In this document: piece after piece, positions 1-64,000 of the stretch
Position numbering within the stretch: position 1 is the first letter of the stretch
Layout: every line of letters begins with the position of its first letter
DNA from: a virus
Lineage: Duplodnaviria; Caudoviricetes
Length of the DNA: 64,000 nucleotides
IMG/VR virus record: IMGVR_UViG_3300035562_000082
Location: 32,001 to 96,000 of that record
Direction: 5' to 3' (one strand)
Notes under the pieces: model-generated
What the model saw: the letters and a program-made list of their open reading frames with translations, nothing else
Told to the model about the DNA's origin: nothing
Database searches by the model: none
Made by a program: the position numbers and the translations under genes

Positions 1-808
1 CGTCGGTGCGTTACCCGCTGGCGAAGTACGCCTCGGCCTACCGCAAGCGCTACGGCGGCTGAAATGTCTTGGGCGTTGACCAAGGACGGGGAGACCGGGC
101 GACCGGTCTACCTCTACGGGTTTACCGACGACACCAGAAAACCGATTTACTGCGGGCTGCCGAAGAACAGCATGCAGTTCGACACTGAATTTCATGCGAT
201 GACGTACGCGGCTGTTTATGCGCCGGAAACCAAGCCGGTGTTGGTATAAAGAGGGGGAGAGCATGACTTTGGAGCAGGCCAAGCAGTACCTGGGGTATAA
301 CTGGTTGTTGCATCCACGGTATAAGCTGGAGAACAACCCGTGGCACTCGATGCGCTGGAACATCGATGTGCGGATCACCTTTGCCCGGGTTCGCGCCAGA
401 CAGAAGGACGTGGCGTCACTGCGGTTGGTGTTTGCACTTCATCGCAATTTTGAACGAAAGGACGTTCATGGGCTTCCCAGACGGAGTGCGGGTCAGCGCC
501 CCGACTAGCGCTGTTGGCGCGGTGTGCGCGCAATACGGACCGATCGACATCGACCGCGTGGTGGTCCTGCGGTACCCACGTAGGCGTCTGCATCCGTGGG
601 AACATAATTGGAATTTCCGGGTGTTCTCATTCGACTTCTTTGACCTTGCGGGTCGGAACATCGCCACGTACATCCCGGATACTGGAGGCGTGGTGTTCCA
701 TGGCCCGGAGGGTCGCCTATGGGGGGATTATCCTGCGTACCTGCCGAAGAACGAGATCTGGAAACTCGAACAGGTACGGGAGTACACGCCAGGGCATGGA
801 CTCTGCGC

Positions 809-837
809 TTGACAAACGGCTGCGGTTGTGCCAGAAT
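809..837 (+). promoter_or_regulatory. sigma70-type early promoter P1
   Basis: TTGACA-17 nt-CAGAAT; shares the TTGACAAAC...TGTGCCA context with other copies. Confidence 0.8.
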
Positions 838-2113
838 AGGGGCGTGATGAAGGAGATACCATGAGCTACGTGATCTACGACAAGGACACCACGGAGATCA
901 TTCTGTGGGCGCCGTACGGTGGGGAGAAGACGTTCAAGACCAAGGCCGCTGGATTGGCGGCTAGAACCCGGATGGTGAAGGCCGGTAAGCTGAAGTTCCG
1001 CGATCGGATGTTGGATCCCGAGAAGATCGAGGTGATCGAGCGCGGAGAACTTGCGAAGATCGAGAAGCAGGAGTTGGTGACGAATCTGCTGAACGGCAAG
1101 ACCGTACTGGAGTCCGTGAACACCCCGTACTTCATGTCCGTCGGATCGGAAACCTACTGGAGTTCATGATGGCAAAGAGATACAGCGGTGTTTCGAGGCT
1201 GTACGTGTACTTGGAGGAGATGAATTTCTGGCGTGTGAAGGTGCAGAAGCTGTCACCGATTAGGATCGGGTTCCTGACTCGTGCAGATGCCGATGCCATT
1301 TACAGCCGCCTAGAAGGCGACCTGAGCCCCGAGAACCTGTGCCAGGATGGTGAGGCCAGTCCGTCGTACGTGCGGCAGCGTGGGGCGTTCCTGAGGGCCG
1401 TGGAGGCAGAGTTGAAGGCCCAGGGATTCCCGCACAAGACTGGAGGATGATGATGAGTATGGAAATGGCTCTTGCACAGGCGGGGGTGTTATGAACAAGC
1501 ATACGCCTGGGCCGTATCATCTGGTGATCACGCAGAAGAACGCCGACGGTTCTCCGCATGAGATGGAGATCCGTTCTTACGCGGTGTCGCAGAATTATGC
1601 TGTGTGGTTGGCCGAGCAGGGTAAAGAAAAATCTCCTGGTACCTGGGGCACGGTGACCATGGGCAAGTACCATCAGATGACCAACGGTTCTGGACCGACA
1701 TCTGGTCCGCAGATCCTGTTGTCGGATGAAGAGGCGTTTGCGAATGCCGAGCGTGTGCTTCTGTGCCTCAGTGTGCACGATGAACTGGTAGCGGCGTTGG
1801 AGCACTGCATCAAATGCCTTGACGTGTCGTCGTCTAGAGTAGCCGGAGGCGCGTTGAAGGAAGCTCGTGCCGCCCTTGTGAAAGCGAAGGCCAAGTGATT
1901 TGATCCCTTTGGGAGGGACGATGAAGTTCATGGTGAAGGTCAAGTTGGTGGTCGAGGCCGATAGTTCGGCCGATGCCACGAACATGGTGCTGGCGGCCAT
2001 GGCCGGGCTATGTGCTCGACCTGGAGCGGCAGGGGTTCGGATCACTGTGATCCGGGACGTGAAGGCCAAGCCCTGTAAGCCGGAAATGGCTGGCAATTGA
2101 TTGCCAGATCTGC

Positions 2114-2142
2114 TTGACAAACGTAGTGACTTGTGCCAGAAT
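2114..2142 (+). promoter_or_regulatory. sigma70-type early promoter P2
   Basis: TTGACA-17-CAGAAT; GGCAATTGATTGCC motif ends 8 nt upstream. Confidence 0.8.
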
Positions 2143-3114
2143 ACAGTTGTTGGTGGATCAAGGAGTGAGCGATGGGAATCTCGGCGCTTTACATCATGGT
2201 GGACTTTGATGGCGAGGTTGTTCGTGTGTATCCAAATCAGGAACACGAAATGACTGAACGTGCTTTCGCTGCTAAAAGAGTGGAGGGTGAAACCGCTTGT
2301 GGCAGTGTTGCTGAAGCAAAGCGTCGTGCCGAGGTATACGCGAAGAAGATGGCTGCGCGGTTCAGTTGTCAGTGGGGTTGTAACTATTGAACGGATGGTC
2401 AAGGAGTGACCATGAGCAACTGCATGACCCTCAATGAGTGGAAAGCCGAGGTCCGCAAGTTGTACCCCGGTGCGAAGTTTGAAAAGGACGCCGATGGTCA
2501 TCAGGCGTACGATGAGGATGGGATGTTCGTTGGTGACTGGACGAACCCCGGTGGTCATTACATCAGTCCCCCAATCAAGGAGTGGTGAACATGAGCTTCA
2601 AACCTGAGGTGATCGCCGATAGCAGTGGAAAATGGGTGGGCAATGCCCTACGGTTTGCCACTTACAAGGAAGCGGAGGACAACGTGGCGGATCTGTTTAA
2701 CCGCTGGATGTTGGTGCGGGAAACCCGAGTGGTTGAATCGTCCGACCCTGTGAACTACCGTTGGGTCGATGGAAAGCTGGAAGCCGTCAAGGAGTGACCA
2801 TGGGAACCTACGTTTATCGAGTAACGGCGAAGCGGGTGATTTGCAGCGACGGCAAGCCCGCGAACATCGCAAAGTACGCGTACAAGCCGTTTTGGTCCTG
2901 GGATGGTGAGAAGGCCAATGCCCGCATGGATTTCCGCAGCGGCTGCCCGGCGTCACGCCGGTTGGCCAGTGAGGGCCGGCTGACCGACCGCATCGTGTTC
3001 GAGGACAGTGATGGGAAGGTCTTCGGCAATCCCAACAACTACGGGACTTTCCATGATGCCGACGTTATCGGAACCCAGCGTATGCCGCGCCTGGAGGGCA
3101 TCACCGGCCCCAGC

Positions 3115-3143
3115 TTGACAAACTCGTGAAGTTGTGCCATACT
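3115..3143 (+). promoter_or_regulatory. sigma70-type early promoter P3
   Basis: TTGACA-17-CATACT. Confidence 0.8.
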
Positions 3144-3174
3144 GAGCATGGTTGAACGGTCAAAGGAGTGACAA

Positions 3175-3591
3175 ATGGCGTACGTAAGTCAGGAGAAGAA
3201 GAAGGAAATCCACGCGGCGCTGAAGGCCGTGTTCCCGAAGTCCTGGAGATGGTCGCTGGCGGTGAACCACGGGTCATCGTTGGTGCTGAACATCTGGAGC
3301 GCTCCGGTCGATCTGCTGGCGATGGTCAACGCCGTAGGCCAGAAGCGCGCGGAGAACTGTAATCAGCAGCATCTGTGGTCACCCAGCAGGAGCTACGCGC
3401 AGTTGAACCCCTACTATCTAGAGAACCAGTTCGAGGGCGAGGCGTTGAAGATCATGGTGAAGGCCAAGGCCCAGATGTTTGGCCACGGGTACTTCGACAA
3501 GTCCGAGCCCATGACCGACTACTTCCACTGCGCGTGGTACGTGAACATGAACCTCGGCAAGTACGACAAGCCGTTCAAGGTGGTGGCGTGA
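3175..3591 (+). CDS. Conserved phage protein, LPD29-like (large polyvalent protein-associated domain)
   Basis: N-terminal KxxIxxALKxxFP and C-terminal SEPMTDYFHCAWY pattern; strong RBS. Confidence 0.5.
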   Translation: MAYVSQEKKKEIHAALKAVFPKSWRWSLAVNHGSSLVLNIWSAPVDLLAMVNAVGQKRAENCNQQHLWSPSRSYAQLNPYYLENQFEGEALKIMVKAKAQMFGHGYFDKSEPMTDYFHCAWYVNMNLGKYDKPFKVVA

Positions 3592-3787
3592 TCAAGATCC
3601 ATCAGGAGCCGAATCCGGAGCAACCGTTTGAAAACTGCTGTTTCTGTCGGACACCTACATCGACTTGGGCAACGCAGGTGAACGTTGCGGTTTGTTTGTG
3701 CTGTTCGACGGCGTTTGCGCCTGAGGACCTGCCAACCAAGTTGGAATGGTTTACGAAGGAACGGAAGATCCGTGAGGGTCGAGGGAG

Positions 3788-4858
3788 ATGATCAAACGCC
3801 GACCGTTGTTGGCCGATCTGTTCTTGGCCACGACCAAGTCCAAGGTACAGGCGGTGGTGCCCCCTGCGTACTGGGAGACCACGCGCGACAACCTGATGTT
3901 GGCCAAGCGCTTCGTGTTCGACCATCAGGCTGCTGGTTACTGTGCGGAGCTACTGCGCAAGGCCCCGAGGGTTATCGCCGATGCCCAGGACTTTGCGATT
4001 CCGCCGTTTGAGCGTATGTACATTGAGTTCCCGTTTGACGTGTGGTACGAGACGTTGACCGGCCAGAAGCCGGACAAGACCGCAGATATTCGATTGGGGT
4101 ATCTGATCACCGGATCATTGGTTCGAGTGCTGGTGGAGTCGCCTGCTGGCCTGGGGCTGAGCCCCATCCAGTATCATTTGAATCGCCCCTGGACGTTCGA
4201 GCAAGAACAGCAGATGGCGGAGGCCGTGGGCACTAGCCGTGCGCAGTTCGATCTGTTTTTCTGGGGTGTGAGCGCCGCGCATCTGGGGACCATTCACTGT
4301 GGGGCTGACGGTAAGCATCGAGTGGCCATGGACGAATGGCAGAAGGAGGCTCTGCGGTCACTGCGGGCGAACCATAGTCTGTCGCTGCACGTGGCGGAGC
4401 GCCTACAACATCGTGTTCCTCAGATTTGGGACATGTTTTACGATGGATCGGCCGGGGATCTGCGGAATATCATCGGCCTGCTGTTGTTCATGAACCGCAC
4501 GAGCAAGACCAGGGTCGAGCGTGAGATGCCGGTCAAACAGCAGATGATCCACACCAAGCCCGTGGCGTTGTTGAAGCATCGGGTGATCACTCTACATGTG
4601 AATCCCGTGCCGAAGCTGTTGAAGCTCGCGGCCGGTGAAGGTGTGTGGCGAAGACTGCATGACGTGCGTGGGCATTTCTGCCATAATGAAGTGGCGCGGA
4701 CGAACCACCATGATCATGAATGGCAAGAGGCGGTTAGCATGTTACCGCATTTGCAGTGGTTTTGTTCATGCGGGGGTCTGCGGTGGTGGCGGCGTGAGCA
4801 TCGTCGCGGGCATGAACAACTAGGGCATATCACTAGTGTGTATGAGGTAGCTAAATGA
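3788..4858 (+). CDS. Conserved phage protein of unknown function (356 aa)
   Basis: C-terminal HDVRGH...WW...HxRG motif common in phage hypothetical proteins; RBS GAGGGAG. Confidence 0.7.
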   Translation: MIKRRPLLADLFLATTKSKVQAVVPPAYWETTRDNLMLAKRFVFDHQAAGYCAELLRKAPRVIADAQDFAIPPFERMYIEFPFDVWYETLTGQKPDKTADIRLGYLITGSLVRVLVESPAGLGLSPIQYHLNRPWTFEQEQQMAEAVGTSRAQFDLFFWGVSAAHLGTIHCGADGKHRVAMDEWQKEALRSLRANHSLSLHVAERLQHRVPQIWDMFYDGSAGDLRNIIGLLLFMNRTSKTRVEREMPVKQQMIHTKPVALLKHRVITLHVNPVPKLLKLAAGEGVWRRLHDVRGHFCHNEVARTNHHDHEWQEAVSMLPHLQWFCSCGGLRWWRREHRRGHEQLGHITSVYEVAK

Positions 4859-5078
4859 AACTGGTGTTGGTCAAGCTCTACCGTGGGCAGAAGATCGAGT
4901 GCACGCGCTGCCGGCAGATGAAACCCGACTGGCGATCGGTCGAGGAATGGAACGGCGAGTTGCTGCCCAGCGGCCCGATGTACGCGGATATGGATGGCCC
5001 GCCGCACGATGCGTACTACTGCGACCCGTGTGCTGGAATCGTGGGGAAAACCACGGGCAATCGATTGCCAATCCCCAC

Positions 5079-5106
5079 TTGACAAATCCCCTGGTTGTGT
5101 TATGCT
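5079..5106 (+). promoter_or_regulatory. sigma70-type promoter P4
   Basis: TTGACA-16-TATGCT; GGCAATCGATTGCC palindrome ends 9 nt upstream. Confidence 0.7.
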
Positions 5107-7096
5107 GGGGCTGTGGTCGAGCAACGGAGTGCGCGATGAGCCGAGCAGAGAAAGCCCTGGAGATCCTGAAGGCCGGTGGGTACTTCCGCAAGCAGTTGGA
5201 GACCCAGTACCGTGGGGGCGAGAAATTCGTCTACCGGCTGCATGCGGCGGGTGGGGCGGTTGTTCACGGCATTGGATTTCAGACCTGGGCGGCGCTGGAG
5301 AAGGCCGGTAAGTTGAAGCGGCTTCATTGCTTCCGTTCCAGTGTGTGGCCTTCCGAATGGACGGTTGCGGATGAAATCGAGGAGCTAGCATGAGCAGAGA
5401 CGAGATCTATGCGTTGGCCCAACGGATGATCCACGGATGCACGAACGGCTTTGCCCGGGCCTTGCATTACCTGAAGGCCGTGGGCGTGGGCTTGGCCGAT
5501 GCACTGGTGGTGTTGTTCAACGGGCAGGCCGTGCAAGTCTGATTCAGGCTTGACCCACGTCAAGGAGTGACGCATGGGACCGATTGCCAAGGCCGTGAAG
5601 CTGGCCATCGACATGGAGGCCGAGCACCTGTGGTCGGCGAATGTCGCGGAGGGTGCTTACAGAAATCATCGATCGCACGTCGAGACCGTGCAGGCGCCGG
5701 ATGGGTTTGATCATAGGGGCTACGCTAGTCTGGTGCGCTTTGGTAGATGCGAGCGATTCCGTCTGGTGTTGATCAAGCGCGATAACGACACGAATCACCC
5801 GATATTGCTGTGGAAGTTCGGAGATTTCGAGGAGCGGCGTTGCGGCCCTCGTCTGGGCGCTGGATTCCGCAAGGGCGAGCCACTGCGTGTGGCGATCGAT
5901 CAACTGAAGGTTTAACGTCAAGGAGTGACAAATGAGTTTGACGATCTGGAAGTACGAAATCATTCCGACGGATGCCCAAGAAATTGAGATGCCGGAGGGC
6001 GCACGTATTTTGTGCGTGCAGGTGCAGAATGACACGCCGTATATCTGGGCGTTGGTGAATCCAGCCGCAGTGAAGTGCGGGCGTCGATTGAGGATTGTTG
6101 GAACCGGGCATACAGTTTTCGGGGATCCTGGGGCGTACATCGGTACGTTTCAGTTTGCCAATGGTCTTGTTTTTCACGTGTTCGACCAAGGACAGACCGT
6201 CAAGGAGTGACGAGCATGAAGGTAGTGAAGAATTTATTTGAGGCGCATTTAGCCCAGGCTTTTCCGAAGTTGACGCGCGAGATGTCAATTGATCCGGGTT
6301 GGCCGGCAGTGCATGAAGAACTTACGGCTCAGACGTATGATGTGCTTCCGGTGTATTTCCAGCAACATATGAGCCCGGAAGATGTGTCGGTGGTGATCAT
6401 GGCCCTCGCATCGCTGGATATGGCTCGACTGGATATCCTGCTGCCCAAGGGGTTCAAGTCATGAAGAAGGATCAATTGCGAGATGTGGTCAAAGGGTTGC
6501 CCGAGGTCGTGGCGGTGTTCCGTGTGCATGACGGCGTAAAGGATTTGGAAGGCCGTGAGTACACGGCTGATGATCGGTTCGTCGGCGAATTTCAAAAGGA
6601 CACGGGTGAGATCGTGTTCTTTTCGGTCAAGCGGTTCTCGCGCGAAGTACGTTTTCATGTACGGGATGTGGAGTTCGATTGCTACAGGTTGTTGCATAAG
6701 TGGGAGTCCGGTGGATGGGAGATCGAGCACTATAACCGAGTGCTGTCGGAAATGCATACGATCAAGGTCCGGCAATGAGGTACATCCTATGGGGAGTACT
6801 GGGGGTCGGGATCCTGATGGCGTTGCTGTTTATGCTCGACGTGTGGTTGTTGGAACGGCGGTTTAACCAGCGGATTGACGAATGGCAACGGCCAAAGTGG
6901 AAGGACCAGGAACACGTATGACCCCATGGGAACTTGGGTTCGAGGACCTGAAGAGCGGTCGTCGTCGGTATTTTGCTGTACGAGTGATCGCCGGTCAGAA
7001 GGATTATCTTTGCGATGAGAGCGGGCGGGTGACCTACAGGTATTCACAGAGGCGGATGCAAGAGGTTATTGATCGGCGGAATGCCAAGGAGTGCGC

Positions 7097-7822
7097 ATGA
7101 GCGACCTGAAGTTTGAAGTTCCAACGGCCACGAAGAACGAACAACCGGGGGCGTTTAAAGACAGTACGGAATACGCACATCCGGCGTTCGGTACGATCGT
7201 GTTGACCAACCCGCAAGGTGGTGACGGTCAGTTATTTGGATCGGACTTGAAGCACGGATCGTGCTTGCGGATCGAGATCAATCGTGCGACCTTACGTCGG
7301 GACCTGAATCGTGATTGGATTCACGGTGGTGGTAGCGGAAAGATCGTGTGCGCGATCGAGATGAGTCATCATCAGTTTGCGGAGTTCATCACCAGTCAAG
7401 GCCGGGGTGGGGGTACGCCCTGTACGATTCGGTATGCTGCGGCAGATGCTACGCCGATCGAGCAGAAGCCGCACATCCTGCCCATTGAGTCCAAGGCCGA
7501 GACCATGAAGCGTGAGGTCAAGCAAATGGCGCAGAAGGGCTTGGAAGACATCTGGACGCAGATCAACCGCCTGGGTGCGCTGATTGACAGCGGAAAGATC
7601 GGTAAAGCGGAGTTGCGGGAGATTCACAAGCATCTGAAGTGGAAAGCAGAGAATCTGCCGGGCAATATGGAGTTCGTGGTCAACAGCGCACAGGAAACGA
7701 TCGAGACCGCAGCGACGGCCGCTAAGATCGACATCGAGGGCTATGTGTCGGCCACGGTCACGCGTCTTGGGCTGGAGTCCTTACAGGATCTGGCGAAGCT
7801 GACGTACGACAAGAAGGACTGA
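7097..7822 (+). CDS. Conserved phage hypothetical protein (241 aa)
   Basis: Long ORF with AAGGAG RBS; HPAFG...LFGS...RDLxRDW pattern. Confidence 0.7.
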   Translation: MSDLKFEVPTATKNEQPGAFKDSTEYAHPAFGTIVLTNPQGGDGQLFGSDLKHGSCLRIEINRATLRRDLNRDWIHGGGSGKIVCAIEMSHHQFAEFITSQGRGGGTPCTIRYAAADATPIEQKPHILPIESKAETMKREVKQMAQKGLEDIWTQINRLGALIDSGKIGKAELREIHKHLKWKAENLPGNMEFVVNSAQETIETAATAAKIDIEGYVSATVTRLGLESLQDLAKLTYDKKD

Positions 7823-8208
7823 TGATGATCAAGACCACGGGTGCGGAGTTTAAGCGGTTTTACACGGACAAGAGCTATTGGCCGGAGGGTACGTGGCACG
7901 ATGATGAGGAGATTTTGGTCGATGGCAAAGAATTTCCGCACGAGAATGACCTGATGACTGTGGCGGATGCCGCGATAATGCGTGTGGCTGCTGGGTGTGT
8001 GTACGAAGCCCAGGGTTATGAGCCGGATAATTGGCCGTCGTTGGAGGTGTATTTTCGACGGTGGTTGCGTGAACAATCGGTGGTGGTTGTGGCGGTGGAG
8101 GTTCCGAAAGACCGACTTCAACAGTTGAAGGACGGTCTCAAGGAGTTCGGCGGCAAGGTCATTGGCAATTGATTGCAAGTCCACGGTAGTACTACTGAAG
8201 GAGTCACC

Positions 8209-9264
8209 ATGGTAACGAAGAACGGCAAGGACCATCCGTTGGACGAGGGCGCGGAATCGGTCAAGCGCTTGACCAAGGACCTCAAGTTGGCGGCCAAGAA
8301 ACTGACGGACACCGAGGCCCGGTTTTTGGTCGATGGCTACTACATCATGCAGGAGAACCGCAAACGCAGCGACAACCAAGTGCGGGCGCTGGGGGAGAAC
8401 GCGGAGCCGAATTCGGTGCTGGCGTGGATGGCCGAACAGGCGGACGTGATGGAGAGCCAACTTAAACGCGCGCTCGATGCGTACACCGATGCTCATCCGA
8501 TGGGCAACTGGATGCGGCAGGTCGTGGGCATTGGGCCGGTGATCAGCGCCGGTCTGCTGGCGCACATCAGCATGGAGCCCTGGAAGTGCATGCGGCAGAA
8601 TCTGAAGAACAAGGCGTGTAAGCCCGGTGAGCCCTGTACCCCCCAATGTGGGCGGGTACCGACCACCACCACGGGCAAGATCTGGCGGTTTGCCGGGTTG
8701 GATCCGACTTCGGTTTGGGAGAAGGGCCAGAAGCGCCCGTGGAACGCCACGCTCAAGACCCTGTGCTGGAAGGCCGGGCAGTCGTTCATGAAGTTCAGCA
8801 ACCGCGAAGACTGTTTCTACGGCCAGAAGTACAAGGAGCGCAAGATCTACGAGTGGGAGCGCAATCTGAAGGGCGGGCAGGCGGTGCGCGCCACGTCGTT
8901 GCTGGAGAAGATCGGGAAGACCACTGAGGCGTATCCCTGGTTGGTTGGTTGCTATCACCCGGATGCCGTACGTGCATTGCGGACTGTCGCCGATGGGTCG
9001 TTGACGCCCCCGATGTTGGCGGCCATCAAGCTCAAGCCCGGTGAGGGCGTGCCGATGCTTCCACCCGGGCACATCGATGCCATGGCCCGTCGATGGGCGG
9101 TGAAGCTGTTTCTCGCGCACCTGCATGATGCGTGGTTCGAAGGTCACTTCGGGAAGAAGCCGCCGCTGCCGTATCCCATTGCGTTCCTGGGTCATGCGGA
9201 TGTGATCAAGTCGCCGATCGCCGCCCCGAAGTCCTGGGCGGAGGAGCGGCCGGCGGCGGAGTAA
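8209..9264 (+). CDS. TIGR-associated Tas protein, TasA-like (coiled coil plus IS110/Nop RNA-binding domain, no RuvC/HNH)
   Basis: IS110 C-terminal/Nop motifs VVGIGPVISAGLLA, IWRFAGLDP, KRPWNATLKTLCW, HIDAMARRWAVKLFLAHL; no N-terminal DEDD/RuvC domain; stop codon overlaps the first repeat of a 36-nt dual-repeat array; RBS AAGGAG before ATG 8209. Confidence 0.85.
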   Translation: MVTKNGKDHPLDEGAESVKRLTKDLKLAAKKLTDTEARFLVDGYYIMQENRKRSDNQVRALGENAEPNSVLAWMAEQADVMESQLKRALDAYTDAHPMGNWMRQVVGIGPVISAGLLAHISMEPWKCMRQNLKNKACKPGEPCTPQCGRVPTTTTGKIWRFAGLDPTSVWEKGQKRPWNATLKTLCWKAGQSFMKFSNREDCFYGQKYKERKIYEWERNLKGGQAVRATSLLEKIGKTTEAYPWLVGCYHPDAVRALRTVADGSLTPPMLAAIKLKPGEGVPMLPPGHIDAMARRWAVKLFLAHLHDAWFEGHFGKKPPLPYPIAFLGHADVIKSPIAAPKSWAEERPAAE

Positions 9265-18367: not shown

Positions 18368-18853
18368 ATGCCGCTCACAGCCAAAGGTCAGAAAATCCTT
18401 GCCGCGATGATCGAGGAGTACGGTGAGGAGGAAGGTACCAAGGTTTTTTACGCCAGTGCAAATGCCGGGACCATCGAGGGCGTGCACGAGGCCAGTAAGA
18501 TCGATCGGGGGTTGGTGCTCAAGGTCGCGGTGAAGGACAAGGTGACGCCGGAACTTCCGTTGCCCAATCCATTGCCGGTGGATGCGCCGTACGCCAGTAC
18601 GCCGAACAACGGGCTGGCTGGCCGGCAGAAGCGCGTGCCCGGAAAGCTGAATTGGGCGATCCTAGGGCAGATGCCGGGTCAGACGTTTCCAACAATCAGA
18701 GGACAAGGCCAGCCAACGGATCCACCTCCGGTGTACACGTACCCCGGCGGACCGTTGGTGCAGGCGGCGAAGGCCGAGATCGGATCGTACGTTGATCCTA
18801 TGGGCGGGAGTTTGTGGTTGACCAAGGTTTTCAAAGGGGATGGCCATGTTTGA
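18368..18853 (+). CDS. Hypothetical phage protein
   Basis: N-terminal MPLTxKGxKIxxAMxxxYGxxxGxxVFYASxNxG motif common in phages. Confidence 0.6.
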   Translation: MPLTAKGQKILAAMIEEYGEEEGTKVFYASANAGTIEGVHEASKIDRGLVLKVAVKDKVTPELPLPNPLPVDAPYASTPNNGLAGRQKRVPGKLNWAILGQMPGQTFPTIRGQGQPTDPPPVYTYPGGPLVQAAKAEIGSYVDPMGGSLWLTKVFKGDGHV

Positions 18854-21407
18854 GGCGTTTACCAGCAGGACGCGCGTGCAGGCGCAGAAGCGAGAGTTCA
18901 CGGAGGAGGAACGTAAGAACGCGGCGGCTGCGGGGCACGCCATGCCCGATGGCAGTTATCCGATCGAGAACGAGGATGACCTGAAGAACGCCGTGATGTC
19001 CTACGGGCGGGCCGGGGATCCCGAGGCCGTGAAGTACCATATCAAGCAGCGGGCGAAGGGCTTGAACCGCATGGACCTCCTGCCCGATGATTGGACTGAG
19101 CGTCCAAAGGACGTGAAGAAGAGCGAACCGGTGGACCTCAAGTACTACGATCCGTTGTTGGGTCAGCATCAACTGCAATTGATTGCCAAAGGTGAACTGG
19201 CAACGTCCAACGGCAACAACGATCTGACGGACACCGCTAAGGCGTATTACACGGCTAAGGACAAGGCGCATGCGGCGACCGACGGCGCGAACAAGGCCAG
19301 CAGCGACTGTTTCTCCAACAACTGGAATTCCGACGCCCATTCGTTCGCGGAGAAGGCCCATGGGATTGCCGCCGAGGCCCACAAGGACGCGGCCAAGGCC
19401 GCACGCGCGAACAACGACAGCAAGAACGATGAGTACCATAAACAGAAGATCGAGACCCATCAAAAGATGTCGGACGTGCATAGCAGTATGCACACACTGA
19501 AGTCCGAGGCCAGTCCTTTGGACAAGGCCATGATGGAACTAAAGCTGGCGATGGCCGGCGCAAATGCAAGCACAGGGGCGGTCAAGGGGGACGCCCCAGG
19601 ACACCCTTTTCGGGGTAACCAGCACACGTCGGGCGGCGGTGCTGGTGATGATGCAGACAAGGCGTACGCCGAGCGCGTCAAAGCTCAATTGGAGGGAATG
19701 ACCGATAACAAGAAGGTAACTGCGTTGACTGAGTGGTTCAAGGCCGAGGGCAAAGAAGTACCATCGGCGGACACCATGAAGCGTTTGGCGTCCATGGATC
19801 ACGATTCGATGATGAGCGCCGTGGCCGAGCTTGCGCGCGGAGGTGCGTCAAAGGATTCGTACGACAAGAAGGGCATGCCGATCGCTGATCATCCGTACCA
19901 CGAGAAGACCAGCAACAGCCTGCACTTCATCATGCGCGATGCCCACGAGGCGGCGACCAACGCCCATGCCATGGGCGATAGCAAGGGTGAGGGCAAGTAC
20001 CTGGATCAGATCAATGACGCGGCGACGGTCTTGAACTATCGGAGATCCAACGGCATTACCGAGCCCCGTGCGGCGAAAAAGAACGAAGTTTTTGCGTACT
20101 TCGATCCGCTATTGGGCGCGGGCGTGCAGATTCACGTTACCAAGAGCAATCCCAATCACGATGAGAAGGGTCGATTTTCATCCGGTGATGGTGGGGGCGG
20201 TGATAAAGGCGGGGAGCCGCCGAAGCCCGGTAGCAAGGAATGGTTGGACGCGAAGTCCAGCGGGCCAATGCACAAGTACGAGGACTCAACGGGCAAGATG
20301 CACCATGGGTACATGGAGCAGTACCTGGATCATGGTGGGAGTGATCACACGGCGTTCATGCGCGATCATCAGACGGGTGACCTGCACTTGGTTAGCGGTT
20401 CGCGGCTGAAGTCCATGGGCGTGGTATCGGCCGAGGAGAAGGCCAAGGTCCAAGGTGGTGATGACAAGGGCGGGAAGACCGGCGATCGAACAGCCAGCTA
20501 TCGTGAGGCCATGGCCGCTGGACATGATGCGGCGAACAAGCAGATGAAGGCCGCTGGGCGTACGGCCTGGAATGAGGATGATTGGAATACGGCGGCGTCC
20601 ACTGTGGCGAAACTCACAGGTGGGGGAGGCTCAACTGAACCAAAGCCGACGGAGATTAAGCCCGAGGCTAAACCAGCGGATGAGCCCAGTGTACGACCCA
20701 AGGGTAAGTCCGGATACAGCGATGAGAACCTGAAGGGCTATGTCGCGGGTTTGGCGGACAAGGCCAAGGCCCATAAAGAGAAGATGGGCTACGGTGATAC
20801 GTACAACCCGAAGTACACGGTTGAGCACGGACAGCGCTATGCCAAGGTCGTGACCAACGACGGCAGCAGTCGATCGGTGCATTCGTTCATCGACAAGCAG
20901 ACGGGGAACATCCTGAAGGCCAATAGCTGGAAGGCCCCGCATCCTACGCCCAGGGGAAACATCGGCGACGACAATTTCGGGCTCAAGAACGTCGATCACT
21001 TTGGCGCGCGGTATTTGACGAAGGCCGACGGCGCATCGACGTTGGATACGGCGGTTGAGCAACTTGAGCAGGTGATGAAGTTCAACGAAAACCATGATGA
21101 ACAAGGACGTTTTTCGTCCGGGGATGGCGCAGGCGGCAAGACCGACGATGAAAAACCTATTGCGCACCCTAATCTCACAAAGCAGCTAACGAACGCCGGG
21201 TACAAGCGAGCGCCCGAAGATCTGTTGGACATAGGACCGGATGACCGACTTGAGTTGTGGACGCATCCGAATCGTGATCCGTTGTTGCTCAAGGTCCATG
21301 GGCAGCTTCAGACCATGATCTCAACCCGTACGTTGTTGACCGATCAGAAGATCGCGCGTTCGCCCGAGGGTCGGTTGTTTCTTCAACAGGTGATGAAAGC
21401 CGCGTAG
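18840..21407 (+). CDS. Large multidomain (polyvalent) protein, probably virion-packaged
   Basis: 855 aa; MPDGSYPI module; repeated NxxHDxxGRF and GHxFxGNQ tags; VHSFIDKQTGNILKAxSWKAP module. Confidence 0.7.
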   Translation: MAMFEAFTSRTRVQAQKREFTEEERKNAAAAGHAMPDGSYPIENEDDLKNAVMSYGRAGDPEAVKYHIKQRAKGLNRMDLLPDDWTERPKDVKKSEPVDLKYYDPLLGQHQLQLIAKGELATSNGNNDLTDTAKAYYTAKDKAHAATDGANKASSDCFSNNWNSDAHSFAEKAHGIAAEAHKDAAKAARANNDSKNDEYHKQKIETHQKMSDVHSSMHTLKSEASPLDKAMMELKLAMAGANASTGAVKGDAPGHPFRGNQHTSGGGAGDDADKAYAERVKAQLEGMTDNKKVTALTEWFKAEGKEVPSADTMKRLASMDHDSMMSAVAELARGGASKDSYDKKGMPIADHPYHEKTSNSLHFIMRDAHEAATNAHAMGDSKGEGKYLDQINDAATVLNYRRSNGITEPRAAKKNEVFAYFDPLLGAGVQIHVTKSNPNHDEKGRFSSGDGGGGDKGGEPPKPGSKEWLDAKSSGPMHKYEDSTGKMHHGYMEQYLDHGGSDHTAFMRDHQTGDLHLVSGSRLKSMGVVSAEEKAKVQGGDDKGGKTGDRTASYREAMAAGHDAANKQMKAAGRTAWNEDDWNTAASTVAKLTGGGGSTEPKPTEIKPEAKPADEPSVRPKGKSGYSDENLKGYVAGLADKAKAHKEKMGYGDTYNPKYTVEHGQRYAKVVTNDGSSRSVHSFIDKQTGNILKANSWKAPHPTPRGNIGDDNFGLKNVDHFGARYLTKADGASTLDTAVEQLEQVMKFNENHDEQGRFSSGDGAGGKTDDEKPIAHPNLTKQLTNAGYKRAPEDLLDIGPDDRLELWTHPNRDPLLLKVHGQLQTMISTRTLLTDQKIARSPEGRLFLQQVMKAA

Positions 21408-21408
21408 T

Positions 21409-24003
21409 GTGTACGCCCGGATCTTTAAGTTCAATCCCCATCATGATGCCCAAGGTCGGTTTGCGACCGGCGGGATCAGCAATTCCGACTTTAGTCCGTT
21501 AGATCGGAAGATCCTCAACTATAATCCGAAGAAACCACTGGATGCCAGTGGCGGGGATGATCTACAGCGCATCGAGGATCTGATTCCCGGCGCACAGTAC
21601 GTACCGTATACCAAGACCCCGTTCTTTGATCAACTGACGGCTCTTCAGGGTGTGCACCCGAAGGACGTTGAGGGCTATCCTCATGCAAAAGCCCGTAAGG
21701 AATTGTTTGTCAAGCAGCCGGTGGAAGACCTGCCGTCCAAGGACTTGATTTTCACTCAGAACGTGGTGAACATCAAGGGCATAGCGCGGGCTGGTGGAAA
21801 TCCGGATCCATCACCCGCACAGGTAGTGCGGTATCAGGGTAAGAACTACCTGATGGACGGTCATCATCGGGTGGTCGATGGAATAGCCCATGGTGAGTCC
21901 ACGGTGCACGCGCATGTACTGACGATCGAGCCCGAGGCTAAAAAGTATGCGCAGATCCTGAAGTTCAATCCTTATCACGATGATAATGGACGGTTTACCG
22001 TTCAAGAAGGCGGGGTGTTACCCGGGCACAAGAACATCCCGACCATCAACGCCATGCGCATGGCCATGGACAAGGTCGGGGAGGCGGAGTTCGAACGTCG
22101 GGTACGCGATCACGTAACGACCTTGGGCCGGCAGTTGACGGCCGATGAGTACTCACATGAGGTGGAGCGTATAGCCCGGCAACTGATTGCCCAGAAGTTG
22201 GAGTTCGCGCGGATTCTGAAGTTCAACGAGAACCACGATGAACGGGGACGGTTTGCCAGTGGGCCGTCGAGTGGTGAGGATTTGCCGAAGAGCGTGGCGC
22301 TGTCGGTCTCTGGTGAGCCGGTAGTTCGAGATCCAGGTTGGAAGAACCAAGCGATTTATGCTGAGAGGATGATTCGTGAAACCGCGAGTAAGTTACGGTT
22401 CAAGGGCGATGTACAAGTGATCTACGGCGAGGCCCCGTCGTTCAAGGTCGGAGACGCCACGTACAGAGAAGGTGGTCATTGGGATGCGCAGAACAATCGG
22501 ATTGTGATCCGTGGTGATTGGACGTTGGATAAGACCACGCAGAATTTTGGTGGAGCGGCGATTGCCGGAGTGACTGCTCATGAGGTTCAGCATTCGCGCT
22601 GGACCTACGCTAAGGGTGAGTACGAATTGGCATCAGCGTTGATCAGCAAGGAACCACGAGGAGAAGCAGCGTACAAAGATCCGGTAATGCGTGCCAGTGG
22701 TGAGTTGAAACCTCCGTATGATGCTAAGTACCCGGCGTACGTGCAGTGGAATGCGGTGTTTAACGACGGCAAGATCCAGGATCAGCTAGAGAAAGAAGAT
22801 GGAGTTACGGACTATAGTCGGGCGTATTGGAAGAACAAGGACGCACCGTTGTGGAGAGAGCGGGCGATTGACGAGACGCTGGCGGAGATCGCTAATCTCA
22901 AGGCCCAAAACAAGTACTATAAGGCCGCCCCGTCTTGGGAGAAGGCGTATAAAGCGGTGAACCGCATTGCCCGTGATTTTGCCAGTGGTGCAAATCGTCG
23001 GGCGTATCAAGCGGGTGATCCGAATCGTGTGGTGAAGGCCGAACAGAATCTGTGGGGGTTCGATGCGCGGTTCAAACTCTGTCCGGTAGATCAAGCGGTG
23101 GTGCTGAAGTACTTTGAACCCGATGGCTCACACACGTGGTTGACGCCTATTCCGGACAAACAGAAACCTGAGTATGCGGATATTTTGAAGTGGGATGAGA
23201 ATCAGCCACGAGATGATCGTGGGCGGTGGACCAGTGGTGGCGGAGATCTAGGACCAACCAGGGCAGAGCGCATTAAGGAACTTGCACAAGGACTGACGCC
23301 TGGAGATTACAGTAGCTTGCCGCCGAAGGCCGTGCAACCAACGGCCAACAAGGACGAGTTGTACAAGCGCGCGGCCGAGGGCCTGGAGCAGCTACGGGAC
23401 TGGTTGAACCGTGGAACGGGCGTGGCGTGCAAGATGGGCTACACGTTGGTGAAGAAGAGCCCGGATGACATGACAGCCGAGGACTGGCGGCAATCGAGCA
23501 AGCTGCTGTTCATCGCGCCGTTGAAGGGCATGGGGCGGGCGGAGGAGAAGGTCAACGCCGACTACCATGGTGACTGGTCACAGCTTAAGGACGTGGTGCG
23601 CTGTACGTTGGCGACGGACAACGTGAATCAGTTGCAGGACACCATTCGAACGCTGGAGAAGCAGGGCATGGTGTTGGCCCAGCGGCCGAAAAATAACATG
23701 GAAAACGCTTCTAAATACTGTTATCGAGATGTGAATTTGGTGGTAAAGCTACCTAATGGATTGTTGGCGGAGGTGCAGTTCAACGTCAAGGACATGCTTC
23801 AGGCCAAGAACGAGGCCCACCGGTATTACGAGATCACGCGGTCGATCGAGGCCAAGCACACGGTGGACGGCGTGCAGTCGGACGCTCGTACGTGGCCGGA
23901 AAAGGATCAGGAGGATCATGCAGATGCAGCGGCAGTGCAGACCCACGTTTACCAGGATGCGTGGAGTGCTCATGTACGACAGTACTACAAGAAAAAACCG
24001 TGA
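21409..24003 (+). CDS. Polyvalent protein: ParB/Srx-like domain, zincin-like HExxH domain and RelA/SpoT-like nucleotidyltransferase
   Basis: YLMDGHHRV; AHEVQH...ETLAE; PLKGxxRAxEK...LKDVVR...YRDVNL...AEVQF; four Y/FAxIxKF/W-initiated tags. Confidence 0.75.
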   Translation: MYARIFKFNPHHDAQGRFATGGISNSDFSPLDRKILNYNPKKPLDASGGDDLQRIEDLIPGAQYVPYTKTPFFDQLTALQGVHPKDVEGYPHAKARKELFVKQPVEDLPSKDLIFTQNVVNIKGIARAGGNPDPSPAQVVRYQGKNYLMDGHHRVVDGIAHGESTVHAHVLTIEPEAKKYAQILKFNPYHDDNGRFTVQEGGVLPGHKNIPTINAMRMAMDKVGEAEFERRVRDHVTTLGRQLTADEYSHEVERIARQLIAQKLEFARILKFNENHDERGRFASGPSSGEDLPKSVALSVSGEPVVRDPGWKNQAIYAERMIRETASKLRFKGDVQVIYGEAPSFKVGDATYREGGHWDAQNNRIVIRGDWTLDKTTQNFGGAAIAGVTAHEVQHSRWTYAKGEYELASALISKEPRGEAAYKDPVMRASGELKPPYDAKYPAYVQWNAVFNDGKIQDQLEKEDGVTDYSRAYWKNKDAPLWRERAIDETLAEIANLKAQNKYYKAAPSWEKAYKAVNRIARDFASGANRRAYQAGDPNRVVKAEQNLWGFDARFKLCPVDQAVVLKYFEPDGSHTWLTPIPDKQKPEYADILKWDENQPRDDRGRWTSGGGDLGPTRAERIKELAQGLTPGDYSSLPPKAVQPTANKDELYKRAAEGLEQLRDWLNRGTGVACKMGYTLVKKSPDDMTAEDWRQSSKLLFIAPLKGMGRAEEKVNADYHGDWSQLKDVVRCTLATDNVNQLQDTIRTLEKQGMVLAQRPKNNMENASKYCYRDVNLVVKLPNGLLAEVQFNVKDMLQAKNEAHRYYEITRSIEAKHTVDGVQSDARTWPEKDQEDHADAAAVQTHVYQDAWSAHVRQYYKKKP

Positions 24004-24229
24004 TATACTGGGACTGATGGGCCTGTAGGCCCAGGGTTGTTACCATGGTCGAGTACGCGGAATTGGAGGGCGTGGTTTACCGTACGCGAGCGGACGGGTT
24101 CTTTGCCGAGCACGCGTATGGCGGAGCGTGGACGCCTGGGGGAAGCAATTCCAGGGTCTGTATGTACGGCCGACCAATGACCGAGAGCGAGGCCCGAAAG
24201 TTCTTGGGGTCGGAGTGGCCCGAAGGCCC

Positions 24230-24258
24230 TTGACAAACCTTTAGGGCTGTGCCATACT
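24230..24258 (+). promoter_or_regulatory. sigma70-type promoter P6
   Basis: TTGACA-17-CATACT. Confidence 0.8.
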
Positions 24259-24378
24259 ACGTCTGTAGTGTGATTTTCTTGTCAAGGAGTGACAAATGAC
24301 GATCGTCTGTGGTGTGGTGCTCGCGGTGTTCCTCGTGGTCTGCCTTGTGGGTTGTGCGGCTAGCGAGGGTTTCTACTG

Positions 24379-26349
24379 ATGGCCATCGAGTTCTATCCGA
24401 TTACCGAGTCTCTGCTGCCGGAGAACGCGAACAAAGAGTTCCTGGGTAGCAAGGGCTATTTCCTGTGGTGGATGGCCCAGCAAGGACTTCCAGTTCCCCC
24501 GGCCGTAGTTTTGCCGACGACCGTTTGTCGTGAGTACTGGACGAAGCCCAAGTCGGTAATGCGTGAGGTTCGATCCACGGTCATTCAGATTGCCGCGTAC
24601 TTTCAGAAGCAATGGGGGTACATGCCGTTGTTGGCCGTTCGTTCTGGCGCAGCGAATTCGATGCCGGGCATGATGGACACCATCCTGAACGTCGGACTCG
24701 ATCCCGCGAACGAAGAGTTCTGGCGCAAGCGCCTGGGCGATAGCTGCTACGACAATTGTCGGCATCGGTTGATCACCATGTACGGCGATGTCGTCAAGGG
24801 CTTGGACCGACAGGAGTTGAAGGACCGCAGTGTGCAGGAGGCGCTGGCGTACTATCAGAAGGCCATGGGTGAATTCCCGGGGTTCAGAGACCAGCTAGTG
24901 GGCGCTGTTGAGGCGGTGTTGAAGTCCTGGAACACTGATCGGGCGAAGTTCTACCGCAGCAAGTACAAGATCTCCGATGATGGTGGAACGGCCGTTGTTA
25001 TTCAGGCCATGGTCTTTGGCAACCTGAACAAGAACAGTGGTTCGGGTGTGATGTTCACCCGCAATCCGATTACAGGAGAGAACGAAGCCACGGGGAATTT
25101 TTTGGCCATGGCCCAGGGTGAGGACGTGGTGGGTAATGCGCTCGCGCCGAATTTGAAGGCCATGGGCAAAAGCCATCCGAAGGCCGCGAAGAGTGTGTTG
25201 GCGCTTGCGACCAAGCTTGAACACACGTTGAAGGACATGCAGGACGTGGAGTTCACGGTGCAGGATGGGGAGGTGTGGCTGTTGCAAACGCGCACGGGCA
25301 AACGCGAAGTCCGGGCAGCGGTGAAGATCGCGTACGACATGGTGCACGAGCAGTTGATCACCGTGCAAGAGGCGGTCAAGCGCGCAAACCCTCGTCAGTT
25401 GGATCTTCTACAGCAACGGGCAGTGGCCCCGACGTTTACTAAAGCCCCGACGTTCATTGGCATGCCCGCGTGTTCGGGCGCGGTGGTGGGTAAACCGGTG
25501 TTCACCGCACAAGCGGCAATCGATTGCCAGGAACCGTGTATCCTGGTGCGCAAGAACACCGATGTGGATGACATCGAGGGCATGGTCGCTGCGGCGGGGA
25601 TCCTGGCCATGACCGGTAGCGAAACCTGTCATCCGGCGATAGTGGCCAGGGGCATGAACAAACCGTGCGTAGTGGCGCTCAAGCAATCGCTGGAGGTGTT
25701 CAATAACGTGGATCGTATTTCGATCGATGGTGCGACCGGTCGGGTGTGGTTGGAGGCCGTGCCCATGGTCGAGGCCGATAACACGGACTTGGTTCGGGCA
25801 TTTCAGTCGATGATGATTCGGGCGTTGGATGTTGTTCCGGTGTCCGATACACCGATTGAGGGCGTGAACACCGTGTTTCTTGATCTAGGAGGACGGTTGC
25901 ACGATCAAGGACTGGTATTGAGCATGGTGATGGCCGCGCTGGATGCGGCGGATACCGTGTACGTGGACTGCCGGTGGGCCGATAGGCCGGAGGCCGAGCG
26001 ATCGATGATGGACATGTTTTACCACAATTGCAAGTACGAACAGCAGTTTGTGCAGTTCCTGGACGAACATGTACCGGCGGAGAAACTTAGTAAGCTGGTG
26101 TTGCTGACCAATCAAAAGCCGACGAAAATACAGGTAATGAGTTGTGCCACGGGCTTGGCGGACTTGATCATGGCCAATGGCTGGATAGCAATTGAGCCCG
26201 GGCATGAACTTGGGTTCGCGGATCCGCAGGTGTCCAAGGTCTTGTCGTGGCAAAAGGCTGATGGACTACAGATTTTGTACTTGAATCATCATCGTGCAGA
26301 TGGCCGATCGGTGTTGAGCCCCGAGCAGGTCATGCAGTTGCTAGGGTAG
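24379..26349 (+). CDS. PPDK-like protein: ATP-grasp domain plus phospho-His swivel domain, with a non-canonical C-terminus
   Basis: LGSKG, GLPVPP, VRSGA..SMPGMMDTILNVG, QAMVFGN..SGSGVMFTRNP, QGEDVV, DVEFTVQ..LLQTR, TCHPAIVARG; the last ~200 aa lack the PEP/pyruvate TIM barrel. Confidence 0.9.
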   Translation: MAIEFYPITESLLPENANKEFLGSKGYFLWWMAQQGLPVPPAVVLPTTVCREYWTKPKSVMREVRSTVIQIAAYFQKQWGYMPLLAVRSGAANSMPGMMDTILNVGLDPANEEFWRKRLGDSCYDNCRHRLITMYGDVVKGLDRQELKDRSVQEALAYYQKAMGEFPGFRDQLVGAVEAVLKSWNTDRAKFYRSKYKISDDGGTAVVIQAMVFGNLNKNSGSGVMFTRNPITGENEATGNFLAMAQGEDVVGNALAPNLKAMGKSHPKAAKSVLALATKLEHTLKDMQDVEFTVQDGEVWLLQTRTGKREVRAAVKIAYDMVHEQLITVQEAVKRANPRQLDLLQQRAVAPTFTKAPTFIGMPACSGAVVGKPVFTAQAAIDCQEPCILVRKNTDVDDIEGMVAAAGILAMTGSETCHPAIVARGMNKPCVVALKQSLEVFNNVDRISIDGATGRVWLEAVPMVEADNTDLVRAFQSMMIRALDVVPVSDTPIEGVNTVFLDLGGRLHDQGLVLSMVMAALDAADTVYVDCRWADRPEAERSMMDMFYHNCKYEQQFVQFLDEHVPAEKLSKLVLLTNQKPTKIQVMSCATGLADLIMANGWIAIEPGHELGFADPQVSKVLSWQKADGLQILYLNHHRADGRSVLSPEQVMQLLG

Positions 26350-26406
26350 TTGCCTGAATGACATTCGGAAGCTACAATCGGGAGGAGCCGATGCACGCGT
26401 CGCCGG

Positions 26407-26856
26407 ATGCACACAGACTGTCCAAAGTGCGGGAGTTCCAGTGCCTGTTATCAACTAAATGGGCCGGATATTGTACTGCATTGTTTGTGCGGGTTCTTCC
26501 GCGTGGTGTTCTCTCAGTTGGAGACCGTGGAGATCCATCACAACGGGGTGGGCGCGGATGTTCGTCTGCCGAAGACCGGCACGCACTTACGTCGAACGTT
26601 GTTTGCGGTCGAGAACTTGGAAGAAGCGAATACAGCGGAGATCGCAGAACGGTTGTGGGACCTGGGGTTGCACTACACTATGAGTGATGTAGCGTCGTAC
26701 CTCACGATCTTACGGTCCAAGGGTTTAGTGGAGTCACCGGTTATCCGTCGGGGGGTGGCCGGTGGAAGCACCTGGACGTTGACCGATGCGGCGATGGATT
26801 TACTGGGGGCCTTACAGCCAAGCAATGGAGTGCAAATATGCTATCGATCGGGGTAA
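26407..26856 (+). CDS. Zn-ribbon plus winged-HTH protein
   Basis: CPKC...CLCG; EIAERL...VASYLTILRSKGLV...TWTLT. Confidence 0.65.
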   Translation: MHTDCPKCGSSSACYQLNGPDIVLHCLCGFFRVVFSQLETVEIHHNGVGADVRLPKTGTHLRRTLFAVENLEEANTAEIAERLWDLGLHYTMSDVASYLTILRSKGLVESPVIRRGVAGGSTWTLTDAAMDLLGALQPSNGVQICYRSG

Positions 26857-27128
26857 TTACCGGGAGTCAGATCAACATTTGGACAATGCCGGGTTGTCCA
26901 GATCCATGGCGCGAGGTCGTGCAGATCCTGGAGGCGCGGCCGAAGATGGTGACGCTGAAGGTCAACGGCCGTAAGCCCGTGGTGGTCACCGACGAAGAGC
27001 AGATTGAGATCCTGCCGGCGGTGAAGGTCCAGGTAGGGGTGAAGGACGGTCTGAACATCAGCGGTAGTCGTTTGGCGTTTGATGCCCCGAGGTACATTCA
27101 AATCCAACGGGTGCGAGAGCGTGCTTAA
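26838..27128 (+). CDS. Possible CsrA/RsmA-like protein
   Basis: MLSIGVITGSQINI...RLAFDAPRYIQIQR resembles CsrA termini (ML.L....GE.I.I...RIGI.APK.V.V.R), with an internal insertion. Confidence 0.4.
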   Translation: MLSIGVITGSQINIWTMPGCPDPWREVVQILEARPKMVTLKVNGRKPVVVTDEEQIEILPAVKVQVGVKDGLNISGSRLAFDAPRYIQIQRVRERA

Positions 27129-27436
27129 ACTCAGCGATCGGGTGAAGGCCATTGCTGTAGAGGAGGGGATTACGTTGTTGGAGTTGGAGACCATGGTGGA
27201 ACGCGCGGCGGTGATCACCAAGGGCGCGTTCAATCGCCGATATCACAACTGGGTGTTCTCGATGTCCGATGAAACGGCGGTTGAGGACATGCGGTCGTTC
27301 GTGATGCGTGGGGGTGGTTCTGCCCGAGTAGATCACCAAGAATGTGCGGGCAAAGGTTGTAAACTCTGTGGATGGTGGGGTAAGCTTTTGATATGAAAGG
27401 CTGTTAAACTGTAGGTAACCTAAAGGAGTAGGTGAC

Positions 27437-27931
27437 ATGTTGGGAAATCTGAAACTTCCGTTGTACTTTGGTAGCCATTACATGGTCTGGGGTGGGCCGT
27501 ACTTGGAACGCCCGCAGGGCATGGTGTCGGTCAAGCTCGCGCGGGAGATCAATGCGCCGGCTGACCTGGAACTTCCGATCAAGGACTTCAGTACACCCGA
27601 ACAAGCGGCCACCGACGCGGTGATGCGTGTGGCTGTGGCGTTCATTCTACGAGGTGAACCGCTGTACGCTGGGTGCATGGGCGGTCGAGGTCGTACGGGG
27701 TTGTTTCTGTCGCTGTTGGCCAAAGCCTTTGGCGTACGTAGTCCCGTGCAGTACGTGCGGGCGAACTACTACGAGCATGCGGTGGAAACCGTGCAGCAAA
27801 TGGAGTTCGTGCGCGACTACCAGATTCCGTTGGACGTGCAGAAGGCCGTGCGACGTGCCAAGTGGCGGTCGTTGTTTTCGTTCGGGCGGAACATGACGGT
27901 GTACAACGGGGTGTTCGCCCAGGCCGCTTGA
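27437..27931 (+). CDS. Cys-based PTP/dual-specificity phosphatase-like protein
   Basis: PIKDFSTP; CX5R loop GCMGGRGRTG; AVETxxQ. Confidence 0.85.
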   Translation: MLGNLKLPLYFGSHYMVWGGPYLERPQGMVSVKLAREINAPADLELPIKDFSTPEQAATDAVMRVAVAFILRGEPLYAGCMGGRGRTGLFLSLLAKAFGVRSPVQYVRANYYEHAVETVQQMEFVRDYQIPLDVQKAVRRAKWRSLFSFGRNMTVYNGVFAQAA

Positions 27932-27956
27932 CAGACGACGGTGTTTGTACTATAGT
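27928..27956 (+). promoter_or_regulatory. sigma70-type promoter P7
   Basis: TTGACA-17-TATAGT. Confidence 0.8.
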
Positions 27957-27983
27957 TTGAAGTACTCCAAGGAGTGGGGTGTT

Positions 27984-28421
27984 GTGGGCGGAATTGATAG
28001 ACAACGGTATTTAGTAGACCCTGCATATAGGGCTCATGTTACTGCTAATAACAGAGCTTCTTATGCTCGCAGACAAGCAATTAAAGGAAAGCTGGTTAAA
28101 TCTATTGGTCCATGTGCGCCGCGTAAAAACGTTATTCCGTTGTCGGGCGTACAACATCATCATAGGCAGAGGTACAGTTTAGAACCTTGTGAATTTGATC
28201 GTCTGTATGAAGAACAGGAAGGGAAGTGCGCTTGTTGTTTTTCGCTTTTTGTGGAACCGGGTAAACTCCATGTAGACCATGATCATGAATTGAATAAAGT
28301 GCGAGGATTGTTATGCCATAAGTGTAATCGTGGTATTGGTCTACTTGGTGATACGTTAGAATCAGTTCAAAGGGCCGTTAGTTATTTATTGAAATCCCAA
28401 GGAGTGGGAGTAAAAGAGTGA
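27984..28421 (+). CDS. Endonuclease VII-family (His-Me) nuclease, probably a homing endonuclease
   Basis: QEGKCACC...HVDHDH...VRGLLCHKCNRGIG; AT-rich insert; start codon uncertain. Confidence 0.88.
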   Translation: MGGIDRQRYLVDPAYRAHVTANNRASYARRQAIKGKLVKSIGPCAPRKNVIPLSGVQHHHRQRYSLEPCEFDRLYEEQEGKCACCFSLFVEPGKLHVDHDHELNKVRGLLCHKCNRGIGLLGDTLESVQRAVSYLLKSQGVGVKE

Positions 28422-29455
28422 AGTACCTGCCGGCCAATACTCTTGCGTATTACCAAGCGGCGCCGCAGTTTAAACCGCAGGTGTTGACCCATGTGCCGGT
28501 AGCGCGATTGGCCAAGGCCACGCAGATTTACCGGCAGGGTCATACCACGGAGGTACCACCTACGGAGGAAGCCGCCCGGTTCTATGCGTTGAATCACTGT
28601 GCGTCGATCGTACGTGCGCGGTTTACCGTCAATGAGGTTCTGCCGGCCTGGGCGCAGGCGGTGATGCAGGTGTATCTTGAGACCACGATCAAGCAGTCTG
28701 AACGCCTACTGCACTACATGATGTGCATCATCACGCGCGAGGCCCGTAATCAAGGGCACATGACCGACCTTGGGGGGAAGGTTATGGCGGAGATCGAACA
28801 CCAGAGTCCGCAAATGCGGGAGTTCCTGGAACAGATCAAATCCACTGCTGAAATGCAGGCGGTGGGCTGGTATATGGAACAACCGCCAGCGGTAACGGCC
28901 GAGCAGTATGTGCAGGCCATAGCCCACTTGTTTGACCACGGTAAGTGGAGCAGTAGCTACGGCGGGAAGAACTGGGGGAACATCGCGCGGACGGTGTTGA
29001 AGGTCTTGACCGGTGTAACGTCGTTGGAGACCTTGACCGACACCGCGTACACGTTGGCGCACAACGGTGGGCCGATGTTCAACAAGGGCATGCTCTATTC
29101 TTCTTCAGATGAAATCAAAGAACGGTTGTTGATGGTGTTGGACGTACAGCGTGGAGGTCAAGTACCGGAGTTGTTTTTGGATCAGGAGAATTGGGCGGGC
29201 CTTGTACGACCCCCGGGTATCGTGCAGATCGTAGAGCAAGTTCGTCACGAAGTACCTAAGGCCATTGGGCAGTACGTGGATTGGCAGAAGGTGATCAACG
29301 CCAGTCCCGTGGGCGAGTACGACCACCAGTTGAGCAAGCAGCAGCAGAAGCACCCGGCGCCGCAGGTTCAGATGTTCATGGGCAAGCCCGCGAAGAAGGT
29401 CGGGGAGTTCCAGGTGTTTCCTGGGCAATCGGTTGAAGTGTACGAACGAGGATGA
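28418..29455 (+). CDS. Conserved hypothetical protein (345 aa)
   Basis: Long ORF; motif-like W.S.YGG..W..IA...D....AHNGG.MFNK. Confidence 0.7.
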   Translation: MKYLPANTLAYYQAAPQFKPQVLTHVPVARLAKATQIYRQGHTTEVPPTEEAARFYALNHCASIVRARFTVNEVLPAWAQAVMQVYLETTIKQSERLLHYMMCIITREARNQGHMTDLGGKVMAEIEHQSPQMREFLEQIKSTAEMQAVGWYMEQPPAVTAEQYVQAIAHLFDHGKWSSSYGGKNWGNIARTVLKVLTGVTSLETLTDTAYTLAHNGGPMFNKGMLYSSSDEIKERLLMVLDVQRGGQVPELFLDQENWAGLVRPPGIVQIVEQVRHEVPKAIGQYVDWQKVINASPVGEYDHQLSKQQQKHPAPQVQMFMGKPAKKVGEFQVFPGQSVEVYERG

Positions 29456-30195
29456 TCATGGGCAAGAAGTTGAGTTCGAGTTCGTACGCGCTACCGGCCT
29501 GGGCAGAGGCGGAGATCGCCAGTGCGCCGATGGTGCGGTGTTACGAAACGCATCCTAAGTTATCGGTGACCGATGCCTCGACTGGTCATACGTACTGGGT
29601 GTACGGTGGTAGCTGTAGCTGGCCGGTGGTGGACGACGCGGATATCTACATCGGACTTGATCGCAGCATGACCTTTGCCCATCAGTTGTACCCATGGGAT
29701 GAACCAAAGGTCGATCCGGTGATCGAGGTGCAGTATGTGATCGTGGACATGAGTGTGCCGGCTGATCCGTCGTCGTTCAAGCGGATGGTTAAGTGGATCT
29801 GTCAACAGATTCTTGTGGGCAAGAAGGTGCACGTGGGATGCATCGGTGGTCATGGTCGGACGGGCATGGTGCTGGCGGCCATCGTGTTCGAGCTTTCGGG
29901 CAATCATCAGGCCATTCTGTACGTGCGTGAGCACTACTGCAAGAAGGCCGTGGAGGCCAGTGAACAGATCGAGTTTCTTCATGAGCAATATGGCATGGAC
30001 AAGGCCCAGGCGACCAAGAGCGCGGATGGGAAGGGGTGGAAAGGCGAGGGGGCGTGGGATGGTCAGACCAAGCTGCCGGCGATCTGGCAAGGTAAGGCCC
30101 AGCCACTGCAATCAGTTGCATTTTCTAACGCCACTAGGGTGATTGATCCGACACCCAGCAAGAAATCCTTGTGGAATCCGATTGACAAACCCTAG
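29452..30195 (+). CDS. Second Cys-based PTP/DSP-like phosphatase
   Basis: IVDMSVP; HVGCIGGHGRTG; YVREHYCKKAVEASEQ. Confidence 0.85.
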   Translation: MIMGKKLSSSSYALPAWAEAEIASAPMVRCYETHPKLSVTDASTGHTYWVYGGSCSWPVVDDADIYIGLDRSMTFAHQLYPWDEPKVDPVIEVQYVIVDMSVPADPSSFKRMVKWICQQILVGKKVHVGCIGGHGRTGMVLAAIVFELSGNHQAILYVREHYCKKAVEASEQIEFLHEQYGMDKAQATKSADGKGWKGEGAWDGQTKLPAIWQGKAQPLQSVAFSNATRVIDPTPSKKSLWNPIDKP

Positions 30196-30210
30196 GGGCT
30201 GTGTTATGCT
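30182..30210 (+). promoter_or_regulatory. sigma70-type promoter P8
   Basis: TTGACA-17-TATGCT. Confidence 0.8.
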
Positions 30211-30244
30211 ACGAGTATTGAACGCCGTCTGATCAAGGGAGTGA

Positions 30245-31210
30245 GTGGTGGCGTTGGCGGACAAACAACAGCAGTTCTTCAACCACGTATTGGCCAAGGA
30301 TCACGCCACTACATTGGCTAGGATCCCGCTGTTGGTCAATGATCATCACGTGGAGTTCGACATTCAGTTGTACTCGATCAAGGCCATGATCAACGGCGTG
30401 GGTTCGGCCGTGCATTTGAAATCCAGCACCAACAGCATGATGAAATGCCTGGGTCTACCGTCGGTGCCGACGGAGGTCCTGGTCTCGCAGAAGATGGTCG
30501 CGGGGTTCATCGACAGTTACTACGAGAAGGTCACGGGGTTGGCGGTTAATGTGCCGGTGTCGGATATTCCGGTTGCGGGAAAATCCATGAAGTTCATGGA
30601 CCCCACTAAGTTGATGCCCGATGCGAAGCTGAAGATCGTGCAACCGTGGACTATGGCGGATGTTGGGGAAAAGCCCACCAAGGGTATTGCCGCAGCGGTT
30701 GATGGTGAAAACGGTGGAACTGTTGCGACAGGAGGTCAGCAAGCGGGTAAATCCACGGCTGTTCACATAGGTAAAACCTTGGCTGGAGGTATGGATCTTG
30801 AACAGGCAGCAGCGGTGGCCAAATCAGCGGAGAAGCATGAGTCGGTGTCCAAGCAACCGGCGTGCAAGCCCGGGGTGGTCAAGTTGGCGGACGCCGAGGC
30901 CCTAGGGCAGAGGGTTTACGGTACGAACGAAGGTTCGATCTACAGGTTGATCGCCGCCAATCAACGAGTGAAGGTCGCGGCCAGGGTCAAGGGCCATCAA
31001 CTGTCGATCCGGGTGGAGGTCAAAGCCGCGTTGGTGCCGGAGATTATCAACATCAAGAACAGCGGTGTCACGTGGCATGAACAGGGTTACGGGTCGCTGC
31101 ATCTGGGGTGCAATGGTATGCCGGTGTCGAAAGTCCTGGGGGCGTATCTCTATGGCCTGGGTATCCACTTTGATCGTGTGCTGGCCCCTGGTGAAGAGGT
31201 ACCGGTGTGA
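30245..31210 (+). CDS. Hypothetical protein (321 aa)
   Basis: Long ORF behind P8 with AGGGAG RBS. Confidence 0.7.
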   Translation: MVALADKQQQFFNHVLAKDHATTLARIPLLVNDHHVEFDIQLYSIKAMINGVGSAVHLKSSTNSMMKCLGLPSVPTEVLVSQKMVAGFIDSYYEKVTGLAVNVPVSDIPVAGKSMKFMDPTKLMPDAKLKIVQPWTMADVGEKPTKGIAAAVDGENGGTVATGGQQAGKSTAVHIGKTLAGGMDLEQAAAVAKSAEKHESVSKQPACKPGVVKLADAEALGQRVYGTNEGSIYRLIAANQRVKVAARVKGHQLSIRVEVKAALVPEIINIKNSGVTWHEQGYGSLHLGCNGMPVSKVLGAYLYGLGIHFDRVLAPGEEVPV

Positions 31211-33841
31211 GTGTTCAAAAGCCATGGATTATTACACTTGAGGGTGATAGTGTGGTTATTCGTCGTCGGGGTAAGCCTGGGCGTATTCGTATTGACGCTG
31301 AGGACAAACATTTTGTTGTCGGTGTTTATGAAGATCTTGACTTCGGTGAAAAAGAACCGGAATTGAATACGTCGATAACGATTGAGTACAGTGAACTTGA
31401 GGTTTTGAGAGATGAAGACCACAAGTCCACAGGCGCGTAAACTACTGACGGCGTTGAACAGCACGTCCGTGGGCGCGGAGGTCAAGTTGGATCTACCGAG
31501 TCTGATACCGGCGTTGCCGTCCAAGGTGCAGGCGATGTTGACCGAGGCCGAGCCCGGCAAGAACTACAGGCTGTCGCTTTGTTGGTGCGGGGTGTTGTTG
31601 ACCGACGTGTGGGTGGAGGTCAAGGACGGCTAGTTGAAAGCGGAGGTCATGTGAAAACCCCGGATACACTGCTATGGGCAGTGGCGGATACACTGCAATT
31701 GAAATTGCATCTGCTGGGCAAGGGCTTTCAGGCGACGGCGATGCGCGACGTACAGGTTGGGTTGTGGAAGCTCCAGCTTGACCTCGTGGCGCGATCGGAC
31801 GTACTGGAAGAGCAGTGTGCGGCGTTTCTGGTGCATGTGCTGGGCTGCCTGTGGATGTATGTGGTGGCGACCGAGGGTAAGATCGTGGTCACGGCCTTTG
31901 ATGGCCCGGCAGTGGGTCTGCGGGTGAAAACCTTGGGGGGCTATGGTATGGGTTCAGTGCCCGGGACGTTGAAGAAGATCGGGCCGGGGATCAAGCAGAA
32001 GTTCGAGTTCAATGGCGAGACCTGGGATACGCTATGACCGCGCTTAAAAGACTGGAGATCATTGAACATCGTAGCAAGGACTTGCAGCGACAGCTTGATG
32101 ATATGTATACGCAGTTGAAGAATAAAAAACTTGATCCCGCGTTTTTAGCGTGTTTATTTCATGGCACGTCAGGTCATTTGTCTGCGATTAACGGGCACGC
32201 GAGCTTGTTGAAAGAGGAGTTGGAGAAGGTCCTTGGGAGGAGCGATGGCTGAAACTATGCCTTGTATGTGCGGGCATTCGATCGAAGAACATCATGGGGG
32301 TGACCCACAATATCCAGGTTCAACCGCGTGCACCGAGTGTGAGTGCATTGCGTATGAGGCCGACGACCCCGATACGGTGGTGGAGACATGAAGGTCTTTA
32401 CCTGCAAGTCCACGGGGGTGATCCTTGGGTACTATGCAGTGGTGGCGGCTCACGATCATCAGCAGGCCCTGACGTTGGTGAACGAACGGATGGAAGCCCT
32501 GGGTTTACGTCCGGCAAAAGCGGATGAGCTTCAGGAATTTGAGACCAATGTTCCGAATGTGGAGACGCTGTTCGATGGAGACTACTGAAGATTGGAAACT
32601 GGAGTACATGTTGCTTCGGGAAGTTCCTGGGATTGGTCTGTGCGGGATCAAGCCCATGATGTTCACCTACAGTTTGGTGGTGCGTCTGGATGAAATGGGG
32701 TATCAGTGGCGGTATTGTTATGAGTATGCGGCTGATGCAGTGGCGGCGATTAAACAGTGGGATGGTAAGGATCATCCGCCCGGACCGTGGATCAAGCTCA
32801 AGGGCCTGGGTATGCCCGAGCTTCTTGGACCAGGAGCAGGTGATGGCCACGTTTAATGACCGGCGGACGATCGATCGACTGATGGCCAACGACGGGTGGC
32901 TGCCTGAGTGCGGGGATCGTACGGCGCCGGATAATCCACCGGTAATCAGGATCGTTGAGTACATGAACATGGAGGGCCGGCTTGCGTGGGGTGTGGTGTT
33001 CGACGGCGAGCGAGATCCCTACAGGTACGAGCGACCATCGGAGTACATTTACGAACCCAGGGTGATCTGGGTGCGATCTGGAAGGAGTAGATTATGATCA
33101 CCAGAGCCGAGCATCTAGCGTGGTGTAAGCAACGTGCACTTGCGTACGTGGAGGCCGGGCAACCTCAAGAGGGCTTGACCTCGATGTTCAGTGACCTGGA
33201 GAAGCATCCGGAGACCCAGGGACATCCGGGTTCACGCATTGGCCTGGGGTTGATGATGATCGGAGATCTTGCGACGGCCGATAAGGCACGGCGGTTCATC
33301 GAGGGCTTCAACTGATGCTTGAACTTGGCCAAACGCTGCGGATGGACCCTAGTGTGTGTCCGGTGTGCGGGCGAGGAATCACGGCCGCAACGTGTGCTAC
33401 CGGTCAGCATGCGCCAAAGCCAGAGGACTTGACCGTGTGCTTTGGCTGTTTGATGGTCTTGAAGTACGATCAACAGCTACGGCCGGTCAAGTTGCCGGAC
33501 GAGGAGCTATGGGCGCTGCCGTTGGATATGCTGGAGGACATTCAAGCACTCCAGCATAAACTGGAGCAGGTTAAGCGCCGGGAGAACAGAACATGAAGAC
33601 CCGGGACATGACGGTCGAAGAACTTCATCAGTGGTATCCGGGGTTGTCGAATCCGGATAGTCCGGTGTTGGCCAACGGTATAGAGCGTGATCGGGAGTTC
33701 ATGCTTAGGCGTACGCGTAAGACCTGCCCACCGTGTATCAAGTCCGAGAACTGTGCGGTTGATCAAGTGTGTTTGCAACATGAGTTTCAGGCCAAGGGCG
33801 GGCTGCCGGGGATCAACAGCAGGGAATGCCAAGGGTAGATC

Positions 33842-36244
33842 GTGCTGTTGTTGTGGACGGTCCATCCATCTAGTCGAGCGCTCACGGCCGTCGGGCAGGT
33901 AATCCGTTATCACCAGGATCTGGAGGTCCAGGTACAGAACGACATGCAGGCCATCCCCAATCCTCCGGGGTTGCATGTGCTGTTGGCCATGGGCGGGGAG
34001 CCGCTGGAGGTCCTGCGTGGACAGAAGATCGTACAGAAGAACCGTACGATCACCAGCCTCAGGAATCAACCGATCGTCCTGCCCAATACTCAGGCCCGGG
34101 GGTTGATCACCTACAGTCCGGAGATCTCGGAATTCGACTACGGGCACTTCGTGGACCTTCAGTGCGATGTGGGGGCGGCCATCAGGTTGGCGAAGACCGG
34201 GACAATAGAACCTCAATTAGGAGACTATCAGTACGTACCGGATCTCCAGCAGGTTCGTCAAGACCTGGAGAACCATTATCAACACCTACAGCACCCGGTG
34301 GACCTGGGGTTCGACACCGAGACCCGAGGGTTGGATCCGCTGGCCAAGGCCAAGCCCGATTGTCCACCGGGGTACATCATCAGTCTTCAGGTAGCGCATT
34401 TACCTGGACGTGCACAGGTTGTGTACTTTGAGAGCCTACAGCAGTTTACTCAGTGGCTGACCACGGGCACGAACCGACAGGACCTACAGTGGTTGTTGAC
34501 CACGAACAAGATCAAGCTCAAGGGCGCGAACGGCAAGTACGATCTCAACTGGATCTACCAGCACACGGGTATCGAGTGCACGAACTACGTGTTCGACACC
34601 ACGTTGGTGGGCAGCCTGTTGGACGAGAACCGATCGAACGGCCTGGACGTACACACCAAGATCTACGCACCGGCCCTTGGGGGCTACAGCGATGAGTTCG
34701 ACCGCACGACCGACAAGAACCGCATGGACCTCGTACCACCGACCAAGCTTCTACCGTATGCAGCGGCGGACGCTGATGCTGTGCTCCAGGTGGCGGCGGT
34801 CATGCGCGAGCAACTACTACAGGATCCGGCGCTCACACGGTTCTACGTTCATCTACTGCATCCAGCGGCTAGGGCGTTTGAAGTGGTCGAGCGCACGGGC
34901 ATCCTGGTCGATCAACAGGCCATGGCCGAGCTTAGATCGGACTTGAACACCGAGATTCTGCAATTGATTGCCAAGGCCAAAGGGATTTTAGGTGGTCGAG
35001 TGATCGCCAAACACGGTGATCCGGAGAAGCTTGGTGGGCTTAACCTCACAAAGCCCAGTATGTTGTGCGACTTCATGTTCAGCCCTATGGGGTTGAACCT
35101 CACGCCCAGGCTGATGACCGCTGGTGGACCGGAGGGCAAGGGCGAGAAGAAACCCGCCACGTCCATGGAACACCTGATGATGTTCGAGGACGTACCGGAG
35201 GCCCAGGAGTTTGTGCGGTTGATGAAGGACTATGGGAGCGCCACCAAGACCCTGAGTACGTACGTGATGAACACCGAGGGCACAAAGGGGTTCATGACGT
35301 TCCTGCGATCGGACGGACGATTTCACCCGAGCTATTGGTTCTTCGTCGGCAACAAGGACGAGGATGAGGGCGGGGCGGTAACCGGTCGGTTGTCGTGCAG
35401 GGATCCGGCGTTTCAAACAGTGCCGAAGCTCACGAAGTGGGCGAAGAGAATCCGCAGGTGTTATCCAGCACCACCCGGGTATGTGGTGGTGGAGATGGAT
35501 TTCGTACAGGGCGAGTTGATGGTCATTGCCTGCTTGGCGAATGAACCGAAGATGATCCAGGCGTTCCTGGAGAACAAGGATATGCATGTGCTGACCGGTA
35601 GCTCGATCGCCGGCATGACCTACGAACAGGTGCTGGCGCTCAAGCACACAGAGCCCGTGAAGTACGAACACATACGGTATCAGGCAAAGCCCGCGAACTT
35701 TGGATTGATCTACGGGCAGTTTGAGGAAGGGTTTAAGCGGTTTGCAGAGTTAAATTATGAACTAAAGATGTCGCTTGAGCGTGCAAAGGAGATTCGGAAT
35801 GGTTTTTTTGAGTTGTATGAGGGATTGGTAAAGTACCATAAAGAAATCAAGGCGTTTGCGCACAGACATGGTCACGTGCGTAGTCCCCTTGGTAGAATCC
35901 GGCACCTGCCGTTGATCAACAGCAAGAACAACGTGATCAGACAGCATGCAGAGCGTCAGGCGGTCAACAGCCCGACGCAGGCCACGTTGTCGGACATGCT
36001 GTTGCTGACCATTGCGTTGGAGCACCAGCAGGGGTTGTTCAAGCACGCACCGTGCTTTGCGGCTGTTCATGATGCCAAGTACTCGTACGTGCTGGAAGAT
36101 CAGGTGACGACGGTCGTACCGCAGATGGTGGAGATCATGGAGCACCTGCCGTTTGAGAAATTCAACTGGAAGCCGCAGTTGGCGTTCAAGGCCGACGTGA
36201 AGGTCGGGCTGAACATGGCGGATCTCAAGGAGTGGGTACAATGA
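33842..36244 (+). CDS. Family A DNA polymerase with 3'-5' exonuclease and a degenerate N-terminal UDG-like region
   Basis: ExoI FDTET, ExoII NGKYD, ExoIII YAAAD; TGRLS; motif A MDFVQGEL; motif B RYQAKPANFGLIYG; motif C VHDA. Confidence 0.95.
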   Translation: MLLLWTVHPSSRALTAVGQVIRYHQDLEVQVQNDMQAIPNPPGLHVLLAMGGEPLEVLRGQKIVQKNRTITSLRNQPIVLPNTQARGLITYSPEISEFDYGHFVDLQCDVGAAIRLAKTGTIEPQLGDYQYVPDLQQVRQDLENHYQHLQHPVDLGFDTETRGLDPLAKAKPDCPPGYIISLQVAHLPGRAQVVYFESLQQFTQWLTTGTNRQDLQWLLTTNKIKLKGANGKYDLNWIYQHTGIECTNYVFDTTLVGSLLDENRSNGLDVHTKIYAPALGGYSDEFDRTTDKNRMDLVPPTKLLPYAAADADAVLQVAAVMREQLLQDPALTRFYVHLLHPAARAFEVVERTGILVDQQAMAELRSDLNTEILQLIAKAKGILGGRVIAKHGDPEKLGGLNLTKPSMLCDFMFSPMGLNLTPRLMTAGGPEGKGEKKPATSMEHLMMFEDVPEAQEFVRLMKDYGSATKTLSTYVMNTEGTKGFMTFLRSDGRFHPSYWFFVGNKDEDEGGAVTGRLSCRDPAFQTVPKLTKWAKRIRRCYPAPPGYVVVEMDFVQGELMVIACLANEPKMIQAFLENKDMHVLTGSSIAGMTYEQVLALKHTEPVKYEHIRYQAKPANFGLIYGQFEEGFKRFAELNYELKMSLERAKEIRNGFFELYEGLVKYHKEIKAFAHRHGHVRSPLGRIRHLPLINSKNNVIRQHAERQAVNSPTQATLSDMLLLTIALEHQQGLFKHAPCFAAVHDAKYSYVLEDQVTTVVPQMVEIMEHLPFEKFNWKPQLAFKADVKVGLNMADLKEWVQ

Positions 36245-36801
36245 CCGTCAAGAAGATCTTTCTGGGGCCTGTGGTGGGGATTGATGAACCAATGACGGCA
36301 GAAAAGATAGTTAAAGCCGAGTTGTCTAAGGCATTGGCAAAGTTAGCGGATACTGCGATGATGTCCCTTGGACAAGGGTTTCAGACGTTCGACAACACGC
36401 CCGAGGGTGAAGTTGCGTATCTCAAGACCAAGGTCACGCATTTGGAGATCATCATTGCGGAGTTCGTGGATAAACAGAGAGCGCAGTATCAACATTTGAT
36501 TGACTACACGCAGACGCAGGTGATGGAGCGTCTACAGGAGTTGGAGAACAATAGTGCGCCTCAAGTACTGTTTGCTCGACTTGAGGAGCTAGCGCTAGGA
36601 CAAAAACAAGAAATAGATGTTGTTAGCAAGTACTGCGAACGACTGGAGATGCTGGAGGAACAAACTGCGGGCACGAACGCCAAGGTATTGGAGTTGGCAA
36701 CCGAACTTTTTGCAAAGTGGGTTGCCTGCACCACACGGATTGAGCTTTTGGAACAACGGGTCCATGAGATTCAGCAGTTTTTGGTGCTCAAGACGGCTTG
36801 A
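36241..36801 (+). CDS. Coiled-coil hypothetical protein
   Basis: Heptad-rich; ATGA overlap with the polymerase gene. Confidence 0.6.
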   Translation: MTVKKIFLGPVVGIDEPMTAEKIVKAELSKALAKLADTAMMSLGQGFQTFDNTPEGEVAYLKTKVTHLEIIIAEFVDKQRAQYQHLIDYTQTQVMERLQELENNSAPQVLFARLEELALGQKQEIDVVSKYCERLEMLEEQTAGTNAKVLELATELFAKWVACTTRIELLEQRVHEIQQFLVLKTA

Positions 36802-36973
36802 CTTTGCGATTGAACTGCGCGGCCGATTCGTACGTGAGTTGTGGGAACGTCGAAGAGTGATTGGTTTTGCGTGCGGGCAGAAACGCCAGCAGCCAGATCA
36901 GTCCGCAGGCAAGGAACGGCGTGAGACAGAAGCCGATGATCAGCGCCCAGGTAGGTCCGTCGGATAAGAACAT
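36788..36973 (-). CDS. Small putative membrane protein downstream of pilin
   Basis: Hydrophobic WALIIGFCLTPFLACGLIWLLAFL; same strand as pilin. Confidence 0.4.
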   Translation of the reverse strand: MFLSDGPTWALIIGFCLTPFLACGLIWLLAFLPARKTNHSSTFPQLTYESAAQFNRKVKPS

Positions 36974-37082
36974 GGTGGTCTTTCGTTTAGGTTGATGGGG
37001 GCCGGTTATTCGATACCGGCAAACGTCGGCTCTCGTTTTTCGCCGATGTCATCGCAGCTTAGGGTGTGCGTGCCCGCCCAAA

Positions 37083-37556
37083 TTAATGCTGGCAGGTCGC
37101 GGGTAGGAACGGATAGGCCGCAACGATAGCACCAGCGGCCGTACCATTGGCAGCCGTGGACGTACCGCAGGTCCAGGTCACCGTACCATCGGCATTGCCA
37201 ACGCCGAAGATCCCCAGGAACTTGCCGTCAAGGGTCGAGCCCGTAGCGCCGACGGTCGTTACTACGCCAGCCACCGTGGCACTGGCTTGGTTGTAGGAAA
37301 TGGCGGTCATGTACTTGACGTTGGACGGCAGGGTGGTGCTGACCGGGCTGGCGGTAGTCGCCGGGAACGCCCCTTGCGATTGATAGGCTTCCGTCAGCGC
37401 GATCTTCGCGGCATCCAGGAACGTGATTTCCTCGGTGACCTTTGAGCGCGTCAGGTAGTTTTGATACTGCGGCAGGGCGATGGCCGCCAGGATGCCGATG
37501 ATGGCAACCACGATCATCAACTCGATGAGCGTGAAGCCCGTTTGTTTACGTTGCAT
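37083..37556 (-). CDS. pilA: Type IVa major pilin
   Basis: MQRKQTG|[27 protein letters not shown] class III signal; C-terminal disulfide loop WTC...PATC; RBS GAGGG. Confidence 0.95.
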
Positions 37557-37601
37557 AGTCTGTCCCTCAGGTTTCCGGCTTATTGCCGGCAGGAAGATAG
37601 T

Positions 37602-37618
37602 AAGCAATGACCGTGCCA
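37602..37618 (-). promoter_or_regulatory. sigma54 (-24/-12) promoter of pilA
   Basis: Minus strand reads TGGCAC-GGTCA-TTGCT, about 45 nt upstream of the pilin ATG. Confidence 0.85.
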
Positions 37619-37671
37619 GGAGCTAAGTACTTGAGTTGCAAAGGCTTTTGATTTCCTAGCCAAGTGGATGA

Positions 37672-37710
37672 TGACAAATTGCGTCACCTTGAGTGACGTA
37701 GCTTGTCACG
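37672..37710. promoter_or_regulatory. Putative enhancer-binding-protein (PilR-like) upstream sites
   Basis: Inverted repeats TGAC-N7-GTCA (37672) and GTGAC-N7-GTCAC (37693) upstream of the sigma54 promoter. Confidence 0.5.
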
Positions 37711-37789
37711 TGGGTGACGTACATTGGCAATTGATTGCCCGGAGGGGTTGGGTGGCGTAGACTGCCGGCGTTCACACAATGGGGTGCGT

Positions 37790-39862
37790 ATGGCAATCAA
37801 GATCGAGGTCAAAGAACAGGTCAAGCTGCCGGAAAAAACTCAGAAGGCCGAGCCCAAGACGACGTTTATGCCCATGGTAATCGGGGGTGACACGTATTTG
37901 GTGCTCAGTCAGTCAAAGGTCGAGCTTGAGGACGAGTTCGCCAGCCTGTATTACACAACGCAAAATCAGTCAAACATTTTCTTGATGCCGCCGTTTGATC
38001 CCCAGGTGTTGTTGAACTTCGTGCAGACGAACAACGTGCTCAATCAGTGCATCGAGGCCATGGAGGTCAACGTCGATGCCACGGGACATGAGTTTGTGCC
38101 GTCGGAGGAAGCAGCGGCGAAGATCGAAAAAAAGCAGGAGGAGTGGAAAGCCCAGCAGATCAAGAAGCAGACCGATCGAGCTACGAAGGTCGCGGATTAC
38201 CATTCAAAGCTGGATCAAGCGAATCATCAGTTTCAGACGGGTGCGACCATGGGCGACGACGCTACGCCTGTGCCCGTGGATTGGCCACCGCCGTTGGCGT
38301 ACGAACCGAAATTACCGGACCCAGAGTTTGGAACCGGCATTGACCCCGAGGAGTTGATCAAGGCCAAGGCGTTCTTCAACGAGCCGTATCCCAATCTGTC
38401 GTTCAGTAAGATCCGGCGGAAGTTGCGGCGAGAGCTTGAGAGCGTGGGCTACGCGTACTTGGAGATCCTACGAAACCTGGAGGGGGAGATCGTGGGTCTA
38501 CGGAACATCGAGACCCATCAAACACGGATGGTCAAGCTCGATGCACCGATCATGGTGGAGAAGACCATCAGTCGAAACGGCAAGGACGTGAAGCTCCAGA
38601 TGTGGGAACGTCAACGTCGATTTGCCCAACGGGTGGCGCTCAAGCAGCTTGTGTACTACCGGGAGTTTGGGACTGCCCGGCACGTCGATCGAAACAACGG
38701 TAAGTGGGACATTCCGGCTACTGGGAGTGATTCCGGTTATCAAGTGGCGATCGAGAACCGGGGAACGGAGTTGATTGTCTTCGGCATTCATCCGGATGTT
38801 ACGACCCCGTACTTTCTTCCACGGTGGATCAACGAGTTGCCGAGCGTCATTGGCAATCGTAAGGCCGAGGAATTGAATCTTGAGTTCCTGGACAGCGGGG
38901 GCATGCCGCCGGCAATCATCTTCGTGCAGGGCGGAACACTGGCAAAGGACGCGAGCGATCAACTGAAGATGTACCTGTCGGGCAAGAACAAGAACAAGCA
39001 TCGAGCGGTGGTGGTTGAGGCGCAGTCCAGTAGCGGGTCGTTGGAGAGCGCCGGCACCGTGCAGGTGAAGGTCGAGCGCTTTGGCGCCGAGCGTGCGATG
39101 GACGCGATGTTCACGAAGTACGACGCGCAGACCGAAGAGCACATTCGTGTGGGCTTCAGGATCCCGCCGTTGTTCTTGGGCAAGGCCGCTGACTACAATT
39201 TTGCAACGGCTCAAACGGCGTACATGGTGGCCGAAGAACAGGTGTTTCAGCCTGAGCGCAATGCGTTTGACGAACAGATCAACAGCATGATCATCCGCAC
39301 CATGGGGTTCAAGACCCTGAGGTTCAAGAGCAATCCCGTGACGTTGGCCAGTGCCGCTGATCAGATCAACGCCATGACCCAGGCCAAGGGCACGGTCACC
39401 AACGAGTCGTTCGTGGAGGCCATTGAGGAGATCACGGGGTTTGAGCTTGAGCCCCAGCAGCAACAACAGCCACCGGGAGACCCGCAGGATCAACCGCCGC
39501 CCAAGCCCGGGATGATGCCCAAGGGACCGAGCGTACAGGGTGGGGCAGTGGGGACCGCCGGGAACATCAGCGGGGCGTCTGATAGTGCAGGGGCTTTGCA
39601 GTCGAACACCGGGACCGCTAAGTACGCGCGGGAAGGTCGATCGGCCACGGAGTTGATTGACCTCGCACAGGACTATATGGCGATGAAGGGCCTGACGAAG
39701 AAGCGTGACCTGGGGGCCGTCAGACAGGCGCAGGTGACGGTCGAGGTTTCGCGGTTGACCAAGGCCGAGCGCCGGGCGTTTGATTCGCTGGTGGCCATCA
39801 GCACCTACGGACAGGATGATCCGGATCTGGTTCGAGTGGTGGCCCATGCACACAGACGCTGA
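37790..39862 (+). CDS. Portal protein
   Basis: GYAYLEILRN, FLDSGGMPPAIIFVQGG, FRIPPLFLG..DYNFATA, VFQPER; lies ahead of MuF, protease and capsid. Confidence 0.88.
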   Translation: MAIKIEVKEQVKLPEKTQKAEPKTTFMPMVIGGDTYLVLSQSKVELEDEFASLYYTTQNQSNIFLMPPFDPQVLLNFVQTNNVLNQCIEAMEVNVDATGHEFVPSEEAAAKIEKKQEEWKAQQIKKQTDRATKVADYHSKLDQANHQFQTGATMGDDATPVPVDWPPPLAYEPKLPDPEFGTGIDPEELIKAKAFFNEPYPNLSFSKIRRKLRRELESVGYAYLEILRNLEGEIVGLRNIETHQTRMVKLDAPIMVEKTISRNGKDVKLQMWERQRRFAQRVALKQLVYYREFGTARHVDRNNGKWDIPATGSDSGYQVAIENRGTELIVFGIHPDVTTPYFLPRWINELPSVIGNRKAEELNLEFLDSGGMPPAIIFVQGGTLAKDASDQLKMYLSGKNKNKHRAVVVEAQSSSGSLESAGTVQVKVERFGAERAMDAMFTKYDAQTEEHIRVGFRIPPLFLGKAADYNFATAQTAYMVAEEQVFQPERNAFDEQINSMIIRTMGFKTLRFKSNPVTLASAADQINAMTQAKGTVTNESFVEAIEEITGFELEPQQQQQPPGDPQDQPPPKPGMMPKGPSVQGGAVGTAGNISGASDSAGALQSNTGTAKYAREGRSATELIDLAQDYMAMKGLTKKRDLGAVRQAQVTVEVSRLTKAERRAFDSLVAISTYGQDDPDLVRVVAHAHRR

Positions 39863-40022
39863 GATCCCGTGTAAGCACTGTGCGCAAGAGTTCTACGCGG
39901 TTCTTCGGATGTTGGAACGACGGGCTACGTGGCTGGATAAGCTACGGGCTCGTCGGATACCCGGGTATTGGTTGAACTGTGTACGACGTGATCTGCTTGT
40001 GCACGAAACTACGAAGCGTTAG

Positions 40023-43000
40023 GTGGATCCCCGAGTACTGCTAAAGCTTGAAGCCGCGTTGGTTCGGCGGTTACGCGCAAGCTGGAAGCGCGAGAGCACT
40101 CCTGTTTACCTGAAGATCCAACAGGCGATCACCGATTGTGATTGGCCCACGGCCGTCCAGCAGGTGTACAAACTGGACATGACGCACGTGGGGGATGAGA
40201 ACCGCGAGTGGATCCGGCATATGCTGCTGTCATTCGCGGTTTTTGGTGCGAAGATGGCGAACAAGCGCGGACCGTTGTTCTTGAACGCCGGTACGTATGA
40301 TCAACGACTCGATCATATTACGGACATCATTTGTCAGTACTTTGAACATCGAGCAACGGCCTTGGTACAAGCCCGGGCATTGCAATCAATTGCCGAGGCC
40401 GAACGCGAGGCCAAGACCCAGGTGGCGTACAAGTTCGAGGAGGACGAAGCCCGGGATGTCCATGGACGCTGGACAGCCGGGGGTCCGTCGTTGTGGCACA
40501 GTGGGCAGTTTGAAGCCCAGATATCTAAGGTCGGTAAGACCTACGACAACAAGGCCGATATGGCGTTGTTGAGTAAACGTGGAGCGACGCTTGAGAAGAG
40601 GTCGTCTAAAATTCAACAGGATTTTGCTTATCAAGACGATAACCCAGAGGGGTTTGATCAAGAACTAGAGAAACTGAATGACCAGTGGACGGCGGTAGTG
40701 CTTGCTCAAGAAGGGCTCAAGCGTTTCCACGATAAACCAACGGAAACGATGTTCATTGCCCGGGACGGGGACCGACTGTCTGGGTTGGCCTATGGGTTTG
40801 TGCGGGGCGATCAAATGGAACTTGATCGTCTGGCGTCGTTTCAACGGGGGGCTGGGAGTAAGCTGTTGGTGGAGTTCGAACAGAATGCGCGCGATCGTGG
40901 ACTACAGTCGGTCGTATTGCACTCAACGCATTATGCTGAGGGGTTTTACACCGCACACGGTTACACGTCCAAGGGCAAGAACAATGAATATGGGATTGTG
41001 GAGTTCGAGAAAGATCTGACGAAGACCAAGACCGTGAAGAAGATTGATCCAGAAGAAATTGCGTGCTTGGCAGTGCCGGCAGACTGGAAGCCCAGGGCTA
41101 TCAAGGGCGATCTGCCAGGGCATGAGTTCCATGGTAATCAATGGACTCAAGCAGCCGGGCAGTTCAAGTACGATCCAGCGGCCAAAGCTTGGACAGGGGG
41201 AACGGATGTTCAGCATCAGAGATTACGAGATCTACGAGTCCCCCCTGCATGGGCCAACGTCCGCCTTAACCCAGACGCTGACGCTGCTCTTCAAGCACTC
41301 GGAGTTGATGTTAAAGGCCGTACGCAGTACCTGTATAGTGCGGCCCACAGTGAACAAGCGGCGGCCGAAAAGTTTCAGCGGCTGAAGGACTTCAATGCCG
41401 TAGCACCGAAGGCCATCAAGCAGGCGTTGGCCGATATGCAGAACAAACAACTGGCGTCGGAGAAGCGAGATGCGGCGGCCGTGGTGTACCTGATTGGCAA
41501 GACCGGACTGCGTGTGGGATCGGACGCGGAGACCGGGGGTGCGGTCAAGGCCCATGGGGCAACGACGTTGTTGGGCCAGCACGTGACGTTGCTGGGCGAT
41601 AAACTGTCGTTGGATTTCGTGGGTAAGAAGGGCGTGCAGATTCACAAGGAGTTGACGGACCCAAAGCTCGCACAGTATTTGAAGGGCAAGGTCAAGTCCA
41701 TGGGCGATCGGTTGTTCAACACCACCGACAGTGCTGTACGAACGTATCTCAAGGACATCACGGGCGATCAGTTCAAGGTCAAGGACTTCCGGACATGGCA
41801 CGGCACGTCCACGGCACTCCAGGAGTTGAAGGACCGACCGGTGCCGAAGACCGCCACGGAGTTCAAACGTGTTGTGTCGGAGGTTGCCAAGGTCGTGGCC
41901 AAGCACTTGGGTAACACTCCCGCTGTGGCGAAGAGCGCGTACATCGATCCGGCGGTTTGGGGTGGTTGGGGCGGGAAGTTCGCGGTGACCAAGCAGGAGG
42001 TTGATCAACCGTTGATAGACGAGTTCCTGGACACCCATCAGTACGATCAAACTGGAAACTGGCGGCTTTTGCCTGATGTTGAGGAAGAGGATCTGGAAAG
42101 CGCAATTAAAGACGACATGGGCAGTGCTGATCTTCAAACGGCGGGCGCACTCAATCCCATGCAGGCCCAAGCTCCGGTACAGAGCCGACGATCGTTGAGA
42201 AGACGCAGGCGACGCAAGGGCGAGACCAGGACGCTGTACGTCCATCGACCGGTGATCAACGGTCAGACGATTGTTGATTGGGCGAAGACCCAGGGATTTG
42301 AAACGTGTTTACCACTGGAGAAAATGCATGTCACAATCGCCTACAGCAAGCAGCCGGTGGACTGGAACGCCATGGGTGATGCTGACACCCGTAATCTGCA
42401 CGTGGATGATCAGGACGACCGCGAGGTCAAACCCTTGGGTAGCGATGGAGCGGTGGTGCTCAAGTTCGTGTCCAAGAAACTCCACGATCGGTGGAAACAC
42501 CTGTGTGGCGCGGGAGCATCTTGGGATTACGAGGGTTACCAGCCACACGTTACCATCACTTGGGAAGCCCCGAAAGGACTTGAGTTATCAACGGTTGAGC
42601 CGTACACAGGACCGATTGACCTCGGCCCAGAACAGTTTGAAGAACTTGATGAAGATTGGGGGGACAAGGTAGTTGAGAAGGCCGATGAGACCGGTCGGTA
42701 TGTGACGCCGTTTACGTCGTTCGCCGATGAAGGTGAAGGACTGGTGCAGATGGTCAGCAGTTTGAACAGCAGTCGCATGGCCACCTGGGGGTTCACGGCC
42801 GAGGCCGATCAACTGGGGGTTGGACGTTATCGGTTGACGGCCGTCCTCGATGGGCGTACTAGTGAGTTCTGTCGGATAATCGACGGCCGGGTGTTTGACG
42901 TTGACGACGCACGACGCAAGGTCAATGAGGTACTGGCGGTTCAGGACCCGTCGGATCTTGAGCAGGTGCAGCCATGGCCTGATCAATCGAAGGCCGCGAT

Positions 43001-44549
43001 TGCTGAGTACGAAGGTATGTCCGACGATGATCTTGTAGCCCTGGGATTGAACATTCCGCCATTTCACCCAAACGCAGTTTTTGCTGGGACTACGTTTGTT
43101 AGTTATGGGGCGTTAGATGAAATGATCGGGGCTGACTATCATGGTCCCGCGATTTTGATTAAAACCTCTGAGGGTGCAGAGTTTACCATCGGCCCTAATC
43201 ACCCGATACTTACACAGTGTGGAATGCGGTTGGCTAATTGCTTGTGTGAAGGCGATTACTTGGTCTACGACACTAGGGTGGAAATGTTTGATTTTATTTC
43301 CAGTGGCCGATCCAATTCTAATTTCAAGAACGTTCCATTCGTTGAGGATGCTTTTGAGTCGTTGTTGCCGATGGGCAAATTGACGCGGGTTGCCGCTACC
43401 ACTGACGATTTCCATGGCGACGGGGTATTCTGTGAGGGTGAAATCCAGATTGTAATTCCTGCAAACCGTTTGTTGTTTAAATTTGATTCCTTGGGCGTTG
43501 AGCATTTCCGAGAGTATGGTTTCATTAAACCCAATGCCTCTTTGGCTAATGTATCTACTGATGGCTCTGGCTACCCTGACATCGAGCCCATCTATTTGTC
43601 CGCGCCGGGCAGCGTGGGCAGCAGATTGGCGGGTGTGTTTAGACTCCATCGAGTAGTGAGTGTAACGCGAACACAATATAAAGGTAAAGCATTTGATGCT
43701 ACAACTGCCTCTGGTGTTTACAACTGTGACGGATTTGTAGTAAGTAACTGTCGTACGATGTGCGAAATGGTGGACGCCGATGAGGGTGAGCCCGAGGAGT
43801 TGGCGGTGACCGGCCCGTTGGACAAACAGCAGTCAACGGCCGAGGATTTTGCGGCCGTGGGGGTAGAGGTCACGGACGATCAGCTTGCGTATTGGAATGA
43901 CGCTGTGGGGTTAGATCCTCAAAAGGCGTTGGAAACGATGTTCGCGGGTGATGTAGAGGCGTTGACCGCCAAGCTTGATGAAGGACAGGATCCAATTGAT
44001 GTAGACGAGGGTGGGAGTATCAGCTTTGTGGCCGCAGGCGATCTCGGAGACGGTACGTACGATCTTCAGAGTGTGTTCGATCCGTTTACCGGCACGTTGT
44101 ATTTGACCGACGCGGATTTCACGACCACCGATCCTCAGGTGGTGGCGGAGTTCATCAGCCGGGTGTTCGACGGCATGATCGACACCGGGATGTCCGCTGG
44201 GGCAACGGCCTTGGCCATTGACGTGGGGGATTCCGCGTATGAGTACGCGAAGATGGGTTTCAGACCCGATCCTGGTGATTGGGAGGACATACGGGGTAAC
44301 GCCATGGACGCCCTGCAAAGCGGGGATCTCCAAGAGGTGTTCGACAGCCTGGACGATGATCAAAAGAATCAGGTGTTGAATACCTTGAACAACCCGGACG
44401 AACATGCGGTGCAGGATCTGGCGAACTTGCCGATTGAATTTCAAGGGCAGTCCGTGGGAGAATTGATATTGCAATCGGTGTCCGGGCAGTTCACGTTGGA
44501 TCTGACGGACGATGATGCGGTTGAGCAGGCAAAGAGCTATTTTGAGTGA
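40023..44549 (+). CDS. MuF/SPP1 gp7-like head protein fused to GNAT, topoisomerase IB and Acb1-like 2H phosphoesterase; intein-containing
   Basis: GNAT QRGAGSKLL...FYTAHGY (~40740-41010); TopIB VPPAW, GRTQYLY, GLRVG, GKKG, KDFRT, LGNTPAVAKSAYIDP (~41160-41970); 2H motifs HVTI..HVTI (~42230-42645); MuF DGRTSEFC...PPFHPN/CRT. Confidence 0.88.
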   Translation: MDPRVLLKLEAALVRRLRASWKRESTPVYLKIQQAITDCDWPTAVQQVYKLDMTHVGDENREWIRHMLLSFAVFGAKMANKRGPLFLNAGTYDQRLDHITDIICQYFEHRATALVQARALQSIAEAEREAKTQVAYKFEEDEARDVHGRWTAGGPSLWHSGQFEAQISKVGKTYDNKADMALLSKRGATLEKRSSKIQQDFAYQDDNPEGFDQELEKLNDQWTAVVLAQEGLKRFHDKPTETMFIARDGDRLSGLAYGFVRGDQMELDRLASFQRGAGSKLLVEFEQNARDRGLQSVVLHSTHYAEGFYTAHGYTSKGKNNEYGIVEFEKDLTKTKTVKKIDPEEIACLAVPADWKPRAIKGDLPGHEFHGNQWTQAAGQFKYDPAAKAWTGGTDVQHQRLRDLRVPPAWANVRLNPDADAALQALGVDVKGRTQYLYSAAHSEQAAAEKFQRLKDFNAVAPKAIKQALADMQNKQLASEKRDAAAVVYLIGKTGLRVGSDAETGGAVKAHGATTLLGQHVTLLGDKLSLDFVGKKGVQIHKELTDPKLAQYLKGKVKSMGDRLFNTTDSAVRTYLKDITGDQFKVKDFRTWHGTSTALQELKDRPVPKTATEFKRVVSEVAKVVAKHLGNTPAVAKSAYIDPAVWGGWGGKFAVTKQEVDQPLIDEFLDTHQYDQTGNWRLLPDVEEEDLESAIKDDMGSADLQTAGALNPMQAQAPVQSRRSLRRRRRRKGETRTLYVHRPVINGQTIVDWAKTQGFETCLPLEKMHVTIAYSKQPVDWNAMGDADTRNLHVDDQDDREVKPLGSDGAVVLKFVSKKLHDRWKHLCGAGASWDYEGYQPHVTITWEAPKGLELSTVEPYTGPIDLGPEQFEELDEDWGDKVVEKADETGRYVTPFTSFADEGEGLVQMVSSLNSSRMATWGFTAEADQLGVGRYRLTAVLDGRTSEFCRIIDGRVFDVDDARRKVNEVLAVQDPSDLEQVQPWPDQSKAAIAEYEGMSDDDLVALGLNIPPFHPNAVFAGTTFVSYGALDEMIGADYHGPAILIKTSEGAEFTIGPNHPILTQCGMRLANCLCEGDYLVYDTRVEMFDFISSGRSNSNFKNVPFVEDAFESLLPMGKLTRVAATTDDFHGDGVFCEGEIQIVIPANRLLFKFDSLGVEHFREYGFIKPNASLANVSTDGSGYPDIEPIYLSAPGSVGSRLAGVFRLHRVVSVTRTQYKGKAFDATTASGVYNCDGFVVSNCRTMCEMVDADEGEPEELAVTGPLDKQQSTAEDFAAVGVEVTDDQLAYWNDAVGLDPQKALETMFAGDVEALTAKLDEGQDPIDVDEGGSISFVAAGDLGDGTYDLQSVFDPFTGTLYLTDADFTTTDPQVVAEFISRVFDGMIDTGMSAGATALAIDVGDSAYEYAKMGFRPDPGDWEDIRGNAMDALQSGDLQEVFDSLDDDQKNQVLNTLNNPDEHAVQDLANLPIEFQGQSVGELILQSVSGQFTLDLTDDDAVEQAKSYFE
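43074..43748 (+). mobile_element. Intein (225 aa) inserted in the MuF HPN|CR motif; begins with Ala
   Basis: HPN-AVFAGT..., block B IGPNHPILT, block F AFDATT, block G VVSN-C; lower GC. Confidence 0.85.
43113..43649 (-). CDS. DUF559/Vsr-like PD-(D/E)xK endonuclease encoded antisense inside the intein
   Basis: NETILSEMLNAQGIKFKQQ...YNLDF...VAMEIVSG...RLKSILNEWNVLEI. Confidence 0.7.
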   Translation of the reverse strand: MESKHTRQSAAHAARRGQIDGLDVRVARAISRYISQRGIGFNETILSEMLNAQGIKFKQQTVCRNYNLDFTLTEYPVAMEIVSGSGNPRQFAHRQQRLKSILNEWNVLEIRIGSATGNKIKHFHPSVVDQVIAFTQAISQPHSTLCKYRVIRADGKLCTLRGFNQNRGTMIVSPDHFI

Positions 44550-44552
44550 TGG

Positions 44553-44855
44553 ATGGATCAGTTGAGGCCCGTGGACATTGACGTTGGAAAGCGCCGTACG
44601 TGGTCGATCGAGGGCGTGACGGTTCCACTGACGTTGGTGGGCGGGTTGTTGCTGCAAACGGCGTTTTTTGCTTTCTGGCTTAGTGGATTGTCCTCGGATG
44701 TCAAGACCTTGACCAAGAACCAAGATAAGGCGGATGTGCTGGTGTATAAACAATCGGATGCCACAAAGGACCTTGCGGTCAGGGATCAACGCCTTACAGA
44801 CCTGGAGCGTCGGGTTCGGGACCTGGAGCAGATTGCGGATGGGAGAAAGCACTGA
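44553..44855 (+). CDS. Single-TM protein with coiled coil (possible holin or lysis-module protein)
   Basis: One TM helix; directly upstream of spanins. Confidence 0.45.
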   Translation: MDQLRPVDIDVGKRRTWSIEGVTVPLTLVGGLLLQTAFFAFWLSGLSSDVKTLTKNQDKADVLVYKQSDATKDLAVRDQRLTDLERRVRDLEQIADGRKH

Positions 44856-45427
44856 TGGAACAACAGGAGTTGAAGCGCAGCCGGTGGCTGGAGATGCTGG
44901 GTCCTGTGGTGTTGGCCTTGGGCGTTGGGGCCTTTGGTAGCTTTTTTGTGGCGAATAGCATCAACGAAAGTAAGCTATCGTCTTCGGACAGAACATGGAA
45001 AGACAAACTTGAGGTGGAGCGCGGGGCTTATCAATCCAAGATCGATAAACTAGAGGCCACGATCAAGGCCCAGGAGGAACGGCATGAGCAGGATAAGACG
45101 GAGCAGCATCGGCATTTGGATGCTTTTAATACTAAGTTTGTTCGGATGCGCGACGGCTTCGAAAAAGAACTTGCCGCCAGCCGAGCCGGAGGAACAGCCT
45201 GTACCAGCCGACTTGATGGAATCGCCGAAAACGTTAGAACCCTCTTCGGACTTGTTGAAGAAGGAGATGGATTACGAGCAGAAGCAGAGGGACTACGAAA
45301 AACGGCGATTGCAAGAGTTGGAGATCTTGAGAAAGAAAATCGAGTCCTTGCCGACAAAATCGCCAGATTCCAACAGTGGGAGCGCGAGCGAACCACCAAA
45401 ATAGTGGTGACCGGGAAGAAGAAATGA
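44855..45427 (+). CDS. i-spanin (Rz-like)
   Basis: N-terminal TM plus long coiled coil; embedded lipoprotein ORF. Confidence 0.7.
   Translation: MEQQELKRSRWLEMLGPVVLALGVGAFGSFFVANSINESKLSSSDRTWKDKLEVERGAYQSKIDKLEATIKAQEERHEQDKTEQHRHLDAFNTKFVRMRDGFEKELAASRAGGTACTSRLDGIAENVRTLFGLVEEGDGLRAEAEGLRKTAIARVGDLEKENRVLADKIARFQQWERERTTKIVVTGKKK
45084..45404 (+). CDS. o-spanin (Rz1-like lipoprotein) fully embedded in the +1 frame
   Basis: Signal peptide with lipobox LFG|C followed by a Pro-rich segment. Confidence 0.7.
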   Translation: MSRIRRSSIGIWMLLILSLFGCATASKKNLPPAEPEEQPVPADLMESPKTLEPSSDLLKKEMDYEQKQRDYEKRRLQELEILRKKIESLPTKSPDSNSGSASEPPK

Positions 45428-45732
45428 TGGGTCGTAGGGTTCAACCGAATGCCGATGGGTGGTTGCCGAATTTGGAGCCCGGTGATTACGGACGCATTGC
45501 AGAGGCCCATCGTGCGGCGTACGTTGGTCGTTCTGATTGGCACGGTTGTACTCCCAATGGGCACTTGTGCAATCTTGGAGGCCACGAGGTCGTGGAACAT
45601 GAGGACGGAACGATCACCGCCAGTCCGTCGATCCTGGTCAGCAGCAGTCGATGGGACGAACAACAGCAGACCATGGTGAGGTTCCAGGCGTGGCATGGGT
45701 ATCTTGAGAAGGGAATTTGGAGGGAAGTATGA
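45424..45732 (+). CDS. DUF6527-like protein
   Basis: TITASPSIL...WHGYLEKG. Confidence 0.55.
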   Translation: MMGRRVQPNADGWLPNLEPGDYGRIAEAHRAAYVGRSDWHGCTPNGHLCNLGGHEVVEHEDGTITASPSILVSSSRWDEQQQTMVRFQAWHGYLEKGIWREV

Positions 45733-46010
45733 GTGTTTATGTGGACGATATGAAAGCCAAGTTTGGGCGGATGATCATGTGCCACATGATCGCCGATGAC
45801 GATCAAGAACTGCGGGCTATGGCCGATAAGATAGGGGTGGCCCAGCGCTGGCACCAGGGCGATCACTTTGACATCTGCTTGGCCAAGCGTGCGTTGGCCG
45901 TGCAGTTTGGGGCAAAGGAGATCACATGGCGCGAGGCCGGGAAAATCATCATGGCCAGGAGGCGCGCAAATGCAGTTGCTGGAGTTGGAACCCCAGTTTC
46001 TACGGTATGA
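45729..46010 (+). CDS. DUF4031 protein
   Basis: VYVDD...CHMIAD..EL..MA..IG...W.Q..HFDI...R..A...GA. Confidence 0.85.
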   Translation: MSVYVDDMKAKFGRMIMCHMIADDDQELRAMADKIGVAQRWHQGDHFDICLAKRALAVQFGAKEITWREAGKIIMARRRANAVAGVGTPVSTV

Positions 46011-46311
46011 CAAACGTGAAAACGGTGTGCACTTGGTGCACGTCGAGTCATTGACCGAGGCCGATGGTATCTTTTTTGTCTGTCCGAAGTGCTTTGCGGC
46101 CAATGGCGGCAGTCGAATTGGTGTACACGGAGTGATCTGTTGGTTTGAAGACCGGGTACCGGATGACGCACGGCCTGGGCCGGGAAGATGGAAGCCCCAG
46201 GGAACGGGTTATGTTGATTTGTCGTTTGTTCCGGGCAAGCACAGCAACAGCGTGCGGTTGACCGCTGGTTGTGCATGGCACGGGTTTGTACAGAACGGAC
46301 AAGCCACATGA
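45970..46311 (+). CDS. DUF6527-like protein
   Basis: FVCPKC...W...G.....LS..P...GCAWHGFV..G. Confidence 0.55.
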   Translation: MQLLELEPQFLRYDKRENGVHLVHVESLTEADGIFFVCPKCFAANGGSRIGVHGVICWFEDRVPDDARPGPGRWKPQGTGYVDLSFVPGKHSNSVRLTAGCAWHGFVQNGQAT

Positions 46312-46469
46312 AGATCAGGCCGATCACGATCTTGAACAGCCGTAAAAAGACCAAGCAGGTCCTTCAATACCTGTTGAAAAAGCGGCCGGTTAAGCACTGA
46401 GGTTGTTCGGCAGTTGAGCAGGCCGTAAACTCCCGGCAATTGATTGCCAGACTATTAGGGGGGAATTAT

Positions 46470-47155
46470 ATGGCCCTTACCGTTAGCGTGAAGGAAACCA
46501 CGACTGTAGTTGGTACAGGGTCTCTTACGTTGTTGGGTGCGGTTTTGAATTCCAGGGCATTTGCTAAGGTTTTGGCAAGTGGAGCCCGTGTGTTGTACCG
46601 TATTGATGATGGGGTTGGGGCCTGGGAACGAGGAGTTGGGACGTTTTTGGCCCCGATGACGCTTACCCGAGAGCAGGTTATAAGCTCAAGCAATAACAAT
46701 CAACAAGTTAGCTTTAGAGCTGGGGTTAAGACCGTCTCAGCGGCGGTTGATGTAACGGCTCTTGATCAAAAGCAGAGGTAACTTCGTATTTGACCAAAGC
46801 CAAAGCTGGAAATGTTCCGTTTGTACTGGTAATTGGAACGTGGTGGGGAGTTTATCAGTCTGGCCATCAAGCAGCAGCGGCACAAGCAGAATCCGATATG
46901 CTCACAGCGGTGGCGAATTTTGGTGATCCAACGGTCATTGGCTACAGTATTATGACCGATGGAGGTGCAGGGGCTGCTGGGTCAAACACATACTCGTGGA
47001 TTACAGGTAATTCATCAACAGCATCACCAAATGGTAGCGGGAATTCCGATACACATGTTTCTTCCGTTAATTCGCATATGACTTATCGAGGCCAGTTGTA
47101 TTTCGCCCGACGAATAGCACATGCAGTTCATTCAATCTTTAGTCGATTGAATTGA
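46470..47155 (+). pseudogene. Probable remnants: N-terminal module of a virion/tail-fibre-like gene (46470-46781) plus an SGNH-hydrolase-like C-terminal fragment (46790-47155)
   Basis: VKETTT..GTG...WE.G.G...LTR..V.SSS motif ends abruptly; second ORF has no good start and ends SHMTYRGQLYFA (DxxH-like); low GC. Confidence 0.4.
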
Positions 47156-47184
47156 TGGCCGTGCAATCAATTGCCAGGAGCCGA

Positions 47185-47772
47185 ATGATGTCCAAGTTGG
47201 TGTTCAAGGCCGACCAGCCTGAGCAGCATCTGGCGTACGGCGAGGTCTACGCGCCCGATCGCCCGGATGCCCAGGGTGAGTTCATGCGCGCCGATCACAT
47301 TCAGAAAATGGCGCATGAGTTTGTGCGCAAGGGCCGCATGCAGCAGATTGACGTGATGCACAACAATCAGCTTGTAGATGGCTTGTGCATCGTTGAGTCG
47401 TTCATCGCGCGTAAAGGCGACCCAGATTTTATTGAGGGCTCATGGGTCATCGGCATGCACGTGCCGGATGAAGATCTATGGTCGCAGATCAAGAAGGGTG
47501 AGATCAACGGTTTTAGCATGGAGGCGTTGGTCACGCGTCACCCGCAGGATGTACAGATTGACCTTCCGCCCGTGGTCACGGGTATGACCAGCAAGAGCGA
47601 GGACCACGAGCACAAGTTCTTTGTCAGCTACAAGGACGACGGGTCATTTCGAGGTGGAATAACGGATTTTGTGAACGGTCATCAGCATAAGATCTTGGCC
47701 GGCACACACACTGAGGAAGTGGCGGGGCACAGTCATCGGTTCTCGTCCGTGGACGTGCTCAAAATCGTGTGA
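47185..47772 (+). CDS. XkdF-like prohead serine protease
   Basis: GEVYAPD..DAQGE...IDVMH...VESFIA...GSWV...IKKGEINGFSME. Confidence 0.88.
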   Translation: MMSKLVFKADQPEQHLAYGEVYAPDRPDAQGEFMRADHIQKMAHEFVRKGRMQQIDVMHNNQLVDGLCIVESFIARKGDPDFIEGSWVIGMHVPDEDLWSQIKKGEINGFSMEALVTRHPQDVQIDLPPVVTGMTSKSEDHEHKFFVSYKDDGSFRGGITDFVNGHQHKILAGTHTEEVAGHSHRFSSVDVLKIV

Positions 47773-47813
47773 CGTTGTTCGGTGCTCGGTGGAGCGCTAG
47801 ACTCGACGGGCTC

Positions 47814-49343
47814 ATGGGACGGATCACCGCCAAGCTCAAGGAACTACGCAACGTCGATGTGGCGATTGTGTCGTTGGTTGATCGTGCGGCTTCGCGCATG
47901 CCCATTCGGATTTTGAAGCGCGATAAGGACCCACAAATGATTGACCTGTCGGGCATTGGTCGAACGCTTAAACGCGCGGTGCAGAAACACGAACCTCCGG
48001 CGATTGCGGGGTTCATCGTGTTGGACAATCCAGACCCGGTGTTCATGGAGAACGTGCAGAAGGCCGTTAAGGATCACGGGTTTTCGATTGAACACGTGAC
48101 CAAGCACGATGATGGCACGGTGGTGTTCGCGCAGGACGATCAACCGGTTGAAGGCACGCTCCTGCGGTTGAGCGATCAACTGCTGGTGGTGATGAAGGGT
48201 TTTGATCAATATAGCGAGGATCTGCGGGAGAACGCGGACTTCAATGAACTGGTGGCGGCCAATGGGTTTTTCGCCGGATTGGCCGGCGCTATTCAAGCGC
48301 TGTACAGCACGATCTGCGCGGCGTTGGAAGACGCGGATTCACCGATGGACGCTGGCCCGGATGTAAAGGACGCGCTGGGCAAGTTCAGTGGGTACGTGCA
48401 GACCTTGGTTTCGAGCTTGCCGTCCAACGCCTTCAAGTTGGACCACGTGCTTCAAGACCTTGCTCGGAAGGCCGCCGAGGCGAAGAATTCGCCTATCGAT
48501 CTGAAGAAGATCCCGACTACCTGCCCGAAGGGCATCAGTCAGAACGACTGGGATGCACTGGATGACACGGCTAAGCTCAAATGGGTGGCCGACAGCACAA
48601 ATTCTCCTGCCCCTGGAACCACACAGAAGGCTGATATGAAGAAAATCGACAGCAATACGATGTTGGAAATCGAGGAGTTGATGAAGCAACCTCCTCTGGG
48701 CAGCGACGGCACCAAGTGGGTGAGTATGTCCCTGGGTGACAAGGTCGAGGCTTGGAAAGCCAGCTTTGTGAACGCCAACAACCAGGGTGCTCAAGACGGC
48801 AAAAACGGCACTCAAGGTGGAGTGCAGATCGACGTAAGCAATCCAACGGCCAAAGCGCCGTCGGTCAAGGCCGGGGATAAGGGCGCGGTAACCGACCCAA
48901 CCCAAGGAGGTACGACGGCCGTCAAAGCCGACAACGGTGATGACGATGATGATGGTCCTGAAAAACCGGAGGACATGTCCCCGGAAGACTGGGATGCGCT
49001 GTCCGATGAGGACAAGATGAAGGCCAGCAAACGCGATCACCGGAGGAAGCGCGATGCGGCGTTGACCGCCGTGGTCTCCAGTGTCGCGGCGCTGGCTCAA
49101 CAGGTCACGGGCTTGACCACGAAGTTCGATGAACAGGTCAAGGCCATGACCACCAAGATTGACGACGCGGCTCGGAAGTCCGATGATGCACTGGCAAAAA
49201 TCAAGAGCGTGGTTCCCGCTGCACCACCGGCTGATGATCGTCCGGCCAATGGCGGGGGTAAGACCCCGGCTCGGAAAGCCGATGACGATCCGCGTTCAGG
49301 GGCTTTTGATACGGCGTTTTTGCCGAATCGTGGACGCAGGTAG
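47814..49343 (+). CDS. Capsid scaffold-like protein
   Basis: VSLVDRAA N-terminus; acidic and coiled-coil; between protease and major capsid. Confidence 0.65.
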   Translation: MGRITAKLKELRNVDVAIVSLVDRAASRMPIRILKRDKDPQMIDLSGIGRTLKRAVQKHEPPAIAGFIVLDNPDPVFMENVQKAVKDHGFSIEHVTKHDDGTVVFAQDDQPVEGTLLRLSDQLLVVMKGFDQYSEDLRENADFNELVAANGFFAGLAGAIQALYSTICAALEDADSPMDAGPDVKDALGKFSGYVQTLVSSLPSNAFKLDHVLQDLARKAAEAKNSPIDLKKIPTTCPKGISQNDWDALDDTAKLKWVADSTNSPAPGTTQKADMKKIDSNTMLEIEELMKQPPLGSDGTKWVSMSLGDKVEAWKASFVNANNQGAQDGKNGTQGGVQIDVSNPTAKAPSVKAGDKGAVTDPTQGGTTAVKADNGDDDDDGPEKPEDMSPEDWDALSDEDKMKASKRDHRRKRDAALTAVVSSVAALAQQVTGLTTKFDEQVKAMTTKIDDAARKSDDALAKIKSVVPAAPPADDRPANGGGKTPARKADDDPRSGAFDTAFLPNRGRR

Positions 49344-49373
49344 AGACCGGGACCTCACTTTAAACAAGGACGC

Positions 49374-50330
49374 ATGATGAACAACCAGGAATTGATTCAA
49401 AAAGCCGACATGGCGCTATCGGACCTTGCAACGGCCGGCCGGTTGAACCCCGAACAGACCGATCAATTCATTCGCACGTTGATCGATCAACCAACGATGC
49501 TGGCGGTGTGCCGGACTGTGGCCATGACCAGTTTCGAGATGAAGATCAACAAACTGGGATTCGGCAGTCGAATCATGCGTCCCCCGGTGTTTAACTCCGA
49601 CGGCAGTAACGCCGCGTTGGCATCGGCCGATCGCGTTAAGCCCGACCTGGGGCAGGTGAAGCTCGATACCCAAGAGGTGATGGCCGAGATCCAGCTTCCG
49701 TACCAAGTGATCGAGGACAACATCGAGCGCGGGAACATCAACGTACCGTTGCAAACTGGGGCCGGAGGTCTGCATCAGACGATCGTGGATCTGATTGCCG
49801 AACGAGCGGCGCTGGACCTGGAAGAACTGGGCATTCGTGGCGACACCACGTCGGCCGATACGTATCTGGCGTTGCTCAATGGCTTCATGAAGCTGGCGAC
49901 GGCGAATGTCGTGAACGTCGGTGGGGCGTTCGACAAGAACGCGGTCAAGGCCGCGCTGAAGACCATGCCCACGCGGTATCTACGGAACCGCGCGGCGCTC
50001 CAGCATTTCGTGTCCGTGGACAACGAGACGGAGATCCGTGATCAGTACGGCAGTCGGCAGACGGCCCTGGGTGATCAGCAGGTGCAGGGGGTGTTGCCGG
50101 TGTACATCTTCGGCAGCCGCTGCACGCCCGTGGCGCTGATGCCGGGTGATCAAGGGCTGTTTTCGGACCCAATGAACTTCATCTTCGGTATCCAGCGGAA
50201 CATCATGATCGAGTACACGAAGGACATTCGTGCCCGGGTGTTCATCGTGGTGCTGACCTGTCGGGTGGCGTTCAATATCGAAGAAGTCAACGCCGTCACC
50301 AAGTACACTGGCCTTCAAGGCAGCCGCTAG
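49374..50330 (+). CDS. Major capsid protein (HK97 fold)
   Basis: GRLNPEQ..FI, IEDNIE, DLEELGIRGDT, NFIFGIQRNI; followed by a terminator. Confidence 0.9.
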   Translation: MMNNQELIQKADMALSDLATAGRLNPEQTDQFIRTLIDQPTMLAVCRTVAMTSFEMKINKLGFGSRIMRPPVFNSDGSNAALASADRVKPDLGQVKLDTQEVMAEIQLPYQVIEDNIERGNINVPLQTGAGGLHQTIVDLIAERAALDLEELGIRGDTTSADTYLALLNGFMKLATANVVNVGGAFDKNAVKAALKTMPTRYLRNRAALQHFVSVDNETEIRDQYGSRQTALGDQQVQGVLPVYIFGSRCTPVALMPGDQGLFSDPMNFIFGIQRNIMIEYTKDIRARVFIVVLTCRVAFNIEEVNAVTKYTGLQGSR

Positions 50331-50371
50331 TCCTCCACTCCTCCCCTCGTTTTTGCTAGTGGTTGCCCTTT

Positions 50372-50402
50372 GGCCCACCCGTTCAAGGTGGGCCTTGTTT
50401 TT
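50372..50402 (+). terminator. Rho-independent terminator
   Basis: GGCCCACC-loop-GGTGGGCC then TTGTTTTT. Confidence 0.85.
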
Positions 50403-50471
50403 GACGGGGACTTGCAATTGATTGCCAGCGGCATATACTCCGACGTTTAACCCGGTTGAGGAGTGCTGCTG

Positions 50472-50891
50472 ATGGGCGTACAAACTGAGGTAAAACCAGA
50501 CTCAAAACCAGCGGTCAAAGGTGAATCACCAGCGAAAACCATTGATCTTGAGTTGGTGACGTACAAGCGCTATCATCGTGGCGGCAGGTTGTACGTGGCT
50601 GAGCAGGCGTATCGATTTACCGAGGTTCAAGCAGCGATTTTGTTGGAGGAGGTTGACAATTCAAGTGGTCGTCCGGTGTGGCGGCGGTATAAACCCAAGT
50701 CCGCAGCATCGGTGCCGGAGTTGGGGATCAAGAAGGTCACGGACAGCACGACGGCCAAGGTCGAGCGCATTGCCGACGATGAGATGCTATCAGAGGCGCC
50801 AAAGCGGATAGACATTGGATCCGATGCGGAGATCGCGGACATCCTTCAACAGGTGAACACCGATGAACCGGGTGAGGGTGTGACCGTCTGA
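50472..50891 (+). CDS. Hypothetical virion-region protein
   Basis: ORF with GAGGAG RBS. Confidence 0.6.
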   Translation: MGVQTEVKPDSKPAVKGESPAKTIDLELVTYKRYHRGGRLYVAEQAYRFTEVQAAILLEEVDNSSGRPVWRRYKPKSAASVPELGIKKVTDSTTAKVERIADDEMLSEAPKRIDIGSDAEIADILQQVNTDEPGEGVTV

Positions 50892-50898
50892 GACGCTG

Positions 50899-51615
50899 AT
50901 GGCCTATCAGAAGATCTACGTTCATCCCAAGCGGGTGTTGGTTCGACTCCAGGTCAATCCTGAGTTGAAGGGCGTGGACGACGTACTGTTATCGGCCATC
51001 AGCGGTGCGCAGTTGCACATTGCGTCGATCCTTGACAGTCGGTTTGATCTTCAAACCTGGGATTGCGTGTACTACTTGGACAGTGAGGCGTTTTCTGGCC
51101 TACGACCGAACGGTCAATATCGGCTGGAAATTCCTTCGGGGTTTGTACGCCGGGACCAGCCGTTGACCGTGGGGTGGGACACCGATTGGCGCATGCCCAA
51201 TGAACAACCGGTGCCCTCCTCGGATTACCGATTGGATTACGTGCGGGGGCTGTTGTACATCGACGCTGGGCAGGTTAGCAGTGTGCCGAAGGTCATTGGT
51301 TTCGACTGGGCCAACAGTCAGTCTTCACAATACGGGGGGTACGGCGAGCGTCATATCCATGTACAGTGCACCACGGGCTTTAAAGAAACGGATATTGATG
51401 ATCTTGAGGACAAGCCAAAGGACCCGCTCCCGGATTGGACGGAGGAGGCAATCATTTCCTACGTGGGGGTTGTCCTGGATGTTTCGCAGACGACCAATCG
51501 TCAACAGACGGCATCGGCGTTGTACAAACGTGCGGGTGATCATGCGATGTCGATCATCGCGCCGTACAACCGTCGTAAGGGCCTGACTTTTCGGCCGTTG
51601 TACACCAACACATGA
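50899..51615 (+). CDS. Head-tail adaptor-like protein
   Basis: Position; DYRLDY..G, TTGF...P motifs. Confidence 0.55.
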   Translation: MAYQKIYVHPKRVLVRLQVNPELKGVDDVLLSAISGAQLHIASILDSRFDLQTWDCVYYLDSEAFSGLRPNGQYRLEIPSGFVRRDQPLTVGWDTDWRMPNEQPVPSSDYRLDYVRGLLYIDAGQVSSVPKVIGFDWANSQSSQYGGYGERHIHVQCTTGFKETDIDDLEDKPKDPLPDWTEEAIISYVGVVLDVSQTTNRQQTASALYKRAGDHAMSIIAPYNRRKGLTFRPLYTNT

Positions 51616-52061
51616 CGTTGCTGGCGACCCGGGTTGAGGGCCAGCAACAGCTTCAGCATAAGCTGCTGGCGTTGACCACGGCGTTGGATGTTCAAACGCT
51701 GTTGGATCAAAGTGCGTCGCTGTTGTTGCACAACATCATGTTCAGGTTTCTCCGGGCGGTTGATACTCAAGGTCAGGCGTTTGCACCGATCACTCCTGCC
51801 CGAGAACAGGTCAAGGAGAAACTGTATGGCGATAAGTCAACGCCGTTGTTTGCCAGTGGTAAGCTCTTTCACTCGCTTCAGGTGTTCCAAGTAGGGGCGG
51901 ATAGTCGAGGTATTGGAACGGACGTACCGTATGGAAAGTTCCATCAGTTTGGGACCATTAAGTTGCCGGTTCGGGAGTTCCTGGGCTTTAGTAAACCCGA
52001 TATCCAGGTTGTGCAGGATCTGTTGATCCATCGGGTGGTGGAGGCGCTGAGAGTTCAATGA
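51612..52061 (+). CDS. Virion morphogenesis (Mu gpG-like) neck protein
   Basis: L..SG.L..S...GT.VPY...HQFG...P.R.FLG. Confidence 0.8.
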   Translation: MTLLATRVEGQQQLQHKLLALTTALDVQTLLDQSASLLLHNIMFRFLRAVDTQGQAFAPITPAREQVKEKLYGDKSTPLFASGKLFHSLQVFQVGADSRGIGTDVPYGKFHQFGTIKLPVREFLGFSKPDIQVVQDLLIHRVVEALRVQ

Positions 52062-52528
52062 AACCCGAGACGTTGGTAACCGAGTGTGTGGAGGCCCTGA
52101 AGGTCATTTTGCAGACCGTGCCGTTGTTGAAGGACAAGGTGCTGTTTGTGACCGATGAAGATGATTTGATGACCCAGATGAAGGGCATCATCGCCCTTCC
52201 GGCGGCGGGTATTATTTACGACGGCATGAAGTCCCGAGAGTCCCAGGGTGAGACCGCGAAATTCGGGTTGTCGGCGGACATGGTGTTCACCGTGGTGGTG
52301 ATCAACCGTGGGATTGCCATTGTGGCGAATGAACAAACGAAGATCACGTCCATTGCGTTGTTGGATCAAGTTCGGAATTCGATCATGACCATCCGTAGTC
52401 CTACGGGGCACTTCTGGCGGTTTGTGGTTGAGGCCGCAGCCGCCCAACATGATGGCGTGGTGTTCTGGGTGCAGCGTTGGAGTACGCCCGTACAACTTGC
52501 GCCAAATCCTCCAAGGCCCTCCAACTAG
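52058..52528 (+). CDS. Tail terminator/completion-like protein
   Basis: Position and size. Confidence 0.5.
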   Translation: MKPETLVTECVEALKVILQTVPLLKDKVLFVTDEDDLMTQMKGIIALPAAGIIYDGMKSRESQGETAKFGLSADMVFTVVVINRGIAIVANEQTKITSIALLDQVRNSIMTIRSPTGHFWRFVVEAAAAQHDGVVFWVQRWSTPVQLAPNPPRPSN

Positions 52529-52606
52529 GTTGTTAGGTGCCGGTGGCGGTACTACACTGGCTGGGCCTAAAGACGGGCTTCCGTCTTGGTCATTGGAGAT
52601 CAGACC

Positions 52607-53833
52607 ATGCTTGAAATTGTCGGCTCACTGGGATACGGCGGAGAACGGCTGAACACGCGCCTTCCGAAGATCCTTGCAGAACTGCAAGGATTGACGGTGA
52701 GCGGGCCGCTAACTGGCGCAGGTGCAAATACAACGATTTCTGTGCCGGAAGGCATTGATATTCAAGACACGATCCTCAAGTGCCTGGAGTTCACGTCCGG
52801 TGTGCCGTCGGACATCACGAGCACGATTTCCATCGTCAGTGATCAGGCGCAGGGGACGATCACGTTGACCACCGGATTGGTGGCCGGCGATGTAGTGAAG
52901 GTCAACGGCAAGTCCTATACGGCGGTGGCGGGTGTACCGAGTAACACCAACCCGTTGGTCGGCGTTGGGACGTTCATCGACGGTGTGGCGATTGCCGCGC
53001 TGTCGCGCACGGCCGATCAGATTGTGGCCATGCAGGCACTGGGATTTGGTTATGCCCAGGCAGCGGCGTTGGTGGCCGCTGGTCAACTACCGATGGCCGC
53101 AGCCAGTTTGGCGTTGGCCATCAGCGGCAATGATTCCAGTACGTTGTACGCCACAACCGCCGCTGGTGCGGTGGTGACGGTTGTTGCTCGGGCAGAGGGT
53201 ACGGCCGGTAACAGCATTACGCTGGACGTTAGTTTGTCGAACAGCCATGCCACGCGTTCGGGCGCGACGTTGACCGGTGGTGCGGCGGGCAATGCCTACG
53301 GCACGATCACGTTGGCCAGTGCGGCGGTCAACGACACAGTGACGGTCGATGGTCAGACGTTCACGGCCGTTGCCAGTGGCAGTCCGTTGACTAAGAACCA
53401 GTTTGTGGGCGGCACGGTGACCGCGCAGGATCTGATGAACCTCGGGTATTTGCAAGGTGCGGCCAACGCTATTCTGGCGGTCAGTAACGACGCCGCTGCG
53501 GCGACGGTTCTTGCACATCAGATCGAGGCGAATGACGAAGCACGGGTGTCGGCCAACAACGGATTGCCGGTTGGCCCGAACGGTGAAATCCTGTTTAACA
53601 TCACGAACACTCAAGCGGGCAACGCTACGGCGGTTGTGACGGTCACCGCGACGTTCACGGGTGCAGCGGCCAATGCCATTGTGTTGACCAGCGGCAATGG
53701 CACGCGCGAGGCCGTGAGCGGCAGTGGGACGTTGACCGCTGCGTCGCACGGTATTCAGAGTACCAGCAGTACCACCGGCAACACCTTGTTGTTATGGTGG
53801 TACAAGAAGTCCCGCGTGGTCGGTCAAGCCTGA
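52607..53833 (+). CDS. Ala/Gly/Thr-rich virion structural protein with internal duplication
   Basis: Two GTITL...V.V.G...TAV repeats. Confidence 0.65.
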   Translation: MLEIVGSLGYGGERLNTRLPKILAELQGLTVSGPLTGAGANTTISVPEGIDIQDTILKCLEFTSGVPSDITSTISIVSDQAQGTITLTTGLVAGDVVKVNGKSYTAVAGVPSNTNPLVGVGTFIDGVAIAALSRTADQIVAMQALGFGYAQAAALVAAGQLPMAAASLALAISGNDSSTLYATTAAGAVVTVVARAEGTAGNSITLDVSLSNSHATRSGATLTGGAAGNAYGTITLASAAVNDTVTVDGQTFTAVASGSPLTKNQFVGGTVTAQDLMNLGYLQGAANAILAVSNDAAAATVLAHQIEANDEARVSANNGLPVGPNGEILFNITNTQAGNATAVVTVTATFTGAAANAIVLTSGNGTREAVSGSGTLTAASHGIQSTSSTTGNTLLLWWYKKSRVVGQA

Positions 53834-53852
53834 TAACCTGAGGAGCTAAAAC

Positions 53853-54902
53853 ATGACCACGAGTTTTCACTGGAACCCTGTCAACCACTATTTCAGTGGT
53901 CAAGGACAGGTGTTGTTTGCTCTGCGGGACGCCAATGGCAATGCCCTGGGGTTCACGCCCGTGGGTAATTGTTCGTCGCTGAAGATCAGCCCGGCGGTGA
54001 CCGTGCTTGATCACAAGGAGTCGTACAGCGGTCAGCGGGCGATCGACAAACGGCTGAACACCGAGACCAAGCCCACGGTTACGGCCAACATTCAGAACTG
54101 GATTGCCAACAACCTATCACGGGCTCTGCGTGGTGACTATGTGCCGATCGCCGCAGGGTCGGTGACGGCCGAGCAAGTTCCGGCGTGGCCTGGGTTGGTC
54201 AGCAGTTTGGCGCACATTCAGCCATCGTCGATCGTGGTTACCACGGGTGTACCGGCGACGTTGACCGAGTACTCAACACCCACTGCGGCGTACGATTATC
54301 AAGTCAACTACGACGCGGGGTCGGTGACGTTCAATAACCCTGGGGCAACGGGTGTTGCGGCGGTGAATCTGCCGGGCAATGTGTCGGCCGTGACCATCGG
54401 CGCAACCACGGTGTTCACATGCGCAGCCGGTGCTCAACCGCCGATTGGCACACAGGTGCTGTTTGGTGGGTTTACCGGCACGAACGCCAGTGCGTTGAAC
54501 GGCATATCGGCGATAGTGACCGCTAGTAGCAGTGGTAGTTTCACCGTGGCGATCGTGACGACCGGCGATACCATCACCGTGCCGTCGGCCGGGGCGTTTG
54601 CTACGTGGGCAGGTATGCCGGCGGTGGCAACGCTCAATGCCGCGTACAGCTACACCGCGCAGTACCTGACCAACAGCCTGACGCAGCCGATTACCGAGGT
54701 GTGGTTGCGGTTTGAGGGCCTGAACACCGCCGAGTCCAATCAGCCGGTGGTGGTCGATGTATTCCGGTTCTCAACCGATCCACTCAAGGAACTGGACTTG
54801 ATCAGCGACACCTTCAGTGAGTTTGCGCTGGAGGGTATTGCGCTGGCCGACGCTACGAAGCCCGTGGGCAGCCAGTTCTTTACCATCAAGGCCCTGCATT
54901 GA
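53853..54902 (+). CDS. Major tail (tube) protein
   Basis: YFSGQG...GN...HKES.SGQR...LRFEGLN; precedes chaperones and tape measure. Confidence 0.85.
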   Translation: MTTSFHWNPVNHYFSGQGQVLFALRDANGNALGFTPVGNCSSLKISPAVTVLDHKESYSGQRAIDKRLNTETKPTVTANIQNWIANNLSRALRGDYVPIAAGSVTAEQVPAWPGLVSSLAHIQPSSIVVTTGVPATLTEYSTPTAAYDYQVNYDAGSVTFNNPGATGVAAVNLPGNVSAVTIGATTVFTCAAGAQPPIGTQVLFGGFTGTNASALNGISAIVTASSSGSFTVAIVTTGDTITVPSAGAFATWAGMPAVATLNAAYSYTAQYLTNSLTQPITEVWLRFEGLNTAESNQPVVVDVFRFSTDPLKELDLISDTFSEFALEGIALADATKPVGSQFFTIKALH

Positions 54903-54931
54903 TGTTGTAGAGATGGCAGGTGGTACAATCA

Positions 54932-54958
54932 AGGGGCTGTAAAGGCCCCTCTTTTTTT
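54932..54958 (+). terminator. Rho-independent terminator
   Basis: AGGGGC-loop-GCCCCT followed by a T7 run. Confidence 0.75.
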
Positions 54959-54972
54959 CAACGGAGTGAACG

Positions 54973-55667
54973 ATGGTCATCAAGTACAAGCTGGCGAACT
55001 TGATCGACTTGACGGCGCAGGTTGCGTTGTCCGACGATCCGACGAGACCCAAGATGGAAGTCCGGGGACTACAACTACAGGAGGTGATTCCTCTGTTGTT
55101 GGAAAACCGAGATCTGTTTGTCACCGCGTGGTCGGCTATTCAAGCGGGTAAAACCCCGGTTCAACAATTTGGGGGGATCTTGGCCACGGCCCCGGAATTT
55201 GTGGCCGCGATATTGCAGAAGGCGTGTACGAACATCGAGCTTGAGGACGGTCAGAGCTTTGGGACCCTGCCGATGGGCGTGCAATTGATTGCCATGGCCG
55301 AGGTGTTCAAGCTGACGTGCCCGGACCCAAAAAGGGTCGGCGAGTTGTTGTCCGAGGTGATGGGGCTGCTGCGCAAGAACGTGGACGAATCAACAATCAC
55401 GCCAGCACCCCTGAGCAACGGTACGAACGTGCAGGCCAACAACTCGCCACAAAACTTGCCGCAGACTACGAGCTAGTAATCTCGTCTGGACATCGTGAAA
55501 CGGAGGTCCTATCCTGGACGCCCAGGAAACTTGATACCGTGGTGTCGTTGGTGAACGATCGAAAGACCGTGGACGTACAAAACACGGCGGTGGCAATGCG
55601 CGTGGCCTTTGGCGCGGATAAGGATCAGTGGCTCAAGTTCTTGCACGGGGAAGAGGATGGCGACTGA
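54973..55667 (+). CDS. Tail assembly chaperone (54973-55476) with probable -1 frameshift extension (to 55667)
   Basis: In-frame slippery heptamer C CCA AAA at 55326-55332; -1 frame open 55317-55667; between tube and tape measure. Confidence 0.65.
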
Positions 55668-58600
55668 ACAAGCGGAATTGCAGATCATCCTGAAGGTCGT
55701 GTCCAACGCCAAAGAGGCGTTGGATGAACTGGCTGCACGGTTTACAGAATTGAGTGGTCAGCTTGGGAAGGTCGGTAAATCCGCCGAGGGTTTGGGTGAG
55801 GTCGGGGAGCACGCTCATGCGGTAGGCCAGCATCTGGAGGAAACGGGCGAGCATGCGGACACGCTGTTGAGTAAGTTCAACGAGTTACGAGAAGGCGCGT
55901 TGTTATTGGTCAAGAGCTTTCTGGCGTTGGAGGCCGTACGGCTCTTTCGTGAGTTTGCAGAAGAACAAGCGGCGATCGAAGTCATGGTCGTGGGCATGAA
56001 GAACATTGGAGAAGCCGCTGGTTATACCTCGGAGCAGATGACCAAGCTGGTGAAGGACCTCCAGGAGTTCGACATCACCAAGGGCGTGGCGGCCAAGAAC
56101 GTTGGGACGCTGATCGCCAATCAACTGTCGCCGGAGAAAATTTCAGAAATTGGTGCGGCGGCACGTAAACTGGCGCTGGAATCCGGTCGCTCAGTGGACG
56201 AGGTGTTTACGGTCTTGGCCCGGGCTGTGGCCACGGGTCAGACGCGGTTGTTGACCCGACAATTCCAGATCCTTGGGAAGTTCGATGCCACACAGGCGTT
56301 GCACGTGGAGGCCCAGCGTCGGTTGGCGGCGTCGGGCTCAAGTTTCATTTCCGCGAGTGAACGACCGGAGATCACAGCGGGAGCGATTGTTCGACGGATC
56401 AACGAGCGTGTGCCGGAAACCGCGATCAAGGAAGGTGCGGATACCGCAGAGGGGCGGTTGAAGCACCTGGGCGTGGTGTGGAAGGAGTTCAAGGAAAGTC
56501 TGGGTGAAGGCACGGAGACGGTATTTGGGGGTGTGATCGCGGGTTTGACGGCCATTGTTGAGGCCATGAAGGAATTTGTTGAGTCCCTGGGTAAAGGTAC
56601 CTCGGTGTCCAAGACCCTGGGTGAGGCCATGAGGAGCCTGGGCGAGGCCATTGCCGGGGCCATTAAGTTCGTGACCGCGCACAAGGATGCGATTAAGGTA
56701 CTGGCCGAGTTCGTAGGCATTTTGATAGCCTTTGATTTAGCCGGGTGGTTCTTGAAGGTCGCAACCGCTGGTGCTGGTGCAGCCGGCATAGCGACCTTTG
56801 GTACGGCCTTGAAGTACGTGGTTCAAATGGGGTTGTTGGCCGGTGGGCCGGTTAGGGCCGCGTTGGCGGGCTTGACGTTCACGGTCAGAACGTTGTTCGT
56901 GGCCCTGGGTGGTTGGGTGACCGTTGCGGCGTTGGTGATCACTGGGCTGATCGAACTGTATAACCGAAGTTCCGTTGTTCAAGCGGCGATCAAAGCCCTG
57001 GGTACGGCGTTTGTTGAGTTCGGTGATTGGCTGTGGGATACGGTGGTTACACGGCTTAAACTGGTGGTCGATGGATTTCGGTCATTATGGGAGGCCGTGG
57101 CCACCCGTAGTACGGCCCCGCTCAAGGCGTTTGTAAAGGAAGTGGGGGATGAGCTTGATCGACTACAGAAGAAAAAAGAAGAGGCAGAACGAAAAACCGG
57201 TGCTCGGTATCGTGGGGCTAAATTAACGGCCGAAACCCCAGCAGGACCGGTTGAGCCCTATGGGGGCGAAGCTCATGGGCGGTTTGTTCCCACTGTACAA
57301 CAGCCTAAACGAGAGAAAACCGATGAAGAACTAGCAGAAGAAGCGGCTAGAGACGCGGCAAATGCCAAGGCCATAGCCGATAATCGATTGAAAATCGCTG
57401 AAGCAGCATTGGCGGAAGAAAAGCGGATGGCCGCTCGTGCTCAGGCGGATGATGAGTTTCTGATGGCCCGTGGGTTGATCGCCGTTGAGAATTTTTATCA
57501 GCATCGACTGGCGGCGGTAAAGGCCGGGTTAGATGCAGAGTTGGCGGTTAACCGTGCTCAACGGAATAAGATCGATGCTGAAGAGGCGGCATATCGTGCG
57601 TCTCCGGCGTTCAAGGGCGGCGCAACAGCCGATGCACGGATTACGGAGTTTCAGACTCAACGGCAGGCGTTGCTGGCCAAGGACAAACTGGCGCGGGCAA
57701 AGGCCAATGATGATGAGGTTAAGCTCGTGGAGACCGGACAAACGAAGATCCGTGATCTTGAGCGTAAAGCCAGTGAGGAGCGGAATAAACTGGCGCTCAA
57801 GGACACGACGGATCTTGGAGCACGGCTCGAACAAATCCGTGCCAAGTACGAGAAGCTGAATGAAGAGGCGGGGGATAACGAGCGTTTGAAGGCCGCAAAT
57901 GCTCTCAATGAGGCGTACGATCGTCAACAGGCGGGGATCGAGACGCTGACTGCCCGGTGGGAGCAGTACAAGAACGTGCAAACGGCGGTGCTGGATCTTC
58001 AGACTGCGGAAGTGGCGTTGGCGCAGAAGACCTTCCAGTTGACCAGCTTGGGTGCTCAAGAGGCGAACAACGCGATTCTAGAACGACGGATAGTCCTTGA
58101 GCAACAACATCTTCAGGAATTGGAGAATCTGCGACAGCACTATGTGGCAGAGGGCGCGGCCGGGGTCAAGGCCGCCAAGGACACGGAGGTGGAGATGCTG
58201 AAAACCCGGGCGGCGATTCTTGGGCTGCAACAGCAGATCAAGACCGCAGGGGAAGAGATTGCCAAGAGCTTTAGTGATAATTTGACGGGCACGTTGGACA
58301 AGATCATCGAGCGCACGGAGCACGCAACGCAAGCGTGGAAGGACTTCGGACGGGCGCTGGTAGCTACCATCACGCACAAAGCCACTACGGGGTTTGCTGA
58401 GAGCATTACCAATGCCTTAGCCGGTGGGGGGACTAAAGGCGGAGAACCAGCAGGTGGAGGGATCTTTGGGTTCGTTGGAGGTCTGTTGGGCGGTGGGGGT
58501 AAGAAGCCCACGGGTGCACCGGGAGATCCGCTGGAGGTGGTTATGGGCGTGCCCAAAGTCGCGGGTGCGGCGGATGCGACTACGAAGCTGGCGGACAAGC

Positions 58601-59289
58601 TGGAGTCCACGAGCGAGAAACAAACGTCGTCGTTGTCCGAGGCACTTTCTGGTTTGGGCGACAAGCTATCGACGTTGTTCAACGATTTGGTAACGGCCAT
58701 TACTTCGATGATCGGCAGTACCAGTGGTGGGGCTGCCGGTGGTGGTAGTGGGTTGTTGGGGTTGTTCAGTGGGTTGTTTGGCGGAGGTGCAGGCGCTGGT
58801 GCAGCGGGTGCTGGCGCAGCAGGGGCTGGATCAGCCGGTGCAGGGGATCTGGTAGCTGGTGCTACAGTGTTGGCAGCCCGTGGGGGGAAGATCACGCCGT
58901 TTGGGTTGCTTCGGCATCTGGCTGAAGGCGGGCCGATTGTTGGCCCGGGTACTGGTACGTCTGATAGCGTGCCGATCATGGCCAGCCACGGTGAGTTCAT
59001 CATGAACGCCGACGCCACTAAGAGGTATGAACCGCTGTTGCACGCGATGAACGACGGGCGGTTGAACATTGGGTTTGGTGGGGCGCGGAAAATGGCCGCA
59101 GGTGGTGCGGTTGCCGGGGGGCATGCGGCAATGCCTGCTCCGCAGGTTCACGTTACTCATCGGATTGTGAACGTCATTGATCCAAAAATGGCCAAGGACT
59201 ACATGCAGTCGAGCGATGGTGAACAGGTGATGTTGAATTTCATTCGGCGTAATGCCGGGTCGGTCCAGCAATTGCTGGCAACGGGGTAA
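55657..59289 (+). CDS. Tape measure protein
   Basis: ~1210 aa, Ala-rich helical; C-terminal GPGTGTSDS...SHGEF. Confidence 0.92.
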   Translation: MATEQAELQIILKVVSNAKEALDELAARFTELSGQLGKVGKSAEGLGEVGEHAHAVGQHLEETGEHADTLLSKFNELREGALLLVKSFLALEAVRLFREFAEEQAAIEVMVVGMKNIGEAAGYTSEQMTKLVKDLQEFDITKGVAAKNVGTLIANQLSPEKISEIGAAARKLALESGRSVDEVFTVLARAVATGQTRLLTRQFQILGKFDATQALHVEAQRRLAASGSSFISASERPEITAGAIVRRINERVPETAIKEGADTAEGRLKHLGVVWKEFKESLGEGTETVFGGVIAGLTAIVEAMKEFVESLGKGTSVSKTLGEAMRSLGEAIAGAIKFVTAHKDAIKVLAEFVGILIAFDLAGWFLKVATAGAGAAGIATFGTALKYVVQMGLLAGGPVRAALAGLTFTVRTLFVALGGWVTVAALVITGLIELYNRSSVVQAAIKALGTAFVEFGDWLWDTVVTRLKLVVDGFRSLWEAVATRSTAPLKAFVKEVGDELDRLQKKKEEAERKTGARYRGAKLTAETPAGPVEPYGGEAHGRFVPTVQQPKREKTDEELAEEAARDAANAKAIADNRLKIAEAALAEEKRMAARAQADDEFLMARGLIAVENFYQHRLAAVKAGLDAELAVNRAQRNKIDAEEAAYRASPAFKGGATADARITEFQTQRQALLAKDKLARAKANDDEVKLVETGQTKIRDLERKASEERNKLALKDTTDLGARLEQIRAKYEKLNEEAGDNERLKAANALNEAYDRQQAGIETLTARWEQYKNVQTAVLDLQTAEVALAQKTFQLTSLGAQEANNAILERRIVLEQQHLQELENLRQHYVAEGAAGVKAAKDTEVEMLKTRAAILGLQQQIKTAGEEIAKSFSDNLTGTLDKIIERTEHATQAWKDFGRALVATITHKATTGFAESITNALAGGGTKGGEPAGGGIFGFVGGLLGGGGKKPTGAPGDPLEVVMGVPKVAGAADATTKLADKLESTSEKQTSSLSEALSGLGDKLSTLFNDLVTAITSMIGSTSGGAAGGGSGLLGLFSGLFGGGAGAGAAGAGAAGAGSAGAGDLVAGATVLAARGGKITPFGLLRHLAEGGPIVGPGTGTSDSVPIMASHGEFIMNADATKRYEPLLHAMNDGRLNIGFGGARKMAAGGAVAGGHAAMPAPQVHVTHRIVNVIDPKMAKDYMQSSDGEQVMLNFIRRNAGSVQQLLATG

Positions 59290-59301
59290 AGGAGGTACAT
59301 C

Positions 59302-59436
59302 ATGTGGGCCAAGATCGCGTTGAGAGTGGCATTGGGTGTGGCTGCTCTTGCGGCAGCGTACTTTGGTAAGAAGCAGTACGACAAGACGCATCCGAAAAAA
59401 CCGCCGACACCGGAAGCACCACCGCCAGCAAGCTAG
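59302..59436 (+). CDS. 44-aa single-TM peptide
   Basis: AAAGGAGGT RBS; MWAKIALRVALGVAALAAAYFGKK... Confidence 0.55.
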   Translation: MWAKIALRVALGVAALAAAYFGKKQYDKTHPKKPPTPEAPPPAS

Positions 59437-59620
59437 CGGCAATTGATTGCCGTGAGCCCGTGGCACATGCGCAGTGGTCGATGTGCCAGGGCGTTTGTTA
59501 GGCCGTCTATAAACCCAATTGAGATCGTGTGCTTGCTGTTGCGAGGCTGGCGGTATACGTCTTGGGGTTGGTGGACGAAGCCCAATAGGTATCAACGTGG
59601 ATTAGAGCGAGGAGACGAGA

Positions 59621-60577
59621 ATTTCGTATCAAGCGGGGACCGCCACTAATTACCTGGACCTGTTGTCGAAGATCGTGACGTTCGTGTCGGGTGACACGGC
59701 GTTGGTGGCCGCTGGGCAAGCATGGACGGTCAATCGCTATGATTCAACGGGGGCGGTCAGTCCGTACGGGCCGGATGGTAATGGCTTTAGTCGTACCGCT
59801 GAGGCGTGGTTCAAGGCTCCTGGATTGGCCGGCACTGACACGTTTTACCTTGGCATCTCTGGTTTCGGCAGCATCTCGGAAGACTCTTACAATCTGGCGT
59901 TGGCAGGTGCCACGGGCTGGAATTCGGCCATGCCTTGGGGTAATCAACCGGGGAAATCGGCTGAGCCCGCGATGTTGGCGTGGAACGGCACGATTCCGTA
60001 TTGGATGGTTGCCAATGGTCGTCGTCTTGCGCTGGTGGCCAAGATCGGGACCAACTATGAATCGATGTACCTTGGTGCGTATTTGCCGTACGGGACGCCC
60101 GGTCAAGCGCCGTATCCGATCATGATCGCTGGGACGTACCCGAATTTTGCGACGCGGTATTCGAACAGCGGGCAGCTTCATCGAGCGATGTTCAACCCCG
60201 GTTGGGATGGCGGTGGCCTTAGTAATTCCTACGTGTATTGGCCGGATGGTACGTGGTTGACCGTTGGAAATGTGCTTACCCAGAATCAATCGGACATTGG
60301 GTACAACGATAGCGGTAGATCCGTATACCCGTGGATCAGTAAGTGGGCACAGTCGATCAGGGAGAACATCGACGGCACGTACACGCTAACACCCGCGCAG
60401 TTGATCAGCGTTAGTCCCAGTGGGAATGTCATGGGCGTGTTCGATGGCATTTATCACGTGACGAACTTCAACAACAGCGCGGAGAACACGATAACCGTTG
60501 GTGGAAGCACGTATTTGGTGTTCCCTAACATTTTTCGTTCGAACGTCTACGATTACGCGGCGATGCTGCTGGCTTGA
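59621..60577 (+). CDS. Virion tail protein (probable ATT start)
   Basis: (I)SYQAGTATNYLDLL N-terminus; YW..ANGRR...Y.S.YLG..LPY..P...PYP. Confidence 0.75.
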   Translation: MSYQAGTATNYLDLLSKIVTFVSGDTALVAAGQAWTVNRYDSTGAVSPYGPDGNGFSRTAEAWFKAPGLAGTDTFYLGISGFGSISEDSYNLALAGATGWNSAMPWGNQPGKSAEPAMLAWNGTIPYWMVANGRRLALVAKIGTNYESMYLGAYLPYGTPGQAPYPIMIAGTYPNFATRYSNSGQLHRAMFNPGWDGGGLSNSYVYWPDGTWLTVGNVLTQNQSDIGYNDSGRSVYPWISKWAQSIRENIDGTYTLTPAQLISVSPSGNVMGVFDGIYHVTNFNNSAENTITVGGSTYLVFPNIFRSNVYDYAAMLLA

Positions 60578-60580
60578 GTC

Positions 60581-61495
60581 ATGCCCTATACGACCAATAG
60601 TGCGGCAAACATTTCCGGGTTGGTTGACGCCATCAACACGTTTTTGTCGGCCAATGGTTGGACGGTGCTAAACACGTACGCCGATGGTCCTGGGGGTGTT
60701 GGCAAGCACGGTATAGCGGTCACCGATGGTGCGGCCGGGTACTTTGAAATCTGGTGTGATGCGATGTTGTTGTACGTTGCAGGCAGTGTGTCGTACACCA
60801 ATACCGTGGCGCTAAACGCTCAACCTAATCAATCGGACATAGGCGTTGGTACGCAGGCGACGTTCAGTGCCAATGGTCCGGTATTGGCCTATTGGTTGTT
60901 TGCACCGAATGCCACGGACTTGTACATCGTGATTCGTGTGGCGACCGGCGTGTACACGCATTTGCATTTTGGGACGCTGGCAAAGTACGGGACGTACACC
61001 GGAGGGCAATGGGGAACCAGGAGTTATTGGGACAACGGTATCAACACGTACGACTATGGGCAACGAGACAGCGGTAACTACATTGCGCCGTATGATTACG
61101 GCGGCAGTAACTGGGGCACGTACTCTGGGTTTGTGGGTGCTCAGGTGGATGGCCATACATGGTGGAGCTTGGGTCCACCCCTTCATGGGGGGTCGATTTA
61201 TCTGCCTGCGTATTCGATTGTGCGGGGAGACGGGCGGAAGATCACCGATAGAAGTCCGAATGCGTTCAATCAGGAAGCGGTGTTTGCTAATCTCCCGATG
61301 TTCGTACTGCGACCGACTGGGTTATGGACGCCCGTGGGCGAGGTCAAGGACTGTCGGTCGGTGAATATTCACAATTACAACTCAGAGGACATCATTACCA
61401 TTGGAACGGACAACTGGCAGGTGTTTCCGTTGATCAGCAAGTTGTTGACCACTCGGTCGAGTCAGGATGAAGGTCTGGCAATCCGTAGAGCATGA
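60581..61495 (+). CDS. Virion tail protein
   Basis: MPYTT.SA...L..NGW...Y.H..FG.L.K...GG. Confidence 0.75.
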   Translation: MPYTTNSAANISGLVDAINTFLSANGWTVLNTYADGPGGVGKHGIAVTDGAAGYFEIWCDAMLLYVAGSVSYTNTVALNAQPNQSDIGVGTQATFSANGPVLAYWLFAPNATDLYIVIRVATGVYTHLHFGTLAKYGTYTGGQWGTRSYWDNGINTYDYGQRDSGNYIAPYDYGGSNWGTYSGFVGAQVDGHTWWSLGPPLHGGSIYLPAYSIVRGDGRKITDRSPNAFNQEAVFANLPMFVLRPTGLWTPVGEVKDCRSVNIHNYNSEDIITIGTDNWQVFPLISKLLTTRSSQDEGLAIRRA

Positions 61496-63165
61496 GCACC
61501 GGGAATGTAGCTGGCAGTGTACTTGCCACGCCCCTGTCAAGCCTCACGTCGGCGATCATGCCGAACCCGCCGTGGGTTCCGGCCAGCCTGTATACCCCAA
61601 CGTACTACGTCGGTGGCCGTAGCTATCGCTCGCAGACGGAGGTCACGAGATCAGCCAGCGGAAATGTTGCTGGTGCGTATTTCTATGACTATTACTTCCA
61701 TATCCATGTAACGCCGCAGATTCTGGCGTTAGGGGCGATTCTCAATCAGCTAACGCGTACGATCGAGGTTTGGAACGCGTTTTTCGTCAGTAACACCTTA
61801 AACTCGATTGTCAGTAGTGGAAACACCGCTGGCATCAACCTCACAGGTCCTGCTGCTCCGCAGGTTGTTGGGCCGTTGGGGACCTTGGTGTACAGCGTAG
61901 GCGTGCAGCCGGTTGGCCCGGTGTCGGTCAACGCCACGTACACATTCAGCTTTAGTAATCTGGCGGTTGGTAGTGCGTTGATCACCGGCACACGTAGTGT
62001 GCTGTTTGGTTTACGGCCGAATTGGGATCAGGGGTTCAAAGAGCGGCTGGAGTGGAAGACCGATGTGCTGTTCAGTCGGGCCGGGGTTGAGCAGCGGATG
62101 GCCCTACGGCAGATTCCGCGACGATGGTTTGAGTTCACGATCAACGCCTATGAGAATGAGTATGGAATATTTGATTCATTGGTCGCCGGTTGGCAATCAA
62201 GAATTTACAGTGTACCCGTATGGTCTGATCGACAGTTTCTTACGGCCGTGCTGGCTGCTGGATCAACGGTCGTTCCATGCAAGACTCAGTACTATGATTT
62301 TATAGTCGGAAACACGGTGATCATCGGTACTGACGCACGGCATTTAGAGGCCGCGCAAGTGCAGTCGATTGCATCCGATGGTGTGACGTTGACCCAAGGT
62401 ACGCAAAACACCTGGAGCCCGGGGGCGTTTGTCGTGCCGGCTCATCAAGCGCGATTGCAGTTATCGACCCAGGGGACGAAGCCCACTGCGCAGTTGGCGA
62501 TGTACCCGTTGCAGTTTCAGCTTCAAGATCAATCGAACGTCGTGGCCGTGGACGATAGCACGATGTTCCAAGGTATCCCCGTGTGCTTGTTCGTGCCCGA
62601 TCGGTCGCCGGACCTGCCGGTGACGTACGAACGAAAAGCGGTGATGCTTGATTACGACATTGGCATACAGGAGGTGGATGATGCACCGGCTAGGCCGTTC
62701 ATTACGCGCACGCACGAGTTTTTGTGGGGTAGTCGTGCAGAGATCTGGGCGTTTAGGGCGTGGTTGCATGCCAAGCAAGGACAGTTGAACAGCTTTTGGA
62801 TGCCGGTGTACGAGCGGTCGTTTGAAGTCCAGCAGGATATCACGAGCGCCAGTGCAAACATCAGCGTCCTGTCTCAGGAGTTTTCGGTTCTGGAGTCTGG
62901 ACTGGCCGGTCGAGGAGCGATTGCCATTCTCACGGTTGATGGTGTCTGGCATTTTCAAACGGTCACCAGTATTCAGGCCACGACCAATCCCGAGGTCGAG
63001 GCCATGAACTTGGGTGGGAGCTTTGGCACGTTGATTTCTGTGGCGAGCATTCGTATTGCCTGTTGGCTGGAGAAACTGCGGTTGGGCGCGGATTCTGCTG
63101 AGCTTTACTGGGAGACCGACAACATTGTCAGGTCATCGTTGCCGTTTACGGGGACGAACGGATGA
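61492..63165 (+). CDS. Tail assembly/distal tail protein
   Basis: PNW....ERLEWKTDVL.S..G.EQR..LR..PRR. Confidence 0.8.
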   Translation: MSTGNVAGSVLATPLSSLTSAIMPNPPWVPASLYTPTYYVGGRSYRSQTEVTRSASGNVAGAYFYDYYFHIHVTPQILALGAILNQLTRTIEVWNAFFVSNTLNSIVSSGNTAGINLTGPAAPQVVGPLGTLVYSVGVQPVGPVSVNATYTFSFSNLAVGSALITGTRSVLFGLRPNWDQGFKERLEWKTDVLFSRAGVEQRMALRQIPRRWFEFTINAYENEYGIFDSLVAGWQSRIYSVPVWSDRQFLTAVLAAGSTVVPCKTQYYDFIVGNTVIIGTDARHLEAAQVQSIASDGVTLTQGTQNTWSPGAFVVPAHQARLQLSTQGTKPTAQLAMYPLQFQLQDQSNVVAVDDSTMFQGIPVCLFVPDRSPDLPVTYERKAVMLDYDIGIQEVDDAPARPFITRTHEFLWGSRAEIWAFRAWLHAKQGQLNSFWMPVYERSFEVQQDITSASANISVLSQEFSVLESGLAGRGAIAILTVDGVWHFQTVTSIQATTNPEVEAMNLGGSFGTLISVASIRIACWLEKLRLGADSAELYWETDNIVRSSLPFTGTNG

Positions 63166-63992
63166 CCTACGGTGTACGCGAGCTTGGGCAGGAGACCGGT
63201 GCGCCGATTGAACTGTACGAGTTTCAGGCTGGTTCACAGTATTGGAGATTTACCTCTGGTTTTTCGCCCATTACGTACTTGGGGAACGTGTTTTCGCCTT
63301 ATCCGTTGAAGCGCGGGAACATCGTGCAGTCACCGGACGCCGGGAAGCTCAGGCTGTCGATTGAGTGTGCGCGCGATCTGCCGGTGGTCACACGGTACCT
63401 TCAGTATTCGTTGGACGGGATATTGGCGATCAGGATTTTTCGCTACCACAACCTGGATACGGAGTTCATTACGTACTGGCAGGGTCGGGTTATTCAGGTG
63501 ATGATGACCGACAGCAGCAACAGCAGGATCGACTGTGAACTGGCGTTCAGTCAACTTCAGTTTCCGGGTGCCCGCCGACGGTATCAACCTGGATGCCCGC
63601 ACGTACTGTACAAGGTCGGGTGTAATGCCTCTGAACCGGCGTTTCAGCTTGCGGGTGTGTTGTTGAGCGCCAGTGGCACGTTGTTGACCAGCGCGACCTT
63701 TGGATCCAAGCCCGACAATTTCAACGGCACGGGCGTTGGTTGGTGGGTGGGCGGGAAGTTCATCACGCAGATCGGAGGGCAGAGCGCTTATCGTGTGGTT
63801 TTGGGGCATTTAGGAAGCACGATTGTTATTGAGTCGGCTATCCAAGGACTGGCGCAGAACGCGGCGTTCACCATCAGCCCAGGGTGTGATCGCACCATGT
63901 CGGCGTGCAATACCAAGTTCGGGAACATCGATAACTACGGTGGATTTCCGTATAAACCGACGCAGAATCCGTTTACCAGCAGTCCGTATTAA
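63162..63992 (+). CDS. DUF2163/BR0599-family tail tip (hub) protein
   Basis: PIELYEF...C.H.LY..GC...PGCDR....C..KF.N..NYGGFPY.P..NPF. Confidence 0.88.
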   Translation: MTYGVRELGQETGAPIELYEFQAGSQYWRFTSGFSPITYLGNVFSPYPLKRGNIVQSPDAGKLRLSIECARDLPVVTRYLQYSLDGILAIRIFRYHNLDTEFITYWQGRVIQVMMTDSSNSRIDCELAFSQLQFPGARRRYQPGCPHVLYKVGCNASEPAFQLAGVLLSASGTLLTSATFGSKPDNFNGTGVGWWVGGKFITQIGGQSAYRVVLGHLGSTIVIESAIQGLAQNAAFTISPGCDRTMSACNTKFGNIDNYGGFPYKPTQNPFTSSPY

Positions 63993-64000
63993 GGAGGTTG

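Follow-up and report, generated by a model that had tools for sequence, protein, structure and literature searches.

In the phage analysed here, the 12-base near-palindrome GCAATTGATTGC is a genuine DNA site, under strong selection and spaced evenly, and the network formed by its copies is conserved over a broad family of Delepquintavirus-like siphophages, in which this family-wide motif has gone unnoticed until now. With moderate confidence, we propose that the network most likely consists of dispersed, dyad-symmetric operators read by a phage-encoded dimer. The stretch of DNA under study, hereafter the window, spans 64,000 bp and corresponds to bases 32001-96000 of a phage contig of 117,594 bp in all; a megablast comparison of the window with named phages returned no close relative.

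Enrichment and symmetry of the motif

In agreement with the original prediction of 13 perfect copies, 11 of them sharing one orientation, the window holds 13 exact matches to GCAATTGATTGC, 11 on the plus and 2 on the minus strand. Specifically, not a single copy appeared in any of 100 dinucleotide shuffles of the window and, when up to one mismatch was allowed, 21 matches were counted where 0.42 are expected. On the 117,594-bp contig, we found 23 perfect copies (16 plus, 7 minus) and 11 copies with one mismatch, the latter compared to an expectation of 0.35. The enrichment is kept under a codon-aware null model in which synonymous codons are permuted, as 8 genic copies are observed where the null averages 0.33 and never exceeds 3. 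Together, the shuffles and the codon-aware null exclude chance or codon bias as the source of the copies.

The motif is a 5+2+5 dyad, which complementary flanks extend to 14 bp, giving the site form K-GCAAT-YR-ATTGC-M and, family-wide, the form TGCA-N6-TGCA. The central dinucleotide is only ever TG/CA, CG or TA. This layout suggests that a symmetric dimer would read the motif on double-stranded DNA, with the pyrimidine-purine step at the dyad possibly acting as a kinkable centre.

Position of the sites along the genome

Four plus-strand copies encode the peptide QLIA, and the translations agree with those proposed in the original prediction: 17530..17541 (143-aa gene, 17165-17596), 19175..19186 (855-aa gene, 18840-21407), 34960..34971 (DNA polymerase gene, 33842-36244) and 55281..55292 (167-aa gene, 54973-55476). 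A further genic copy, in reverse orientation (40382..40393, minus strand), encodes QSIA within the 1508-aa MuF polyprotein. In the window phage all genic copies are in one reading frame, and five of the eight QLIA peptides of the proteome have the full 12-mer as their coding sequence. The copies claimed ahead of the portal and protease genes are also present, the former intergenic and about 50 nt ahead of the gene start (37727..37738, plus), the latter 11 nt upstream of the ATG (47163..47174, minus), at a position that is also filled in the relatives G001, G003 and Summit. Another intergenic copy lies 23 nt upstream of a start codon (46436..46447, plus), and the intergenic copy placed ahead of a tail-tip gene in the original prediction (59439..59450, plus) is likewise present, downstream of the tape-measure gene (55609-59289).

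With regard to promoters, it had been claimed that two of them carry a site 8-9 nt before the -35 box. This holds for the intergenic copy at 2093..2104 (plus), downstream of which the -35 box TTGACAAAC (TTGACA) of an early-type promoter begins after 9 nt, but not for the copy at 11028..11039 (plus), which lies 5 nt upstream of the weaker TTGGAA-18-TATACT. The predicted overlap of a site with TTGCAA-16-TATACT was found as well, in the copy at 50414..50425 (plus), just past the major-capsid terminator; the same position is filled in G001 and in Summit/DLP5. Outside the window, three more sites of the same phage lie 8-10 nt upstream of promoters and, over three genomes, 14 sites are located 7-12 nt upstream of TTGAC(A/G)AA, with no case in these three genomes of a motif between a promoter and its gene. 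The motif thus has a favoured position, 7-12 bp ahead of the -35 box in early promoters of the sigma70 type. Since only 5 of 23 sites in this phage, and 2 of 52 in G001, are found at promoters, promoter control is not the whole function of the motif.

The spacing of the sites, at a density of one per 2-5 kb, is over-regular in four genomes, with coefficients of variation of 0.43-0.70 where random placement gives about 0.95 (P from 0.024 down to <0.0002). Sites are enriched in intergenic gaps, which harbour 27-65% of them versus about 9% of non-coding sequence, and the genic share of copies ranges from one third to three quarters. Many copies lie at the borders of genes and modules. Within the window, the bias in orientation is marginal (11 of 13, binomial P ~0.02); it amounts to 16 of 23 on the whole contig (P ~0.09 by our own arithmetic); orientation counts are 23:29 in G001 and, reversed, 8:18 in Summit. 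Nearly all genes are on one strand, yet the motif orientation is mixed.

Conservation across the phage family

In relatives that share just 40-65% protein identity, this 12-mer again ranks first among the repeated words. It occurs 26 and 27 times in the Stenotrophomonas phages Summit and DLP5, respectively, and, among IMG/VR relatives, 52 times in G001, 26 in G003, 17+3 in G007, 11+2 in G006 and 7 each in G002 and G004; the counts are 5+3 in the Rhodobacter phage RcZahn and 4+2 in the Vibrio phage SIO-2. Sister lineages carry variants of TGCA-N6-TGCA, namely TGCAACATATTGCA in TM16, TGCAATTAACTGCA in KarBoss, GCAACTGATTGC in G005 and GCAATTGAGTGC in G008. Between Summit and DLP5, all 25 alignable sites are identical at 12 of 12 positions, compared to an expected 27% per site, while their flanks are 89.8% identical. 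The peptides QLIA, QSIA, AIDC and AINC are nearly always spelled by the full 12-mer. These data show that purifying selection overrides codon choice and places odd peptides in proteins.

All together, the codon-aware null, the 25 of 25 identical sites, the over-regular spacing and the family-wide conservation give good support to the notion of a selected binding-site network put forward in the original prediction. A site kept letter-perfect 7-52 times per genome, across hosts and in uncultured relatives, points to an unrecognised genome-wide system of control or organisation, in a phage group that includes the candidate therapeutic phages DLP3 and DLP5. No mention of GCAATTGATTGC was found in the literature searched.

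Candidate protein readers

The likeliest reader may be the phage's own MerR/RacA-type winged-helix protein, which we regard as the leading candidate on weak grounds. Its gene maps outside the window (genome positions 10768-11193), inside the replication/recombination module, where the candidate HTH genes are located. The protein matches Pfam MerR_1 with 22.2 bits (cut-off 21.6) and a PHROG family annotated as 'transcriptional regulator'. Its structure model (pLDDT 87) shows the order strand-HTH-wing-long helix, preceded by an extra N-terminal helical hairpin, so that a MerR-type winged helix is predicted together with a dimerisation helix, as in RacA. In Foldseek searches the model best matched the DNA-bound MerR-family protein HiNmlR and the RacA DNA-binding domain (probability 1.0, weak E value of 0.02). 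Homologues are present in the window phage, G001-G003, Summit, KarBoss and SIO-2, and 16 of the 18 IMG/VR loci retrieved with this protein bear the motif, a co-occurrence that is confounded by common descent. Covariation of flank type with HTH sequence was looked for over these 18 loci, which represent too few independent lineages for a verdict. The protein was not detectable in TM16 or in RcZahn, and the latter nonetheless has the exact motif. No other universal DNA-binding candidate was found.

Several other candidates were tried and rejected. Of ParB-like readers, the one whose gene neighbours the terminase in Summit and RcZahn has no counterpart in the window phage; specifically, the Summit gp111-type protein is found in G003, TM16, RcZahn and KarBoss, and is missing from the window phage, G001, G002 and SIO-2. 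The gp32-like SSB (the phage's own, 8525-9334) was dropped on the basis of the RcZahn annotation, and the O-like initiator is too patchy for a universal reader, being missing from SIO-2 and KarBoss. The homologue of the DLP5-type 'transcriptional repressor' (window positions 27079-27396) gave no Pfam match and has almost no database relatives, and the TopIB domain of the MuF protein is not kept in motif-bearing relatives. A sigma54 promoter reading of GGCA...TGCC was discarded on its spacing, which is GG-N9-GC and not N10, and on the T..A-flanked clades, which are without GG. To our knowledge, the sites of IHF, FNR and Fis do not fit the motif either. The 864-aa protein encoded at 21409-24003 showed only weak VapB-like and RelA/SpoT matches in Pfam. 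As in the original prediction, no protein was recognisable as a CI-like repressor, here in a scan that covered part of the small genes.

A TIGR-Tas guide that spells the motif

Two points are new with respect to the first reading of this DNA, namely the family-wide motif and a TIGR guide in the window that spells it. The window encodes a Tas (TIGR-associated) protein of 351 aa (8209..9264, plus), with a homologue in G002. A profile built from the two proteins and searched against the PDB matched TasR (9MTY, E = 3.3e-9) and TasH (E = 2.8e-6); no Pfam match was obtained, no RuvC or HNH match was found in Tas, and its N-terminal ~90 residues are without an assigned domain. The structure model of Tas was too poor for use (pLDDT 40). 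The gene adjoins a TIGR array, made up of about 47 units that are 36 bp long (9295..11016, plus), with edge repeat GAAYGAGTC, loop repeat GAGAGCACC and 9-nt spacers, whose period is supported by a lag-36 autocorrelation signal. The cassette is bracketed exactly by two motif copies: the one at 8165..8176 (plus) overlaps the stop codon that ends the preceding gene and lies 33 nt ahead of the ATG of tas, while that at 11028 directly follows the array end.

The predicted tigRNA unit at 9981..10026 (plus) carries spacer A AGTTGCAAT and spacer B GTGCAATTG. Spacer A followed by the reverse complement of spacer B reads AGTT-GCAATCAATTGC-AC, which rebuilds the 12-mer exactly in 1 of the ~47 guides, whereas three other geometries give nothing. 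By our own arithmetic, about 4e-5 such guides per array are expected by chance. The geometry is consistent with the 3' overhangs reported for TasR (PMC12045711). A broad split-motif scan of whole genomes was uninformative, swamped by contiguous copies. The arrays of the Tas-bearing relatives G002, G005 and G008 contain no motif guide, and a pattern search of IMG/VR, meant to find this guide in further arrays, returned 64 matches, none of them in a 36-bp array.

Within its own genome, the guide meets at least 3 mismatches out of 18 at every site, and at most sites there is a mismatch within the inferred spacer-A seed; the best self-match (15 of 18, inferred seed intact) is the site at 8165..8176 before tas. 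The guide fits the T..A-flanked motif of relatives better than it fits the phage's own sites. Indeed, the full 14-mer TGCAATTGATTGCA is found in 0 of the 23 own copies versus about 2.4 expected (Fisher P ~0.02, own arithmetic). Four IMG/VR contigs with the motif, of which two were shown to be relatives, contain matches of 18 out of 18, which are weakly informative because of library size.

Judging from these letters, the Tas protein and the motif guide probably constitute a second, RNA-guided reader in the window phage. A 36-nt RNA would come from the unit at 9981-10026, and the Tas ribonucleoprotein would bind GTGCAATTGATTGCAACT. The guide is complementary to the T..A-flanked version of the motif found in rival relatives, and nearly all own copies break the match at a flank; as own sites break the match and the rivals' version fits, the guide looks aimed at the operators of competitors. 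We tentatively suggest, as a possibility short of an even chance, that it was made against the rival clade's operator TGCAATTGATTGCA, from which own copies escape via G/C flanks that break the seed. The guide may perhaps also act on the single good self-site before tas. If true, a TIGR guide would for the first time have a natural class of targets assigned to it, and the mechanism would amount to RNA-guided jamming of a competitor's whole operator network, at 10-25 sites simultaneously, which may double as autoregulation at the self-site ahead of tas. A guide that hits a family operator would also show a role of nuclease-free Tas proteins in phage-phage competition.

The locus resembles the dual-repeat TIGR-Tas systems (Faure et al. 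2025, PMC12045711; Xu et al. 2026 preprint) in its 36-bp units, alternating edge and loop repeats, 9-nt spacer pairs, adjoining Tas and a target that is rebuilt by joining spacer A to the reverse complement of B. In contrast to the usual 5-15 units, the array here has ~47, and one guide matches a conserved multi-copy operator of its own family. TIGR effectors are reported to be mismatch-sensitive and, in published TIGR-Tas work, natural targets are unknown for most spacers; the motif represents a tractable natural target for studying such guides.

Comparison with known systems

The original prediction likened the network to mycobacteriophage stoperators or to parS/NBS-type sites. Stoperators of cluster A mycobacteriophages (L5 gp71) are similar in number and size, a site of 13-14 bp being present in about 25-35 copies, both within genes and in the short gaps between them, and some relatives of the window phage are temperate, as the stoperator phages are. 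However, stoperators are asymmetric and point in one direction relative to transcription, whereas the motif described here has dyad symmetry and shows no fixed or conserved orientation (16:7 in this phage, and the G001 and Summit counts given above). The polar stoperator model fails, because the orientation bias is marginal and reversed in Summit.

The likeness to parS/NBS stands as far as site architecture is concerned; as to a reader, the one clade-wide ParB-like gene that was tested is missing from the window phage. KorB/OB of IncP plasmids, Noc/NBS, ParB/parS and MatP/matS all rely on 12-70 palindromic sites of 13-16 bp, and dispersed palindromic sites of this kind are what we find. Some KorB/OB-type sites lie beside -35 boxes and others far from promoters, and they serve global silencing or chromosome organisation. 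Compared with these systems, no CTPase-type reader was identified here. RacA/ram of Bacillus subtilis offers a further parallel, in that a MerR-type winged helix reads about 25 dispersed 14-bp inverted repeats, and the model of our candidate reader resembles the RacA DNA-binding domain. The differences are that ram sites are GC-rich and belong to a cellular chromosome, while the motif is AT-rich, belongs to a phage, is spread evenly genome-wide and abuts promoters; in addition, the reader is here only a candidate, with an extra N-terminal hairpin. Operators of the 434/P22 type (ACAA-N6-TTGT) are 14 bp long, with a pair of 4-bp outer boxes separated by one helical turn and a deformable centre that is not contacted, an outer-box layout comparable to TGCA-N6-TGCA. 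They are clustered at one or two control regions, while the motif is dispersed, and the proteins scanned included none of the Cro/CI type. By analogy, the network may regulate or organise the phage chromosome globally, through shut-off or insulation of early promoters and operon boundaries, in a mode closer to RacA/ram, KorB/OB or Noc/NBS than to polar stoperators.

Alternative explanations

It is unlikely, in our judgement, that the sites are recombination or replication landmarks, that is, loading or pausing points for phage machinery or shared 'linker' homologies aiding module exchange. The phage does encode such machinery (an O-like initiator with DnaB, an SF2 helicase, a Cas4-like exonuclease and a RecA-like protein), and this reading would accommodate the regular spacing at one site per 2-5 kb, the many sites on gene or module boundaries, the two copies bracketing the TIGR-tas cassette, the candidate HTH genes in the replication/recombination module and a copy immediately upstream of the O-like initiator gene. 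Yet no origin-like cluster of sites was found in the contig, the initiator is absent from SIO-2 and KarBoss, and passive linkers are not expected to be identical at 12 of 12 positions within coding regions. Moreover, a 12-14-bp dyad without an orientation rule, the same word in Stenotrophomonas, Vibrio and Rhodobacter phages, differs from Chi-type hotspots. Quite unlikely is also that the network is maintained for Tas-tigRNA as the main reader of the phage's own GGCAATTGATTGCC-type sites. TasA is an RNA-guided repressor of transcription (bioRxiv 10.64898/2026.09.09.750476), an exact guide is hardly expected by chance, and the locus is flanked by two copies, with the top self-match before tas. 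Nevertheless, Summit, DLP5, G001, G006 and G007 are complete and without Tas or arrays and have 13-52 copies, and TIGR cannot explain the network, because complete relatives without TIGR-Tas have more copies; the mismatches at all own sites, which at most of them include one in the inferred seed, the missing 14-mer and the arrays of relatives without a motif guide also argue against this reading.

We consider an RNA-level element very unlikely. According to this reading, the motif would be a transcribed hairpin (5-bp stem, tetraloop) for mRNA processing, stability or intercistronic translation, in keeping with the many copies between a stop codon and the next Shine-Dalgarno, with model 18-mers that, given added flanks (CUG...CAG, GUU...AAC), fold at -6 to -8 kcal/mol in either orientation, and with some G001 copies that form the tip of terminator hairpins. 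However, with native flanks the minimum-energy fold does not contain the hairpin, whose stability does not exceed that of shuffles (z of +0.5 and -0.1), the stem lacks covariation, keeping the same letters at 40-65% protein identity, one third to three quarters of the copies are genic, and no Rfam family matches. In addition, the copies at promoters are not in the corresponding transcript, because they always lie upstream of the -35. The least probable reading that we considered is that a DNA-modifying, nicking or restriction-type enzyme recognises the motif, as would be the case for T5-like site-specific nicks or for the loading of the hypermodification machinery. A PPDK-like kinase and two phosphatases are kept family-wide, and T5-like replication genes are present, which bring to mind the fixed nicks of T5; on the other hand, the motif has no link to a methyltransferase or nickase, the promoter position rule would have no role, and we know of no phage hypermodification specific to a 12-mer. 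The DNA of DLP3 is resistant to 15 restriction enzymes (PMC7326821), so that the clade does modify its DNA.

Selection on a dispersed near-palindromic motif

The 12-base near-palindrome of this phage (14 bp with its complementary flanks; GGCAATTGATTGCC as an oligonucleotide, TGCAATTGATTGCA for the Stenotrophomonas phages DLP5 and Summit) occurs in 13 perfect copies in the window (11 +, 2 -) and in 23 in the whole genome (16 +, 7 -), where in both cases 0 are expected. The enrichment and the predominant orientation are thus as originally predicted. In addition, 11 copies with one mismatch, all of them genic, were found in the genome against 0.35 expected, and these occupy the widest gaps between the perfect copies. 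The 14-base consensus in this phage is K-GCAATTGATTGC-M; the motif sequence is not mentioned in the literature searched.

The enrichment persists under a codon-aware null model: with synonymous codons permuted, a mean of 0.33 genic copies (maximum 3) was obtained, compared to the 8 observed. All the genic copies share one reading frame, encoding QLIA in the forward orientation, as previously noticed, and QSIA in the reverse one, and 5 of the 8 QLIA peptides of the proteome are encoded by the full 12-mer. In the relatives, the rare peptides AIDC and AINC were found only at motif positions; therefore, the DNA word sets the protein sequence, and not vice versa.

Since no close named relative of the window was found at the DNA level, conservation in homologues was assayed in relatives, by comparing Summit with DLP5. 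All 25 alignable sites, the majority of which are genic, are identical at 12 of 12 positions, while identity would be expected for 27% of sites given that 10% of positions differ in the 150 nt flanking each side. In more distant genomes most site positions have turned over, and a few are kept, for example before the protease gene and directly after the major-capsid terminator. In each of the four genomes tested, the sites are spaced more regularly than by chance, namely in this phage (CV 0.65, P 0.024), the related IMG/VR contigs G001 (CV 0.70, P 0.006) and G003 (CV 0.52, P 0.0002), and Summit (CV 0.43, P <0.0002). Even spacing combined with turnover of positions therefore argues that selection concerns how many sites there are and how they are distributed at least as strongly as where each one lies. 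In conclusion, the motif is real and strongly selected, and codon-aware enrichment, Summit–DLP5 identity and over-even spacing together support the selection implied in the proposed binding-site network.

Occurrence and variation across the phage family

The motif is the most repeated 12-mer in the related genomes. Among IMG/VR contigs, it is present in 52 copies in G001 (complete, 102.7 kb), 26 in G003 (a 62.6-kb fragment), 17+3 in G007 (119.7 kb), 11+2 in G006 (116 kb) and 7 in each of G002 and G004; among named phages, the complete genomes of Summit and DLP5 carry 26 and 27 copies, Rhodobacter phage RcZahn 5+3 and Vibrio phage SIO-2 4+2, the second figure indicating additional copies, those centred on CG or TA. 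Reversed-pattern controls gave 0 matches in each genome. The flanks depend on the clade, being G..C in this phage and G001 and T..A elsewhere. Drifted motifs characterise the sister lineages Rhizobium RHph_TM16 (TGCAACATATTGCA), KarBoss (TGCAATTAACTGCA) and SIO-2 (TGAAATTGATTGCA), and cores with one letter changed appear 12 times in G005 (IMGVR 3300046782_000129; GCAACTGATTGC) and 6 times in G008 (IMGVR 3300026121_000008; GCAATTGAGTGC). In the latter two contigs, which bear tas and measure ~112-118 kb, the canonical 12-mer is nearly absent; Tas-free relatives of the same size have 13-20 canonical copies.

In the family form, an AT-rich centre is enclosed by a pair of TGCA boxes spaced by one helical turn; its central dinucleotide is invariably pyrimidine-purine, TG/CA being much commoner than CG or TA. 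The copies most likely constitute a network of scattered, dyad-symmetric operators shared by a wide family of phages, which may serve in early-promoter control, insulation or chromosome organisation.

Placement relative to promoters and orientation

The intergenic or boundary share of copies is 65% in this phage, 42% in G001, 46% in G003 and 27% in Summit, while only ~9% of each genome is non-coding. Typically, a copy lies a few bases past a stop codon, just ahead of the next ribosome-binding site. In some of these gaps there is a promoter of early type with the architecture TTGACAAAC-N16/17-TAnnnT, in which the extended -35 box TTGACAAAC is replaced by TTGACGAAC in G003. We counted 11-12 such promoters in this genome (genome positions 6142, 6268, 8439, 15429, 25454, 31139, 37079, 62182 and others), 15 in G001 and 14 in G003, nearly all intergenic (3 of 17 in G003 are within genes); none with the extended -35 box was found in Summit.

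Of 12 such promoters in this phage, 5 have a motif copy 7-12 nt upstream of the -35 box, as do 7 of the 14 in G003 and 2 of the 15 in G001; a copy was never seen between an early promoter and its gene in these three genomes. The original prediction placed two window copies 8-9 nt upstream of a -35 box; this holds for that at 2093 (9 nt), the sole window copy so placed, and not for that at 11028, which lies 5 nt from a weaker promoter. The predicted overlap with a candidate promoter at 50414 is confirmed: the copy that follows the capsid gene overlaps a promoter-like element at its -35 box and spacer, in both this phage and G001. In G001, some copies are loop-proximal in intrinsic-terminator hairpins or lie directly before terminators (26939, 46948; 17868, 46212).

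The 11:2 orientation bias of the window is real but weak. Genes are one-directional in this phage, G001 and Summit, and the +:- ratio is 23:29 in G001 (no bias) and 8:18 in Summit (reversed). These ratios therefore give no support to a polar mechanism of the stoperator kind, the resemblance first suggested; the data are consistent with a symmetric reader. By analogy, the network may be likened to RacA/ram and KorB/OB rather than to stoperators.

Alternative explanations were weighed against an operator network. That the motif acts as an RNA hairpin is unlikely, as no covariation was seen, stability in the native context is not in excess, no Rfam family was matched and many copies are genic or upstream of promoters. 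It is possible that the copies are landmarks for recombination or replication, or linkers between modules, in agreement with their regular spacing and boundary positions, but this would leave unexplained both the letter-perfect conservation within genes and the promoter rule. A DNA modification or nicking site, which would fit a clade that modifies its own DNA (PMC7326821), appears unlikely.

A candidate reader protein

The hosts of motif-bearing phages cover Gamma- and Alphaproteobacteria, which makes a phage-encoded reader of the putative operators more plausible than a host factor. HTH-fold candidates were sought by Pfam, PHROGs and annotated relatives. The best is a 141-aa protein (genome 10768-11193), encoded between SF2 helicase and RecA-like genes, which matches Pfam MerR_1 and PHROG 19880 'transcriptional regulator' and has homologues in G001, G002, G003, Summit (gp059), KarBoss and SIO-2. 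In its predicted structure (pLDDT 87), a helical hairpin precedes a strand-HTH-wing portion and then a long helix, and the best fold matches are DNA-bound HiNmlR, of the MerR family, and the RacA DNA-binding domain (probability 1.0, E ~0.02). RacA binds ~25 dispersed 14-bp palindromes, and proteins of the MerR type deform the DNA at its dyad, an action that would suit the conserved pyrimidine-purine centre.

The motif was present within 10-20 kb in 16 of 18 IMG/VR loci found via the MerR-like protein, a co-occurrence that is not independent of common descent. No homologue was detectable in RcZahn, where the exact motif is present, nor in RHph_TM16. All together, the MerR-like protein is a tentative candidate for the motif reader, its chances being well short of even. 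Two others were rejected: this phage lacks the ParB-like protein that Summit and RcZahn encode beside the terminase, and an O-like initiator is patchy and missing in some relatives.

A TIGR-Tas guide spelling the motif

A dual-repeat TIGR-Tas locus (8209-11016), flanked on both sides by motif copies (8165 and 11028), encodes a 351-aa Tas protein upstream of an unusually long array (9295-11016) of ~47 units of 36 bp, each made up of the edge repeat GAAYGAGTC, a 9-nt spacer, the loop repeat GAGAGCACC and a second 9-nt spacer. With a two-sequence profile, the protein matched the solved TasR (9MTY, E 3.3e-9) and TasH (E 2.8e-6). In the unit at 9981-10026, spacer A (AGTTGCAAT) followed by the reverse complement of spacer B (GTGCAATTG) reads AGTT-GCAATCAATTGC-AC, with the motif exactly in the middle. 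No motif-spelling guide was found in the other units, or under three other geometries, and by our own arithmetic its chance occurrence in a 47-unit array is ~4e-5. TasR is reported to leave 3' overhangs (PMC12045711), and the geometry used here is, by our derivation, the one giving such ends.

The guide (predicted Tas RNP target, GTGCAATTGATTGCAACT) fits the T..A-flanked 14-mer, not the usual G..C-flanked form of this phage. Allowing up to 3 mismatches with an intact inferred seed, a single site is matched in this genome, directly before tas (8163-8180), compared to 2 in G001, 16 in G003, 11 in Summit, 7 in RcZahn, 6 in KarBoss and 5 in SIO-2. None of the 23 own sites has T before and A after the core, against ~2.4 expected (P ~0.02, our arithmetic). 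Exact 18/18 targets occur in four IMG/VR contigs that carry the motif, of which two were shown to be relatives; an exact 18-mer is only weakly informative at this library size. For the other spacer pairs, nothing above chance was found in this genome and nine relatives at up to 2 mismatches.

TIGR-Tas is found only in this phage, G002, G005 and G008. Complete relatives devoid of it carry 13-52 motif copies, and no motif guide was found in the other three arrays; therefore, TIGR is not the origin of the network. Rather, the TIGR of this phage has probably acquired a guide against that network. A guided, nuclease-free TasA acts as a transcription repressor (bioRxiv 10.64898/2026.09.09.750476), TIGR effectors are reported to be sensitive to mismatches, and the natural targets of spacers are reportedly unknown for the most part. 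The most economical reading, which we hold tentatively, is that the guide may be aimed at the operators of rival relatives, and might also act in autoregulation at the site next to tas.

Other features of the phage

The genome is a single contig of 117,594 bp (GC 55.6%), the window being bases 32001-96000, with ~160-175 predicted genes almost throughout on the + strand and no terminal repeat found on the contig. At the protein level, the named phages that come closest are the Delepquintavirus members DLP5, DLP3 and Summit, of Stenotrophomonas (~65% identity for the major capsid, ~47% for the DNA polymerase), followed by Vibrio SIO-2/VHS1-like phages, RcZahn and RHph_TM16.

In a MuF-type head protein of 1508 aa (40023-44549), a GNAT acetyltransferase domain is combined with a type IB topoisomerase and with Acb1, an anti-CBASS phosphodiesterase; its counterpart in Summit instead possesses a ParB-like nuclease domain. 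The complete gene of a type IV pilin (37083-37607; Pilin and N-terminal methylation motif) is located between those for the polymerase and the portal, on the - strand, opposite to nearly all phage genes; type IV pili are the receptor of relatives such as DLP3 (PMC7326821). The cluster at 24379-31210, which encodes two phosphatases of the DSP/PTP type and a PPDK-like kinase along with unknown proteins, is kept in all family members examined, including the Vibrio, Rhizobium and Rhodobacter phages, and may be connected with the modified DNA of DLP3, reported to be restriction-resistant (PMC7326821). An 864-aa protein (21409-24003) with homologues in G001 and G002 shows weak RelA/SpoT-like and VapB-like matches. 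Finally, the product of genome 27072-27548, with homologues in G001 and G003, combines an HNH_3 domain with a C-terminal HTH, an arrangement typical of a free-standing homing endonuclease.

Follow-up and report, generated by a model that had tools for sequence, protein, structure and literature searches.

Endonuclease genes that lie antisense to an intein have been described before. Gosselin, Arsenault & Gogarten report antisense VSR-like endonucleases in the minor-capsid inteins of actinobacteriophages, and one of the inteins they cover is the 225-aa one in the minor capsid protein of Rhodococcus phage REQ3 (bioRxiv 10.1101/2025.01.02.630785). Endonucleases of the LAGLIDADG type can likewise be encoded on the strand opposite an intein (Gorbalenya 1998; Gogarten et al. 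2002; both as cited in that preprint); as described there, the nuclease belongs to another family and the hosts are Synechocystis dnaX and a Chloroflexus SpoVR-like protein. In fractured genes (Dassa et al. 2009, PMC2677866), a Vsr-like endonuclease gene that is translated on its own also accompanies an intein at its insertion site, but there the intein is split and the free-standing endonuclease gene lies between the halves. The prototype of the EDxHD homing endonucleases, I-Bth0305I (PDB 3R3P; Taylor et al. 2011, PMC3239194), has a Vsr-type catalytic fold with a composite E-D-x-H-D catalytic motif and an N-terminal NUMOD/HTH region, and is sense-encoded in a group I intron.

Here, we describe a related element in an uncultured phage of 118 kb. 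All positions refer to the 64,000-nucleotide stretch of this genome that was analyzed, hereafter the window. As in the actinobacteriophage inteins, the host is a MuF (minor capsid) protein, and a contiguous intein carries an antisense endonuclease ORF with a predicted VSR-like fold (the preprint's HHpred match was also 3R3P). Its closest named relative is the REQ3 intein, which is equal in length and 38% identical in both frames. The antisense-nuclease layout is already published; what the window contributes is one more example and further detail, not a new kind of element. The preprint covers actinobacteriophages only, whereas we find the family also in Pseudomonas, Vibrio, Escherichia, Aggregatibacter, Cronobacter and Edwardsiella phages. 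The features of the locus are as follows.

40023..44549, plus strand: host gene encoding a 1508-aa polyvalent MuF protein (ORF and Pfam)
43056..43073, plus strand: N-extein side of the insertion site, PPFHPN (sequence; joined straight to CRTMC in the intein-less homologue P0155)
43074..43748, plus strand: intein, 225 aa, from Ala1 to Ser-Asn225 (HINT-fold model, PHROG match, conservation)
43200..43202, plus strand: block B His43, in GPNHP, with the usual Thr at B:7 replaced by Gly (conservation in Ala1 relatives)
43413..43421, plus strand: sense motif His114-Gly115-Asp116, constrained on both strands (conservation)
43695..43697, plus strand: block F Asp208 at F:4, a position that is Cys in class 3 inteins (Asp in 100% of 111 relatives)
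43746..43751, plus strand: C-terminal splice junction between Asn225 and Cys+1 (Asn in 100% of 111 relatives)
43113..43649, minus strand: antisense ORF for a predicted 178-aa Vsr/DUF559-like nuclease without an HTH domain (ORF, AF2, Foldseek, homologues)
43359..43523, minus strand: predicted nuclease core with Glu43 (43521-43523), Asp69 (43443-43445), Glu80 (43410-43412) and Arg97 (43359-43361)

The host protein comprises GNAT, topoisomerase IB, Acb1 anti-CBASS, MuF and C-terminal regions. Its Pfam matches are Acb1 (1.9e-38), Topoisom_I (6e-26), Top1B_N_bact (3.2e-9) and Acetyltransf_10 (5e-6); Phage_Mu_F falls below threshold (7e-4) because the intein splits the MuF domain. As a polyvalent protein bearing Acb1, the host protein is conflict-related.

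The original prediction placed a 225-aa intein within the MuF motif PPFHPN-CR and a minus-strand ORF inside it, and the coordinates of both are correct. The 675-nt insert (225 codons) interrupts PPFHPN/CRTM in frame, starting with GCA (Ala) and ending with AGT AAC (Ser-Asn), directly before the Cys+1 codon TGT at 43749. P0155, which at 56% identity is the closest homologue of the extein, has the motif uninterrupted, PPFHPNCRTMC, and an uninterrupted PP(F/Y)HP(N/H/R)CRT occurs in about 20 further extein homologues. The intein translation was modeled with an AF2 pLDDT of 76, and its top Foldseek matches, among them 1am2, 2lqm and 4oz6, are all inteins or hedgehog HINT domains (prob 1.0) and include Mxe GyrA and Pho RadA. 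The sequence also matches PHROG 15127 (1.8e-18). Together, the in-frame insertion in a conserved motif and the HINT-fold model support the identification of the insert as an intein. The GC content of the insert is 0.45-0.47, compared with 0.54-0.59 in its flanks, a probable mark of foreign origin that we count in favor of the best explanation given below. As predicted, the sense translation has no LAGLIDADG or HNH family match in Pfam. We found no literature on MupF combined with inteins.

The intein belongs to a clade of at least 111 clusters at 50% identity, and the residue percentages given here were counted over 111. IMG/VR loci were gathered with the Ala1 alignment A2; the window's intein alone as a query confirmed no relatives, and the antisense alignment of 10 phages contains no stretch that is sufficiently conserved for such a search. 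Ala1 is present in 111 of 111 members, a position that is Cys, Ser or Thr in class 1 inteins. His43 and Pro44 are kept in 100% of the clade and position 40 is Gly in 93%, while the B:7 position is Thr in all 8 Cys1 relatives. The clade is marked by Ala at position 1, Asp at F:4 and Gly at B:7, and its members do not share any obligate internal Cys.

The class 3 triplet, as reportedly set out by Tori and co-workers in 2010 and by Tori and Perler in 2011, consists of Trp at B:12, Cys at F:4 and Thr at G:5. None of the three is present here: B:12 is Ile, F:4 is Asp (100%) and G:5 is Val (99%), in agreement with the original prediction of an Ala start, no W/C/T signature and a block F Asp. The preprint lists the REQ3 intein as class 3, whereas in our analysis the W/C/T triplet is absent. 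The only frequent internal Cys residues in the clade are C120 (77%) and C217 (only 41%), and 20 of the 111 members (18%) have neither. A class 3-like route through an internal Cys was considered, since the window and REQ3 share one near 217/218, and was rejected because that column is Cys in only 41%.

Class 2 inteins have so far come mainly from archaeal KlbA. The window's intein shares the sequence features of that class, with no nucleophile at position 1, no class 3 triplet and a Cys+1, so that "class 2-like", as first proposed, is the best fit by sequence. Given Ala1 and the lack of a universal internal Cys in the clade, direct attack by Cys+1 is the most likely route, an assignment reached purely by exclusion of the alternatives. 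The Mja KlbA intein (class 2; PDB 2JMZ) has the same Ala1 and Cys+1 and also lacks the triplet. The two differ in that the window's intein has a penultimate Ser and Gly at B:7, and there is no specific sequence kinship between them; 2jmz ranks only 35th in the fold search (E = 0.14).

On the minus strand, the ORF occupies frame -1, where each of its codons is the complement of an intein codon, and runs from ATG 43649 to the stop TAA at 43113-43115; starting from TTG 43676, the product would be 187 aa. Its AF2 model (pLDDT 86.2, pTM 0.79) has Vsr and I-Bth0305I as top folds in Foldseek (1cw0 at 1.1e-3, 1vsr and 3r3p, all prob 1.0; TM 0.57-0.59 on the I-Bth0305I target). The original prediction of a DUF559/Vsr-like pattern is borne out by family profiles as well as by the model, with DUF559 itself below threshold. 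The profile of alignment A1 (10 phages) matches I-Bth0305I (3R3P) at 7.6e-5 and 3HRL at 6e-4, and aligns with 3R3P a Glu in a helix, the Asp of an NxDF strand and the Glu of an AxE strand. The profile of A3, built from short forms only, does not reach 3R3P, and its sole match is 3HRL at 0.0049. Against Pfam DUF559 (PF04480), the window's ORF scores 15.2-15.3 bits (E~0.02), under the 20.6-bit gathering threshold; in 2 of 10 relatives E falls to 2e-4, and antisense ORFs of relatives carry HTH_7, MTES_1575 and DUF559 matches.

Glu43, Asp69, Glu80 and Arg97 are invariant in both A1 and A3 (31 sequences), and the window retains every residue that is invariant among the 31 relatives: A11, A14, G17, R32, E43, Q60, D69, F70, E80, R97 and L102. 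After Glu80, the nearly invariant positions are G84, G86 and N87, followed by the invariant R97. Of the EDxHD motif, Glu43 and Asp69 align, but no conserved His or second Asp could be mapped in the alignments of antisense relatives; no conserved counterpart of the catalytic His213 and Asp222 of I-Bth0305I was found in this family. HTH_7 is found in 7 of 10 phage relatives, which represent a long form, and I-Bth0305I has HTH DNA-binding modules too. In contrast, the window's nuclease is a short form without helix-turn-helix, as in REQ3, and a separate DNA-binding (NUMOD/HTH) region is absent from both proteins.

The antisense protein has homologues, including P0001 (3.6e-41) and the free-standing P0003 (1.1e-13). 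P0003 is as long as the short form, its complement is closed by 4 stops, and it lies directly after a MuF gene. It bears a second, recoded copy of the MuF tail, starting at the HPN/C site, which is a typical mark of a homing endonuclease. Profile matches, predicted fold, antisense-specific selection and this free-standing homologue support the view that a genuine gene for a Vsr/DUF559-like nuclease lies in the antisense ORF, as does the Shine-Dalgarno sequence, GGAG or GGAGG, that precedes the ATG in relatives.

Both strands had been described as open for more than 500 nt. The antisense frame is indeed open from stop to stop over 239 codons (43116-43832), but this is not beyond chance in the window alone: given how the host gene itself uses Leu and Ser codons, 2.8 antisense stops are expected, and 1 is seen (P = 0.24). 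The significance lies in the family. Frame -1 is open over 193-319 codons in 10 of 10 named phages and in 33 of 33 IMG/VR loci (28 distinct), that is, in 43/43 divergent family loci examined, with a summed log10 P of -30.9. Vibrio phage H2 has 2 antisense stops where 26.8 are expected, and Aaphi23 has 1 where 18.5 are expected. Sense codons that read backwards as stops (TTA, CTA and TCA) are avoided.

We find that the two frames are constrained in different parts of the element. Single-base codon differences, observed over expected, were compared among 17 short-form loci including the window. Changes that are silent in sense but alter the antisense protein stand at 2.92 in the N block, 0.91 in the center and 3.23 in the C block, while changes that alter sense but are silent in antisense stand at 0.49, 2.54 and 0.43, respectively. 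This pattern indicates that selection acts in the sense frame on the splicing blocks and in the antisense frame on the center. Consistent with this, antisense Glu80 and Asp69 are kept in 29 of 29 sequences while the sense residue alternates between F and L and between V and I. The sense motif His-Gly-Asp is constrained on both strands: His114 and Asp116 are each kept in 29/29, with synonymous codon changes only, and read in antisense these bases give (V/I)-A-(V/M), adjoining the catalytic Glu. A joint reading of these data is tentative and, in our judgment, somewhat doubtful: no other natural class 2-type clade would come close in size to the Ala1 MuF inteins, their antisense nuclease of 170-180 aa would be a minimal homing enzyme that is site-specific without a separate DNA-binding domain, and the sense His-Gly-Asp would stand in for the missing penultimate His in splicing.

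The best explanation of the pairing of splicing with an antisense nuclease is the composite selfish element originally proposed, and we consider it very probable that the locus is a mobile MuF-family intein with a homing-endonuclease gene on its complementary strand. The 225 residues would be translated within the polyvalent MuF protein and fold as a HINT domain, which would excise itself and ligate PPFHPN to CRTM. In the first step, Cys+1 would most likely attack the peptide bond upstream of the intein directly (class 2, KlbA-like), and Asn225 would then cyclize. The minus-strand ORF would be expressed as a 178-aa Vsr-fold nuclease with Glu43, Asp69 and Glu80 at its core. During co-infection, this nuclease could cleave MuF alleles that lack the intein, at the HPN/C coding site or close to it, and repair of the cut allele would copy the entire element in. 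Under this mechanism, the two genes would share their DNA by dividing the constraint, with sense at both ends and antisense in the center. Several observations weigh against this explanation: the open antisense frame is not unusual in the window alone, the window's ATG is not preceded by a Shine-Dalgarno sequence, a simple scan turned up no promoter-like site, the nuclease has no HTH or NUMOD domain, and the His and second Asp of EDxHD could not be mapped.

Among the other readings, one grants that the family is truly dual-coding and holds that the antisense gene of this copy is a silent relic, so that the intein splices, no nuclease is made and inheritance is vertical only. We regard this as unlikely. 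It would fit the missing HTH domain and the open antisense frame that is not significant in the window alone, as well as the lack of a Shine-Dalgarno sequence before ATG 43649 (upstream 16 nt, TTACACTCACTACTCG), where relatives L014, L016, L019, L020, L038 and L042 have GGAG or GGAGG. That lack is weak evidence, because only ~17/56 crude ORF calls of this phage show a Shine-Dalgarno sequence. Nor was a sigma-70-like promoter found on either strand in 42800-44300, by a simple scan too crude to weigh much. The nearest DNA relatives are only ~47-58% identical at the protein level, and there is thus no sign of very recent transfer. Against a relic, the window keeps every residue invariant in the 31 relatives, the GC content of the insert is well under that of the host gene, short forms as a class show purifying selection specific to the antisense frame, and an equally long free-standing protein exists as their counterpart. 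Family-wide decay of the endonuclease in the short form was rejected on these last two grounds. A different reading accepts an expressed nuclease that does not serve homing, for example, a defense, exclusion or DNA-processing enzyme sheltering in a region that cannot be deleted. The absence of a separate DNA-binding domain and the conflict-related, polyvalent host protein with its Acb1 speak for it. It is nevertheless very improbable, given that the nuclease occurs almost only inside MuF inteins at one site (2823 representative clusters match the intein at E<=1e-3, compared with 11 called proteins found by the nuclease profile), that a free-standing copy sits at the same HPN/C site with a recoded target duplicate, and that the intein is patchy among close exteins.

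The antisense ORF might also be no gene at all, but a mirror image of sense conservation and codon bias. Some mirrored similarity is indeed expected, because frame -1 shares its second codon positions with the sense frame, and high-GC relatives (REQ3 and the Pseudomonas and Gordonia phages) should have few stops in that frame in any case. However, low-GC relatives have 1-3 stops, all at the ends, where 12-27 are expected, and changes in the center that alter the sense but not the antisense protein exceed expectation 2.5-fold. The antisense model, with its Vsr nuclease fold, reaches a higher confidence than that of the sense protein (pLDDT 86 versus 76), and P0003 is homologous even though its complement is closed by stops. 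We take the stop counts, substitution pattern, fold model and P0003 to refute this reading, and give it practically no credence.

A mobile intein with an antisense homing endonuclease would show antisense dual coding in a clean natural form: ~540 bases encode two predicted functional proteins, one on each strand, and the strand under selection changes along the element. For work on splicing in the absence of an N-terminal nucleophile, many natural sequences are available in the Ala1 clade, and the short nuclease could serve as a compact homing enzyme for study. The 11 called nuclease proteins, set against 2823 intein clusters, further imply that hundreds of phage genomes carry an unannotated nuclease gene, one that gene callers overlook almost completely.

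The insert lies within the MuF gene of a source virus record of 117,594 bp that CheckV rates as complete. The MuF motif is split exactly where the original prediction placed the break, and the insert begins with Ala, as claimed. The features, in window positions, are as follows.

40023-44549, plus strand: ORF of the polyvalent MuF host protein, 1508 aa
43073, plus strand: last base of the PPFHPN sequence (N-extein side)
43074-43748, plus strand: intein insert, 675 nt; first codon GCA (Ala), last codons AGT-AAC (Ser-Asn)
43113-43649, minus strand, frame -1: antisense ORF, 178 aa; ATG at 43649, TAA at 43113-43115

Directly 3' of the insert, TGT-CGT-ACG-ATG encodes CRTM. The GC content is 0.45-0.47 in the insert versus 0.54-0.59 in the flanks. 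The closest extein homologue, the intein-less protein P0155 (56% identity, residues 700-1017), carries PPFHPNCRTMC unbroken, as do ~20 more extein homologues.

We find that the sense-strand insert is an intein, which bears out the original reading. We modelled the insert in AF2 together with six residues of flank per side (22-sequence alignment; pLDDT 76), and the model matches the folds of Mxe GyrA, Pho RadA, Mtu RecA, Ssp DnaB, and hedgehog HINT, all with probability 1.0. A HMMER search of 1.84 billion representatives matched 2823 clusters at E ≤ 1e-3, 66 of them at E ≤ 1e-30, and nearly all of the best 150 matches share the junctions HPN-AV(L/F)xG(S/T)xF and VV(S/K/H)N-C. Ala1, His43, Pro44, Asp208, and Asn225 are 100% conserved in a set of 111 Ala1 inteins (62 short, ≤235 aa; 49 long). 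This makes Ala1 a stable character of the clade rather than a decay mutation.

Class 3 is reportedly defined, in work by Tori and colleagues in 2010 and Tori and Perler in 2011, by a W/C/T triplet. This triplet was not found in the 111 inteins of the Ala1 clade, where B:12 is Ile, F:4 is Asp (the residue first noticed in block F), and G:5 is Val. Nor is there a universal internal Cys: only C120 (77%) and C217 (41%) are frequent, and 20/111 inteins have neither. Because these alternatives are excluded, the best guess is the class 2-like route originally suggested, in which Cys+1 would attack directly. The B:7 residue of inteins is usually Thr, as in 8/8 Cys1 relatives; 93% of Ala1-clade members have Gly instead. 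In the family alignment, this Thr-to-Gly change (43191-43193, plus strand) covaries with the absence of an N-terminal nucleophile. Since these inteins have no penultimate His, His114-Gly115-Asp116 may play a role in their splicing.

The predicted 178-aa minus-strand ORF is confirmed. Its frame is open for 239 codons from stop to stop, and its codons are exact complements of the intein codons. In a tblastn search of 50,697 phage records, the antisense translation matched 59 records versus 36 for the sense translation; antisense matches were longer, and every one lay antisense within MuF or minor-head genes. We compared ten divergent phages (the window, REQ3, ES2, Vibrio H2, PvVp04 (Vibrio), MSW-3, a Pseudomonas phage, Aaphi23, Vivi2, and KMB36). 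All ten keep frame -1 open over 208-319 codons, while the remaining four non-coding frames hold 6-40 stops each. Expected stops were derived from the use of TTA, CTA, and TCA, which read backwards as stops, in each gene's own extein.

Antisense stops, expected and seen
Vibrio H2: expected 26.8, seen 2
PvVp04: expected 22.5, seen 2
Aaphi23: expected 18.5, seen 1
KMB36: expected 11.7, seen 2
Window: expected 2.8, seen 1

The deficit is not significant in the window alone (P = 0.24); summed over the ten phages, log10 P is -30.9. Likewise, all 33 Ala1-clade loci from IMG/VR (28 of them distinct) have the frame open for 193-307 codons, and two low-GC short forms (those without the HTH domain) have 3 stops versus 12.7 expected (L015) and 2 versus 13.4 (L028).

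In Cys1 long forms, the His codon of GHVYDL (block F) reads as the antisense ATG on the complementary strand, with a GGAG-type Shine-Dalgarno sequence 8-10 nt upstream of it. In short-form relatives, GGAG or GGAGG precedes an ATG placed 6-11 codons upstream of a conserved AAHAARRG. The window's ATG is at the conserved place, but without a Shine-Dalgarno sequence upstream, and a promoter scan found no promoter-like site on either strand. Shine-Dalgarno sequences are patchy in this phage (~17/56 crude ORF calls), and the window's antisense gene may or may not be expressed. Gene callers systematically miss it: a profile search of 5.8 billion proteins returned 11 called nuclease proteins versus 2823 representative clusters for the overlapped intein, and the gene is almost always overlooked in annotation.

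The antisense strand encodes a Vsr-like nuclease gene, whose product is predicted to cleave DNA. Ten aligned antisense proteins share E43, G54, Q60, Y66, N67, D69, A78, E80, and R97 (window numbering). Their profile matches I-Bth0305I (3R3P, 7.6e-5), the DUF559-type 3HRL (6e-4), and HTH domains, and Pfam detects HTH_7 in 7/10, MTES_1575 in 5/10, and DUF559 in 2/10, in keeping with the DUF559/Vsr-like pattern initially noticed. The AF2 model of the window's protein (31-sequence alignment; pTM 0.79) is more confident than that of the intein (pLDDT 86.2 versus 76); in fold it comes closest to Vsr (1cw0, 1vsr) and I-Bth0305I (3r3p), all with probability 1.0. Glu43 and Asp69 align with the EDxHD motif and Glu80 is invariant; His213 and Asp222 of I-Bth0305I have no conserved counterpart in the antisense alignments, and the full motif was not recovered.

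We show that selection switches strand along the element, acting on sense in the splicing blocks and on antisense in the centre. For this per-frame analysis, 17 short-form loci, the window included, were aligned by codon.

Mean pairwise identity by region
Intein residues 1-66: sense 0.54, antisense 0.32
Intein residues 67-185: sense 0.34, antisense 0.48
Intein residues 186-225: sense 0.45, antisense 0.23

Codon pairs differing by one base, observed/expected frequency
Silent in sense, altering antisense: N block 2.92, centre 0.91, C block 3.23
Altering sense, silent in antisense: N block 0.49, centre 2.54, C block 0.43

The ten-phage alignment gives the same regional pattern, despite having been made on sense translations. 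Antisense Glu80 is kept in 29/29 while the sense residue alternates between Phe and Leu (TTC/CTC), and antisense Asp69 in 29/29 while the sense residue alternates between Val and Ile. Sense His114 and Asp116, beside the antisense catalytic Glu, are each kept in 29/29 with synonymous changes only. Both strands therefore constrain the His-Gly-Asp motif (43413-43421, plus strand), which is ~100% conserved despite overlapping the antisense catalytic strand.

The window and REQ3, a Rhodococcus phage that is the closest named relative, carry the short form (intein ~218-232 aa, antisense protein ~170-180 aa) without HTH modules. As a class, the short nuclease is kept by selection. The window copy has retained all positions that do not vary among 31 relatives. 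No second nuclease copy was found in this genome. Cys1 long forms have one to three HTH modules, N-terminal on the antisense nuclease, while some Ala1 long forms have a C-terminal HTH-like segment (IMG/VR loci L034, L035, L040, L042, L043, L045, L046, and L048). It seems that DNA-binding modules were acquired or lost on more than one occasion. The closest relative, L011, has an in-frame TAA in the MuF/intein frame (5500-5537, minus strand), ~7 codons from the contig end of a 3x coverage assembly, which is probably an assembly error or frameshift.

The layout of an antisense VSR-like endonuclease in a minor-capsid intein has already been published. In their survey of actinobacteriophage inteins, Gosselin, Arsenault and Gogarten reported anti-sense VSR-like endonucleases with an HHpred match to 3R3P, found that minor-capsid inteins carried non-canonical endonucleases exclusively, and listed the 225-aa REQ3 minor-capsid intein as the smallest class-3 intein of their set (bioRxiv 10.1101/2025.01.02.630785). 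A passage of that preprint also traces antisense LAGLIDADG ORFs in inteins to Gorbalenya 1998. Vsr-like endonucleases are known with split inteins (Dassa et al. 2009, PMC2677866), and I-Bth0305I was described by Taylor et al. 2011 (PMC3239194). In contrast to the preprint, the absence of the W/C/T triplet contradicts the class-3 label of REQ3. Also new here are the clade's range, which reaches far beyond actinophages, the quantified strand switch and selection on the short HTH-less nuclease, and a free-standing relative that carries a recoded copy of the target.

When 5.8 billion proteins were searched by a word-based method, the antisense ORF matched only three called genes, of ~173 aa. P0001 (53% identical), which lies at the end of a contig, is likewise an antisense ORF within a MuF intein. 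P0003 (33% identical, E = 1.1e-13) is a free-standing nuclease homologue of 172 aa on the MuF strand, directly 3' of the MuF gene (L012:1108-1709, Logan contig SRR32696682_4130), its complement closed by 4 stops. The MuF gene there ends ...AHPS-CTRAASPIVDAT and the nuclease gene ...RPN-CTRAASPIVAER; thus, the MuF tail CTRAASPIV, from the intein insertion point on, is present twice. The copies have 7/9 shared codons recoded synonymously and 26/45 nt identical. A recoded target copy on an invading cassette would be expected of a homing endonuclease cutting at HPN-C. The unit resembles a homing cassette without an intein, directed at that site, to which the antisense nuclease may likewise be directed. 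The insertion site, folds, strand-specific selection, and this relative support the originally proposed composite element, with putative splicing encoded in sense and putative cleavage in antisense.

The 1508-aa host protein fuses GNAT acetyltransferase, topoisomerase IB, and Acb1 anti-CBASS phosphodiesterase domains to MuF in a single chain; the MuF domain is sub-threshold in Pfam because it is interrupted. Homologues exchange these modules for others, e.g., PF00293, PF03496, and PF13563 (precomputed Pfam accessions). Immediately upstream of the head module, a 174-aa ORF (37083-37607, minus strand) lies amid plus-strand genes.
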